This document shows positions 1-64,000 of a stretch of 64,000 nt of DNA, one piece after another. Source of the DNA: Eledone cirrhosa (Eukaryota). Positions within the stretch are counted from its first letter, which is position 1, and every line of letters starts with the position of its first letter. The notes beneath the pieces are model-generated. The model worked only from the letters and a program-made list of their open reading frames with translations, ran no database searches and was not told where the DNA came from. The stretch covers positions 9,610,001 through 9,674,000 of the forward strand of contig OZ024743.1 of assembly GCA_964016885.1 (NCBI GenBank), in the 5' to 3' direction. Both the position numbers and the translations under genes were made by a program.

Positions 1-993
1 TGTGACCAGAGACTCGTGAAGATCAGGGTGACCCACGTTCCACCGGCCATCGAAATTCCCTGGCTAATGGCTGCCGTCCTCGCCGGGATCGAGGCCAACA
101 CCAAGATAATCGAAATAGCGAAAGAAAATCAGGAGAACTAGTCCGGAGCTGGGATGGAGCTCCTGATCCAAGCGGACCATAAAAGCATTGAGTAGATCCC
201 AGAGGTAATAGACCTCACCGACGGCAGCCACCTCACCGTAATCGTCGAGGGCAGAAGGCCTAGGTGTGTCGTTTGTGGTGAAGGAACCCACCTAAGGGCT
301 TTCTGCCATCAGGCTAAAAGGTTGAGGCCACCTCTCTTACCCACCCCAGTGACTCAACCATCAACACCACCAGCAGCAGAGATGGCAGCAACAACTGTAG
401 CAGCAATAACAGAAGCAACTGTAACAGCAACAACCGCAGAAACAGTAGCAAAACCAACACCACCACCACCCAACGCGCCAGAACTAGCACCAGCGCCTAC
501 ACCATCCACCACGCCACAACCAAAACCAACGCCTGTGGAGGATTTTCCACTCCCCGGCTTATCGCAACTGAAGACAGATTGTGACGACGAGGAGTGGGAA
601 ACGGTATCAGGAAAAAAGAAAAAAAGAAACCAAAAAAGAAAAAAATTCTCTTCCTTCTCCCTCCAAAAACAAAATACAGAGGGAAACAAATAAACTATCA
701 AAAGTAGAAACAATTAAATTTGAACAACAACCAATTATTACACTACATCCAACACAATACCGGCATCACAGAAAAAGACTACACAACAACCCAAAAGTTC
801 ACACCACCTCCACACATACAAATCACTCGCATCACACAGAAAAAGTACACGACACTAAAACAAAAATTCCCCAAAGACATCGGAGACTTCCGACAAACAC
901 TCTCCAGGAGGATTTATAAGGACATCCTTCCGGAGGAGGCCACAAGCAGTGAAAAGGATGGACAAACCCTCCTTCCTCTACGAGAAGTAAGGT
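1..993 (+). pseudogene. Tx1 ORF1 (gag-like, zinc knuckle plus Pro/Thr-rich linker), 3' part, disrupted
   Basis: Frame-1 translation is homologous to ORF1 of the next element (RIPPGLDMWWL vs HVPPAIEIPWL; same CxxCxxxxHxxxxC), with in-frame stops. Confidence 0.8.
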
Positions 994-1020
994 AGGTGGT
1001 CTTTTCCACTCCATTTCAAC

Positions 1021-4000
1021 ATGACCACACTCAGAATAGGCAGCATAAATGCGCGTGGCTTGGGGTCGTCATGGAAGCAGGGTCACCTGCTCAACGACCT
1101 CAGGTCACTAAACATAGATGTAGTGGCCATCAGCGAGACCAGAATCTCCGAAGCACGGGCCTTCGCACCGATCTCCAGCGGCTACGATGTGTACGCATCT
1201 CCCAGCCGTCTGGGATCGGGGGAGGAGTTGCTGTACTTTTTCGGAGAGGTTTGGATCTTGCCATACGGGCCATCTTCCTGGACCCAGAAGGTAAGTTGGT
1301 GGTGCTAGACGTGACCAGCGGAGACAGGCAGGCTTTCAGGCTAGTGGCCGTCTATGCCCCGACAGGAGCAGGGCGGCCTGATTTCTTCCGGCGTCTGGAG
1401 ACCTTTCTTGGAACATCCCGCTCTTTAGTGTTAGTGGGTGACTGGAATGGGATCTTAGATGCACGCTGGGGGTGTGGGGGATTAGCTGATAGGGGAGGAG
1501 GGTGCAAGAGCCTCACCAACCTGCTCAGGCGTTTTGAACTGTCTGACAGGTACCGATTGGATTTCCCGAATGTGCCAATGTGGACTTAGACAAACCGCAT
1601 CGGGTCATCCAGATCATATATAGATAGAGTATTTTGTAGGGAAATAGATAGGTGTAGCATAAGCTGTCCACAATTCAAGATAGTCAGCTACACGGACCAC
1701 ACATTCCTGATCTGTGTGTTTGACTTAGATAGGCTTCATAGACAAGGACCCGGCTACTGGAAGCTAAACGCGTCCTTACCTGCGCGCAATGTCTACAGAG
1801 ACCGGATTAGCAAACTAGTTAAGCGGGCGTTGACGGGGGCCATCGTCAACAACAAGTGGTAGTTTGCTCCGAAAATAGCGATTAGAATAGAGTCCATTAG
1901 GTTTAGTAAGGATTTAGCTATAGAGAAAAATAGAGCAGAGGGATAACTAGTTAGAAAATTAGACGAGGCGCTTAGCAAAGGCATCGCGACCGACGTACTT
2001 ACAGCAAAATTGTCCCTTGACCAATTCTTCAATGCAAAGCACGAAGGCTGCGTTGTCAGAGCTAGGGTGCGTGCTCTCAGACACGAGGTGACGAAAGCCG
2101 TTCAATGGGTCCGAGTGGCGGAGGCGCGTCGTTGCAACAAAGCCTCGATCCGGTCTTTGGTGGACCACAACGGGCGCATTCTACTCGATCCCGAGCAAAT
2201 GTGTGAAGCTTTTCAGCGACATTTCGCTCAGCTGTTCCGGGGCAGCGGCGGGTCGGATCGAGGGATGGACTTTAGTGTCTACCTCGACGGACTGACGCGG
2301 CTCTCGGCCAGTGAGGTGGAGTGTTGCGAAAAGCCGATAACAGCCGCTGAAGTAAGGGAGGCAATGACTGGCTGCACAAGGGGTAAATCGCCTGGTTTGG
2401 ATGGTCTGCCCTATGAACTTTACGTACGGATGCCAGACTTTTTCGGAGGCCTCTTGGCGGACGTCTACTGCAACTGGCAACAGAACGGGAGAATTCCCAG
2501 CTCTGTGAGCCGAGGAGCGGTGGCGCTGCTGAAAAAGGATCCGAACAAGGGGGATAACATAGATAATTTCAGGCTCATAACTCTGCTAAACACAAGATTT
2601 TGGCCAAGGTGCTAGCAGAGAGGTTGGCGCTTGTCGTTGGTGGTCTGGTGGGAGAGGCGCAGACATGCGCCATTCCCGACAGATCCATCCACGACAACCT
2701 CCACCTCATGCGATACATCGTTGAGAGGGTAGCTAGGGAACCTGGCACGGGTGTGTCCTTGATCAATTTAGATCAGTCGAAAGCTTTCGATAAGGTCGAC
2801 CATCGTTATCTAGCGGCAGTCCTGAGGGCGGCTGGCTTTGGGCCCGTCTTCAGAGGCTGGATCGCTGCCATGCACAGCGACATCTGCTCTGTGGTGAGAG
2901 TGAACGGTCACCTTTCGGAACCGTTCAACATCATGCGCTCGGTCCGCCAAGGATGTCCCCTCTCATCCCTCTGGTACGTATTGAGTCACGAGCCATTACT
3001 GCACAAACTGGAGACGTTGAGGAGGGTCCCGCGCGAACTAGGATGCGGAAGATCCGTGTCAGCATATGCGGACGATGTCACCGTAGTGTTGTCGAACGCC
3101 AAACACATCGAGGCGATCGGCACTACACTAAGAGAATACGAAGCGGTGACAGGACCAATGATCAACCAGGAAAAGTCAGTGGGCCTGCAGCTCGGCACCT
3201 GGAGAGGCAGGTCCATGCCGTCCAATAAACGTCGTCGGGCGTGGACGCACGGACAGGTTAAATTGCTAGGGGTTTGGTTCGGTTCGGATCTCCAGACGGA
3301 CAAAAACTGGGACGAGGTGACGAGTAGGGTGGCTTCTCTCACCCAGAAATGGGCGGAGAGGAAGCTATCCCTTAAAGGTCGAGTGGGGGTGGCTAACGCG
3401 TACATCGCGTCCGTCATCTACTACCGCCTGACCGTCGTACCTTGTCCTAAGCCTCGGCTGACTGCGCTGGAGCATTTGCTCTTTCGCTTTTTGTGGAAGG
3501 GACGCGCTCTGATGGTCATGCGGTCCATCTGCTGTCAACACCCGCTACGTGGAGGGCTGGGCGGCCGTGGCTGATGATGCGCAGACACGCGCTCAGGCTA
3601 CGATATCTCCACCTCTTCCTCGACGGTGATCAGGTGTGGTCGCCGTTTGCTAGACGCGTCTTTCCACAGCTCGTCTCCTTGACGGAGCTGCAGTCCTGGG
3701 TCAAGCGAAGACCAAGAAGGAGCGCTTGGAGACTGGAATGTCTTCAGGCGCTCACAGCCCTTGACCAATCGGGCAATGTGATCGGTGGAATCTCCACCTT
3801 GGCGTTCTATAGAGGATTAGTGGAGGGGAAGAGCGACGACGTACTTGGGGAAACTCTAGGCGTCGACGAAAATACACTAGCCAATCTCTTCGGAAGAACT
3901 TTCAGGCCGGTGCCTATGGACAACTTCCAGAAATCTCTGGCCTGGCATATGCTACCGAGGAGCTTTGCCAGTTCGGGATAAACTCTACAGGCATGGAGGT

Positions 4001-4432
4001 GCCGTCAGCCGTGCATGTCCGAGATGCGCCCAGGGCGACGAAACCGCCCTGCACGCACTCGTCCAGTGTCCGAGCATTGCTGACTTGTGGGTTTATATCG
4101 AACACCTGCTGTTGCTTGTAGGATGGATCCAGTTATCAACTGAGTCCATCGTGAGGATTGCACCGCCCTCTTTCTTTAGCCGGGAAGGGCAGGCAATTTT
4201 TATATGTCTGGTGGCCATAGCGAAAGAGATAGTAGGGTGGACACGTTTGAAAGGGCTGAAGACGAGCACTTACCTATTCGGTGATGCCCTGATTAACTTT
4301 TTCAAATTTCGTTTGAAAAGGAAAATCAGGGTAGAGAGGGAAGTGCTCTCTTCCCAGCATGTTGTTGAAAGATGCGTGAGAGAGGCAAGAATGGCCCGAG
4401 TGAATGGGCCTACTCTGAATATGTGTCTGTAA
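1021..4432 (+). pseudogene. Tx1 ORF2 (AP endonuclease-reverse transcriptase), frameshifted
   Basis: SINARGL, AISET, VYAP, GDWN (APE); KSPGLDGLP, LDQSKAFD, VRQGCPLS, AYADD (RT); CPRC...ETALHALVQC. Split over several frames. Confidence 0.93.
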
Positions 4433-4706
4433 ATTAAAGGTGGAAAACTGGGAGTGGGCACTTGCCCTGGTGGTCAGGGTCAATGTGGCTTTTTAATGGG
4501 CTTTCTCCACGAATGTCCCTTGGAAGACTCCCCCCTATTGTGGAATTTTTCATTGTTATTTCTTTGTTACATCCTCTGTTTTGTTTTTTACACGCAGAAA
4601 TGCCCATTTGTACCGTCCTGTATTGTCCTGTACTGTCCTTAATGTCTACTTTATGTAAAGCCTTGTGGTTAAGAAAGAAAGCTTTATTATTATTATTATT
4701 ATTATT

Positions 4707-7246
4707 GGTCTAAGCGGCCGTATTTTGCTCGCTCCCAGTAAGTCGCTTTATTTGCCTGTTAAAATTATTTGTTGTTAAATATTTCTTGTTGTGTAAGGGA
4801 TATAAGCCCTTAGATTTTGCCCCGTCAAGGGAAAAGCATAATATTTGGACTTTTTTTACATGTTAAAAAATTTACGAAGAAAAAAAAAACATGGGTGAGC
4901 CACGCCCCCCAGCGGTATGACAGCTATCGTGCGATAACGACGTAGAAGTTGAGAGGAGCGCTACAGCGAAATTAACACACATTGATAACACAAACACCAC
5001 CACAAACAATGTAAACAAAGACACCAATGATACCAATGATAACTCTAATTTTAAAAATATGACAGTAACAGCGACAACGAAAATACAAATAACAAAAAAA
5101 AAAAATGACAAATGCAACAATATCAACACCACTAACATGAAAACAAATAGCGACAACACCAAGATACAACAATACCAACTGCACCGAGAACAACGGTGGC
5201 AACAAAGACAACAATGATAACAGCAACAGTGCTAACAACAACACCAACAAGAACAACGACAACGACAACAACACCCCCAACGAAAACAAGAACTCTTTCG
5301 CTGCAGCAGCAAAAAAAGAGGCTATGCTTCAACATGGACTTCTCAAACAAAGATTAAAAGTTGGCCCAGGCATGGAAGCTCATCAAGCAAGAGCAAACCT
5401 GGGCCAACTTAACTGTCCCGGTAGAAGCTATTGAGGCAGTGGGGCGCAGAACGGTGCATTATAGATGCATCTCAGCACAAACCAAAAGGGGAGCTTTAAT
5501 ACCACAAGCAGATGTCGAAGTCGCGCTTAGGTGCATCAGAGAAGATACCGAATACATAGAGAGGGGCAGACAGTACGGCACCATTTCGGTGTTGTTCAAG
5601 TCAGAAGCCCTCGCTATGAAACACGCTATGACTCCTTGCAAAACCAGCAAGGTCATAATGTACCCCTCCCACATGGGAAAAAGAACGGCCCGTCTCCGCA
5701 TTCCCAGAATCCCACCAGGACTTGACATGTGGTGGCTTCTGGGATGTGTGATTGTGGAGGGGACGGATACCGTCCCTATAGAAGTGACCAGAACGGCCAG
5801 AGAGGACTGGTCCGGGGTTGGCCTGGAGATCCTTCTCTAGATCAGGCCCGAGAATGTGAAGACAATCCCGGACGACATCCGCCTTCAGAATGGGACGGTT
5901 ATTCACATTATGACCGAAGGCAAAAGGCCGCAGTGTTTTGTTTGTGGGGAAAAAACCCATTTGCGAGCCTTCTGCCTCAACTGATGAAAGAGGCAAGGGG
6001 TCGAAAGGCTCCACTGCTGCCGACGCCGGGGCGAGGACCACAACCAACACCATCACCGGCAAAACCACCAACAACAACGCCAATAGAAAGACCACCACCA
6101 ACATTGACCACCCAGAGGGGAAACGAGGAAAGCTGTCAAATTCCCCCCCCAAAAAAATACACACACCAATAAAACCATAAACATACATACAGACACACAT
6201 ACAGACACAGACCCGTCATATACCAGTAGTGAAGATGAGGGAAAACCCAAATCCCCCAAAATACAAAAAAAGGAAACACAAAAAGAAAAAATAACTCAAC
6301 AAAGCACAAAATCACCCACAATAAAAAAACGCAGACACCACCCACGCAAATATCTCTCCAATAACACCAACATCAACACCACCATAACCATCACCAGATT
6401 CCCCCAAACGCAAACAACCTAAACAAACGCAAGAACAAATATACACACAAACATCTGAAACCACAGACACCGCACTCACAACAAACACAGACACAACCGA
6501 AACAACACCACCAAAACCATCACCACCACAGCCACGCAAACAAATAAAATTACACCAACAAAACATACAAAACTTGGTGCTCGTCAGGAGGGCCAACAAG
6601 GAACTGATGGCCCTCGTAGCACGAAGTGAAAATATACAAAAAGAGGGGGAAATTTTTAAATCGAGCACATTTCGCGTGCCGGAGGATTTGGTTCTGGTAC
6701 GAATGTCGATCGATATATTCAAAGAAATACGAGACAGCTTTCTTCGGGACGTGGGAACCCCGAACGTAAAACCCATTTCAAGACTTTTAAAGGGGTTCCC
6801 AAAAGAAACCCCACCAACTATGGAGGTCGAACAACCCGACCTTCACAAGAGCCCGGAAGGTAAGTAAATCTTCCTCTCTCTCTTTTTTAACCTGCCAACA
6901 TGGCCGTATTAAGAGTAGGATGTTTAAATGTTCGAGGCCTGGGATCGTCCTGGAAGCAGGGTCACCTGCTCAACCACCTCAGGTCTATAGAAATGGATGT
7001 AATTGCCGTCAGCGAGACCAGGATTTCCGACACGCGCGCACTAGCCCCCATTTTCGACGACTATCAGATCTTTGCATCTGTTAGGCGGCCGGGAATGGGA
7101 GGCGGGGTGACAGTGCTGTTTAGGAAAGGCCTGGATCTCGAGGTAAGGTCGATCTTCCGGGACCCGGACGGGAAGTTGGTGGTCCTGGACGTGAACAATA
7201 ACGAAGGTGGTGCCTTTAGACTGGTGGCCGTCTATGCTCCTACTGG
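4707..7246 (+). mobile_element. Tx1/L1-clade LINE copy B: 5' UTR, decayed ORF1 (~4891-6867) and start of ORF2 (6900-~7246), 3'-truncated
   Basis: ORF1 knuckle EGKRPQCFVCGEKTHLRAFC at ~5916-5975. ORF2 start MAVLRVGCLNVRGL...AVYAPTG is homologous to copy A. It begins directly after the copy A tail. Confidence 0.9.
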
Positions 7247-8493
7247 TGAACTGTTGGTTGCGTTCACGGAGTTGCCAGGTCTTGTTGGCGAGCGTGGTCA
7301 CAAAACGGTGATTAGGATGTTTGATTGAGAATCGATGACGGTACCAGCGAGATTTAAACGAGGTGGTGGTAGATCCGATATAATACCATTTCTGGTCGTT
7401 CGATTCAATCGGTATTATATCGGATCTACCACCACCTCGTTTAAATCTCGCTGGTACCGTCATCGATTCTCAATCAAACATCCTAATCACCGTTTTGTGA
7501 CCACGCTCGCCAACAAGGATATACTTTCCAGCGCAAGTGCATATCGGAGTGGATTGAATACTGCAGGTTATGTAACCTTGAACTCTTTTACATATTAAAA
7601 TCCAAAAACAAACTACTTAACGATAGAATTGAACGATCATTATACTGCAACCACAAACTAAAAGCTAAATTCTCTCACTATAAAATAACTTAACATTCGA
7701 ACCCGTAACTATAACATCGCTTTCTAGCTAACCACCCTCTCTTCCCCCCACACTACAAGACAATACACTGCTTATCACTATAAATGGTAACTCAGTGCAA
7801 TTCACAGATTACTACTACAAACCCAAAGTTCACTCACCACATAAACTTCGTCTGTCCCCTCTCTAACTCTCTCTCTACATCCATTACACTCTCTCTCTCT
7901 CGCCTTTGGCCTACCTCCCTCTCCACATCTATGAACCTGCCCTCTGGGGCAATAAATAATTCCGACCTTAACTATCAACGCATCTCTCCAAAAGTAACCA
8001 GTATAATAAAACCCCTACCACAACATTTTGATTAAGATATCTACAAACCACTCTCTCCTACTTTTCCAACCCCTGCATATCTTTCTCTCTCTCTCCCTCT
8101 CCCCTACTTTTTTTCTCTCTCTTCCTTTCCTACTCTATCTTCCCCAACAACCCCACTTAAGGGTATTTACATTGTACATTTTACCATTCTGCTCTGAGGA
8201 TACAGTGGTCACAGCATTGGATATTTAAGTTCTGCAAATTCTTGTAAATTTGCACATAGCATAACTAGGCTGTAGTACCACCGTGGAAACATTTGTAAGC
8301 ACACGCAATAAATTACCTTTTTATGATGTCTACCTGTTATTATTCATTCTTTATATACACTCCGGAATACAGAAGGATCAGGAACTAAGTTTCTTCAACA
8401 ATTCTTCCATAACTCGTAGAGTAACCTCTCACCGTACGTCAACCATATCCAGTGTAGTAATTAACCATTACTACATCTTGGGTAATCCTATAC

Positions 8494-8497
<4 letters not shown>
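7243..8497 (+). mobile_element. Truncated Penelope-like element: inverted GIY-YIG fragment pair plus 3' UTR/pLTR, ending at (TA)n
   Basis: YYIGSTTTSFKSRWYRHRFS...TTLANK is read on both strands (inverted repeat ~7280-7385 / ~7412-7517). Hammerhead at 8190. Confidence 0.8.
8190..8301 (+). ncRNA. Type I hammerhead ribozyme with long stem II
   Basis: tgct-CTGAGGA-[tacagtggtcacagc...gctgtagtaccaccgtg]-GAAAC-attt-GTA-agca; stem I tgct/agca. Confidence 0.75.
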
Positions 8498-8587
<90 letters not shown>

Positions 8588-8818
8588 ATTGATTGTTTCT
8601 TCTATATTGTTTGAAGTATTTAAGTTTTGGTTAGAATACATCTTTGTTTTCTGTTTTTTCGTGAATTTGAAAATGAAGCTATATTTTAATCGCATCCACT
8701 TCACAATGTATGAATAAAATTCATACAACTATTTATCTCATTAATTTTTATATTATTTATTTGCCAACATACATTCATATTTTAATTTTATTGTAACATT
8801 ATTTATTTAACCAAATAA

Positions 8819-9033
8819 GGGCGGTGGATTGGCAGTATCGGTAGAGGGTCGGGCGCCATGCTTTGCAGTATAGATTGCCCTTTATGATTTGAGTTCAAAT
8901 CCCGCCGAGGTTAACTTTGCCTTTCATCCCTACGGGGTCGATAAAATAAAGTACCAGTCACGCACTGAGCTCGATTTAATCGACTTTCCTCTTCCCCAAA
9001 ATTGCTGGCCTTGTGCCTATATAAGAAACCATT
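8819..9033 (+). mobile_element. tRNA-derived SINE (octopus-type), long variant, ~20-bp TSD
   Basis: A-box-like tggcagtatcgg, B-box gagttcaaatccc, body ctttgcctttcatccc...gtcgataaaataaagtaccag. TSD attatttatttaaccaaata at 8798-8817 / 9031-9050. Confidence 0.88.
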
Positions 9034-11849
9034 ATTTATTTAACCAAATATCAAAGAACTAAAATAAAAAAACCCATCATGTGTCAATTTCGAGGTGCAG
9101 TGTCTGATCCTAGCGTAAACCAATTCCCTTTACTTACATTATTAATATCTGTGTAATTGATGTGGTCAATATACACTATATTTCTATATACTTTACATTA
9201 CTCTATATTCTGAGTCTAAATCAGAAATCAGTAACAAATCAGAAAATAGATAACAAATAAGCATAGATACATTATATTAATCAACATATTTATCTATTAC
9301 CATTCTTATTAAATGAAAATATGGTCTTACTACTGTGTATAAAATAATAACAAAACATATTTCATAACATCCTTTCCGTTTTATACATAATTTGCTTCTA
9401 TTTCTACTACTTATAACACTGATGCCTCTGTTACTGCTGCCTCTTCTAACAATATCATCGTTCTTCTGCCGCATTACTACACGAATTTGAAAAAAAGTGA
9501 GCTACCACCCAACAAGGCGTCCACTATAAATAGAAAAGCAAATAACACGGATTCATGTGGTGAAAATTATTGATTTGTTTTCTTATAAAAGAAGCCATAA
9601 TTATTTGTTTGAAACCTAATTCAATAAATTCTTTTTAAATGAATATGAATCACAATTATAACAAAGGTAAGGTCATTTAATGAGTATTCATTTTTTATTA
9701 TTATTTAAGGTTAGGTGAAAACTTTCAATTGTTGTCCATGTTTAAGTCCTTATTAAATTATTGAAATGTGTCACACTGAAGATAGCTTTTTGTCATTAGT
9801 AAAATTAGTATTACTTTATGAACCAAATCTCCTAAAAAAATAAAAAATAAAAGATGAATCCAGTAATGGAATACATCAGCTTATAGTAAATATGACAAAT
9901 GGTGTAAGCTTATGAAAGGATTAATTTTAAGCATATATTTGGAATACTTTATATAAGGTAGAGTCATGTAGATCTCACAGAATTCTGTTAAGTATCACAG
10001 CAATATATTTGATTTCTTCTTTATATTAATGGTTAATGAATCTATTTAATTATTTATCATTATAAAGAAGACATGTGTAGAAAGGAGAATGTCAAACAGA
10101 AAGTTTTCAGAAATAACAATGGAGAATAAATATGTCTATATGATAAGAGAGTAAGCAAGTACATACACGTACACCAGGTCCGAACTCGTTGCATAATAAA
10201 CAGAAGATAGAAAGAGATACAAATATAAAATAAAATAATTCGAAAAGAAACTTATGAATAATATATTAAAAACCGTTTATATTTTATTGTAATAGTGAGA
10301 TATTGAAGTCCATTGTACTGACTACTGTATAAATGATACTAATTTCATCCTTCAAACATATCTGAGAGCAATGTTATATGAGGCTATGAAAACCGTGTAC
10401 GTTGCTTCAATCGAACATTATGAAATAACTACATATAAGTAGCATGTAATCGATAACACAGAGCTGATGCGAACCACTTCAAAAATGTTCAATCTTCCGT
10501 TTCAAATTAATTGAAACGAGAGTACCTGGTCACTCATTTTGCTGGAGTGATTAGTCAGTACTGAAACCTCACTCTCCCCAACTTATAGTATACACAAGAT
10601 CTCAGTAGATAATGCATCCTGGAGTGTAGAATAGGCGAGGAAAAGATGAGTTGGTCATGGTTGTTTATGTACCTGATTATAGGTTCACTCGATTATTACT
10701 GTAATACGACGACGACGACATTGATAAAATATAATAGAAAATGGTATTCAAATTGCATTTAACCGAATAAGCTGATGATTTAATCAATATGAGCAAAAAT
10801 AAAAAAGCAAAAAATAAATAAAAATAACAACAAATAACATTATCTCGAAAAATCAAATATGATTGACATCCAAAATACAAGTGACATTAAGCTGTTCGTA
10901 GAGTTGATATAAGACCAAACATTATAATGACAATTATATTTCATGTCAGAATATGTTTGAATAATTTAATATAAATTCATGTTAAATAATTTGGTATTAA
11001 ATCAAATTAAATATGGAATATACAATACACAATAATATATATGACATTAAGTAAATATCTTTATATCAGAATCTAAACCATTTCATAAATGCAGTTCACG
11101 ATAAGTAGTGACAATTCTTCGCTGAAGAGGTATAACGGATGACCATAATTCTCACCACACTGAAAAGATGACAGTAATTTCACACTTTATTGTTCACATT
11201 CACTTTTTACTTACATTTAATTAATTCTAATAGAATATTTAGCTAATGACTTCTTTGTTGCTCACTATTGGTGTGATGTTAAAAAATAATCAGTTCTTGA
11301 CTCATTACAACAAATATCTTATCATTTAGATAGATTTCACGAAGAACTCTGCTTTTCTTCTAGTTGCATCAACGATAGGAATACTGCTTTTTAATATTGC
11401 TAACATTATAATTATTTCTTATATTTCAACGATAGAAATAACAACAGTTTTACGAAATAATAATTGTGATAGAATTGAATATCTTTCGGATGAATCTACA
11501 CCAAATAGATAAAAAAGATACCGCAAGAATAAAATCCCAAAATATAGATGATAAATAGAACAACCCTCTATGACATTTATTACGTCGGTCTACTTGTTCC
11601 TTTAGCTTTCCGACACAATGCCTGCTTTGTATCTGCCTATTTATATACATATATATACATATATGTATATATAAAAAAAGAAAGTTCTTTCGCTCTACAT
11701 GGCTGAATACAATAAATGTGATCTGAGTTTTGCGAATATTAATAATAACATTCGATTCGTTTACAATTATGCAAACAAGCCTCATTTGTATAGCCATGTC
11801 AGTAGAATGAACTCTTCATTCTTCTTCTTGTGTTGGCATGTAAACAGAA

Positions 11850-11893
11850 CTGCAGACACTAATGTTTCTAGGTATCACTCTTCATCAGTACAG
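11850..11893 (-). ncRNA. Minimal type I hammerhead ribozyme
   Basis: Minus strand ctgta-CTGATGA-agagtgataccta-GAAAC-attagt-GTC-tgcag; stem I ctgta/tgcag, near-palindromic stem III, weak stem II. Confidence 0.72.
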
Positions 11894-12310
11894 CTCACTG
11901 TTCACCTGCCAACTGTCAGAGCTAGTGAAAATATATGCTATTTTCTAAAATATACAGTGACTGATCGGCCTGATTTGCATATTAGCAGACTGGCTGATCA
12001 GTAAGATCTAAATATTAGTATATCCACTGATCAGCCAGATTTGAATATCAGCAAGCAGACTGGCCAGTCAGTGGATCTACTAATATGCAGATCTGACTGA
12101 TCAGCCAGTCTGCTAATATGCAAATCAGGACGATCAGTCATTTTATATTTTAGAAAATAGCATATATTTTCACTAGCTCTGACAGTTGGCAGTTCTGTTT
12201 ACATGCCAACACAAGAGCAAGAATGAAGAGTTCATTCTACTGACATGGCTATAAAAATGAGGCTTGTTTGCATAATTGCAAACGAATCGAATGTTATTAT
12301 TAATATTCGA

Positions 12311-12500
12311 GGGCGGTGGATTGGCAGTATCGGTAGAGGGTCGGACGCCATGCTTTGCAGCAAAGAGTTACGGCCCTTTATGGTCTGAGTTCAAATCCCG
12401 CCGAGGTTAACTTTGCCTTTCATCCTTACGGGGTCGATAAAATAAAGTACCAGTAATGCACTGGGTAATTGCTGGCCTTGTGCCAAAAGTAGAAACAATT
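12311..12500 (+). mobile_element. tRNA-derived SINE (short variant), 15-bp TSD
   Basis: Same family as 8819. TSD attattaatattcga at 12296-12310 / 12498-12512. Confidence 0.9.
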
Positions 12501-12526
12501 ATTAATATTCGAAAAACTCAGATTAC

Positions 12527-12601
<75 letters not shown>

Positions 12602-13059
12602 ATGTTGAAAGGGTAACACACTAGAGAGAGATCGTGTGCCATCAATAAAACAGGGAAAACCACCAGTGTATGGAATCTATAACCTATGTAAGGCAGAGTA
12701 GACACACTAATTAAAAATATAAATTAAAATGCATATACGCACCTCTTTAGGTATATAAAACACGCGTACAAATCCAAATAGATCTGCTTCGCCAGGAAGT
12801 TGATAGAAATGGAATCGTCTATGTGTCATCAGCGCGTGTAAGAATAGATTCCAGCCAACTCTAAGAAAATCTAAGACAACCGTCCAGCAACACGCGGCCG
12901 AGAGATGTGACAACGTGCGTAGGACAGTGAATCAATGGTATCTGAGGGACGAGCTGCTAGAAAGGGCAGCCCCAAAACCACTCAAAGAAATGTGCTGAAC
13001 CAAACAGAGAGCGAGAGGAAAGACTGTTATAAGGAGCGAAATATCACGATAAATTAACG

Positions 13060-13740
13060 GACACTTTCACTCACTCACTCTCTGCTATTCCCCTCTTTCA
13101 CTTCCTCCCACTTGATCTGTGTGAAATCCTTTTCTCGCTTACATCTCACTCGGCTCGTTCGGTCTGTATCTCTCCTCGTCTATGATTTGATCGAACTTAA
13201 GTTCACAGATATCACGGACTTGTTTCTCCTCTTTCCGTTGCATTACCACCTCTGTTTGTTTACATATCTCGCTCGCTTCACCCTATTTTACGTGTCCCAA
13301 TAACTTTTTTTAGTTATTGCTCGCACCAGCCAGAGGTATATGATCTTTAATGCGAAGAAATACCAATGACAGTTGGAAGATCACTGATGACGCACTAATT
13401 TTTATTCATATGTATCCCATTTGCAACACGCAGCACGCCATTTTTCATATATATATTTATATTTTTACCTCCGCTGTGACCTGTCCGTTTCTTTCTTACT
13501 GCTTCCCTTTTCTCTGTATCTCTCACCTTCATTTTACCCCCTCTGCCAGTCACTCTCTCTCAGCTGGCCTCCTCCTCACACTTTCACTCACTCACTCACT
13601 CTCTGCTACTCCCCCTCTGCTACTCCCCCTAACTTTTTTTAGTTATTGCTCGCACCAACCAGAGGTATATGATCTTTAATGCGAAGAAATACCAATGACA
13701 ATTGGAAGATCACTGATGACGGACTAATTTTATTCATATA
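13060..13740 (+). repeat. Partly tandem non-coding repeat (direct repeat 13301-13410 / 13631-13740), pLTR-like; related copy at ~59238-59310
   Basis: Direct repeat with 330-bp spacing containing gatcaCTGATGA; ends at (TA)n. No GAAA half found. Confidence 0.55.
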
Positions 13741-13754
13741 TATATATATATATA

Positions 13755-14722
13755 TGGGGAGGGTTATATTTGTGAATATTGCCAGAATTAATAACAGAAC
13801 ACACTCACTGTTTGGTTGGTTTTCGCTTTTCGCTTCTGTGTCTTTTATATTGGTTAATTTAATTTATTCGCTCCTCAATGTTGCCATTGACTGACCAACG
13901 GTCAAAAATACAGATACAATATAGACACAAACACATACATATAGTCTATCAAAGTTCTTTCGTTGCACATCTGCAACAACATCAGTGGTGCTATTGTTTC
14001 CTCCCGTTGCATTGTACGTCTACGCCATCTTTATTTAGTCTGTTTATATATTTATTTATTTATTTATTTGTTTATTTTTTTGCGCATGCGTTTGCGTGTG
14101 TGTATAGAGTTTTGTTTGATGTGTGTTCGTGTTTGGGTGACTGTGTATTGGTTAATGTATTCTATCTTACTAGTGTGTGTTTATATGGGTTTGTTGTTAT
14201 TGTGCTTGTGTATTTATTTATTTATTTATCTATTTATTTATTTATACTTCTCTTAGGTCAGTGTTGTTTGTTTGGGTGTTGTTATTCCATTCATTTTTTC
14301 TGTTTAGCCTTGGTCTTCTAAATTCTATTTCACTGGCCTTTCTGATTTGCCTATCTGCTGGGTCATTTCTATGTTTAGATATTCTAATTTCTATGTTGTC
14401 TATGTTACCGTCGTGTTGTTGTCTAGCATGTTTGTATAGTAAATAAAGATGGCGTAGACATACAATGCAACGGGAGGAAACAATAGCACCACTGACGATA
14501 TTGGAGATGTGCAACGAAAGAACTTTGATAGACTATATATATGTGTTTGTGTCTATATTGTATCTGTATTTTTGACCGTTGGTCAGTCAATGGCAACATT
14601 GAGGACCGAATAAATTAAATTAACCGATATAAAAGACACAGAAGCGAAAAGCGAAAATCAACCAAACAGTGAGTGAGTTCTGTCATTAATTCTGGCAATA
14701 TTACACAAATATGACCCTCCCC
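13755..14722. mobile_element. PLE 3'-end fold-back: ~280-bp inverted arms around a 3' UTR-like spacer
   Basis: 13755-14038 is the reverse complement of 14440-14722. It shares the aagatggcgtag...CTGANGA...GAAAGAACTTTGA block with the GIY-YIG-linked unit at 38185. Confidence 0.78.
14488..14529 (+). ncRNA. Hammerhead-like motif, GAAAGAACTTT variant; mirrored at ~13946-13987 (-)
   Basis: CTGACGA-[stem II, gttgca/tgcaac in the mirrored arm]-GAAA-gaa-CTT-tga; weak stem I. Confidence 0.45.
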
Positions 14723-14790
14723 AAGTATAACAATATTTGTTTCGACAAACGATTTCATATCAAAAACCTCGCAAAACTAATTCATCGCCG

Positions 14791-14852
<62 letters not shown>

Positions 14853-14938
14853 GTGGAAGGTAATATCCGTAGTGGTAGAGCACTAAGTCCAAGGGACGAG
14901 TTAGATAGAAGTGGTCACACAACAGTTAGTTCACCATA

Positions 14939-14978
14939 CCGAGAACAATTGTTTCACCTTCGCGGATCTTCAGCTCGG
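14939..14978 (-). ncRNA. Minimal type I hammerhead inside a pLTR-like fragment (~14850-15170, minus)
   Basis: Minus strand ccgag-CTGAAGA-tccgcgaaggt-GAAAC-aatt-GTT-ctcgg; 5-bp stem I, palindromic stem III (acaattgt). Confidence 0.8.
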
Positions 14979-15174
14979 GATGTATATGGTTATAGGAACA
15001 GGAAGGACAACCGTACGAACGCGCATGCGCAGAAACTCGGTCACTTCACACAGGCAATAGTAGACTGCGTGCGGGGGTGTAAGGGAGCTAACTGCGAAAG
15101 TCCTGAAAGTTTTCTGGTTGAAAATAAAATAAAAAAATTTAAAAATAAAATTACAAAGAATCAGTCCGGAGCCT

Positions 15175-15415
15175 TGTAGTTATGTAATAGATGTTTGGTG
15201 ACGTGTGGACAACGTGTGAAAAATTCACTTCTCATGTTTAGGCAATCACTATTGCGTAATCTCTTTAGGAAAGCCATCACTAAGTCCAACGTGTGGCTTA
15301 TGTATTGACGAACGAATAACTATCCTAAAGAGATTACGCAATAGTGATTGGCTAAACACGAGAAGTGAATTTTTCACATGTTGTCCACACGTCACCAAGT
15401 TATTGCGTAACTACA
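15175..15415. repeat. MITE-like or fold-back element with ~95-bp imperfect inverted arms
   Basis: tgtagttatgtaata...ttggtgacgtgtggacaac...ctctttagga mirrors tcctaaagag...gttgtccacacgtcaccaa...gcgtaactaca. Confidence 0.7.
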
Positions 15416-15491
15416 TATATATATATATACACACACACACACCTGCTATGGTTCTTTGGCTTCAAATGAAATGGAAGGTAGCATGTGTTGT

Positions 15492-15566
15492 GTGTTGGTG
15501 TAATGGTAACATATTGTATTGGTTCGGCAAACCAAAAGTGTGGGTTCGTGTCCCACGGATGTCAGT
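15492..15566 (+). other. tRNA-derived head (SINE relic or tRNA pseudogene)
   Basis: A-box tggtgtaatggt and T-arm gtgggttcgtgtcccac; no valid acceptor or anticodon stem; T-run downstream. Confidence 0.45.
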
Positions 15567-16979
15567 ACGCATCTTTTTTTTTCCCCATTCGGAGTGTATT
15601 TTAAAATCCCAACTAACAGACTAATTTTATTTAGTCGAATACGGTGTTCGCACATCTTAATACCTAATATATATGTATGTATATATTTATACCAAATACA
15701 AAAGTAAAGTCAACTGTATTAAAACTACACATTTTCATCGACAAGAAAGTAATTTCAATGAATTTGAAAATGTAATTTTGGAATATATAGTATATCCATT
15801 GAGGGGACACTGTAGTCATGGATATACTTCTCCCATTTGTTAATAGCATATTGGAAAATTACTGTTATAATTGACTACTTATAAAGATCGGCAATTCATG
15901 CGCTCGGCTTAATGTTTCAAACTATTTTTGAATACATGTAATGACTAATAAGGAATCTTTGATCGAAAATACTATATACTATTTACATTAAAATATTCTT
16001 AACATGTTTACAGTTTGGCTTAGCTATCGTTTACTAATATTCATTTCCTCAATATTGATATCCAAGTTTCATCCATTTAAACCGATAACTTGCCTGTCGT
16101 GCAGCTCTGGTCATCTCAGACAATTCCCAGAAAGTTGTTATCTGGATTTATGACGTGTAACAGCCTTTAAACGAATTACTATAGGCTTAGACAAGGTACA
16201 GTTTATTCAGCTGAACTTCTGTTCTTGAGTTGCTTGGAGGCTTGAGTAGCAGAGTTTACTTATAATATGGAGCACCTTCGAAGCAATTTGATATGCCTTT
16301 CTAAGCTTACTATGAATGAATTTAGTAACTTGAAATTATAAAGTCTTTGGAGATGGTAAGGTTAACGGACTAGTATGACACGTGATCAGTTAAGGTGTAG
16401 GATATCTATGGTTTTCTCGTCATTGTGGGGAAGGCCATCACTTTTGTATTTGGTTTTTTCCATTAACAGAAACGCTTGTGTATCCGCGATTCCCTACTAC
16501 AACAGAATAATATTGCCAGAAAAGACCAGATTGGAAGTAGCCTACTAGTTCACTTTTGTATAACATTCAGCTAAAGCTGGACACATTTCTCTGTATCTTC
16601 ATTATACATTAATAGGTCAGTAGTAATACATGATTATTGCAAGTGAGCGCAACTTAATTGGTGTTCCATAGTTTAGCTCTGTTGTCCGCTCACACTTCTT
16701 ATTGTCGAGGGATCCGTATCTCCTCATTTGTAGTATATCATTTTGTTTCTGACAACTCTGGTTCACAGTCGATTAAGGTATTTCCGCTTTGCTTAGCTTC
16801 ATGCGTACGATTTATTGCTAATTCTATTGATGCTAAGGAAGTTAGCCTATTATATCTTTACTAAATCATTCGTTTTTGTGCCAGTCACGATGGACGAGTC
16901 GCGTTTAAGAAAACATTTACTTGACTTTAGTTCATAATAACAGGTGTATGGTCGAACGAACGAGATTGTTCCTCTGTTT

Positions 16980-17099
<120 letters not shown>

Positions 17100-17241
17100 A
17101 TATATATATAAATTTATTAAAATAACAGATTTTAGTCTTCAAATTTATTATTATTGCTATATATATATATATATATATTTGAGCACACGCATTAACACAC
17201 GCACAACGACACACACACACACTCACACGCACAGAGAGAGA

Positions 17242-17312
<71 letters not shown>

Positions 17313-17343
17313 GCACATATATCTATATATAGGTTATTATGTG

Positions 17344-17444
17344 AATCCCGCCGAGGTTGACTTTGCCTTTCATCCTTACGGGGTCGATAAAATAAAGTAC
17401 CAGTAATGCACTCGGTAATTGCTGGCCTAAAGTAGAAACAATTA
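17344..17444 (+). mobile_element. 5'-truncated SINE (same family as 12311)
   Basis: aatcccgccgaggttgactttgcctttcatcc...gtagaaacaattat. Confidence 0.85.
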
Positions 17445-17661
17445 TGTGAGTAACTTGTGGTTACTAGCAGCGACGCTGTTTGAAGCACTCGGTGCTGTTA
17501 CCTGGTCCATCTCTTGTTGGGTTGTGCTCCAGGTTTAATGTGGGTGTAGTTTGCAGAGGGTATATGAAGTGACAATAAGAATTGCTGACTTTTGTAAACT
17601 TTATCTTACATCGTAATATGAAATAAAGTTTACATAATGCTGCAATTCTTATTGTCATTAT

Positions 17662-17704
<43 letters not shown>

Positions 17705-18372
17705 AACCAGTAAGACCCCGACAGCTGAGCTCAAGCCGTTTCGACGGCTAATTCTGGACTAAGTGAAAATTTATCCTGGTATTTAAATAGCCGATCTTCT
17801 CAAGGGGTAATTCCATATATGGTCAAAGTGATTGTCAAAAATCAGTAGTAATTCTGTGGTTGCAAATTAGTAGGGGAGATGGTGGCTAAACCTGCCAGTA
17901 GGAGAAAGAGGGGAGGGGGTGGAGTAGACCCAATCAAGCGTTGGTAGTGCCAGCTACAGCTGGGCATGAGGTCAAAGAAGATACAGGGGAGGGGGAGGGG
18001 GAGGAAGTCGGAACGGTAGGTAGAACAATGGGGGGCAGAAATAGGAAAGAAAAAATACTGAGAGTGAAGAAAAGCAAATAAGTGTAAAGAAAAAAGTAAA
18101 GTAAATTAAATTCTACGACCTAGGTGTCAGGCTATTGTTAGGCGAGAATAAAATAAAGAAAGAAAGAAGTAAATAAATAAATAAATAAATAAATAAGGAA
18201 ATAAGTAAAAGAACTAGGTGGGACGGGATAGGCAAGGACCCTTTTAAGAGGTATAAGTACGTAAATGATACGGTGACGGGTCAACAAAAGGGGCCAAAAT
18301 ACTAAAGAGACTACCAAAATACTACAAAAACTCCGTAGCAACCTAACAGAGTATGATAACACAAATGACATC

Positions 18373-20190
18373 ATGGTGCATTCGGATAAAACTGGGAACC
18401 TATACTTTGTCAACCCTGACAGATACCACACACTGATCAAGAACAGCCTAAACTCCACCTATAAAAAGGCCAACCACTCTTGCATCGAGGACATAAATCG
18501 AGATGGACAACAAATCACCTCCAGCCTCGGGGTCGCCGACCGCACGGAACCTCTAGACCCACGGACACCATACTTCACACTGAAGGACCATAAATCCGAT
18601 TTTGACCGTAAACCCTCTATCAGGCTTATTAACCCAACGAAGTCCGACATAGGGAGAATCAGCAAAAAAATCCTAGACCGCGTGATACCAAAAGTCAAGC
18701 AACACACCCGACTTAGCCTATGGATCAACACCCAGGAAGTAATCTCCTGGTTCAGCAATATGGAGGATAAACGAGAAACTAAATTCATACAGTTCGACAT
18801 AGAGAGCTACTATGCTTCAATCACCTTACCGCTACTTACTGCCGCCTTGGACTTCGCCGAAACACTCGTGCCCATCACCGACCAGGAAAGAAAAATCATC
18901 CTCCACGCCAGGAAGACAGTCTTACTCTTTGACAACTCTAAATGGATAAAAAGAGCTCCCGACTCACCCTTCGACGTCAGCATGGGCGCCACGGATTCGG
19001 CGGAGGTCACTGATCTTATAGGATTATTCCTAATAGCCAAACTCACTGATATGTTTCCTGCATTCGGTGGTGGATTGTACCGTGATGATGGGCTCCTTAC
19101 CCTTAAAGGGTACAACCCCAGTAGTACAGATCGGGTCCGGAAACAATTAATCAGATTCTTCCGCGACTGGGGATTTAAAATAACCCTACAAACGTCCCTG
19201 ACCCGAGTAAACTTCCTGGACGTAACCCTCGACCTCGAAAACGACCTGTACTACCCATACAGGAAACCTAATGACAATCTGCACTACATCCACCGCCGAT
19301 CAAACCATCCTAGGAACATCACAAACAACCTGGTCAAAAACATCTCCCTCCGCATATCCCGTTTGTCAGCTAATGAGCGGATATTCGATGAACATGCGCC
19401 TTATTACAACCAGGCCCTCAAGCGGAGTGGTTTCCGGGAGGAAATATCCTACTGTCCAGCTCCCGTTAGCGGAACCAGCAGGAGACACCGCCGCTCACGC
19501 AATGTAACATGGTTCAATCCTCCCCACAACGCAGAGGTGACTACTCCCATCGGGAAACTATTCTTTAGGCTCATTGAAAAACACTTCCCATTACAACACC
19601 GCTACCACAACATAATTAACAAAAATACCATCAAACTCTCTTACAGCACTACACCAAACTTCGCACAAAACATCGTCTCCTCTAACAACAAAAAACTCAA
19701 CCCCGATGGCAGAAATAACCTAAATAGTAGCGGAGAACCGACCAGGAGGTGTAACTGCCCGGATAGATCTATTTGCCCACTCGACAATAGATGCAGAGAC
19801 CGTAATGTGATCTACCAGTGCAACGTGGGGACGGATACCTCCAACAAAGCCTATATAGGACTTACCGCATGTGACTTCAAGACCCGGCTATACCAACATA
19901 GACATACCTTCCGAAACCCGGCCCGGCGTCACGCCACTACACTTTCGGGCCACATATGGGACCTCAAGGACAACAACATCACCTATGATCTCACTTGGAG
20001 ATTACTGTCCAGAGCCAATTCTTACACGGGAGGACGCCGTCCGTGCAATTTATGCTCGGAGGAAACTTTACAAATGCTGTTTTCGACGGACCAACTCCTA
20101 AACAAGAAAGATGAACTGGTTACTGCATGTAAACATAGATTGCGTAGGACTTACCTCGCCCTCAAACCCCATAATGACCCGGGGGGGTAG
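18373..20190 (+). CDS. PLE reverse transcriptase plus C-terminal GIY-YIG endonuclease; frame open back to the inversion junction at ~18320, true N-terminus lost
   Basis: DKTGN, QFDIESYY, MGATDSAEVTDL, YRDDGL, FLDVTLD, WFNPP, CNC..CP...C, VIY...YIGLT...FKTRLYQH; 605 codons without a stop. Confidence 0.92.
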   Translation: MVHSDKTGNLYFVNPDRYHTLIKNSLNSTYKKANHSCIEDINRDGQQITSSLGVADRTEPLDPRTPYFTLKDHKSDFDRKPSIRLINPTKSDIGRISKKILDRVIPKVKQHTRLSLWINTQEVISWFSNMEDKRETKFIQFDIESYYASITLPLLTAALDFAETLVPITDQERKIILHARKTVLLFDNSKWIKRAPDSPFDVSMGATDSAEVTDLIGLFLIAKLTDMFPAFGGGLYRDDGLLTLKGYNPSSTDRVRKQLIRFFRDWGFKITLQTSLTRVNFLDVTLDLENDLYYPYRKPNDNLHYIHRRSNHPRNITNNLVKNISLRISRLSANERIFDEHAPYYNQALKRSGFREEISYCPAPVSGTSRRHRRSRNVTWFNPPHNAEVTTPIGKLFFRLIEKHFPLQHRYHNIINKNTIKLSYSTTPNFAQNIVSSNNKKLNPDGRNNLNSSGEPTRRCNCPDRSICPLDNRCRDRNVIYQCNVGTDTSNKAYIGLTACDFKTRLYQHRHTFRNPARRHATTLSGHIWDLKDNNITYDLTWRLLSRANSYTGGRRPCNLCSEETLQMLFSTDQLLNKKDELVTACKHRLRRTYLALKPHNDPGG

Positions 20191-21293
20191 ACTAGGGCTA
20201 TAACACTCCACTTGCCGATTTTGCAATGGGTAACCCCTGCTTGCCAAGGAAGACGTAAGATCTTCTTTGTATTCTTTTATCGCTTCCTTTATTTCCTTCC
20301 CCCCTCTCTCCTTTGTCCTTCTACCCCAGCTCTTCTTCTTTGTCGGCGTCTTTTCTCGCCCACCCGAGGCTGCCCTTTGGCCCCATGTAGCCTTAGTACC
20401 CCCACCACCCCCTCCCCTAGTCTATGATAGATTTGGCGGACTCCGCCCTTTATAGCAGTTGGCTTAGACCCCGGATACTTGCCCCCTTTTTCCGACCGCT
20501 CCCACTATTCTCTGTGCCCTCTATATTTCTTAGTGGCACTTATGCCTTATTTTTTCGTTTCAGTATTTCTTGCTTCGCTTTTCTTCTGGGCGGGGTGGAT
20601 TCTGAATTTATTTTTCCGTATTCTACCTTTATTTCGTACGAACTTTCATGTAGCTTGTTTTAGATCTTTTAGAGTTAGCATTAGTATTTATTTTTCTCGG
20701 GACTCAGAATTATTATCTCGTACAAGTTCACTTTGCTGCACTGGGTCGTTGCTGGCCCGGGATGGAAACCTTTATTGTTTATTTCTTGGTAGTCTCTTTA
20801 GTATTTTGGCCCCTTTTGTTGACCCGTCACCGTATCATTTACGTACTTATACCTCTTAAAAGGGTCCTTGCCTATCTCGTCCCACCTAGTTCTTTTACTT
20901 ATTTCCTTATTTATTTATTTATTTATTTATTTACTTCTATCCTTCTTTATTTTATTCTCGCCTAACAATAGCCTGAAACCTAGGTCGTAGAATTTAATTT
21001 ACTTTACTTTTTTCTTTACACTTATTTGCTTTTCTTCACTCTCAGTATTTTTTCTTTCCTATTTCTGCCCCCCATTGTTCTACCTACCGTTCCGACTTCC
21101 TCCCCTCCCCCTCCCCTGTATCTTCTTTGACCTCATGCCCAGCTGTAGCTGGCACTACCAACGCTTGATTGGGTCTACTCCACCCCCTCCCCTCTTTCTC
21201 CTACTGGCAGGTTTAGCCACCATCTCCCCTACTAATTTGCAACCACAGAATTACTACTGATTTTTGACAATCACTTTGACCATATATGGAATT

Positions 21294-21387
21294 ACCCCTT
21301 GAGAAGATCGGCTATTTAAATACCAGGATAAATTTTCACTTAGTCCAGAATTAGCCGTCGAAACGGCTTGAGCTCAGCTGTCGGGGT
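21294..21387 (+). ncRNA. Hammerhead-like motif with non-canonical core; mirrored at ~17715-17808 (-)
   Basis: acccc-TTGAGAAGA-tcggcta[...]tagccgtc-GAAAC-ggct-tgagctc-agct-GTC-ggggt. Stems I-III form, but CUGANGA is altered. Confidence 0.55.
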
Positions 21388-21478
21388 CTTACTGGTTCCT
21401 ATTACCCACTCTACTACCTCAAGTATTGAGTACTTTGGTGCGTTATGGTCCACCTGGTTCCTTACCACATTTCCTTCG

Positions 21479-21514
<36 letters not shown>

Positions 21515-21622
21515 CTTTAATCTGTTATTTTAATAAATATTTGCTCTTCGGTTCTTATATATTTGATATATATTTTCCTTATCGAGCCCTCTCTGGATTT
21601 TAGTCTTCAATTTTATTATTAT

Positions 21623-21727
<105 letters not shown>

Positions 21728-21747
21728 AATGTATATATGTATATATG

Positions 21748-21801
<54 letters not shown>

Positions 21802-21804
21802 TGC

Positions 21805-21838
<34 letters not shown>

Positions 21839-21882
21839 GTATATATATGTATATATGCATATATATATATATGCATATATAT

Positions 21883-23890
21883 CTCGGACCATAACTTAGT
21901 AGAACTAATGATAGGTAGTCCGAGAGAATCAACAGAGACACAACCACCAAGAAGCACCCGGACCTTATACAGCCACAACTTCTACAAGGTTAACTGGAAA
22001 AAGATCAAGAGAGAAATCCGGAAGCAAATATGGAGCGACAACATCGCCACACAAGACACCAACACACATTTGTAACACTTCATGATAACAATACAAACTA
22101 TATGCCAAAAGTTTGTCCCGGAGAAAAAGGCCAACAGACACACAAATCTTATTCCCAGAGATAGGAAAATCCTTATGAGACGAAGAACTAAGCTCCCAAA
22201 CCAGTTGAATGCACAACAAAAACTAACAAAAACAAGAAGGAGTCCTATTTGAAACGTGCACTACTTGACATCGAGATTTCACGAGGATTTCTTTGATGCC
22301 ACAACACTTCATGAAAAGATGGCAACCATCAACCACATAGACATAGCGGAGGAAGTTGTGGTATACGCCATAGATAATATTAGAACAGACTCAGCTGCTG
22401 GACCTGATGGATTCCCAGCAGTCCTTTTAAAAACATGTAAGCGGGCCTTAGCACTCCACTGACGACGCTCCTCAGAAGTTCCTTGGCTAGCTACCCAGGG
22501 AGCTGAAAGAAGGCACAATATGCCCTATCCATAAAGGAGGCAGCAGAGCGGAGGCAAAAAACTATAGGCCAGTCTCCCCGACGTCACATATCAGTAAGTT
22601 CATGGAGCGAATCATCAGAAAGAAACTGATCACTTTCCTTGAGGAAAATGACCGCCTGACTAGCACGCAGCATGGCTTTCGCCCAGGAAGAAGCTGCCTT
22701 GCACAGCTGCTACATAACTACGACTAGGTACTGAAACAATTGCTAGACAGCGCACATGTGGACGTGATATATCTTGACTTTGCGAAGGCCTTTGACAAGA
22801 TCGACCACGGAATGGTATTTCACAAACTACACAGACTCGTCATAACTAGAAAAGTAGGTGAGTGGCTGCATGACTTCTTAAAGGACAGAAGCCAGACAGT
22901 TGCAGCAAACGAGGCCCTCTCAAAGGAAACATCAATAACAAGTGGGGTGCCCCAAGGCACAGTCCTGAGACCACTACTGTTTTTGTTGGCTCTCTCAGAC
23001 ATGCCTCTGTAGTACATACAACATCCCTCATGCTATGCTCATGACACTAAGGTAGCACAAGCAATCAAAAACCCGGCTGATACTGCCCTTTTACAACAAG
23101 ATCTGGATGCCATATACAAATGGGCGGAAGACAGCAACGTGCAGTTTAATGCTGGCAAATTCCAAGCCCTACAATATAAAACTTGCAAACACAAATACAG
23201 TACAACTTAGTTACACTGGACCAGGAGGGACCGAAATTCCCGTGTCGAAATCGATACGAGATCTGGGTATAGACAGGAGCGACGATGCATCTTTTTTCTC
23301 ACACATGAAAGTGGCGACAATGTGCAGACGACTCGCTGGCTGGATCTTGAGGACTTTCCGGACGAGAGACTGAGAGAGCATGTTGACACTATGGAGGACA
23401 TTTGTCCTAAGCCGCCTAGATTATAGCTCCAAGCTGTGGTCACCCCATAGTGTCAAACTAACCACGGAGCTTGAGACAATCCAGTGAAGCTACACCAAGA
23501 GGATTGGCATTGGGAACTGGACCAACTCCCACACAGGACGTCACTGTGTGGTGCGAAAGGTCCCGTCTTCCACATCTAGAATAAGGAGCAGATATTGCAA
23601 TAGCCTGGGGTTCAAGGGCCCTCAACTATTCAACAAGTTGCCGAGGGATCTGAGAGATCTGCACGTTGTTGAAGTGGATGTCTTCAAGAAACATCTAGAA
23701 ACCTTGCTATCCAGGATCCCGGATGAGCCCACAGTAAGGCACGAGGGAAACCTAAGGGCAGCAGCAACGAAGTTCCTCTTGCACCAGTGGCTAACCGAGA
23801 CAGGCTGGAGATAAAATGTGGAGAAACAAGGGCGGTGCCCCAGCATGGCCTCAGCCGGATGGCTGGCACAGGTAAAAGAATAAAAGAATA
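21883..23890 (+). mobile_element. CR1/L2-group LINE, 5'-truncated and decayed
   Basis: SDHN (APE end), AGPDGFP, QHGFRPGRSC, YLDFAKAFD, SGVPQGTVL, YAHDTK, LFNKLP...IPDEP; many stops; (aaaagaat)-like tail. Confidence 0.85.
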
Positions 23891-23902
23891 TATATATATA
23901 TA

Positions 23903-24061
23903 TAACGAAGGAAGTGTGGTAAGGAACCAAGTGGACTATAACGCAGCAGAGTCCACGATATTTAGGGTAGTAGAGTGGGTAATAGGAAAAGAGTCAGGAC
24001 TCCGGCCGTTTCGACAGCTTGATCTGAACTCAGATCTAGCCGCCGGGGTCTTGACTCTTTT

Positions 24062-24064
<3 letters not shown>
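23903..24064. repeat. Short fold-back fragment of the 17701-family pLTR tail in (TA)n; similar pieces at 33540-33702, 34905-34968, 50473-50665, 52378-52487
   Basis: Shared ttacccactctact...ggttccttaccac...cttcgtt and gaaacggc..gagctcagccgtcggggtc blocks. Confidence 0.8.
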
Positions 24065-24112
<48 letters not shown>

Positions 24113-24173
24113 GTGAGGCTTTTTTTTACAAAATGAAAAATAACCGAGGTGTCCTACACGAGTGAAAGTATAA

Positions 24174-24264
24174 AGAAAAAGAGATGAAATCGAAAATGCA
24201 ACTGGAGTCTTATTTTTTTTAAAAGTAAGACTCCAGTTGCATTTTCGATTTCATCTCTTTTTCT
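24174..24264. repeat. Near-perfect ~90-bp palindrome
   Basis: agaaaaagagatgaaatcgaaaatgcaactggagtctta / taagactccagttgcattttcgatttcatctctttttct. Confidence 0.85.
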
Positions 24265-24395
24265 AAATATATTAGGGTAAATATTGATGCAATTCAATTC
24301 AAGCACTCAACATACTTTTTCCACATAGGAGTGACGGAGTAAATATCGAATAAGGAAAAGCGAAGTAGTTTCAGATGTTCAAGTCCTTTAATAAT

Positions 24396-24578
24396 AATTG
24401 TTTCTACTTTAGGCACAAGGCCAGCAATTATCCAGTGCATTACTGGTACTTTATTTTATCGACCCCATAAGGATGAAAGGCAAAGTCAAACTCGGCGGGA
24501 TTTGAACTCAGATCGTAAAGGGACGTAACTATGCTGGAAAGCATGGCGTCCGACCCTCTAACGATACTGCCAATCCAC
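24396..24578 (-). mobile_element. tRNA-derived SINE (short variant), 17-bp TSD
   Basis: TSD agtcctttaataataat at 24382-24398 / 24579-24595. Confidence 0.9.
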
Positions 24579-24871
24579 AGTCCTTTAATAATAATGCTGT
24601 GATATATATTGCAATGACGACACTGGCCACACTGTTCTGTGTGCGAGTGTCGTGTCATCATCAGACAGCTTGTTACATAATAAGGTTGTTTCCGAGGCAA
24701 TCCAAATTGAATCGACATGGGAACGGATGAAGTTCGTGCTTTTGGGTTTTTCATCCGTTCCCTTGTGAGTACCAATTCACCCCCACCGGTCTGCGCAAGC
24801 GCATGTCCGAAGGAAGTTGACCATTAGCAGCGCAGATTTCAACGAAATTCGCTGTCAGTGGCCCACCTATG

Positions 24872-24906
<35 letters not shown>

Positions 24907-24913
<7 letters not shown>

Positions 24914-25279
24914 TAACAGATTAAAGTTTAAGCAAAGAATCGCTGCTTTCACCCTTAACGGGATCTTCTGAAACTAACAAAGTCAATCTGTAAACGCACA
25001 ACTGGATATTTCAAAAAACGTTGCAACCGGAGGAAGACAGGAAGACGATACTTTGGTTCGTGGAAACGTGCGCTGGCTAAGAACGGGAAAAATATCCAGT
25101 TCTGCGTTTACAGATTGACTTTGTTTCAGAAGATCCCGTTAAGGGTGAAAGCAGCGATTCTTTGCTTAAACTTTAATCTGTTATTTTAATAAATATTTGC
25201 TCTAGGGTTCTTATATATTTGATATATATTTATCCTTATCGAGCACTCTTTGGATTTTAGTCTTCAAATTTATTATTAT

Positions 25280-25285
<6 letters not shown>
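24907..25285. repeat. pLTR-type fold-back in (TA)n; tail also at 21510-21628, 17115-17160, 37680-37710
   Basis: 24907-25010 mirrors 25089-25190; unpaired tail to 25285. Confidence 0.85.
25123..25170 (+). ncRNA. Hammerhead-like motif with CAGAAGA core; mirrored at ~24926-24975 (-), relative at ~26168-26215
   Basis: gttt-CAGAAGA-t-ccc-gttaa-ggg-t-GAA-AGCA-gcgattctt-TGCT-T-aaac; stems I, II and III all pair. Confidence 0.55.
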
Positions 25286-25318
<33 letters not shown>

Positions 25319-25512
25319 AATATAAATTCGCGAGAATCGTATTTCGGCTATTGGAAATTAGCGAAAAACAACTTCCGAGATGTGTGGCAAGCGCTCCATA
25401 GAAGCTAGTGAACTAGAGCTACAACATAAGTTAAAAGGCCAAACACCCTGAGACGATGGTTAAACCATTATCCGCACAGCCATAGAAGCGACCAAGTAAT
25501 TCGGGTCAAACA

Positions 25513-25571
<59 letters not shown>

Positions 25572-25602
25572 AAAGAATAGAGGTGTAACACACAAGTTAT
25601 TA

Positions 25603-26140
25603 TATATTGGTAAACGGAATAGAAAATGTTGACAAATTGTTCACAGTTGAAATATAGTTTAATTAGGAATAAAAGAGTATTAGTAATTTTTTACATTCAC
25701 ATGACCTCTACCGACCAATCAAAATTGTTTTGACCACAAGAATTTTTGCAACACCAAGTAGCGCTGGAGCCACTTTTTTAACATAAAAACAGTCTTGGCG
25801 CAAAATCAATTTTTTACATTCACATGACCTCTACCGACCAATCAAAATTGTTTTGACCACAAGAATTTTTGCAACACCAAAGTAGCGCTGGAGCCACATT
25901 TTAACATAAAAACAGGTAGAATTCCCAAAACTAATCAGATCAGAGCAAACAACACGGACACTCTATCTCAAAATTATTTTTGAAAAGCATTTAGAAATGC
26001 GCAACCGGTAAAAACTTAAAAACTTAAAACCACAACTGAATACTAACCCATACAATTACTAATACTCTTTTATTCCTAATTAAACTATTTTTCAACTGTG
26101 AACAATTTTTCAGCATTTTCTATTCCGTTTACCAATATAT
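25603..26140. repeat. Inverted-repeat element (~85-bp arms) with an internal ~123-bp tandem duplication
   Basis: tattggtaaacggaatagaaaatg...tattagtaatt mirrors aattactaata...ccgtttaccaata. Direct repeat 25686-25792 / 25809-25915. Confidence 0.75.
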
Positions 26141-26312
26141 ATATATATATAGGTTTCATATATATATAATTTCAGAAGACCCCGTAAAGGGTGAAAGAAG
26201 AGATTTGCATAAACTTTAATCTCGTGTTTTAATATATATATATATATATATATTGCGAAGGTGAAACAATTGTTCTTGCTATGGTGAACTAACTGTTGTG
26301 TAACCACTTCTA

Positions 26313-26345
<33 letters not shown>

Positions 26346-26422
26346 GTAATATATATATATGTATATATATATATATGTAATATATATATATATGTAATAT
26401 ATATATATGTATATATATATAT

Positions 26423-27190
26423 GACCGCGGATCCCTATCCCTACTGGACTTCCAACTCAGGGTAACAGAGGCAGGCAACATCCACACCTGCTTCTATAAA
26501 AAAGCCGCCAGCAGGGACCTGTTCGTACATTTCAGATCGGCCCTCCCAGCCGGCGCTAAGTTCGGATACATAAGGAACGAACTAACACGTATCCGGAACA
26601 AATGCACCGAGGCTAGAGACCGAGACACACACACCACACATTTTCTGGAAGTACTCAAACTGAACGGATACACGACATCCACCACAAACTGTGCCAGAAA
26701 GAACAGAGGACACCACACTCGAGGCACTAACACTTGCTTCCTGAAGCTCCCACACTTCAGTGACGAAACAACAACAGCCATCCGCAGAGCTATCAGACGA
26801 GAGGGACTAGATATCCAACTGGCCCACTCAGGTCCTTCTGTACGCGGACAGCTAACCAAAAGACACTCCACCAGGCATGACAACTGCTGCAGGCTAGCCA
26901 ACTGCCCCATCAACGACACAGACCTATGCCACCAGGCTTACGTCGTATACAGACTAGAGTGTGACAAATGCAGCAACTTCTACGTAGGTAGCACCACCAG
27001 ACCACTCCACATAAGATTAAAAGAACACCTCAATACTAACGCTTCCTCATTTAACAAAACCATAACAGTTAGGATAGAAACTAAGGAAAGAAACCTCAGC
27101 AATCTTAGAATTAAGGAAGCACTAATTATAGACAAAACACAACCACCAATCAATAATAGACTAGACCTCAAGACCCAATTTATAACTTGA
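26423..27190 (+). CDS. 5'-truncated PLE RT thumb, Cys-rich linker and GIY-YIG endonuclease (open frame without start codon, absent from the ORF track)
   Basis: Own translation: SLLDFQL...FYKKAASRDLFVHFRSALP...NGY...CRLANCPI...C...VVYRLECDKCSNFYVGSTTRPLHIRLKEH...IKEALII....PPINNR; 255 codons then TGA. Confidence 0.85.
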   Translation, partial: DRGSLSLLDFQLRVTEAGNIHTCFYKKAASRDLFVHFRSALPAGAKFGYIRNELTRIRNKCTEARDRDTHTTHFLEVLKLNGYTTSTTNCARKNRGHHTRGTNTCFLKLPHFSDETTTAIRRAIRREGLDIQLAHSGPSVRGQLTKRHSTRHDNCCRLANCPINDTDLCHQAYVVYRLECDKCSNFYVGSTTRPLHIRLKEHLNTNASSFNKTITVRIETKERNLSNLRIKEALIIDKTQPPINNRLDLKTQFIT

Positions 27191-27730
27191 TAGAACTTCT
27201 AGCCCCATATTTACCCCCCCCCCCCCACACACACACATACACGCACGCACACACACACACGCGCTTACACCTCCACTTATTCTCTCTCACACACACACAA
27301 AGACCAGTTCTAACACGAGATAACATCTATCCCCACATTTACGTATAGACATATCTTCTCACACACACTCACATACTTACACCTTCATGCATTCTCCCAC
27401 ACACTTTAACAGGCATGTACAAAAAGAGACTACTCTTTATCCACCTAACCTTAACTCTTTGACATTAGAGATAGAACAGATACTCTATACCATTTCCTGT
27501 CAGCATGACTTGGCAAGCTATTTAGAACACTGGTTTAACCGCTTTACTTCCCTTATCTCGAAAATTAAGGACATTTAAATAAATCTAAGGTAAAAGACTA
27601 ATTGTCAACAATATCTTTTGCATTTGCATTCTTTATTCTATGTCCATACCTGCATTGTTTTGGCTTTATTATACATATACAAACGTTTATACCTCATTAC
27701 ACAATGCTTCAGGTGAACTATAACCTCCTC

Positions 27731-27848
<118 letters not shown>

Positions 27849-30038
27849 TTATATATATGTATTAGTGAAGAAAAGACCGTACCAAATTACTTTTGAGGGC
27901 TTTCAAACTGACAGGAGGAAAGGGGGATTGTATTCCCAAGTTTCAAATCTCGTCTCAATGATTACAACAGAATAATCTTCACTAAAGACACCCACGTTTC
28001 AGGTGATGGTATTAAATGGATTATGCTTACCATATTTATGTGAATCTTTATACGTTATGTCTGTAACAGGCTTCAATTACGTTTTCTTCCCCTCAAAATA
28101 TGTTTATATCAATTGCGTTTATACAAATAATCTTATATATTTATATATATTTCATATCACATATATCTGATCTCTCTAACATGTCTATCTGTACTCTATT
28201 TACATGAACAGATATTAACTTTAAATCCCATCACGTTGATATATTTGCTGCAATTCTTTCGTTATATTAATCTGCCCACTCTCATCACTGATACCACTCC
28301 TCTACCCTTCTGACACCAGCTCTACATTAACTGCTAATATATAATTTAATTAAATATGTGTTGCTGATATTTGAATCAATATCTATATCAAACTTGACTC
28401 TAAACAGGGGGCCTCCCTCGTGACATTTCCACGTATCCTGAACGCATATGTATATTTACTAATGTCACAAACACCATTTAATCACAACATTAGCCGTATG
28501 GGGATGTATGAAACTGTGCGTTATCTATATTTACAAAGGCATGGCTAATATTAATCTTCATACAGAGAGTACTTCTACTAAATGCATGTTCATTTCACCA
28601 GGTTTCCTTAGCTAATATATCTCGTTAATTCACTATACTATATATACAGGCACTCTCCGATCTACCCTTCTTTGATATTTATGTTTAAGTTTCAAGTATC
28701 ACTGTTTTAGTTTCCTTTTTCCACGCTGAGAATACATTTACAAACATACGTTATTAGTAACATTGTTCTTTTCCTCCTAAAAATAAAAATAGCGAAGAAA
28801 AGAAAAATCCACATTGTATACATTAAAAATGATTTCCATTTTTATTGTTATATAGTTTGTTACTCACATCACTTGTTCTGTCAACATGATGTCTGTTTAG
28901 CTATCGTTAAAATATTTATTTAGCAGCATTTGTTTGTATTTTCGCTATTACAGATTTTTCCTGATACCATTATTGATAGTATCGTTGTATAACCCTTGAC
29001 ACTCCTAGTTTTATAGAACCACAGTGTGAGCCCCATTAACAAAGATATTAATTTTTCCAACTTTTTTCTTGTTCCATTTCTATCAATATAATTCAGTTTC
29101 ATCGCGACTAAAACATTGTTCGGACTCGCTGTAACTGATTATTATCAGCAGTGCGCAAATAGTAACTGCATTGAAGATAATAGCACTTTGCTCATTGACC
29201 ACTAATGAAAAATGTGCTGATTCACTCCATCATATTGACTGTGATGGTACTAAAACTCTAATCTTGGCAACGAACCTAGATACAAAATTCTCTTTCCGAA
29301 TTTATTTCTTTTTATCTTGCTGTTAATTCTGTTTTCCGATGTAAAACTACTTCCCATTTTCATTTCCCTATAATCTAATTTTATTTCGTTCTTTTTAACC
29401 TTCATTTTACTTTCTTGTCTGCAAATACAGTCACCTACACTTATTTCTACTTCTCTTTCTATCCCATGAAATATGTTTATTCTCATATCATTTAATACTT
29501 GTTTGGTTTACCCATTTCTCAACCTATTTTCCCCAACCTCTGTAAACTGTCACACGGCTGGGATTCTGCCAAAGTAGATTCTTCGTTTCTTTGAAATTTA
29601 TTTCTCTCCTTCAAAGATGTAAAACATGCAAAATTGTGTAATATGACTCAGATTTCTTGTCAAAATATAGCTTTTTGCATTATTATATCAGGCTTCAGGA
29701 GTTCATTTATATCCATAACTTTGTCGCTTTAAGATACTTTGTGTTTATTACAAATTTTGAGAAGAGCAATTTCGAAGATATTCACTTCAGCGTGGATGTT
29801 TATTCACATGTTTCCTGTTTGAAATAAGAAAAGAAACATTTTTTTGCTCGTATTAGCTTATTTCCGCAAAGAAAGTGGATATTGTTGTCATCAAATATAG
29901 AAAGTAGACAAGGATAAATATCTTATATATAGAATAAAAACCCTGATAAACATGAAAAATTTCTATAGTTGTAGTTGTAGGCTAACAAGGAGTTTATCAA
30001 AGAAATTGCCTGAATTATGACTGCAAGGGAGGTAGGGC

Positions 30039-30110
<72 letters not shown>

Positions 30111-30399
30111 TGTATAGGAAAAACAAACACTAGGCGTGAAGTATAGAAAAAAGTGAAGAATTTTATCAAAGGTTCATTCTTTAACATATGTTTCAATACA
30201 ATATAAGTCTACATAGTACTGGTTGCATATCAATATTCAATCCGTAAGCGGGGGCCAAGTGCAGTATCTGCAAAAATCTACCAAGAATTTAGGTGCAATG
30301 TATGTAGCCGATGTTTTCTATTAAGAGGTGGATTTATCAACCGTTTGAAATCACACGAGCAAGGGACAATTCGAACCATTTTTTAGATGATTCTACTAC

Positions 30400-30625
30400 C
30401 ACACACTCCACGGTCATTTGCAATGAGTGTGGCTTAATTTATCAGACATCGCAGAATGCATGAAGACTCATTCTAGCCAGGAGACAGATGGCTCAGGTGT
30501 CACATCTGTGCACGTGCCTGCAAAACAAAAACGGGTCTGAAATGTCACTTGCGTACACTTGATCGCACAATGTTCAATGAAGTGATGGCACTCTTCTGAC
30601 AAGAAGTAGGAATCAACAATCAGCA
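30400..30625 (+). mobile_element. RTE-type LINE 3' relic (C2H2 finger)
   Basis: CHICARACKTKTGLKCHLRT at ~30497-30556 resembles the RTE C-terminal zinc finger; very short. Confidence 0.4.
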
Positions 30626-30656
30626 TGTATGCAAGTATTTATGTGTGCATTTCTGC

Positions 30657-30740
<84 letters not shown>

Positions 30741-30745
<5 letters not shown>

Positions 30746-31235
30746 TTAAAACAATGAAATAAGAAATCAAGTCATTAGGGATATACTTCACTGCTTTACG
30801 ATCGTTTCGAGATGGTGATAATACATTGTATCTATACTCAGTTATTGATCTATGTAAGTTTACAAACTATCAGATAGAGTGAATATTTACTTACATGCAT
30901 ATCACCAGCTGTTTTCAAAAGCAATCAAAAGCTTTTGAAAACAGCTGGTGATATGCATGTAAGTAAATATTCTCTCTATCTGATAGTTTGTAAACTTACA
31001 TAGATCAATAACTGAGTATAGATACAATGTATTATCACCATCTCGAAACGATCGTAAAGCAGTGAAGTATATCCCTAATGACTTGATTTTTTATTTCATT
31101 GTTTTAACTTATATCATGACTCTGTTTTCCTTTTAATGTTTTATTGTTTTCTGAGATCTATCTTAGCCTACAACATTTTCAACATATGGATTACATTGAG
31201 TTCTTCATACAGAATAGACCCCACAACTTACAGTG
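30741..31235. repeat. pLTR-type fold-back (~180-bp arms) with decayed long-stem hammerhead and unpaired tail
   Basis: 30741-30921 mirrors 30931-31112; gctt-TTGAAAA-[agctggtgata...tatcaccatct]-c-GAAAC-gatc-GTA-aagc. Confidence 0.8.
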
Positions 31236-31248
31236 GATACCTCTGAGT

Positions 31249-31315
<67 letters not shown>

Positions 31316-31939
31316 GTATATATATATATACATATATATGTATATATATATATATGTGTGTGTGTGTGTGCGTGTGTCTGTCTGTATGTGGGTGTGTATG
31401 AATATGTATGCATATAAGTACATACGTATACCCTTATCTATATGTATATATTTGTTTGCAAATGCACGTGTACATGAGCAATTGGGTATCACTTCGCGTT
31501 GTAATGAACGAAATTTACCCAACATTTAATAGAAATGCGCTTAGATACAGTAAAACACACATTAACCTCCAGAAATATATCATAAGTTCTTCCACCGATA
31601 CCAACCTAACCATCAACTTGATATCAATTTATGAAGCGGATTAAAATATGTCGGTTCGTTCCGTCTCAATCGATTGTACTAAAATATCAATTAATTGCTT
31701 TGGTAATAAATATAATTTTTAGTTTGTTCATCGGAGGAAATGATTTGGCGGTACTTGTTTCGGCTCTTTCCGTTCAAATCCCCTAAGATACATATTGTTT
31801 TACATCATTCAGTTGTATATGAACTAAAAGGATCGATCGACTTTCGTCAAATCGGACCGAGGAAACAATGTTTCTGTTGGTCTTTTCAGTTGCTAGTACA
31901 ATCTATCGGTCGCAACTCCAGGTAGAAGGAGCAACGGGA

Positions 31940-32048
31940 AATAAAGTGTCTTGCTCAAGGACATAACGCATCGCCAGGTCCAGGAATCGAACTCACAGCC
32001 TCAAGATAGTGAATCCAATTCTCTAAGCACTCGTCCACACGCCTTCAG
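31940..32048 (-). mobile_element. Second tRNA-derived SINE family, 5' part; an older, fuller relic at ~41290-41560 (+)
   Basis: Minus strand ...gagttcgattcctgg...gtccttgagcaagacacttt. Confidence 0.65.
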
Positions 32049-32486
32049 TAAGGTAGCAGTAAATTACTGGGATCCATAGAGTAAATTCACTTAATCGCAA
32101 ATTGCTCGTCCTCTGTCTAAATTAGAGACATCTATTTGTTTTGAACCCTCAAAGGTTTGGTTTCATCTTGAGGTTTGGAGATTTTCTCGAATATCACTTT
32201 TAAAATGAAATATTTTCCACCATATACTTCTGATACATATCGGTTAATATAATAAAGGATATGCTTCTGCATAATATATAACTGGATGATTAACTGTTCC
32301 AATTGCAGCTTGTGTTTTACATCATTTACAGTATGTGATTTCTGAAACATTACCCTAAACTGTTTCTATAGATATACACACACACTCACACGCACACACG
32401 CACACGCACACACACACACGCACACACACACACGCACACACACACACTACGCATACACAAACAAACACACACACACACACACATGC

Positions 32487-32522
<36 letters not shown>

Positions 32523-32729
32523 CAGAGAATTACATTTTCTACCCACACGAAATCGTTTCTCTCACTAATTAACGTATAAGTGTGCACTCTGCTTTCCGTT
32601 TTGGTTGCTATCTTAATGATACTGGCTTAATTAAAGCATTGGGTGAACGACACAAGGGTCGGAGATACACTGGTTCTTCTGTTGACATCGTTTCAATATT
32701 ACATATATATTCTAGGGCGGGTAAACTTC

Positions 32730-33461
32730 CCGAGATCCATGGACGAGTTCTCTCCAGCGGTCTCTGTCCCTCATTATCGCTGCCATGTCCTGCTTCTCTA
32801 ACAGACCAGTGTCTGTCCCTCATTATCGCTGCCATGTCCTGCGTTTCTAACAGACCAGTGTCTGTCCTTAGGGCATCAACATACATTAACCTTGATCTTC
32901 CTCTTCCAGTGTGTTCATGTAGGGGCTCCCACAGGAGCACTGAGTGTAATGTCAACTCTGGATGTCGGTGAGCATGTCCAGCTAACCTCAGTCTCCTCTG
33001 TGTCACTTTTGAGCTGACTTTTGGGAGGCTCCCATACAGCTCTGAGTTTTTCATCCTCAGTGTATACTGACTAATGTTCAGAGCCATCCTCAGCATTCTC
33101 GTGTAGCACGCATCCACCATATGAGTAAGTTTCTCGATCAGTGTCCAAATCTCAGACCCGCAAAGCAGCACAGACTCCACTACAGCAATGAAGACCCTGG
33201 TGCCGAGGAGAAAGAACAAAAGGGAGCACGTTAGCTCTGCAGACCCAAAAGTGTGTGCAGCCAGAGAACACCTGAAAGTTACCAAGGACCAATTCTATGC
33301 TGATCCTACGGAGGAGAGGATGGAGACTGTGTAGGTGATGAGGGAAGAACTCTTTACCGCTTACACTGAAGCCAGAGAGGAGGCACTGATAGAGAAGATC
33401 AGAAGTGTGGAAAGAGCGGTTGACAGGTCTGGTTGTAAGGAGAAGTGGATGATCATCAACG

Positions 33462-33462
<1 letters not shown>
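32730..33462 (-). mobile_element. RTE-clade LINE fragment (RT C-terminus, minus) joined to an inverted upstream piece (plus, ~33205-33462)
   Basis: VESVLLCGSEIWTL...RRLRLAGHAHRHPE...VLLWEP...GRGR on minus; EKIRSVERA...WMIIND on plus. Confidence 0.75.
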
Positions 33463-33542
<80 letters not shown>

Positions 33543-33699
33543 AAAATATTTGACGCCGACGGCAGAGCTCAAGCCGTTTCGATGGCTATTTATGGACGAA
33601 ACGGCATGACATCTGCGTCGGGGTCAAACATTTTCCTATTACCCACTCTACTACCAGTACTCTGGTGCGTTATGGTCCATCTGGTTCCTTACCACACCT

Positions 33700-33794
<95 letters not shown>

Positions 33795-33798
<4 letters not shown>

Positions 33799-34311
33799 CT
33801 GCACTTTCTAGCAGCAAGCCTACCCGCCGTAAGCAACCAATCACACGCTTTCTCTCTGGCTGGTACACAACTACATAGCGATCTTAGCCATTTTTGAATC
33901 TAAATTTGGCGCGGTTGGTTCGAGAAATTAAATGTCTGATTCTGAATTTATCTCCTGATGAAACCTAACTCAGGACAAATCCATATTATTTGGATGTCCT
34001 AAATAAGGAAGAAACCATGGTAGAGATATAATTACGGTATGTGCGCATTTCTTCTAGGTTTAATTTTACTACTAATTATGTACGGTTGATAGTATATTTG
34101 ATCGGATTCAGCATGGTGCCGAAATGTTTGATAAATAGTGGAACGGAGCTGCCGCGAAGAGGCTACGATCAATTGTTTGTCAGAGATTTCCCCGTAAGAA
34201 AATTTATTCTTAAAGCTTGCTAGATTTGATTATGTATATGGTTAATTATGCTGATTAGAAGAAGAAATAGTTTATATTTTAATATCTGATTGATTCTATA
34301 GACATGATTTA

Positions 34312-34318
<7 letters not shown>
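33795..34318 (+). mobile_element. Non-coding hammerhead element of the ~600-bp family, near-monomer in (TA)n
   Basis: Collinear with the reverse complement of 57500-58015; no real ORF. Confidence 0.78.
33949..34028 (+). ncRNA. Type I hammerhead ribozyme
   Basis: tatctc-CTGATGA-[...aggaca-atcca/tggat-gtcct...]-GAAAC-catg-GTA-gagata; 6-bp stem I, palindromic stem III (accatggt). Confidence 0.8.
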
Positions 34319-34360
<42 letters not shown>

Positions 34361-34361
<1 letters not shown>

Positions 34362-34820
34362 CAAATAAAATAACAGGAAGCTGGACTAATGTAAATCCTT
34401 GAAAGGTTTATTATACTATGATCATTTCAATGACCGAGTTCCGTATGAACTCGGTGGTATCATCAGGTATTCGAAATATAACAAAGGAATATATGAAATC
34501 CATGGGTCCGAAAATCAGAGACAGAGAGGACTGACCGAGGTGAAAGCAACTAGTTGGTCAGTCGTCCTCTCTGTCTCTGATTTTCGGACACATGGATTTT
34601 ATATATTCCTTTGTTATATTTCGAATACTTGATGATACCACCGGGTTCAAACGGAACCCGGTCATTGAAATGATCATAGTATAATAAACTTTTCAAGCAT
34701 TTACACCAGTCCAGCTTCCTGTTATTTTATTTGTAATAATTAACTCCGTATTAGCCCCACCAACTACACAAACGAAGACGGGTGAACTGCACTACGTTGA
34801 GTACTCTCCATAATATTACA
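34361..34820. repeat. pLTR-type fold-back with a hammerhead in each arm
   Basis: 34361-34536 mirrors 34557-34734; tail beyond; starts at (TA)n. Confidence 0.85.
34413..34470 (-). ncRNA. Type I hammerhead; mirror copy 34625-34682 (+) carries C3U
   Basis: atac-CTGATGA-tacc-accgagttc-atacg-gaactcggt-catt-GAAA-tgatc-ATA-gtat; palindromic stem III (atgatcat). Confidence 0.75.
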
Positions 34821-35161
34821 TCAAGATTGACCATACGGAATGACCAATTCTATCCAGTGGTGAACCAACAAACCTAAATAAATATATATCGAGCCCTCTT
34901 TGGATTCAACAGCTAGATCTGAACCGATCGAGCTGTTGAAACGGCCAGAGCTCAGCCGTCGGGGTCCTAAATTTTTTACACACCCGCGTGCGCCCCCCCC
35001 CCCCCCCCCCCCCAAACACACAGACATACATACACACGCGCGCGCACGCGCACACACATATATATTCGCTTAAGTTTAGTGATTCACCGCTGGATAGAAC
35101 TGGGCATTCCGTATAATCATTTTGCTCAGAATATATAATATATATGTGTGTGTGTGTGTGT

Positions 35162-35210
<49 letters not shown>

Positions 35211-35519
35211 TGTGTGCGCGCGCGTATGCATGGATATATGTATATTTGAGTGTGTATATAATTGTCCAGGTGTCTTATGCAGTCCCTCTCGAAGTGTGGC
35301 TATTTGTACTGGTCTTCCGCCATTGTGCGCGGTTCTTGGCCAACGTTTCTCAAGATCTTGTGTTGGTCTTAATATAATTTCATTTTAGTATTGTGCGATG
35401 TATACTAGCCGCATCATTGACGTTGTCCAGCTGGTAGAAGTAAAGAGCATTTAGGATAACGTTGTCATCCATCCGTGATCTTTGCCTTACCTAACGCCGC
35501 TGCGCTCGCCAGACGACGT

Positions 35520-36410
35520 ACTTGATGAAGAGGGTGTTGAAACGCACTGGATTTCAATATTGGTGGACGTGGTCTTCCAGAATTGTACAATTCTTTCCTA
35601 CGCATACATGTTAATGGTGAGCCGGTGAGTTATCATCGATGAGGTAGCATGTTCTCCGAAGATTAGTCAGAATTCTGCCTATCAAATCACCCATCACGAG
35701 CTCGGCTTTCATAAAGTCTGTGTGAGATGGGTGCCAAGAAAGCTTACCGCAGAGCACAAGCGCAAACGTGTTGGGGTCTGCTAACGTTTACTTGACTTCT
35801 GCAACAATGAAGCCGAAGAGACGTGGGTGCATCACTATGAGCCAGCGTGGAAGAAATTGAAGACTCAATCTTCGGCGACAAAGGGGTGTTAACCATATTT
35901 GGAAAAGGAGTATATATTGGAAGACTACCTAGAAAGGGGGTATACGAACAACAGTGCAAGGTACAGTGGCCAACACTCTGAAGCCACTAATTTGCACCAA
36001 ACACCGACCCCTATTGTGGAAGAAAGTTTTATTGTTGTATGACAATGCACGCCCACATACGGCCGCTCAGACCGTCGAAACCATTAACCAATAGGGATTT
36101 GGGGTGTTGGAACACCCTGTCTACAGCCCGGATATCGCACCGTCAAACCTTCATTTCTTTGGACCACTCAAAGATACTCTACGAGGTCGTCGATTTTCTT
36201 CTGATTTAGAAATACAGGAAGAGGTGCATAAAAGGTTGTGCGACAAAACTTCTTCTTGGAGGGAATACGCAAGCTTGTGGACCGCTGAACCAAGTGCATC
36301 GAAAAGGTAGGAGACTATGTAGAAAAATAACGTTCTTGTTTAACCCCTGCCTTTGTTTAAATACATTGAAAAAAATACAAGAGGAGAGATAAGTTTTGAC
36401 TTTCTCGCGT
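35520..36410 (+). mobile_element. Tc1/mariner transposase relic
   Basis: RWVPRKLT (~35725), LLYDNARPH (~36031), HPVYSPDIAPSNLHFFGPLK (36104 onward); fragmented. Confidence 0.85.
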
Positions 36411-36704
36411 ACATACGTGTGTGTGTTTGTGTGTCCTTTCTCATTTTCATTCTTTGCAATGTAGCTGACCTGTTGTACTGAGAAATTTCATATTCATGTA
36501 TATGTTGATATATGCACGCCTATAATAAATGTACAAATATGTATCCATGAAATACAAGATATATAACTAGCAAACATACCGAAAAGAAAATAGTCAGAAT
36601 ATCTTTCTACGGCATAAATTAAGTCGATGTGTTCTTGCATACGAAATGTAAATGGTTCAATAACTTACAGGGATAGTACATTTTATATTGATTCTTTCTT
36701 TAAA

Positions 36705-36794
<90 letters not shown>

Positions 36795-36809
36795 GATATA
36801 TATATATAT

Positions 36810-37675
36810 AAGGGAGAGGAAGAAAGTGGGGTGAGAGTAGATAGGGAGAAAAGGAGAGGAAGAAAGATGGGTGAGAGTAGAAAGTGACGAAATAGGTAGG
36901 TTGAAGGGAATAACTTATCCAGTTAGTGACGCCCTAGGATAAAGTGGTATCTTGTCTTTAAAGCGTAGAAATATCGTAGACTCCAGTAGACAACTGATGA
37001 GGACCCCCCCCCCTGTTCTTGCTTTCTTCGTATTCCCACTGCATTTTAACTTACCTTAAATAGCAACTACACAGCCATTTCTATTCTCAATATATTTCAT
37101 CATGTTTTTCACTGTGACCATTCTTCTCTCCCCTTCTACCTACCTATTTCGCCACTTTCTACTCTCACCCATCTTTCTTCCCCTCCTCTTCTCCCTATCT
37201 ACTCTTACCCCACTTTCTTCCTCTCCCTTTCTCCCTCTCACTTTCACCCCCTCGACTGACCGTTTAGCAGTTCTCTTCTCACTTACAACTGCTGCGGTCG
37301 GACGTGTGTCTTTTCTCTTGATTACTCGGTCTCGAACTTAAGTTTTATTATCGAGTGATCTTTGATTTCCTAACTATAGTTGCTGGCACATTGCTCGGTT
37401 TGTGTTTTTTATTTTTCGCTGTTTTGTTACTGTTTCTCTTTTCTTCCCCTTTGCTTTCCTTCCCTCTTTCCTTCGTTTTCGCAATAACATCCAGTTATTT
37501 ACGCCCTGGGTTGAAGTGGTATCTTGTCTTTAAAGCGTAGAAATATCCTAGACTCCCAGTAGACAACTGATGAGGAAGCCCCCCTGTTCTTGCTTTCTTC
37601 GTATTTCCACTGCATTTTAACTTACCTTAAATAGCAACTACACAGCCATATCTATTCTCCATATATTTCATCATA
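36810..37675. repeat. pLTR-like unit: short inverted arm plus a direct repeat with ~570-bp spacing, in (TA)n
   Basis: 36810-36910 mirrors ~37130-37240. 36917-37103 repeats at 37488-37672. Contains CTGATGAG but no complete hammerhead. Confidence 0.65.
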
Positions 37676-37722
37676 TATAGTAAAAATAAATTTGAAGACT
37701 AAAATCCATATATATATAAGTG

Positions 37723-37754
<32 letters not shown>

Positions 37755-37944
37755 AGTGTATATATAATCTATATTTATGTATATGTGTATGTGTGTATGT
37801 GTACATGTCAATGTGTCAGTGTATGCGTGTATTTTTATGTTTATATATATATATATATATATATTTAAATATATTTATATATACATATATATACATATAT
37901 ACATATATATACATTTACACTTATATGTACATATATATATATGT

Positions 37945-38037
<93 letters not shown>

Positions 38038-38047
38038 TATGTACATT

Positions 38048-38099
<52 letters not shown>

Positions 38100-38184
38100 A
38101 ATATATATATATATATATATATATATTTCGTTTCTGAATTTGTTAAGCAAGATTCTTTATTTGAAAACGTGTGTTGAAACCGAT

Positions 38185-38856
38185 ATTGTTATGCTTTGGG
38201 AGGGTCATGTTGCCAATAAGAAACACACGCACCAGTTGCTTTCACTCCAATTTATTATAAATGAACACTGGCGAGAGCTTCAAGATAGAAAGGAATCATT
38301 TGTACTCCACCAACATGCTAAAATAGAACATAAGGGTAAATTAGAGAACATAGAAATAAAAATAGAATCTACACACAGAAAAGACGCAATGTTTAGACAA
38401 ATCACAGAGGCAATACACATAAATGAACTCCAACCAAAATTAAATAGAAAACATGAATGGAATAGCAACATCACAACTTACAATTACGGACAAAATGAAA
38501 ACACACACACACATAGAACAAACAACCAACCAGTAACATGTAAATAAACAAATAAATAAACAAATATAAACACACACAGACACCCGGATGTAACACATGC
38601 GCAAACTAAGCACGCAACTCACACAAAAACAAGATGGCGTAGGACAGAACAAAGGAGAGGCACAAAAACAAAGAAAAGAATCCCTAGTCACTGAAGAGGT
38701 CACAGAATGTGTGACGAAAGAACTTTGAGAATATATGAACAACCAACCGGAAATTTATAAATTCTTAAATTTATAAATTTAATTTATAATAACTTGGAGT
38801 GAATCAACTGGTGCGTGTGTTTCTTATTGCCAACATGAGCCTCCCAAAGCATAACA

Positions 38857-38860
<4 letters not shown>
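38185..38860 (+). mobile_element. PLE 3' fragment (GIY-YIG C-terminus, 3' UTR, hammerhead-like motif) with ~55-bp inverted ends
   Basis: EH...LHQHAKIEH...RQITEAIHI....PKLNRKHEWN. 38185-38238 mirrors 38805-38860. tca-CTGAAGA-g-gtcaca-gaatg-tgtgac-GAAA-gaa-CTT-tga at 38688-38728. Confidence 0.82.
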
Positions 38861-38943
<83 letters not shown>

Positions 38944-39493
38944 GGAGGTGAGTTTTATTGTAGTACAATAAAGCAATGCAGATATCGGATAAGAAGCACT
39001 CTACAGTTTGTAGGACTGGAGTATACATAATATATAAGATCAAAAGATGGTTAAATGAGTTCCATATATTTTATTATGCGCATTTCAAAAACAAATATCA
39101 TCATGCAATAACATTTGTGTTTTCATCAGATAAAATGGGAGGACATGATATGAAGGTTAAAAACACTTGTGGATAGTGCAGTTTTAAATCAACATATGAA
39201 AAGTAGTTTTGGATTGATGTGTGACATTGGGGAAAAAAAATTTTCTTAGGGGGGGGGGGGATGAAAAAGAGGATGAGATGAGAGTAAAAAGTGGAGGGGG
39301 AGGAGTATAATGAGGAAGCATGAGATAGGAGGAGAGATGGGTGATAGAGAGAGAGAGATAGCTTTTATAACTGACAAAAATATATTGTTTTACATAGAGA
39401 GGTTGAAAAAACCGTTGGAAGATAATGTATAAATTATAAGAATTTGAAAATTAACGAAGAGAAAAATAATGTAAAGTTAAGGTTTGTATATTG

Positions 39494-39662
39494 AAGGGTT
39501 TAATAATATGTGCGATGAAAAGAAATTGTTAATATGTATTAAGAATAATATTTAAGGGTTTAATAATATGTGCGATGGAAAGAAAATGTTAATATGTATT
39601 AAGAATAATATTTAAGGGTTTAATAATATGTGCGATGGAAAGAAAATGTTGATATGTATTAT
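39494..39662. repeat. ~59-bp tandem repeat, three copies
   Basis: aagggtttaataatatgtgcgatg(g/a)aaagaaa... repeated. Confidence 0.8.
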
Positions 39663-39714
39663 TAAAAAAAGCAAAAGTAATGTAAGGATATATTGTGAGA
39701 TGAGCATGAATAAG

Positions 39715-39799
<85 letters not shown>

Positions 39800-39814
39800 T
39801 ATATATATATATGT

Positions 39815-39864
<50 letters not shown>

Positions 39865-42555
39865 ATAATAATAATATATATATATATGTACACACACACA
39901 CACACATACACACATATATATATATATATATACATACACATATACATAAACACATATATATATCGTACATAAATCTTCTGAAGTGCATTTTCAAATTATT
40001 TTCTTTATACTTTCAACTATGTAATACGCATTTCCGACTTTTGCAACAATTCCACCAAATATAAACGATTATTCATTTGTATTTAATGAATGTAAGAAAC
40101 TATTCCAGCAAAAAGTGTGAATGTGTATATCTAAAGCATATTCTCTATAGCAATATAAATGTAGCGATAATAATTCATTCATATTCACGGCTTGAATAAT
40201 ATTAGCATTAGTTTATCTGTACTGGTAAATTCTATTGTCTTTAATTGATAGTTATGTTTTGTTTCAAGAATTCAAATTGGACTTGACATTCAGAAGAACG
40301 TGAGGTTTTATTAATTTGAAGTTAAATTGATTTAAAATGTATCGTGTATTACGCTAGACCTAAAAAAAAAAAACAATGATTTAAACAAAACAATTTAGCT
40401 AGAGTTTTGTTGGTATTTCGTATTTCTCCAATGTATTTCTGTAACTTTTTCTGTATCTTTTAAATTGCATTTATTGAATATTATTAGTATAATGTTTATT
40501 TTACAGCATTTTTAGTAGGAGCAAATGGTGATCTGAGCAATTTCCTGATTGTATTTTGAGTTTTGTCACTTTTGTTTTTAATTTGAATGTGTGAATACAC
40601 ACATTCAAATCGTCAAACTATTACAACTTCTCTTTTTATCGACTCCAGAAGAATGACAATAAAAATCAATTCTGGCAAAATTTGAATATAATACTGTGGT
40701 ATACGGATTATTTTAGGTAATCTATCAAGTGAGCTTCCGTACCATTTAAGATATATCCTTACTTAATCATATTAGAAAAGAGAAGATCTGGACAGAAAAT
40801 TTAAATGTGCGAAAAGAAATATTGTAACGGATTCAGATTGGTGCCAATTTCTCGACATTGTTTGTTTAATGTTAAATGTTTTAAGTGCATTTTAAGGACG
40901 TACTTTGTCGTGATTAAAAACATCCATTTTCATACAAATGGAAATAAACAACAAAAGGTCATTCGCTTCGAAATCCAGAAATAAATGACACGTGTGTTAA
41001 AATATTAAAACATATTTACAAATGTTATACAAAATATTCAAGAGAGCCGCAGATAGATTTAACCACTGCCTTTTCTCACTGGCAAAAAAAAAAAAAAAAA
41101 AAAAAATTACCTTAACTGTAAGGAAATGCCATAATGACGTATGTTTGTTAGTTCATAGCTTCACAGTATCATCGGATTGATTACTACATATTACTAATTG
41201 TGGGATAAGCGAGCCTCAAGAAGCAAAAGTAGAATTCTTGCAGTTTGATTCAATTCCTATTTAAAGTCACTAATATAAATAGAAAAGATGCGTAGATTAA
41301 TGTTTAGATTGTTGGACTCAGCAATGTCATTGCTTCAATTATTAGATCATGTGGCGCCGCTTTGTAATCTTGAGCAAAACACTCGATTTCACGCTGCTTC
41401 AGACTATGCAGCTGACGATTAGTACCAGCAGTTGTTGGCAGATTGAACCTGTGATAGACTGCCTTTGCCAAGGAAGAGCCTTGTACAATCAGTCGCTAAG
41501 GCTAAGGAAACTGGGATAAGCTCTGACCTGATGAGTCTCTGCGCTTGGAACATACTTTAATTTAATGTGTTTATGAAGAGTGTAAGTAGCATCGATCATT
41601 ATTTCTCGTGTACAATATGGGATACATACACATATATTTAGCCTTCTTAGGAATAACATAATCTTATCACTCTTTTTATGTCATGTATAAGGAGTAGATA
41701 CGTTAAAATTTTACCTGTTAATGACGATTGCTAGAAACATTAGAACACACAAATCGGTATGAATAAAATTAATGATGAGTAAGCCTCGGTAAATCACGCG
41801 CTCTGCATGATGCAATTTATCATCTGCACCAATTAGGACCTTGCCAAAGTATTTCAGGCAGATTTAATTACTCTTATTTACCTGATAACACATCATCGTT
41901 TTCTCAGAAGTACCGATGCTATATACGTCAGTCTATTTACCCGAAATTTACATTACCGATACACTCCAATATTATTCATCAGCTTCTATAAACAGGTTAA
42001 ATGAATATCGTATTTTAAATACCAACAAACGTATACGATATGGTAATATGCTATCTTTGCGCATTAATTAACATTAATTTTAATAATAATTTTCAATTAT
42101 CTTAGTCATATTTATATATTCATTGACTGGATAATTTCAATTGTTTGATCTCGAGAGAAAAATATTACTTCATAAAATACATGTTGTAGTAATATCGAGG
42201 TTTTTCAGTATTCACGAAAGCAATTTTCACAGACAAAGTTTAGAAAATATTGTCTAACGTTGGCCAAAACAGAGAGAAAAAATAATATTTAATTCCTTAT
42301 AGTCATGAGGATTAATATATTTTATGGTGAGCAAGAAGAACAAAGATTATGGTTGAAAGACGAAGAATAAAAGAAGCCCAGTTCTTATTCCATATCCGAT
42401 AAACCACAAAAAGAATAAGGAAAATATCAAATTTATTAAGAAATAAGTGACATGAGCGAAATGAATCCACGATGAAAATTATTTATATATGTAAAATATA
42501 AATATAATATCAGAATATATTATAACTTAAAGGCGATGCAAGAGCTATAAATCCC

Positions 42556-42735
42556 AGGCAGTATCGGTAGAGGGTCGGACGCCATGCTTTGCAGAATAGT
42601 TACGGCCCTTTACGCTCTGAGTTCAAAACCTGCTGAAGTTAACTTTGCATTTCATCCTTACGAGGTCGAGAAAATAAAGTGCCAGTAATGACTAGGATAA
42701 TTCCTGGCCTTGTGCCAAAAGAAGAAACAGTTGCT
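42556..42735 (+). mobile_element. tRNA-derived SINE (short variant), diverged
   Basis: ggcagtatcggtagagggtcggacgccatgctttgc...gagttcaaa...ggccttgtgccaaaa. Confidence 0.85.
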
Positions 42736-43084
42736 AATATAAAATAAACATTCGAATGTAAACCACAATTAAGATTTAATTAAATATACAAACATACAAT
42801 AAACGAGTATAAAATGTTCAAACTAGATCTGAGAACATCAAAAGCTTTTAAGGAAACAAGACTTACCCGTCCATTTTGTTTCGTGGTTGCTGACAAAGTA
42901 AGAGAAACAGTACTTTGGCATTAATTTTCCGATGCCTTCGGTCAAGTAGCCGTCAATCAAATACCAATAAAGGTTTACAGAATGTTATTACACCTATACA
43001 AAGCTAAATTCTAAGTAGGTCAAATATACTAAATTTTACTGAGATCACTCATCCACGCATCTCTCATCACTGACCTCGATACTT

Positions 43085-44645
43085 GTATCCTCGATACTTG
43101 TATGAGGAGATATGCAACGTAAGATTTGACGACTTTGGATGGCAACATGCCAACTTACCTGTTAGAAACGGTGGCCATGGTCTCTGGTTTCTGGTTTCGT
43201 TGACTTTGTCGGCGTTTCTTTCATCTGTAACCTCATGCCGTATCCTCATCAACAGGGTTTTCCACAACACAACAGAACCCATTGTGATTAAGGAACGCGA
43301 AGCCACCTGCGAGACTTTGAAGCGGCTCAGACTCCACCCAGTAGAAGTCCCTCTTCTTGTTCCCCATTTAGTTGCCATCCAGTGTGTGCGTGTGTGTGTG
43401 TGTGTGTCCGTCTGTATGTTTGTGTATGTGTGTGTTTGTGTGTGTGTGTGTATGTGTGTATCTGTGTGTGTATGTGTGTGTGTATGTGCGTGCGCGCGCG
43501 CGTGTGTGTATATATGTATGCATGTCATAGGAATGAGTAAATACAGATTATGATAGTTATGTATATACTATAATGCAATTAAGAATTCAAAATTGTACAG
43601 AATATATTAACATTTATTTCTTGAACTTTTCATAATATATTGACTATAATTGTTATTCTGGCGTAAAATACGTTATTTGTAACTTTAAAGATTCTTTTCA
43701 GGACTTGCTCTATCATTAAGCGTCATCGTAGCTTTTGTGTGGAACATCTAAAGTTCTGCAATAATTCTTTAAGATAGAAACATGTCATGCCAAAACATCA
43801 TTATTATGGAATTTGGGTGAAATAAATTGCAATACAAAACGTTCTGTTTGGCGCACTCAATTTGTTTGACGTTTATAAACAGTATTCCGAATTATGCTCC
43901 ATATATTTTATTCAAACTATATAAATTCGGTCACCAAGACGAAAGGCCATAAGAGGAGTAGCAGTATGAAAGTAAAACAAAATTACGACCATGCAACAAC
44001 CATAACATCACAGTTACACAAGGCTCAGACGGGATACTTGCTCACAACTAGAAGAGAAAACCATACGCTGCCGGTGCTCTATTTGTAAGTAAACCTGTCA
44101 TAATTTGCAATTTTGGTGCTTACGAAATTTCGGCACATAAAGAAGATATGGTCACACTATTGCTTGAAGGAGAGCGTATATCTCTAGAGAATTTGAGGTT
44201 CTGTAAAAATGTTTTTCAAGATAAGATATTATGAAATATTAGCTATAAATCATTTATGACGGAAAATGAAGGACACCAATTCAATTTGAAGGAGGTAGAT
44301 CCGTCATCTGGGACACCACCTGCCGCGACATGTTATCCGCCTCTAACTTAGTCGCTTCGGCCACAAACTCCGGCATCGTGGCCCGCCTTGCAGAAGAACG
44401 TAAAATAAACAAATGCTGGGGTTTGTCCGGCCACTTCCTCGTCGCCGAGACTTCAGGCGTACTTGGACCTCTTACTGCCGAGCTCCTCCACAAGATCGGA
44501 GCGTCGGCGGTTCGTCTGAGGGGGGATTCTCGCACGGTTGGGTGGCTGTTGCAGCGGGTGTCACTGGCCATCGTTCGCGGGACTGCTTTTGCCGTCTTGC
44601 CCGCGGGGTGCAAATCTTCTGCACTCTTGCCCTACGCCTAAAGCC
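43085..44645 (+). mobile_element. CRE-like (restriction-like endonuclease) non-LTR relics in two pieces (~43085-43330 and ~44290-44645)
   Basis: WQHANLPVRNGGHGL...SAFLSS, and WDTTCRD...AEERKINK...ETSGVLG...LQRVSLAIVRG. Confidence 0.7.
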
Positions 44646-45035
44646 AAATCCCCCTTCACCTCTCCTCTCTCTTCTGCGACACCAGAGCGCATGCCATCCC
44701 CTCCCCTTACCATTCTTTCCTTCTTTCTTTCTCTCTTTTTCTCTTATTATTGTTACTGTAAATAATATCATGTTTATACAGTTTTTATCATAAATATATT
44801 TTATTTCGTTTGTATTTATGATAATAATTTATTAGTAAGATGTTTACTGAAAGCATTAACACAGAATTATATTCAATAAAATTCCCATTCTATATATGGC
44901 TTTCTGATCCATTTCGCTTGTATAAGGGAATTATTTAGTGAATAAGTGTCATATATATGTATTTTAATATGTAAGCACATACAAACACATACACACACAT
45001 TCACACATATCTATCTATCTATCTATCTATCTATA

Positions 45036-45422
45036 ATTTCGGAAGAAGGATCAGGATGGAGAGAGAGGTGCTCCACCCCAGTCCTTTTTATGAAAGGTGG
45101 GTGAACGTGGCTAGAATGGCCCGTGTGAATGGGCCTTCTCTTTACATAAGCCTGTAGGTGGAAAAGAGGAAGGAACGAGGGAGTACCCCCTCTCTGTGCT
45201 CCTGAGGAGAAGGGTTGCACACTTATTTCGGGGGTGTGTGCGACCCCCCAAGGCGCTCCTCTCTATTGAGGATTTTGTTATAATTTTATTTTTTGTTATA
45301 TTTTATTTTATTTTTATATATTGTTATTGCCTCCTCCCTATTGAGGACGCCTTGTTTTGTATACTCCTCCCATTGTACTTGTCCCACTTTTGATGCCCTG
45401 GTGGCAAATAAAAGAAACATAT
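45036..45422 (+). mobile_element. Tx1 LINE 3' end only, between (CTAT)n tracts
   Basis: RIRMEREVL...VARMARVNG matches the ORF2 C-termini; aataaa, then (tatc)n. Confidence 0.85.
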
Positions 45423-45443
45423 TTATCTATCTATCTATCTATC

Positions 45444-48400
45444 CGGAACATCTAGATCGTACCTAGATAGGGTTCTAGTTAGAAAGAAGGATAGGGACAT
45501 GTTAAGCTGTCCATAAATGTTCATGGTTGCCTATTCAGATCACAAATTAGTGACCTGTTTAGTCAACCTTGACAAAACCCATAGACAGGGACCCGGCTAC
45601 TGGAAGCTGAACTTGTCGTTACCGACATGCAAAGCCTACAGTAGAGGGATTAGCACTTTAGTTAAGCAGCACTTGACGGGGGCCATTGTCAACAACAGAT
45701 GGTGGTACTCTGTCAAGAGGGCAAATAGATTAGACTCGATAGGTTTTAGTAAAGAATTAGCGTTAGATAGAAATAAGACCGAAAAGGAACTGGTAGATAA
45801 AGTAGAAGAGGCACCTAGGAGTGGCAACGTAGCCAAGGTGCTAGCGACGAGAACGTTCTTCGGCGCAAAGCACGAAGGCTGCGTTGTCAGAAGCAAAATA
45901 CGTGCTCTGGGAAACGAGGGAGCCAAAGCTATTAGCTGGGCCCGAGTGACGGAGGCGAAAAGTGGCAACAAGTCCACGATTCGGTCTTCGAAGAACCAAG
46001 ACGGACGCGTGATACGTAAGCCGAAGCAGATGTGCACGGCCTTTCAGCGGCACTTTGCTCAACCGTTCGGGCAGGGCGGCGCGCCGGGAGGGGCTATGGA
46101 TTTCGGTTCATACCTCGACGGCCTGCCGCGGCTCTCGGACAACGAGGCGAAGTTCTGCGAAAGGCCGATTTCACCCGCTGAGATAGGGGATGCGCTGAGC
46201 CAATGCGGCAAACGCAAATCTCCAGGTCTCGACGGTCTACCCTACGAATATTACGTAACAATGCCGAACTTGTTCTCTGCTCTCCTGGAAGCGGTCTACT
46301 GCAACTGGCAGCAGAACGGGAGAATTCCCAGTTCTGTGACCAAGGGCATGGTCACGCTAGTCAGGAACGACTAGAATAAGGGGGATGATATAGGCAACCT
46401 CCGGCCCATAACTCTGCTAAACAGAGTTACAGATTTTGGCCAAGGCGTTAGCAAAGAGGCTGGCGCTTGTCGTCGAAAACCTGCTGGGAGAAGCGCAGAC
46501 ATGCGCAATCCCGACCAGGTCCATACACGATAACCTCCACCTCATGCGATACATCGTAGAGAGGGTAGGGTATAAACCTGGCTTCGGTGGGGCCCTGATC
46601 AACTTGGATCAGTCTAAGGCTTTCGATAGGGTTGACCATCGTTACCTGGATGCGGTGCTCGAGGCGGCAGGCTTCGGACCCGTGTTCAGGGGCTGGAATG
46701 CCGCAATGCACAACAGCAACATATGCTCAAGGGTCAAAGTGAACGGCTACCCCTCAGAGCCGTTCCATATTACGCGATCCATCCGACAGGGATTCCCTCT
46801 CTCCTCCCTTCTGTACGTACTGTACGTACTGACTCTCGAGCCACTACTGCGGAAGTTGGAGCTATTGCAGGGCATCCTTCTGGAACTGGGACTGCGACGT
46901 GTCAGTAATGCTGTCAGTAATGCTGTCGTGGACCTCGCAAATCGAGGAAGTCGGCACCCTACTGAAGTAATACGAAAGGTTCACAGGAGCGAAGCTGAAC
47001 CGGGACAAGTCCATCGGTTTGTAACTCGGATCGTGGAGAGGCAGACCGATGCCTTCCGATAGCGTCGTCGGACGCTGGACGGAAGGACCGGTGACTGCTC
47101 GGGGTCTGGTTTGGTCCGGACCTCCAGGTGGAGAACTGGAACGAGGTGACGGCCAAGGTGTTTGCACTCACCCAGAAGTGGGCCGAGTGCAAACTATCCT
47201 TGAACGGTCGAGCGGAGGTGGCGAACACTTTTATCGTCTTTTTAGGTCCATCGTCTACTACCGCTTGACCGTCGTGCCATGTCCAGCAAAAACGCTCACC
47301 AAAACGGAGGGCGTGCTCTTCCAATTCCTTTGGAAGAAGCGGGCTTCTTTGGTGAGAAGATCCATCTGCTGCCAACACCCTTCGAACGGAGGGCTGGGGA
47401 TGCCGTGGCTGATGATGCGCAAACCCGCGCTTAGGCTGCGGTACCTCCACGTATTCCTTACTGGACAACCGGTGTGGGCCCCGTTCGTGAGGCGAGCCTT
47501 GCCACGACTCGTCTCGCTGACCGAGCTGCAGTCCTGGGTCAAGCAAAGACCGAGGAAAATGGGCGACTGGCACATCGAATGTGCTCAGGCGCTCACAGTC
47601 CTCTGGCAGGCGGACCCGGCGATCAGTGGAGACTCCACTCCCTCATTCTATAGAGGGTTGGTCCGCAGCAAGTGCGACGACGCGTCAGAGAAACTCTAGG
47701 CGTAGAGGAAGACGAACTGACCAGTCTGTTCGGTAGGACCTTCCTCCCAGGACCAATGGACAACTTCCAAAAGTCCCTGGCCTGGAAGTGCTACCGAGGA
47801 GCTCTACCAGTTCGAGACAAGCTCTACAGACACGGGCGCCCGAGCAGGGACCCCTCAAAAAAGATCTGTCCGAGATGCGTGCGAGACGAAGAAACCGTCG
47901 CGCACGCATTCGTACACTGCCCGGGTGTTACCGACCTGTGGGGCTATGTAAAACGACTATTGTCACGGGTGGGACCAATCCGGTAGACCACCGAGTCCAT
48001 CGTCATGATCAAACCGCCACCCTCCTTCAAAAACGAAGGAGAGGCGGTTTTCCTTTGTGTGATAGCTATGGTGAAAGAGGTTGTATGGTGGACGAGGTTG
48101 AAATGGCTGAGGTCAGACACCTTTCTCTCCGGCCAACAACTGATTCTTCATTTCAAATACCACTTTAGAAGAAGAGTGAGGATGGAGAGAGAGGTGCTCT
48201 ACCCCAGCAAGTTTTGTGAAAGGTGGGTGAAGGTGGCGAGAATGGCCCGAGTGAATGGGTCTTCTCTTTATATCAGCCTGTAGGTTGAGCAAAAAGAGGG
48301 GAAAGGGGTACTCACTCTTCGTACTCCTGGAGATTAGGGTTGCACATTTTTTCGGGGGTATGTGTTACCCATATGTAATGTCTCCCCCTTTTGGGGAAAA

Positions 48401-48516
48401 TCGTTTAATTTTTAAATTGCATTTGTGATAGTATTTTACACGTTTTTATTGTATGTAAACTTCCCCCTTTGTATTGTCCTCTTCTTTTGTGCCCCTGTGG
48501 CTAATAAAGAAACATA
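45444..48516 (+). mobile_element. Tx1 LINE, 5'-truncated ORF2 pseudogene, flanked by (CTAT)n
   Basis: SYLDRV, SDHK, YWKLN, SPGLDGLP, LDQSKAFDRVDH, CPRC..EETVAHAFVHC; stops and frameshifts; aataaagaaacata(tcta)n. Confidence 0.92.
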
Positions 48517-48879
48517 TCTATCTATCTATCTATCTCTCTATCTCTCTATCTATCTATCTATCTATCTATTTATCTACCAAATCTATTTATTTATCTATCT
48601 AGCTCTCTATTTAAACAACGGTGAAATTTCGTTTCCATATATTTATATTTTTATTATATATCGACATGACATGTGCGTTTTATAGATCCTTGGCTCAAGA
48701 TGACTCATGGAAGTTATCCACACGACTCCAGTACCGACGTGCTCGTCATAATGGTGATTCAACAAAAAAATAAAATGTTTGTGACGATCAGTGAAATGTT
48801 GGGTATATATAAATATCGGTCCTATTTTTGTCCGTGGGTGCGTGTATATGTAGGTGTTTGAGCTCATAGGCATGCCTAT

Positions 48880-49700
48880 AGTCACTAATATCCCTAAACG
48901 CTTCTTCTCTATCCTATCTAATCATTACCCCCACCCCCACCCCACCCCACCCCCACCCAACCATAGATATTACAAACTCTTTAAGAAAAATAACATTAAA
49001 ATTTCATTCTCCACAACACCTAAGCTAGCTAGCCACATCGCATTCAGTAACCATCATAAAGTAAGATAGTATAACTCCCACACCGCGGTACCACCACCAC
49101 CCTCAAATACACCACGCCACCACACCAATACTTACTCTAGTAGCATACCTCCACCATCTAATCCTTCTAGTACGCACCAAACGCATAGTTTAAACAACCC
49201 TACTCTCACTAACCGCAGCAGTAACTTCAACTGCCGTTACCCTGATGCATGCCCACTAAACGGACAATGCCTTACACCCAATATAGTTTATAGGTGCACA
49301 GTTAAAACAGCATCGCATACCAACTCCTATATTGGCTCTACCTCTAAGCCCTTTAAGGTACGCTATAACGCGCACTCTTTTTCCTTCCGAGACCCTAGCA
49401 ATAGATGTTCGACATCTCTACCTAGGCTCATTAAAAACCTAAATTAACCAACATTGAACACTCACTAACATATCTTGGCTAGGGCCCAACCGTTCAATGG
49501 ACGAAGAAACTCTTGTGATCTCTGTCTTACCGAAGCCTATTACATAACTCTATCACGACCTCTACCGATTAATGATAGAACGGAGGTAACTATTAGCTGT
49601 CAACATCGAAGGCCTAATTCCTTCGTCAACAGAATATTACCACTTTTGCTTAGAGCTAATAAGTTAAATAGTTATAGCTAACTTAGATAATTATAAGTTA
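48880..49700 (+). mobile_element. Decayed Naiad-like PLE 3' part (linker and GIY-YIG)
   Basis: HRYYKLF...IKISFSTTP; NCRYPDACPLNGQC...IVYRC...SYIGSTSKPFKVRY; CDLCLTE. Confidence 0.8.
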
Positions 49701-50065
49701 CTTCCCTTACATTGTCTCTCACTTAAACTCATTAGCACTTCTTAACTATAAACCACCTACAATTTCTAATTTCTCGAGGAGTTACTTCCCCTGAAAGCAC
49801 CCTCTAATTAGTAAGATAAATATGTCCTTTGGCGGCCATCTTGTTACCCATAGGAAGATCTCACATAATGCAGCCTCGACAGAAGAATATTGCTCGCCTA
49901 TGGCAGAAAATAGATATACCCAGGACACCATAGTGAAATACCAATATATGGAACATTACATTCATGTAACCATCTTTTTTTACCTTAATTCATATTCCCT
50001 TTCAAGTTTCGATGAACTGCTCCAATTTTACCTGAGTTAATTATCTTCAACTGAAACAGATCAAT

Positions 50066-50252
50066 AATTGTTTCTACTTTAGGCACAAGGCCAGCAATTA
50101 CCCAGTGCATTACTGGTACTTTATTTTATCGACCCCGTAAGGATGAAAGGCAAAGTCAACCTCGGCGGGATTTGAACTCAGATCGTAAAGGGACGTAACT
50201 ATGCTGGAAAGCATGGCGTCCGACCCTCTACCGATACTGCTAATCCACCGCC
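50066..50252 (-). mobile_element. tRNA-derived SINE (short variant), 18-bp TSD
   Basis: TSD ctgaaacagatcaataat at 50051-50068 / 50252-50269. Confidence 0.9.
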
Positions 50253-50682
50253 TGAAACAGATCAATAATGATCTATAATCATTTGATCCAGAAACATTAT
50301 ATGGAGTAGCGAAACAATTGTAAACGGACATTATTAGTATTATTATTATTGTTCTTTACATTCCTTACATTAAACTAAAACTATGTTGACAATCTTTTAA
50401 TAATGTCTTCCTTGTGAAATGTGTGGTCTTGTTTTGCTTAACTAATGAATATATATACATTATATATATATATAACAAGAAAAGTGTGGTAAGGAACCAG
50501 GTGGACCATAACCCACCAGAGTACTCGATACTTAGGATAGTAGAGGGGGTAATAGGAAAAGAGTCAGGGCCCGACGCCTGAGCTCCGGCCGTTTAGTTCG
50601 GTTTAGTACAGATCTAGCTGTCGAAACGGCCGGAGCTCAGCCGTTAGGGTGCTGACTCTTTTTCTATATTATATTATATATA

Positions 50683-52306
50683 TAAAAACAAATAACGAAA
50701 CGAAATTAAATTTCGTTTCGTTTGTAACTCACTTTTGTATGACTGACGCTCAAACAATTAAGTCAAAGATGTACATCCATATATGTATACTGAAATACTA
50801 GTATGTATATGAATACACACACGTATACATATGTAGATGTACCAAGTTTTTTTCACTGATCACTTTACTGTGAGTGGCCAGCTATTCTGTATGTAAACAC
50901 ACAGACAAACCGGTTTTTAGAGTCATACTGGTTTTTGAGGAAACACCTTTCCTCTATTCTCCAGAAAGCCAGACAAGGAACATTGAACTAGTTTCGTTGT
51001 TGTTACAACTCATCAGCAATATTTACCTATCTTCCGGCCTCTCTAGAGAATCGTAAAAGCACATATCGCTATATGCTTTTTCTATGAAAATTAGTAGTGG
51101 GCAGACCAACTTGCATAGAGTGTGAGTAAGTACCGGTTCAACGGAGACGATAAAAACAAATAACGAAACGAAATTAAATTTCGTTTCGTTTGTAACTCAC
51201 TTTTGTATGACTGACGCTCAAACAATTAAGTCAAAGATGTACATCCATATATGTATACTGAAATACTAGTATGTATATGAATACACACACGTATACATAT
51301 GTAGATGTACCAAGTTTTTTTCACTGATCACTTTACTGTGAGTGGCCAGCTATTCTGTATGTAAACACACAGACAAACCGGTTTTTAGAGTCATACTGGT
51401 TTTTGAGGAAACACCTTTCCTCTATTCTCCAGAAAGCCAGACAAGGAACATTGAACTAGTTTCGTTGTTGTTACAACTCATCAGCAATATTTACCTATCT
51501 TCCGGCCTCTCTAGAGAATCGTAAAAGCACATATCGCTATATGCTTTTTCTATGAAAATTAGTAGTGGGCAGACCAACTTGCATAGAGTGTGAGTAAGTA
51601 CCGGTTCAACGGAGACGATAAAAACAAATAACGAAACGAAATTAAATTTCGTTTCCTCAAAAACCAGTATGACTCTAAAAACCGGTTTGTCTGTGTGTTT
51701 ACATACAGAATAGCTGGCCACTCACAGTAAAGTGATCAGTGAAAAAAACTTGGTACATCTACATATGTATACGTGTGTGTATTCATATACATACTAGTAT
51801 TTCAGTATACATATATGGATGTACATCTTTGACTTAATTGTTTGAGCGTCAGTCATACAAAAGTGAGTTACAAACGAAACGAAATTTAATTTCGTTTCGT
51901 TATTTGTTTTTATCGTCTCCGTTGAACCGGTACTTACTCACACTCTATGCAAGTTGGTCTGCCCACTACTAATTTTCATAGAAAAAGCATATAGCGATAT
52001 GTGCTTTTACGATTCTCTAGAGAGGCCGGAAGATAGGTAAATATTGCTGATGAGTTGTAACAACAACGAAACTAGTTCAATGTTCCTTGTCTGGCTTTCT
52101 GGAGAATAGAGGAAAGGTGTTTCCTCAAAAACCAGTATGACTCTAAAAACCGGTTTGTCTGTGTGTTTACATACAGAATAGCTGGCCACTCACAGTAAAG
52201 TGATCAGTGAAAAAAACTTGGTACATCTACATATGTATACGTGTGTGTATTCATATACATACTAGTATTTCAGTATACATATATGGATGTACATCTTTGA
52301 CTTAAT

Positions 52307-52307
<1 letters not shown>
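50683..52307. mobile_element. Retrozyme-like array: ~2.1 tandem 468-bp units, then ~1.4 inverted units, in (TA)n
   Basis: Units start at about 50683, 51151 and 51619; inversion at ~51655; copies look identical; one hammerhead per unit; no real ORF. Confidence 0.85.
50980..51022 (-). ncRNA. Minimal type I hammerhead; identical copies at 51448-51490 (-) and 52041-52083 (+)
   Basis: atattg-CTGATGA-gttg-taacaa-caac-GAAAC-ta-GTT-caatgt; stem II gttg/caac, palindromic stem III (aactagtt). Confidence 0.85.
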
Positions 52308-52379
<72 letters not shown>

Positions 52380-52524
52380 AAAAAGTATGACCCCATACGT
52401 TTACCTATTACCCACTCTACTATCCTAAGTATTGAGTACTCTGGTGCGTTATGACCCATCTACTTCCTTACCACAACTCCTTCGTTATATATATATAAAT
52501 ATATAAATATATAAATATATATAC

Positions 52525-52602
<78 letters not shown>

Positions 52603-52646
52603 AAGTTAAATAAAAGTCAAATGATTAAAATTTAGCTTCGTTTATT

Positions 52647-52701
52647 ACTGCTATATATATTTCAGTGACAGCCATCTTTGGCTGTGACCTCTTCAGGCAG
52701 T
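52647..52701 (-). ncRNA. Type I hammerhead in the pLTR; copies at 56772-56826 (-) and 57172-57226 (+)
   Basis: actgc-CTGAAGA-ggtc-acagcc-aaagat-ggctgt-cact-GAAA-tatat-ATA-gcagt. Confidence 0.82.
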
Positions 52702-53892
52702 TTGAATTAGTATGGTATAGACAAGTACATATGTTGTTTAGGTGTATGATATTGTCAATACTCTGATATGCCCAGTTCCTTGTTGGGTTGTTAATTCACT
52801 GGGGAACTGGAGTCATATGAATTCAAACAAACGAATTTTAGTGTCACAGGTCCCCTTCTCCTCTCATTGGTCAGTTATTAGTGTTGTCATTGTTGGAGTT
52901 AGCTTAAAAATTGATAAAATGGTAGAAGGGACAAGGTGTTGAAGGAACAAAATATCAAAAAATGTGTCAAACTTCCCATTGTTCAGTTCTGAGAGCATTC
53001 CTCAGTCAGAAGTCTATAGAATTCTTTCTGGGGTGAGGCTCCCTGTAGTGTTTATGCCTGCTATTGTTCAGTACATTTGACCTCCACCATTATTTTGGTA
53101 CTGTTGTTGTTGTAGTGGTCAGCTTATATCTTGCTGCTGCTAACAATTTAGAAGTATTCAGTTTGTGTTTTCTCTTCATCCCACCCGCCACCATCGTAGT
53201 GGTGGTGGCGGGGGGGGGGGGTTATTTCATGTATATGAAGAAATATAAGGCAATAAATGAAGAAAACAGAAGATAAATAAATAATATAATAAAATAAAAT
53301 AATTAATATAATTTGTGTAATTTGAAAATAAATAAATAAATAGAGAATAAAGAATAAAGAGTAAATGAGAGATTGGTGAAAAAGTAATGATAATGTATAT
53401 GGAGAAGTGAGAAATAATGTAGGATAAAGTGTGTGTGTGTGTGTGCTATAACCAATCTCAAGGTCAGAATATGTTGGATAGATTGGTATGATACAAGATG
53501 TTAAGATGAGATATTCAATGTGTTTGTGTTATAATCTATCTCAACTTAAAATAAATATAAATATAAGGTTATACAGTGAAGAGGGCAGAAAACAAATAAC
53601 AAATTAATATAGAGAAATCAAGATTTAAGATTGGAACTTTAAAGTCAGAAATCTGGAAAATTAAAAGTGTTGTGTTATAGATGTTGGCCAGATTATTATG
53701 GCTGTGTCCGATTCTGTCTCTAGGCTATCATGGTGTCTGCTCCGCCTGGGTTGTTCCCTATGGCTTGAGGGGAGTTCACAACCTAGGGTGTTGTAATTGT
53801 CCATATAGCTTGAGGGAGGTCTGGCCGTGAGGTGTTTTCATGTTCTGTAGAAGTCCCTATAGCTTGAGGGGAGTTCACATCTTCTTGTGTTG

Positions 53893-56569
53893 CTACTGTC
53901 CATATATTTTGAGAAAGGTCCCGGCTCTAAGGTGTCTGCATGTCCCGAAGAAGTCGGTTCTGAGGTTTATCAGGCCGCTTCCACCTCTTAGTATCTCGAG
54001 GGTCTCGTTCAGGCATAGTTTGCATATGCAAGATCCCCCTTTATCGGGTGGTACTTTCCTGATTATGTACCAGGCCAGAGAGTATGGGGTCCTGTCCAGC
54101 TTAAGCTTCCAGATCAGGTCGGAGAGAGCTGTGCTTTTCCTTTTGGCCTCCTTCTTGAATGAATGGCGATGGTTGTACCAGCGGTCCTTAAAGCTCGTTG
54201 ATGTGGCTCCTATGTAGAGGTGTTCGGAGTTGGGGGTTTTAACCCTACAACCGTACACTATGTTCTTCTTGAGACATTCCTTACCAAGGGGGCATGATTC
54301 GGGGTTTCTACAGTTGCAGAGGGTGGGCGGCCTCTGCGTGCTTAGATTAGGGTTCTCATTATGTGTTACATGTTGGTCTTCCCCCATGCTCGGTGGGGGG
54401 TCCTTGGATCTGTTTGTGTTTCTTGGGTGGGCTCTGGGTCCCCCCTTCCCTCCTTTCACATGGTTCTGCTGAGTGTTTGTATTGCCATCTTCTGGTTGTG
54501 TGTGGTTTTTAAGCCTACTTCTGTTGATGCTAGCTATGTGTTGGGCCAAATTTCTCGTGGTGGAATACGAAAGCTTCACAGTGTGTCTGTTGAAGATCCT
54601 GTGGTATCTGTGGTCCCTCGGGAAGCATTTGTCAAGTGCTCCAAAGAACAATCGGGCCAAGCTTTTCTTTAGGGCCGCTGAGTAGGGTGGGTTGTACCAC
54701 GTGATTTGTCGGTGTCTCCTCCTATATGTGTGGGTTGGGGGCTTCGTGATTTATTGGAGATTTGTTGGTTTGCTGGTGGTTTCCGCACTGTTGCTTCCCT
54801 TTTGGGCTCTATACTTTCTGTTATCTTCACGGCCCGGATTTGTGGGGTGGTTGTTGTCTGCCCCGGAAGATCCATCGTGGGGTGGTCGCCCGTTTCCTCC
54901 CCCCCCCCCACGTGTCCTGCGGTTGGGGTTGTCCGTCCTGGGGTAGTTAGCATCACGCCTGAGACTGCTACTCATATTGTGCTCCATCTTGTGGTCAAGC
55001 GCACTAGTCCCCACCGCCCGTGTGGTGGTGTCTGGTACATGGTGCCTATTTTGCTCTGCCTGTATTGTTAGGGTTCGCCCTCTCCCCTCTGGTAACGCGG
55101 TTGTGGGTGTCTGTTGGGCTATCCACCTCCCGGCTTTTCGGACTATATGTTATATTTTGTCCATGTGCCGCCTTCTTTAGAGCTGCGTTGTAATATTCCG
55201 CGTGGTTGTTGAATATTTCCTTACTTGCGGACAGGCTGGAGATCCTGTCCGAGACACTCTTCACCACTGCCTTGGTTATGGATCTAGGGTGGTTTGATTT
55301 GGCGTTAACATATACTAGTTTCTCGTTGGGCTTGTGGTAGGGGTAGTATTGCTCGGTGTTCAGGTTTAGGGTGGTGTCTAGGAAGTTAACTACCTTCCTA
55401 TTTGGGTCTATTTCTATGCTGAGCCCCTGGTTCTTAAAGAAATGGCGAATACGCCTCCTCATACCCTCCAACATATTGGTGCTGTGGTCATGTACTGTGA
55501 ATAGAGCATCGTCACGATATAATCCGCCGCCCAGGCAGGGGATTTCATCTTTTATCTGCTTCAGCAGGTAGAGCCCGACCAGGTCCGTTACCTGCGCTGA
55601 GTCGCTGGAGCCCATCGTGATGTCAAAGTTATTTGGCCAATCACTCCTGGTCCACAGGTCTCCATCGAAGCGGATTAAGGTCTTTCTTGCGGCGTGGATG
55701 ATGCTCACCTCCTCTCGGGTTAGGTCCGTATTGGACATCGCTAAAAATAGGGCCTTATTAAGTACTATGGGTGAGATTGAGGAGTAGTAGCTTGCGATGT
55801 CCAGTTGTATAAAGCTGGTCCTACTTTTCTCCTGCAGTATTTTGAACCATTCTATTACTTCTCTCGTGCATGACCATTGCTGTAATTTGGTTTTTTTCCG
55901 AAGCTTGGGCAAAATCCTATCCAGTATTCTTTTACTGACGATCCCTAGGTCAGATCTGGAGGGGGCTATTAGTCTGACAGGGAGGTCGGACTCAAAGTTT
56001 GACTTGTGGTCTTTAAGGGTAATCCGCGGCTTCCTTGGTTGGTATGGGGCCGTCCTGTCCTCTATGCCGATTCTGGATATAATCCTGTAAGCTGTGGCAT
56101 TGATCTCATCCAGGGTAAATCCAGGTGTTTTTTTGTAGCACTTCCTCAGTTCCCTGAGGATTAGCTTATTGTACAGTTCAGTGTTCATGTTGTAGAGGTT
56201 GTTTGTTTTGTCAGCATGGACAAGTATTCCAGTTGTCCCTTTAAGTACTGTAATCCGGTTTCTCAGGTGTCTGAGGTACTCCTGACTTCTGGTTGGGTTT
56301 CCGGAGAATTTGAGGTTGGATATGATGTTAATCATCTCGTTTTCAAACTCCTCCATTAGTCTGTTATGGGGGGGATTCCTCCTTGATCGAAAAAGGTACT
56401 CCATGTTTTCTGTGTTTGTAGTTTTCTGCGTTCCTCTTTCGAAGTGGAACGCCTTCCATCTCATCCTACGGATGAGGGAGTCCGTACTCTTGATGAGATC
56501 ACTGGTGTATTCTCGTTTATCAGGTAGGGGGATGTCCTTCAGTGACGCTAAGGTTGCCAGTTTATCCAT
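53893..56569 (-). pseudogene. PLE RT plus GIY-YIG endonuclease, with one frameshift (~55050) and one TAA (54751) in the linker
   Basis: SLKDIP...RMRWKA, ADKTNN, QLDIASYY, MGSSDSAQVTDL, YRDDAL, FLDTTL, WYNPPY, CNC...CP, IVY...YIGATSTSFKDRWYNH, CKLC. Confidence 0.92.
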
Positions 56570-57372
56570 AGTGACTTAGGTCCGCTACTGTTTGAAGCGC
56601 TCAACCCGTGTGGGAGCTAGATAGATTTTGAGTTTATGTTGGTTGTATACCAACACCTCAGTATGCAGGCTGGAGCACTCGACGAAGTGCGCAGGTTGGT
56701 TTGGTTACTCCGGAGTAGTGTAAAATAAAGTTAAATAAAAGTCAAATGATTAAAATTTAGCTTCGTTTATTACTGCTATATATATTTCAGTGACAGCCAT
56801 CTTTGGCTGTGACCTCTTCAGGCAGTTTGAATTAGTATGGTATAGACAAGTACATATGTTGTTTAGGTGTATGATATTGTCAATACTCTGATATGCCCAG
56901 TTCCTTGTTGGGTTGTTAATTCACTGGGGAACTGGAGTCATATGAATTCAAACAAACGAATTTTAGTGTCACAGGTCCCCTTCTCCTCTCATTGGTCAGT
57001 TATTAGTGTTGTCATGTGGGGACCTGTGACACTAAAATTCGTTTGTTTGAATTCATATGACTCCAGTTCCCCAGTGAATTAACAACCCAACAAGGAACTG
57101 GGCATATCAGAGTATTGACAATATCATACACCTAAACAACATATGTACTTGTCTATACCATACTAATTCAAACTGCCTGAAGAGGTCACATCCAAAGATG
57201 GCTGTCACTGAAATATATATAGCAGTAATAAACGAAGCTAAATTTTAATCATTTGACTTTTATTTAACTTTATTTTACACTACTCCGGAGTAACCAAACC
57301 AACCTGCGCACTTCGTCGAGTGCTCCAGCCTGCATACTGAGGTGTTGGTATACAACCAACATAAACTAAAAA

Positions 57373-57411
<39 letters not shown>

Positions 57412-57417
57412 GTTTAC

Positions 57418-58291
57418 ATATACATAAACATAAAGTCATAGATATATACGTTGCAACCGGTCACGTTGTAGCTCTATGAAGAATTAATAAATTAAATAAT
57501 CAGAGCAATATATCATAAATCATGTCCTTAGAATTATTAGATAAAATATATACCATGTCCTCTCCCAATTAACCATATAAAAAATCAATTAGACCAAGCT
57601 ATAAGAATAAAGGCTCTTATGAAGAAATTTCCGACAAATAACCGAAAGCGGCCTCTTCGCGGTGGCCCCAATAGAGTATTTAACCAACATTTCGACAGCG
57701 TGTAGACATTGACTAAATATACCATCAACCATACACAATTAGGTGCAAATTCAAACTTAGATGAAATGTGTACATACCGTAATTATATCTCTTCCATGGT
57801 TTCATCCGTATTTTTAGACATCCAACTAATAGGATATGTCTGGAGTATCGGATTCATCAGGAGACAAACTCAAAATTAGACATTTAGTTTTCCAAAGTGA
57901 TCGCGCCAAAAATAGATTTTAAAATGGCTAAGAATCGTGACGTGGCAGTGGTCAAGTTAGAAAGAATGTGATTAGTTGCTTACGGCTGGTAGGCTTGTTG
58001 CTAGAAAGCGCAGCCAAATATACATAAACATAAAGTCATAGATATATATATGTTGCAACCGGTCACGTTGTAGCTCTATGAAGAATTAATAAATTAAATA
58101 ATCAGAGCAATATATCATAAATCATGTCCTTAGAATTATTATTTGTCGGTTATTTGTCGGAAATTTCTTCATAAGAGCCTTTATTCTTATAGCTTGGTCT
58201 AATTGATTTTTTTATATGGTTAATTATGCTAATTGGGAGAGGAAATGGTATATATTTTATCTAATAATTCTAAGGACATGATTTATGATAT
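57418..58291 (-). mobile_element. Retrozyme-like ~600-bp family, subfamily 2: 1.2 tandem units plus an inverted arm
   Basis: 57418-57540 repeats at 58018-58141 (period 600). 58146-58291 mirrors ~57508-57645. Hammerhead at 57787-57865 (-) has its cleavage triplet changed to GAA. Confidence 0.8.
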
Positions 58292-58300
58292 ATATATATA

Positions 58301-59211
58301 TTTACACATACACCAATTAAACAAAGTCACAGGTATATATGTATTTTGGCAACTTTTCACGATGTGGCTCAATGGAGAATCAATAAATTAATCAGAGCAA
58401 AATACTATAGAGTAAAGCATGTCCAGAGAATTATTTGATAATATATATACATCATCTCTACTCCCAATCAGCATAATTAACCACACAAAAAATCAATTAG
58501 ACCAAGCTATAAGAATAAAAGGCATCTATGAAGAAACAGCTATAGAATATTTACCCAGCATTTCAACAGCACGTGGAAATTAATTAAATATACGGTTAAC
58601 CATACATAATTAGGTAAAAATCAATGTTAGAAATGCTTATATACATACCAGCATTAAATCACTAAATCCCGACCCGAGTTTAGAGCTCTTCAGGGGATAA
58701 ACTCGTTAGGACATATTATTTTCCGAAGTGGCCCCCGCCAAACACGAATTTAAAATGGTTGAGAACTGTGACGTGGCAATGGTCAAGTCAGGAAGGGTGT
58801 GATTGGTTGCTTACGGCGAGTGGGTTGGTTGCTAGAAAGCGCAGCCCAATATCGCCAAGTTTTTATCTCAAACTTATGGGAGATTATTAAATATAAATAT
58901 TTACACATACACCAATTATACCAAGTCACAGGTATATATGTGTTTTGGCAACTTTTCACGATGTGGCTCAATGGAGAGTTAATAAATTAATCAGAGCGAA
59001 ATACTATAGAGTAAAGCATGTCCAGAGAATTATTTGATAATATATATACATCATCTCTACTCCCAATCAGCATAATTAACCACACAAATATCAATTAGAC
59101 CAGGCTATAAGAATAAAAGGCATCTATGAAGAAACAGTAAATAAACACGCTATTGTGGCGTCTTCGCGTACAACCGCTATAGAATATTTACCCAGCTTTA
59201 CTCTATAGTAT
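58301..59211 (-). mobile_element. Retrozyme-like ~600-bp family, subfamily 3: 1.5 tandem units plus a short inverted end; another piece at ~59930-60196 (+)
   Basis: 58301 onward repeats at 58900 onward (period ~599). Damaged hammerhead atccc-CTGAAGA-gctc-TAAAC-tcgg-GTC-gggat at 58666-58698 (-). Confidence 0.78.
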
Positions 59212-59711
59212 ATATGTATATATACATATATATATGTAGATCACTGATGAAGGACTAATTTTATTCATATGTAACCCTTGTGCAACCACGCAGCACGCCA
59301 TTTTTCATATATGTATATGTTCTTCTGCATCCTCCTGCATTGAACCACCTAGGTACTATGACATAACTTATGTATTTGCTAGCATTAGTGTACATCTGTA
59401 CGCATATGTTGGTAGATATACTAATTCTCTATATTTATCTCCAAATTATTTATTTGTTGAGCAAACCTGCCAAATCCACTACTAATTCATTGGTGTGGTA
59501 GTAGGCTTTTGTCATCTTACCAACCCACTCCTTCCGACTAGCCTCAGTGTCACGTGATTGATTCTTTAGAATCTGCCATTTGACCAGAGACAGCGAACTT
59601 TTTCAGTGCATGGAATCCAGTCCCCGCTAGCTGTTCCATCCACCGAATTATTATTATTTTTATATGAGTCCCTAGTGTCCGCGCATTGCCTGGAGACTTA
59701 GCTGAGAATAG

Positions 59712-59793
59712 ACTCCCTGATGACGTAATAAATTCTCGATGGTTATATTACGTAACTATCTTTATCCCATTACAGAAACTAATTAGTTGGAGT
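59712..59793 (+). ncRNA. Type I hammerhead ribozyme with extended stem II
   Basis: actcc-CTGATGA-c-gtaat[...]attac-a-GAAAC-taatta-GTT-ggagt; palindromic stem III (actaattagt). Confidence 0.8.
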
Positions 59794-59854
59794 GAAAATT
59801 TTAGTAAGTAAGTTAATTTTTAATTTTTTTTAAAATTTTTTCTTATTTTACGTC

Positions 59855-59920
<66 letters not shown>

Positions 59921-60698
59921 GTATATAATCCTGGTATGTATATAAGCATTTCTAACTTTAATTTTACCTAATTATGTATGGTTGACCGTATATTTAATTA
60001 ATTTCCACGTGGTGTTGAAATGTGGGGTAAATATTCTATAGCGGTTGCGTATTTATTTACTGCTTCTTCATAGATGCCTTTTATTCTTATAGCCTGGTTT
60101 AATTGATTTTTTGTGTGGTTAATTATGCTGATTGGGAGTAGAGATGATTATATATACTATCAAATAATTCTCTGGACATGCTTTACTCTATAGTATATAT
60201 ATATATATATATCTGTGTGCATTCACCGTGAGTATTTATATATATATATGTACTTCAGTGTGTTTCAGGACAAGAAGGATCATCCATGCGTCTACGTTGC
60301 TAGGCAATCTAAACCCTAACTATATATATGTGAGTGGGTGTGTGTGATTGTGAGTATGTGATATTCAATGATAGAATATTCATGTATGGTGACAACATAT
60401 GAGAAAGAAACACAACAGGTTATCTTTAATATATGGCTACTTATAATAACAATAATGCCAACTAACGCTCATTTTTACAGATGTTGATACTGGAAAGCTA
60501 TCGATCATCGATAGATTTAAGAAAATCTTTGCTTCAATGAAATCACGAGCGTTTCGCAAGGAAATATGATATCACGTTTAAAATGTTATTATATTAGCAC
60601 TGACAATAACACGTGTACATCACTTACACTCACATGCCACACACATTCTCACACCCGACACATGCACAAACACACATGCGCACACTTACATACACACA

Positions 60699-60771
<73 letters not shown>

Positions 60772-60827
60772 TTAATTATCAGTCCTTCATGTTCTCCAAA
60801 TACCAGCCTGAAATATTTGTGTGTTTT

Positions 60828-60893
<66 letters not shown>

Positions 60894-60959
60894 AGTTGTT
60901 GTTATTGAACGTTTTGTAATATCTAGAGGACCTCGTTGTTAATGAATCGAACATCACGA

Positions 60960-62345
60960 AAAGGGATGGCAGACACCGTTCTAAAGAAATATGAGAGGGT
61001 AAGAGGAGCAAAACTCAGCCCAGGCAATTGGTGGGTTTAGAACTCGGCATCTGGAGAGGCAACTTAATGCCATCAGACATGTCGTAATGCGCTGGACAGA
61101 TAAACAAATGAAGTTGTTACTGATCTGGATCGGACCAGACCTCCAGGATAGTAAGAACGTGGACGAAGTTACGAGCAGGGTAGTTAATCCCACTCTCTCT
61201 CAGGCCGAGTAGAGAGCATTTCTTAAAGATTGAGAAGTATAATGGTTCTTTTGTGTTTTACCACATGACTATCTTGCCATGCACTTGTCTACATATCACC
61301 AGATAGGAATATCCTGTTTTTCTCCACATGTGGACAGACCATCTTGGCTGATGATGTACACACATGCACTGACGTTGCGGCTGTTATAGACTTTCCTAAA
61401 TGTATTCGCTCAATGCCAGGCCCTTATTTATACAAATCACCTCGTTGACAGAGCTGCTGTCCTGAGCGACAGGCATCTGGAATGTATACACGTGTTTACA
61501 ATCACATACTGGTCAGTCAATACGGTCGGTGGAACTATCATATTAGCATTCCATAAATTATTAGTAGCAGTGGGGGAGAACGATGATGTTCTCGGAGTTA
61601 AAATAGTGCTACAAAAAGGCACTACCAGTTTGAGAGAAGCTCTACCAGCACGAAGGTTCCAAAAGCCAGAACAGTCCGAGATGCATGCAGAGCGTCGAAA
61701 CCGTGTGGAATACTATCACCTAGTGACCACGCATTATAGAGTTGTGGGCGTGCGTCGAACAATTGTTATCACGCGTAGAACCCATCCACATATCAGCCAG
61801 GTCAATTTTGAAAATAGAACAATTACTTTCTTTTAGAATAGTGCCACAGCAACTCATCCTCTACCTGATAGCTATGGTGAAGGGAGCTGCATGATGGATT
61901 CACTTAAAATGATTGAAGCCTCGGATGCTTCTCCCGGTTAAGTCTTAATCAACTCCTTTAAGTTCACTTGGGGAGGAAAGTGATGGTAGTGAGTGCGATG
62001 CTGTCTTCTTGAGTGTTTTATGAAAGATAGGTAAGAGCGGCAAGATTGACTATGTTGAATAGGCCTACTCTGACAGGAGTAAAGAAACCGGGAGAGGGCC
62101 CTTTCAATGTTCCTGCGGCAACAAAACCATATAGGGATTTATGTGAGGTTTTGCCTGGGATTATCGTAGGCACATTTGTTATTCTTTTCATTCGTTATCA
62201 TGACTTTTTGTTATCATTAGTGTTACTGCTATATTTACTGTTTTCTATTTATTTATGTCTCCTTTTCTTTACTCGATGTAAACCCACTCTGTATTGACTT
62301 TCGTCCTTGCAAGTCCCCAAAGTCATAGGTCCTTCTGGCTAATAT
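60960..62345 (+). mobile_element. Old, decayed Tx1 ORF2 3' half and UTR
   Basis: GLELGIWRGNLMPS...WTDKQMKLLLIWIGPDLQ..KNVDEVTSRV aligns with GLQLGTWRGRSMPS...KNWDEVTSRV of copy A. Confidence 0.7.
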
Positions 62346-63644
62346 ATAATCACTATCATTCAGAAAATCTGATAATTATTGTAGCGTTATTCTTATGATT
62401 GTTGCTTCTCCTGATATTTTTTTTATTGTTGCTATCTTGCTGATTAAATCTATTATAGGTTTTTATTAGTATATACTATTATATATTCACTAATACATCC
62501 TTAGTGTCCTCCAGGTGTAACATAATTTTCTTTTACTAAAAGCTAAAGTAAATACAAATATCAATTAAATTGAGAATTTACAAATGATTAGATATTTCTT
62601 AAAAGTTTTATAAAAAAAAAGAACCAGAACTAAAATAAAACAAGAAATATATTTTTCTTCAATAACGTTTCAATGATTCATAGTAATTTACAACTTCCTG
62701 ACGCCTGTTATAAAAGAAAAAATATCCAATGCTTTAGAAAGAACTACATAATTGCCTTGTTGATGAGAAAGTCAACTTCTCGCAGATATATTGTTTAATT
62801 AATTTTGCATTAAATTTCATGTAAACACTCCACAATCAGAACTGCGAAGTTATTCAATAAATACCGATATAATGAACAATTTTACTATCAGATGCTAACA
62901 ATGAAGTTCAGCTTTGTCAAATCAATAATACATTTTATCTTTTGTTTATTCACTCGTTTTTTTTTTATCGGGGCTTTCATTAATTAATGTATATATGGCG
63001 CCATAATTTTTCAACGATGATTTGAGTGGACATATTTAGAAATTATAATGGACAGTATATTATCTAGCAGGACACACCGACATTATTCCATATTCTAATC
63101 TTCGGTATTTCTCTTTCGAATATCTTAATAAATTATTTAGCAGTTTCGAGCCTTAGGTGTGCGCCTCATCGAAGTCTTTATCCTTCTACATCGTTATTTT
63201 TGAAAATCCATAATCCGACAACATTTAAGATTTAACTGATTTAGTACAAATAAAGCTGGCAGCTTGAAGTTTATTGGTTAATTTGAATTTGTATTTGATT
63301 TTGCATGCTACCTCTACGTGTTGCAACTTGTGGCTGTTTCCGAATCTTATTTATTTTTTCTTTGTAATTTTGGCCGCCGCAGAGAAGCATTAGTTTACTT
63401 GAATTGTTCATCGTTTTTATATGCAAATAATTTATTGATTCATGTAAATGACAGATTCGGACTATAAAAATTATCTAAGGTATGAGATAGTATCAATGAG
63501 TTAAAGATGCTTTGGTAGAAGAGAAATAAGAGTGGGATGCTCAATAAATTATAAGACTCATAGACATATGTATATCTGTGCACTGGTCTTTACCACGCTG
63601 ATATATCTACCTATTGTACCTCCTGACTGACAGAGAGAAGGAAG

Positions 63645-63900
63645 TAGAATTTAAACTCAGAACGCAAGGAGCCGGATTAAATATCACGAATAATTCCGTT
63701 CTGCCCCTTAACAATTCCACCAATCCACCGATTTTGAGGGTCGTACGCGATGTATTTACACGGCCCTTTCCATTCTGAGTTCAAATCCCGCCAAGGTTAA
63801 CTTTGCCTTTCATCCCTACGGGGTCGATAAAATAAAGTACCAGTAATACACTGGGTAATTGCTGGCCTTGTGCCATTGTGCAAAAGTAGAAACAATTATT
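63645..63900. mobile_element. SINE cluster: old minus-strand head (~63645-63730) next to a plus-strand copy (~63735-63900)
   Basis: ccaatccaccg (minus head); gagttcaaatcccgcc...gtagaaacaattatt. Confidence 0.8.
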
Positions 63901-64000
63901 TATTCATTTTGAATGGATAAAGCCAAAGTTAATCTCAATGGAAATTGAACGTAGGGGGCAAACATCCAGTTCAAATGAGCAAATATTTAACTCAATGCTC

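What the first reader, a model, noticed from the sequence alone, without database searches (positions are those of the whole stretch)
33795..60196. A second, diversified ~600-bp retrozyme-like family present as three subfamilies
Seen: 33795-34318, 57418-58291, 58301-59211 and ~59930-60196 are homologous, sharing ggctgcgctttctagca..agc(c)ta..cgtaagcaaccaatcac and ggttaattatgctgatt blocks. Two copies show tandem periods of 600 and ~599 bp with no intervening ORF, different start points and short inverted ends. The hammerhead is at the same position in all three but has a different stem I in each (tatctc/gagata, gtctc/gagat, atccc/gggat) and a different stem II. Inference: a long-lived non-autonomous lineage whose length and ribozyme fold, not sequence, are conserved.
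Basis: partly seen in the sequence, partly recalled or inferred. Interest (0 to 1): 0.75.

Follow-up and report, generated by a model that had tools for sequence, protein, structure and literature searches.

The report
Hammerhead-bearing non-autonomous Penelope passenger family
A multi-copy, non-coding repeat with a hammerhead-ribozyme motif sits in TA microsatellites with the two-ended footprint of Penelope-like retrotransposons and is likely copied by their enzymes, a new member of a known kind whose complete unit is estimated at about 665-685 bases rather than the 600 first reported.

Summary
The four segments are one family: A (33797-34313 +), B (57413-58287), C (58301-59209) and D (59923-60192 +). 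Identities are A-B 77%, B-C 74%, A-C 65%, C-D 96%.

The 600 and 599 periods come from different private deletions: B lacks the ~53-nt spacer and 9 nt; C1 lacks 46 nt and 31-39 nt. The native unit is about 665-685 nt.

No window hammerhead is fully canonical: A has two mismatches at the base of helix II, B has a mutated cleavage triplet, C has a 46-nt deletion, and D has none. Relatives are intact at B's site (208 of 212 reads).

Divergent copies run head-to-tail through the spacer with no ORF. All six outer 3' ends fall at two fixed sites about 100 nt apart, in TA tracts, with inverted arms. Neighbouring Hydra-clade-like Penelope elements show the same footprint.

Verdict: a non-autonomous Penelope-type (retrozyme-like) family, likely mobilised in trans. 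Circles, cleavage and expression are untested. New member of a known kind; interest 0.38.

The parts
33797..34313 (+). Copy A (subfamily A): unit start to end site E1, one arm, between two (TA)n tracts
33949..34028 (+). Type I hammerhead of A: 6-bp helix I, intact core and GUA triplet, long helix II with two A.A mismatches at its base, short palindromic helix III
33797..33948 (+). Conserved 5' block upstream of the hammerhead, with CCAAT-like and E2F-like words (motif names recalled); candidate internal promoter, untested
   Evidence: for conservation; function inferred
34037..34215 (+). Candidate retained intron: donor-like word shared by A, B, C and D, pyrimidine-rich acceptor-like word; 179 nt in A and B; untested
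   Evidence: no RNA data
57413..58017 (-). Copy B1 (subfamily B): unit start to end site E2; 9-nt private deletion; left end in (TA)n next to a Hydra-like PLE
57786..57866 (-). Hammerhead of B: helices intact, U16.1 replaced at 57793 in this copy only
   Evidence: (208 of 212 X6 reads differ from the window)
58018..58141 (-). B2: 124-nt 3' fragment ending at E2, joined to B1's start without the spacer
58146..58287 (+). Inverted arm of B ending at E1 in (TA)n
58301..58846 (-). Copy C1 (subfamily C): unit start to E2; lacks 46 nt in the hammerhead and 31-39 nt near 58540
58666..58698 (-). Remnant hammerhead of C: helix I, first core box and cleavage triplet remain; 46 nt missing at 58675/58676
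58847..58899 (-). 53-nt spacer joining E2 of one unit to the start of the next: the native head-to-tail junction
   Evidence: crossed by divergent contigs X4 record 15 (58826-58990), X4 record 14 (58767-58920) and X5 record 23 (58865-58973)
58900..59195 (-). C2: 5'-truncated upstream unit, 97% identical to C1
59196..59209 (+). Minimal inverted arm of C ending at E1
59923..60192 (+). Copy D (subfamily C): 5'-truncated just downstream of the hammerhead, ends at E1, between TA tracts
52598..57380 (-). Context, not part of the family: Hydra-clade-like PLE (RWK, DKT, CxCx5C; ORF in two pieces) with an inverted arm, a 105-nt tail and a hammerhead; type of the candidate helper
17700..21479 (+). Context, not part of the family: second Hydra-clade-like PLE (5'-truncated 637-aa ORF, inverted arm, 77-nt tail)

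Best explanation
This is a multi-copy, ORF-less repeat with an estimated 665-685-base head-to-tail unit and a type I hammerhead motif, inserted at TA microsatellites with two fixed 3' ends about 100 bases apart, and it is likely a non-autonomous Penelope-like element copied in trans by a Penelope-type reverse transcriptase-endonuclease, probably of the Hydra clade. Proposed cycle: (1) a tandem master is transcribed through the junction from an internal promoter (inferred); (2) the helper enzyme nicks (TA)n and starts cDNA synthesis inside the RNA at site E1 or E2 (the ends are shown; the enzymology is inferred from the anole PLE); (3) cDNAs primed from the two sides of the break meet as an inverted pair, one arm with the ~100-nt tail, or a single arm is 5'-truncated and joined by AT microhomology (structure shown, process inferred); (4) the hammerhead, with its palindromic helix III, would cleave as a dimer to process the transcript (untested). 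All four window copies carry a lesion in, or lack, the hammerhead.
For: Six of six outer 3' ends fall at two homologous sites: E1 in A, B-arm, C-arm and D; E2 in B1 and C1. The offsets are 100 and 105 nt. Seven of 8 outer ends lie within 5 nt of a (TA)4+ run, against 5.7% of window positions; the eighth abuts an imperfect TA tract, and two ends share one tract. Neighbouring elements show the same anatomy, with tails of 71, 77 and 105 nt, and two of them have Hydra-clade motifs. The literature gives the inverted arm, tail and (TA)n target as PLE signatures (PMC8557442) and equates the tail with two internal RT start sites (PMC11167929). The family is multi-copy: 4613 X1 contig pieces and 5002 X6 reads were laid, most of them under 95% alike. 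Divergent contigs run from E2 through the spacer with no ORF. The longest stop-free stretch is 88 aa, and substitutions in the shared 63/65-codon frame show no third-position excess (20/18/12). The hammerhead is preserved in relatives.
Against: There is no detectable similarity to any pLTR or arm of the other PLE-like insertions in the window: 26 of 27 comparisons stayed within shuffle range, and one scored 33 against a shuffle maximum of 30; nhmmer found only the family itself. The helper is therefore unidentified, and no genome was held. Only 24 of 686 loose ends and 15 of 56 joints were shown, so an ORF-bearing relative cannot be excluded. The tail is ~100 nt against the 30-40 bp in print. 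Covariation rests on two sequences and is not significant (127 of 500 shuffles reach it). Rfam gave no hammerhead match on A, B or C at E<=1. The 46 missing letters of C were not printed, so an intact core in C relatives is inferred from length only.
Confidence: 0.8

Rival explanations
1. The segments are only pLTR fragments of an autonomous PLE family whose ORF-bearing copies lie elsewhere in the genome.
For: The anatomy (promoter-like block, long-helix-II hammerhead, candidate intron, two end sites) is that of a pLTR. Truncated PLE insertions often contain only the terminal repeat (preprint 10.64898/2026.07.22.740005). A and D are single arms, and B's junction is not native. Most loose ends were not shown.
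Against: C runs from E2 through a 53-nt spacer into the next unit start. Contigs 86-93% alike from two runs with different organism labels cross the same spacer, and depth over it is like that of the rest of the unit. B-type reads also enter a C-like spacer (joint 58021-58865 and loose end at 58861).
Confidence: 0.12
2. Classical retrozyme cycle: hammerhead-cut monomers are ligated to circles, and rolling-circle reverse transcription of a circle gives the tandems. This is compatible with a PLE helper and differs only in the template.
For: C spans about 1.5 units and crosses the cleavage site, as do A and B1. The hammerhead is kept in relatives. Such circles are shown for coral, mussel and axolotl repeats (PMC7229834).
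Against: C1 and C2 differ at 8 of 255 sites plus a 39-nt indel, and at one site C2 shares a derived letter with D; one circle would give identical units at insertion, although later decay can explain most of this. As a circle, B1 folds no better than shuffles (z +0.96) and C1 modestly (z -2.9), against z -8.6 for the 468-bp family (25 shuffles each). The hammerhead is of the long-helix-II PLE type. In vitro, PLE insertion did not need hammerhead cleavage (PMC11167929).
Confidence: 0.3
3. The tandems are local duplications of a dead repeat, and the family spreads as DNA (satellite-like expansion).
For: B's junction is private to this locus. The 2026 preprint proposes local amplification for vertebrate retrozymes.
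Against: Fixed 3' ends, inverted arms and TA targets in all copies; C's junction is shared by divergent copies.
Confidence: 0.04

Closest known systems
Animal non-LTR retrozymes (Cervera & de la Pena 2020, PMC7229834; Li, Clavereau & Pollet 2026 preprint 10.64898/2026.07.22.740005)
   Same: Non-coding, low GC (35%), head-to-tail unit with a type I hammerhead, co-occurring with PLEs. The unit length lies within the 51-972 bp range of the preprint.
   Different: Longer than the 170-400-nt invertebrate examples. Long helix II instead of the canonical 4 bp. No window locus has two complete hammerheads in tandem (the preprint's 'active' criterion). Weak self-pairing; circles not shown; no match found to a local pLTR.
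Non-autonomous Chlamys elements such as MRC1 (Craig et al. 2021, PMC8557442)
   Same: ORF-less PLE passengers that make pLTR-like partial tandems and head-to-tail insertions.
   Different: Green-algal and of another PLE clade; generally similar to their helper at the 3' end, whereas no helper similarity was found here (window only).
Hydra-clade PLEs (PMC8557442, section 11)
   Same: (TA)n target, hammerhead in the terminal repeat, inverted arm and tail; two such elements lie in the window.
   Different: They encode an RT and GIY-YIG protein; this family does not and shows no detectable sequence similarity to the two local ones.
PAc Poseidon element of the green anole (PMC11167929)
   Same: Two fixed ends that define a tail, and AT-rich targets.
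   Different: Tail of 30-40 bp there, ~100 nt here; PAc is autonomous and its RT start sites lie inside the ORF.

Membership tests
Animal non-LTR retrozyme | Non-coding head-to-tail unit | tested here: met
   Longest stop-free stretch 88 aa; native junction in C crossed by divergent contigs.
Animal non-LTR retrozyme | Type I hammerhead in the unit | tested here: met
   Motif in A and B with 41 of 44 cells paired (93.2%); the B cleavage site is intact in 208 of 212 reads.
Animal non-LTR retrozyme | [quoted passage not shown] | tested here: not met
   Not met in this window: B and C each hold one damaged hammerhead. The rest of the genome could not be examined.
Animal non-LTR retrozyme | Canonical hammerhead architecture (helix I 6 bp, helix II 4 bp with loop contact) | tested here: not met
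   The helix II region is about 51 nt with an internal loop, closer to the PLE-type larger helix II described in PMC4209133.
Animal non-LTR retrozyme | Highly self-paired monomer | tested here: inconclusive
   Circular fold z +0.96 (B1) and -2.9 (C1), on damaged copies with 25 shuffles.
Animal non-LTR retrozyme | Self-cleavage and accumulation as circular RNA | not testable with these tools
   Needs a bench assay or RNA reads.
Non-autonomous Penelope-like element | Inverted 5'-truncated arm with a tail on one end only | tested here: met
   B and C; the tail is ~100-105 nt, longer than the published 30-40 bp but like its neighbours.
Non-autonomous Penelope-like element | Partial head-to-tail tandem | tested here: met
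   C1/C2 with the spacer.
Non-autonomous Penelope-like element | (TA)n target, as for Hydra and Naiad clades | tested here: met
   7 of 8 ends within 5 nt of (TA)4+, background 5.7%.
Non-autonomous Penelope-like element | No RT/EN ORF in the unit | tested here: met
   (best tblastn hit of four window PLE proteins against the units: E 0.68); only part of the read tables was visible.
Non-autonomous Penelope-like element | Sequence similarity to an autonomous PLE's pLTR | tested here: inconclusive
   None among 9 window targets; the genome was not available.
Non-autonomous Penelope-like element | Mobilisation by PLE protein in trans | not testable with these tools
   Needs an in vitro target-primed reverse transcription assay.

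The most novel reading that the evidence does not exclude
A long-lived, SINE-like lineage of ORF-less Penelope passengers that has lost sequence similarity to its helper yet keeps its own promoter, a retained intron, two RT start sites ~100 nt apart and a hammerhead under purifying selection across subfamilies 23-35% apart and in two organism labels. That would mean hammerhead cleavage is needed in vivo for spread, against the in vitro result that PLE insertion does not need it.
Probability: 0.3. Interest if true: 0.62.

Novelty: new member of a known kind. Interest (0 to 1): 0.38.

Why it matters
That animal retrozymes ride on Penelope-like elements was proposed in 2020 and argued from phylogeny in a July 2026 preprint, which leaves the mechanism open. 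This family adds insertion-site evidence: a hammerhead-bearing non-coding unit leaves the two-start-site, inverted-arm, (TA)n footprint of its PLE neighbours. It also offers a compact substrate for testing trans-mobilisation and the in vivo role of PLE hammerheads. It is not a new kind of element.

Tried and rejected
1. '600 = 599 shows a conserved period': rejected, both copies carry different private deletions.
2. 'C has a minimal hammerhead variant': rejected, it is a 46-nt deletion.
3. A hidden peptide in the 63/65-codon stop-free frame shared by A and B: rejected, mismatches by codon position were 20/18/12.
4. Homology to the local PLE pLTRs or the 468-bp family: not found.
5. Read-end pile-ups in X6 as RNA ends: rejected. 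X6 is a DNA RAD-seq run, and 4 of the 6 listed places lie in an AATT word of the window sequence.
6. Expression: no RNA holder listed, which is no evidence either way.
7. Rfam at E<=1: hammerhead matches only on the 468-bp family.
8. Pattern scan of metagenome contigs: 0 matches.
9. Earlier findings by sequence and by place: none.
10. Pfam on 7 window proteins named only a GIY-YIG (26381-27187) and an L1-type RT, so the clade call rests on motifs.
11. One search used a structure string out of register; it is discarded and replaced.
12. D starting ~11 nt after the cleavage site as a sign of a cleaved template: one case among seven 5' ends, not taken as evidence.
13. Summed contig depth was not used as a copy number.
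Full report
OBSERVATION. The four segments are homologous. In hammerhead-sense orientation they are A (33797-34313, +), B1 (57413-58017, -) with a short upstream piece B2 (58018-58141, -) and an inverted arm (58146-58287, +), C1 (58301-58846, -) with a spacer, an upstream piece C2 (58900-59195, -) and a 14-nt inverted arm (59196-59209, +), and D (59923-60192, +). Identities are A-B1 77%, B1-C1 74%, A-C1 65%, C1-D 96% and C1-C2 97%. Alignment scores of 76-391 exceed shuffle maxima of 28-34 in all five pairs tested. Three subfamilies (A, B, C/D) are therefore real. The offsets of 600 and 599 bp exist, and no stop-free stretch exceeds 88 codons. A profile of the copies found no further member in the window.

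THE PERIOD IS NOT 600. No genome was held. Eight runs were listed, five holding part of the stretch and none on record as RNA. I laid four of the eight on 57410-59250 at 80% likeness: X1, X4 and X5 as contigs, X6 as raw RAD-seq reads; X5 carries a different organism label. The tool showed 40 of 361 variant rows, 15 of 56 joints and 24 of 686 loose ends, so the view is partial. The family is multi-copy: 4613 X1 pieces and 5002 X6 reads were laid, most under 95% alike. B's junction is private: at 58021, 239 X6 reads leave the window sequence for a spacer-like sequence, and one X1 contig joins 58021 to C's spacer at 58865. C has 53 nt between the unit end and the next unit start, where B has none. 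B1 also lacks 9 nt that its own inverted arm has. C1 lacks 46 nt at 58675/58676 (one X4 contig, two X6 reads; the matching segment is exactly 46 nt in A and in B) and 31-39 nt near 58540 (present in C2 and in X4 record 13). Adding these back gives about 665 nt for B, assuming a C-like spacer, and 676-684 nt for C. The distance from unit start to the first end motif becomes 504 (A), ~498 (B) and 500-508 (C).

THE JUNCTION IS NATIVE AND HAS NO ORF. X4 record 15 (58826-58990; 9 other letters and 2 gaps in 166) runs from E2 through the whole spacer into the unit start. X4 record 14 (58767-58920) and X5 records 22 and 23 cover the same path in parts. Depth over the spacer is like that of the rest of the unit. 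An ORF-bearing relative among the unseen loose ends cannot be excluded.

THE HAMMERHEAD. The first core box lies 153-158 nt from the unit start in all three subfamilies. On the A/B alignment, a type I fold pairs 93.2% of cells against 26-42% when slid. It has two compensatory pairs in helix II and one wobble in helix I. With two sequences this is not significant (127 of 500 shuffles). C adds one compensatory pair in helix I and changes the variable core position N7 and the H17 position. Helix III is short and palindromic, the form reported to act as a dimer (PMC4209133); two copies of A's motif are predicted to co-fold through it. Helix II is long, as in PLE hammerheads and unlike the canonical 4-bp helix. 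None of the window copies is fully canonical. A has two A.A mismatches at the base of helix II. B has lost U16.1 at 57793, where 208 of 212 X6 reads (45 starts), 43 X1 contigs, 1 X4 contig and 7 X5 contigs show the canonical letter. C has the deletion; its 46 missing letters were not printed, so an intact core in C relatives is inferred. D begins downstream of the motif. Rfam models matched none of these at E<=1.

THE ENDS GIVE THE MECHANISM. All six outer 3' ends fall at two homologous sites: E1 (A 34313, B arm 58287, C arm 59209, D 60192) and E2 (B1 57413, C1 58301), 100-105 nt apart, with a few bases of uncertainty from AT microhomology. Seven of eight outer ends are within 5 nt of a (TA)4+ run, against 5.7% of the window; the eighth abuts an imperfect tract, and two ends share one tract. 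Craig et al. describe partial tandems, an inverted 5'-truncated copy and a 30-40-bp tail at one end as the PLE footprint, with (TA)n targets for the Hydra and Naiad clades. Frangieh et al. showed that the tail lies between two internal RT start sites, and that hammerhead mutants still insert in vitro. The same footprint is seen in neighbours: the 468-bp family (tail 71 nt) and two PLEs at 17700-21479 (77 nt) and 52598-57380 (105 nt). Both PLEs have DKT and CxCx5C and one has RWK, the Hydra-clade motifs. The Atlas look-alikes of one include GIY-YIG-bearing clusters. The family shows no similarity to nine local pLTR or arm sequences: 26 of 27 comparisons were within shuffle range and one was marginal, 33 against 30. 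The helper is therefore inferred by type only.

MODEL. A non-autonomous Penelope-type element (0.8), likely moved by a Hydra-clade enzyme (about 0.6 given the former). Shown: homology, multi-copy state, ORF-less head-to-tail junction, fixed ends, TA targets, hammerhead fold. Inferred: internal promoter (CCAAT-like and E2F-like words; names recalled, untested), target-primed reverse transcription from E1 and E2, dimeric cleavage. Open: circle or linear multimer as template. C1 and C2 differ at 8 of 255 sites plus an indel, with one derived letter shared by C2 and D, and B1 and C1 fold weakly as circles (z +0.96 and -2.9, against -8.6 for the 468-bp family; 25 shuffles). Neither point supports circles, but both rest on decayed copies. 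B may be two events in one TA tract or a template jump.

KNOWN KIN AND NOVELTY. Animal non-LTR retrozymes are described, with PLEs named as the likely helper (PMC7229834). A July 2026 preprint reports units of 51-972 bp and derives them from pLTRs. Non-autonomous Chlamys elements are known, and short non-autonomous Penelope elements are mentioned in butterflies (PMC6685494). The family works like these. It meets the tested features of a non-autonomous PLE, but fails two retrozyme criteria in this window (two intact hammerheads in tandem; canonical helix II), so I call it retrozyme-like only. Six paper searches showed no description of this family or of the two-end footprint for a retrozyme; Repbase and Dfam could not be checked. 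What I saw of each paper: the preprint, parts 1-3 of 5 (abstract to discussion; its supplements are closed and may list similar families or end structures); PMC11167929, parts 1-2 of 4; PMC7229834, parts 2-3 of 6 plus passages; PMC4209133, parts 1-2 of 4; PMC8557442, passages and section 11; PMC6685494, passages; no supplements; all others as search listings only. One earlier scan note (e1-7810660) reports a similar TA-targeted unit in another genome; I did not test it. That the host may be a cephalopod is a recalled guess from the repeat landscape and was not tested.

VERDICT. Observation partly confirmed; interpretation partly supported; new member of a known kind; interest 0.38.

Noticed in passing
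window 50682-52310: Young 468-bp tandem family with a Rfam HH9-like hammerhead (34 bits, below the gathering score), near-identical copies, an inverted arm, a 71-nt tail and strong circular folding (z -8.6). A better retrozyme candidate than the family studied.
   Followed up: partly
window 52598-57380 (-): Hydra-clade-like PLE, ORF in two pieces (56575-55046 and 54750-53893), with a hammerhead at 56821-56785 and a 105-nt tail; copy B abuts it through a TA tract.
   Followed up: partly
window 17700-21479: Second Hydra-clade-like PLE, 5'-truncated, with a 618-bp inverted arm. Its terminal region recurs as short two-armed insertions, e.g. 33540-33702, 52378-52485 and 23905-24033.
   Followed up: partly
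window 34037-34215 (+); 57599-57777 (-): Donor-like word shared by A, B, C and D, a branch-point-like word and an acceptor-like word; spacing is 179 nt in A and B and ~181 in C with its deleted segment counted. Possible retained intron; no splice joint among the 15 of 56 joints shown.
   Followed up: partly
window 34357-34900: Another inverted-arm element next to copy A, with a long-helix-II hammerhead motif at 34466-34425 (-).
   Followed up: no
window 13749-14990 and 25400-26316: Further inverted-arm insertions in TA tracts; a compact hammerhead motif lies at 14973-14952 (-), with a related block at 26255-26316.
   Followed up: no
window 59923-59935: Copy D starts about 11 nt downstream of the position matching C's cleavage site; a single case.
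   Followed up: partly
window 33797 and 58015: A's 5' end and B's junction fall at the same unit position, just after an AT-rich word of the spacer; possibly a favoured 5'-joining site by microhomology to (TA)n.
   Followed up: no
window 996-4432 and 45449-48282: Two decayed L1/Tx1-like retroelements about 70% alike (RVT_1 hit at 2567-3571).
   Followed up: no
window 26381-27190: 3' part of a PLE of another type, with a GIY-YIG match (E 0.00035, below the cut-off).
   Followed up: no

Follow-up and report, generated by a model that had tools for sequence, protein, structure and literature searches.

A two-armed array of a non-coding 468-bp unit in the 64,000-nt stretch of Eledone cirrhosa DNA analysed here (the window) is best read as a recent insertion of a non-LTR retrozyme, likely copied into (TA)n by a reverse transcriptase (RT)-endonuclease of a Penelope-like element (PLE) from one, probably circular, RNA of 468 nt. 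We put the probability of this reading at about 0.72. The array is one copy of a young, dispersed, ORF-free subfamily inside a larger hammerhead clan; it is a known kind of element, and the mechanistic record that it has left is unusually clean. The family yields sharp rules, namely a single start site on each target strand, a single template haplotype in each insertion and edits written into DNA. It thereby bears directly on the open mechanism of PLEs and retrozymes, and the clan takes up a measurable share of the genome. The origin of tandem and inverted PLE insertions, and the use of circles as templates, are stated to be open in the available text of three earlier accounts (PMC8557442, PMC11167929, PMC7229834).

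We hypothesize that insertion begins with transcription of a tandem array, in which adjacent minimal hammerheads would pair via the palindrome of stem III and release monomers that a host ligase would close into circles. The substitution spectrum suggests that this highly paired RNA is sometimes A-to-I edited. Judging from the anatomy of the insertions, both target strands would then be nicked about 12-14 bp apart, presumably by the PLE enzyme, one 3' end priming at position ~304 of the unit and the other at ~230. Each RT may go round the same monomer up to 14 times or more with no stop at the cut site, and the two cDNAs would be joined head to head via 0-5 nt of microhomology, as seen at the turns, while failure of one cDNA would leave a one-armed copy. 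Some older arrays appear to grow afterwards by unequal exchange, as is seen at locus L150.

The array and its hammerhead

Unit positions are counted from the first base past the predicted hammerhead cut. The two arms (Table 1) lie head to head, with both 3' ends facing outward, and are flanked by (TA)34 on the right and by imperfect TA on the left. TRF gives a period of 468 with 100% matches, and all five cut-to-cut pieces equal the reference unit with no difference; the array carries the variant 5A>G, which turns a pair in stem I of the plus-strand hammerhead into U-G. Arm mapping, TRF and the identity of the pieces thus bear out the layout described in the initial annotation, which had seen about 2.1 identical head-to-tail units of 468 bp, a strand switch and about 1.4 more. 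Its claim that the unit lacks coding capacity holds as well, the longest stop-free frame having 60 codons and the longest ATG frame 20.

Table 1. Features of the array and of the neighbouring element (window coordinates)
Feature	Position	Strand	Details
Left arm	50682..51655	- (hammerhead strand)	974 nt, 2.08 units, running from unit position 267 (5' end) to 304 (3' end, site 2); two cuts crossed; repeat mapping
Right arm	51651..52307	+ (hammerhead strand)	657 nt, 1.40 units, running from unit position 42 (5' end) to 230 (3' end, site 1); one cut crossed; repeat mapping
Turn between arms	51651..51655		5-nt microhomology GTTTC common to both arms
'Tail' (positions 231-304)	50682..50755	-	74 nt, left end only; site 2 is closely preceded by a strong hairpin
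Candidate target-site duplication, left copy	50672..50684	+	13 nt, TA-rich and hence not unique
Candidate target-site duplication, right copy	52307..52319	+	continues into (TA)34
Type I hammerhead (stem I to stem I)	52041..52083	+	core 52047-52077; predicted cut after 52077 (GUU)
Type I hammerhead	51448..51490	-	core 51484-51454; predicted cut after 51454
Type I hammerhead	50980..51022	-	core 51016-50986; predicted cut after 50986
Penelope-like element	52596..57374	-	Hydra-clade motifs; tail-out like the array, with two end sites and a hammerhead of its own

The three cores have a stem I of 6-7 bp, a stem II of 5 bp, a stem III formed by the palindrome ACUAGU and the triplet GUU, in agreement, at the level of the motif, with the single minimal hammerhead with palindromic stem III that had been noted in each unit. 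Set against the metazoan non-LTR retrozymes in the available text of PMC7229834, the hammerhead of the unit is a minimal one with a palindromic stem III of 2 bp; dimeric cleavage by such palindromic minimal hammerheads is covered in the accessible part of the review PMC6765202. Rfam at gathering thresholds gives no match anywhere in the window, and the isolated 55-nt motif folds no better than shuffles (z -0.5). Its identity as a hammerhead is supported by the invariant core, by covariation between subfamilies and by the genome-wide count of a pattern covering all subfamilies, which has 38,688 exact matches against 0 for the reversed control. Between subfamilies, 6/13 pairs are altered on both sides against at most 1 in slid controls, in a set of 7 sequences from about 4 lineages in which most of the double changes fall on one branch. 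The predicted fold of the sense circle has a z of -9.2 (antisense -4.1), and a hairpin is predicted shortly before each of the end sites at 230 and 304. The exact double-hammerhead fold is not counted here, as a co-folded pair of hammerhead segments gave a duplex via the palindrome instead.

Two fixed outer ends

The outer ends of the arms lie at two fixed sites 74 nt apart, one site per arm, which is the signature of the Penelope 'tail'. This emerges from 67 subfamily-A arrays, comprising that of the window, 27 from the listed matches to the unit, 12 from the first matches to a subfamily-A 31-mer and 27 chosen for an end at 230, in which only the other arm is informative. Of the two-armed arrays, 50/51 (L276 being the exception) have one arm that ends near 230 and one that ends near 304, and each site falls equally on the left and the right (25:25); a separate tiny insertion in L249 is left out of this tally and two right ends were set from additional locus sequence. 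The one-armed arrays number 16, with an end at 230 in 11 and at 304 in 5; judged by eye, three of them have a very short second arm belonging to the other site, and one is incompletely covered. Of the 21 subfamily-B arrays, 14 are two-armed and 13 of these obey the same rule (exception L136), so that 63/65 two-armed insertions of the two subfamilies have one arm per site, and none of the 65 uses the same site twice. The subfamily-D loci with both ends visible are consistent with the rule. In the two exceptions, L136:4585-5323 and L276:8470-9119, a short inverted arm ends at neither site. Chance microhomology with (TA)n is ruled out as the source of the outer ends by a control position with a native ATAT, at which 1 forward-strand end enters TA genome-wide, compared with 1,040 at site 2; the counts used are those of the forward strand, as overlapping matches inflate the reverse-strand ones. 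The initial annotation had taken the different end points of the arms to mean that the unit is circularly permuted; that step fails, as the differing outer ends reflect the two-start-site tail rule and carry no information on circularity.

The targets and turns are equally regular. A TA-rich flank is found in 43/47 arrays, three non-TA targets (L037, L140 and L145) have clear target-site duplications of 12-14 nt, and the head-to-head turn has 0-5 nt of microhomology in 43/51 two-armed arrays and short insertions in the other 8. L1 twin priming likewise joins two primed cDNAs head to head by microhomology, with a second primer site that varies and adjoins the end of the first cDNA; in the present family, by contrast, neither site varies and both arms can be longer than the unit. 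The one-arm-per-site rule, the TA-end control and the two end sites of the neighbouring autonomous element all point to a PLE-type enzyme, and it is very probable that such an enzyme and an RNA intermediate were at work.

An experimental parallel is the Anolis element Poseidon PAc, for which the available text of Frangieh et al. 2024 (PMC11167929) describes, in vitro, two internal RT start sites that bound the tail, and nicking and extension of both target strands at AT-rich targets, as proposed here. PAc is autonomous, with a tail of 30-40 nt, whereas the present family is non-coding and has a tail of 74 nt; moreover, the start sites of PAc showed no strand difference in vitro, while the present insertions use one site per strand. 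Hydra-clade PLEs and MRC1-type Chlamys elements, as far as the accessible sections of Craig et al. 2021 (PMC8557442) describe them, share (TA)n targeting, hammerheads, an inverted 5'-truncated arm and a tail that is often present at one end only, and the MRC1-type elements also form multicopy head-to-tail insertions. The inverted 5'-truncated arm and one-end tail of PLE-mobilised sequences are what the 63/65 two-armed insertions display. However, the unit has neither an ORF nor detectable homology to the Hydra terminal repeats inspected, and the same sections describe Chlamys elements as lacking canonical hammerheads, which the unit has.

Template haplotypes and A>G changes

The inner ends of the arms are uniform round the unit (n=117, KS p=0.22), with 3 within 10 nt of the cut compared with 5 expected, and the cut-site junctions are clean and scar-free in 413/413 scored cases, L253 and L152 being left unscored. 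The uniform inner ends, the lack of a pile-up at the cut and the clean junctions suggest that the RT met no free end there. With the poly-A at 132-140 and once-covered positions dropped, the 67 arrays hold 38 substitutions that are fixed in every covering unit of an array (at least two units), 34 of them present in both arms, together with 51 single-unit and 22 partial variants, 15 of the latter from L261. Since a new change begins in one unit and yet is fixed in all 14-16 covering units at L246 and L053, a monomer bottleneck is indicated. A monomer circle is the simplest such bottleneck and, as judged from genomic sequence, the probable template. The rolling reverse transcription proposed in the initial annotation is thus supported by both-arm haplotypes, uniform inner ends and clean junctions, and not by the arm ends.

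The direction of the changes also speaks for RNA. On the sense (hammerhead) strand A>G makes up 22/38 array-fixed changes but 5/51 single-unit changes (Fisher p=1.4e-6). When distinct sites are counted the figure is 14/29 (p=2e-4), and without L278 it falls to 7/22 (p=0.035), a weak excess. L278 has an identical set of seven A>G changes in both arms, all within the 29 nt of positions 252-280 over the tail hairpin. At positions 5 and 343 A>G recurs on several backgrounds, and by branch it accounts for 5/10 changes toward subfamily A and for 2/9 and 6/44 on two others. RT reads inosine as G, and ADAR acts on paired RNA, where its edits are clustered. A shortage of 5' G neighbours at the A>G sites is in the expected direction and not significant (p=0.07). 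We regard the A>G pattern as good evidence for an RNA intermediate, and in this sequence comparison ADAR is quite probably the cause of the excess.

The strongest alternative, which we consider unlikely, keeps the same PLE twin priming and replaces the circle with a linear multimer that was transcribed from an array homogeneous beforehand and left uncut, with the hammerhead idle at insertion. Clean junctions and uniform inner ends are equally expected from such a template, a homogeneous source array with a linear transcript would also give homogeneous daughters, and the pattern in L278 can arise if two RTs copy the same overlapping part of a linear trimer. As a triplet, GUU is weaker than GUC. 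In the available text of PMC11167929, mutation of the hammerhead leaves insertion of the anole PLE normal in vitro and uncut RNA serves as the main substrate, such that hammerhead activity is dispensable there, and 1/9 Xenopus retrozyme dimers was cleaved in vitro according to the accessible part of Li, Clavereau, Pollet 2026 (10.64898/2026.07.22.740005). These points count against the circle. On the other hand, fixation in 14-16 units requires the monomer bottleneck, which at least 14 distinct A>G sites have passed; no position-specific variants are repeated between loci among the 67 arrays; and the hammerhead has been kept by compensatory changes.

Quite improbable, in our view, is that a short PLE terminal fragment was inserted and then grew locally like a minisatellite by unequal crossing-over and gene conversion, a model discussed in the available text of 10.64898/2026.07.22.740005, which favours local amplification of arrays, whereas the present data favour arrays formed at insertion. 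Such exchange does occur: L150 has the repeated, mosaic variants typical of unequal exchange, L033 and L056 have period-2 variants, and mosaic variants in these three loci and in L256 reflect exchange after insertion. Local growth does not, however, account for variants common to both inverted arms, for 10-14-unit arrays without single-unit differences (L031, and nearly L036), or for the 96/126 arm segments that exceed one unit, the youngest copies included; likewise, exchange between DNA copies would not be expected to produce an A>G bias tied to one strand. Together with these four loci, L261 runs counter to a single template for every array. In L261:5044-9172 one arm opens with 5 units of another haplotype (15 differences) and switches to the A haplotype within the tail hairpin region, which indicates either two templates or a template switch, or else a later or nested event.

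Returning to the circular template, we lean slightly toward a stronger version of it, in which each insertion would derive from one RNA circle tagged by its own A-to-I edits and copied by a dimeric PLE enzyme, such that the genome would hold a molecule-by-molecule record. A dimeric enzyme of this kind would start once at each of the two fixed sites and roll in both directions. If this is true, editing would be a main source of heritable variation for the element, and the tandem, inverted and tail features of PLEs generally would follow from the same rule. The 468-nt RNA and an intact Hydra-type ORF from one genome would form a small in vitro system. Of four runs compared with the unit and with the neighbouring PLE, two of unspecified kind each contain one closed contig of about 500 nt; these are set aside as evidence for circles, since a tandem array yields the same contig and the small cover of PLE ends in one run fits trace genomic DNA. 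A public run from another organism contains a very deep set of related contigs with ends joined to TA at position 304.

Family, relatives and neighbouring elements

In the 3.0 Gb genome searched, the unit matches at least 278 places (29/529 candidates scored), and the diagnostic 31-mer of subfamily A is present 670 times, so that the young, multi-locus, non-coding hammerhead repeat anticipated in the initial annotation is indeed dispersed and not confined to a single locus. From 38 forward-strand ends at position 230 that run into TA, subfamily A is reckoned to occupy ~75 or more loci. Subfamily B (469 nt, 88% identical to A) has a GUC triplet and is itself young, a C-type subfamily is 93-96% identical to the A unit, and subfamily D, of about 418 nt, is colinear with it, with 292/476 columns identical and a score of 194 compared with -56 +/- 12 for shuffles. 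If each of the 38,688 hammerhead matches stands for 450 bp, the clan is estimated at ~17 Mb of the genome. Several copies differ in length or internal sequence: C1:345596000-345607000 (L252-L253) has a 23-unit arm of subfamily A, C1:5738324-5752446 has a single arm with ~31 tandem units from a further subfamily, the internal poly-A (position 132-140) has lengthened into long runs in some units of L256:1546-8905, and an internal (TA)n grows inside the units of another subfamily at L239-L242.

By sequence the unit has every feature that the available text of PMC7229834 gives for non-LTR retrozymes. It is a short, dispersed, multicopy tandem repeat with one type I hammerhead per complete unit and with duplications of more than 4 bp (12-14 nt), and units join units directly in 88 arrays, as expected of an element that has neither coding capacity nor an LTR/PBS/PPT body. 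The metazoan retrozymes described there are likewise non-coding tandem repeats with units a few hundred bp long and low GC, a single type I hammerhead in each unit, copy numbers in the thousands, duplications of more than 4 bp and a stable predicted circle. The unit is 468 nt compared with 150-450 for those elements, and circles are demonstrated for them, whereas the present family is known from DNA. The two-armed layout, the fixed end sites and the editing marks are absent from that text, in which the words 'inverted', 'octopus' and 'rolling' do not occur. Animal retrozymes are argued to be non-autonomous PLE derivatives in the accessible part of 10.64898/2026.07.22.740005, which treats the same class, proposes the same PLE dependence and gives unit sizes of 51-972 bp; it samples no mollusc and does not use the word 'tail', and its Xenopus families match known PLE terminal repeats, while none matching the present unit was found in the PLE loci searched. 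In the open-licence literature we found no description of the family, of the one-site-per-arm rule or of editing marks in retrozymes, and a repeat-library entry may exist.

There is very little likelihood that the unit is merely the terminal repeat of an RT-coding PLE, seen in 5'-truncated copies. Its anatomy is that of PLE ends, and the hammerhead matches inspected are a fraction of the 38,688. However, units join units directly through many turns, the RT + GIY-YIG ORF of autonomous PLEs is absent from the array, and the Hydra ORFs beside arrays belong to separate insertions with terminal repeats of their own, none homologous to the unit. That the unit always occurs as the pLTR of an RT-coding element, a possibility raised at the outset, is not what is found: 0/88 arrays (67 of subfamily A and 21 of subfamily B) run on into an ORF. 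An assembly artefact of a repeat adjoining (TA)n, which perfect identity and an inverted turn next to a microsatellite might suggest, is highly improbable, given the layout common to the 67 subfamily-A arrays and, at dozens of loci, differing inner break points, locus-specific haplotypes and target-site duplications.

The neighbouring element at 52596-57374, separate from the array, is a candidate for the type of helper and is not homologous to the unit. It has direct and inverted terminal repeats, end sites at +56 and about +152-156, hammerheads at 52696 and 56821 (-) and 57177 (+), and an ORF (53893-56569) broken by a frameshift near 55050. It is not recognised by Pfam and is assigned to Hydra by motifs, on the basis of section 11 of PMC8557442: RWK, DKT, a CxCx5C linker and GIY-YIG at the C terminus (motifs in the intact copy L074), with the hammerhead and the (TA)n target. 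Intact frames of 890-894 codons of the same family occur elsewhere in the genome at 95-99% identity, and the family is young. Several Hydra-type families are present in the genome. Naiads likewise favour (TA)n. No terminal repeat homologous to the unit was found in the neighbouring element, in 30 loci of its family or in 30 loci of a second Hydra-type family; against the terminal repeat of the neighbouring family, the best similarity of the unit falls short of significance (E 0.53), and an 18/22 match near the hairpin was dismissed at that value. The TA-rich flanks of the arrays, the (TA)n targeting and hammerheads of Hydra elements in the available sections of PMC8557442 and the intact Hydra-type frames suggest a helper from the Hydra clade, which we favour on this sequence evidence with some reserve.

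The window holds further repeats of these kinds. A second Hydra-type element (about 17700-21485, ORF pieces 18298-20163), 44% identical to the first family, has an inverted arm that stops at one site and a 3' repeat that stops at the other. Small two-armed insertions of its family's terminal repeat flank the array at 50464-50672 and 52378-52491, and further pieces lie at 23899-23988, 33552-33702 and 34931-34969; an inverted-repeat element of the MITE kind enclosing the array was rejected, as both pieces match the terminal repeat of this other Hydra-type family. Decayed Hydra-type endonuclease fragments lie at 48968-49627, from an older family with at least 150 matches, and at 7266-7409. Hammerhead-like motifs with palindromic stem III also occur at 39129 (-), 34466 (-) and 14973 (-), the type at 39129 being found upstream of a Hydra ORF in L237. 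A repeat with a period of about 610 bp (57410-58100) directly follows the (TA)n of the PLE and has a hammerhead-like stretch near 57640-57670 (-). A decayed LINE-like element at 45042-48288, with an RVT_1 match at 46421-47059, is flanked by a 121-nt direct repeat at 87%, and upstream of the array, at 50100-50260, lies a repeat that we take to resemble a SINE.
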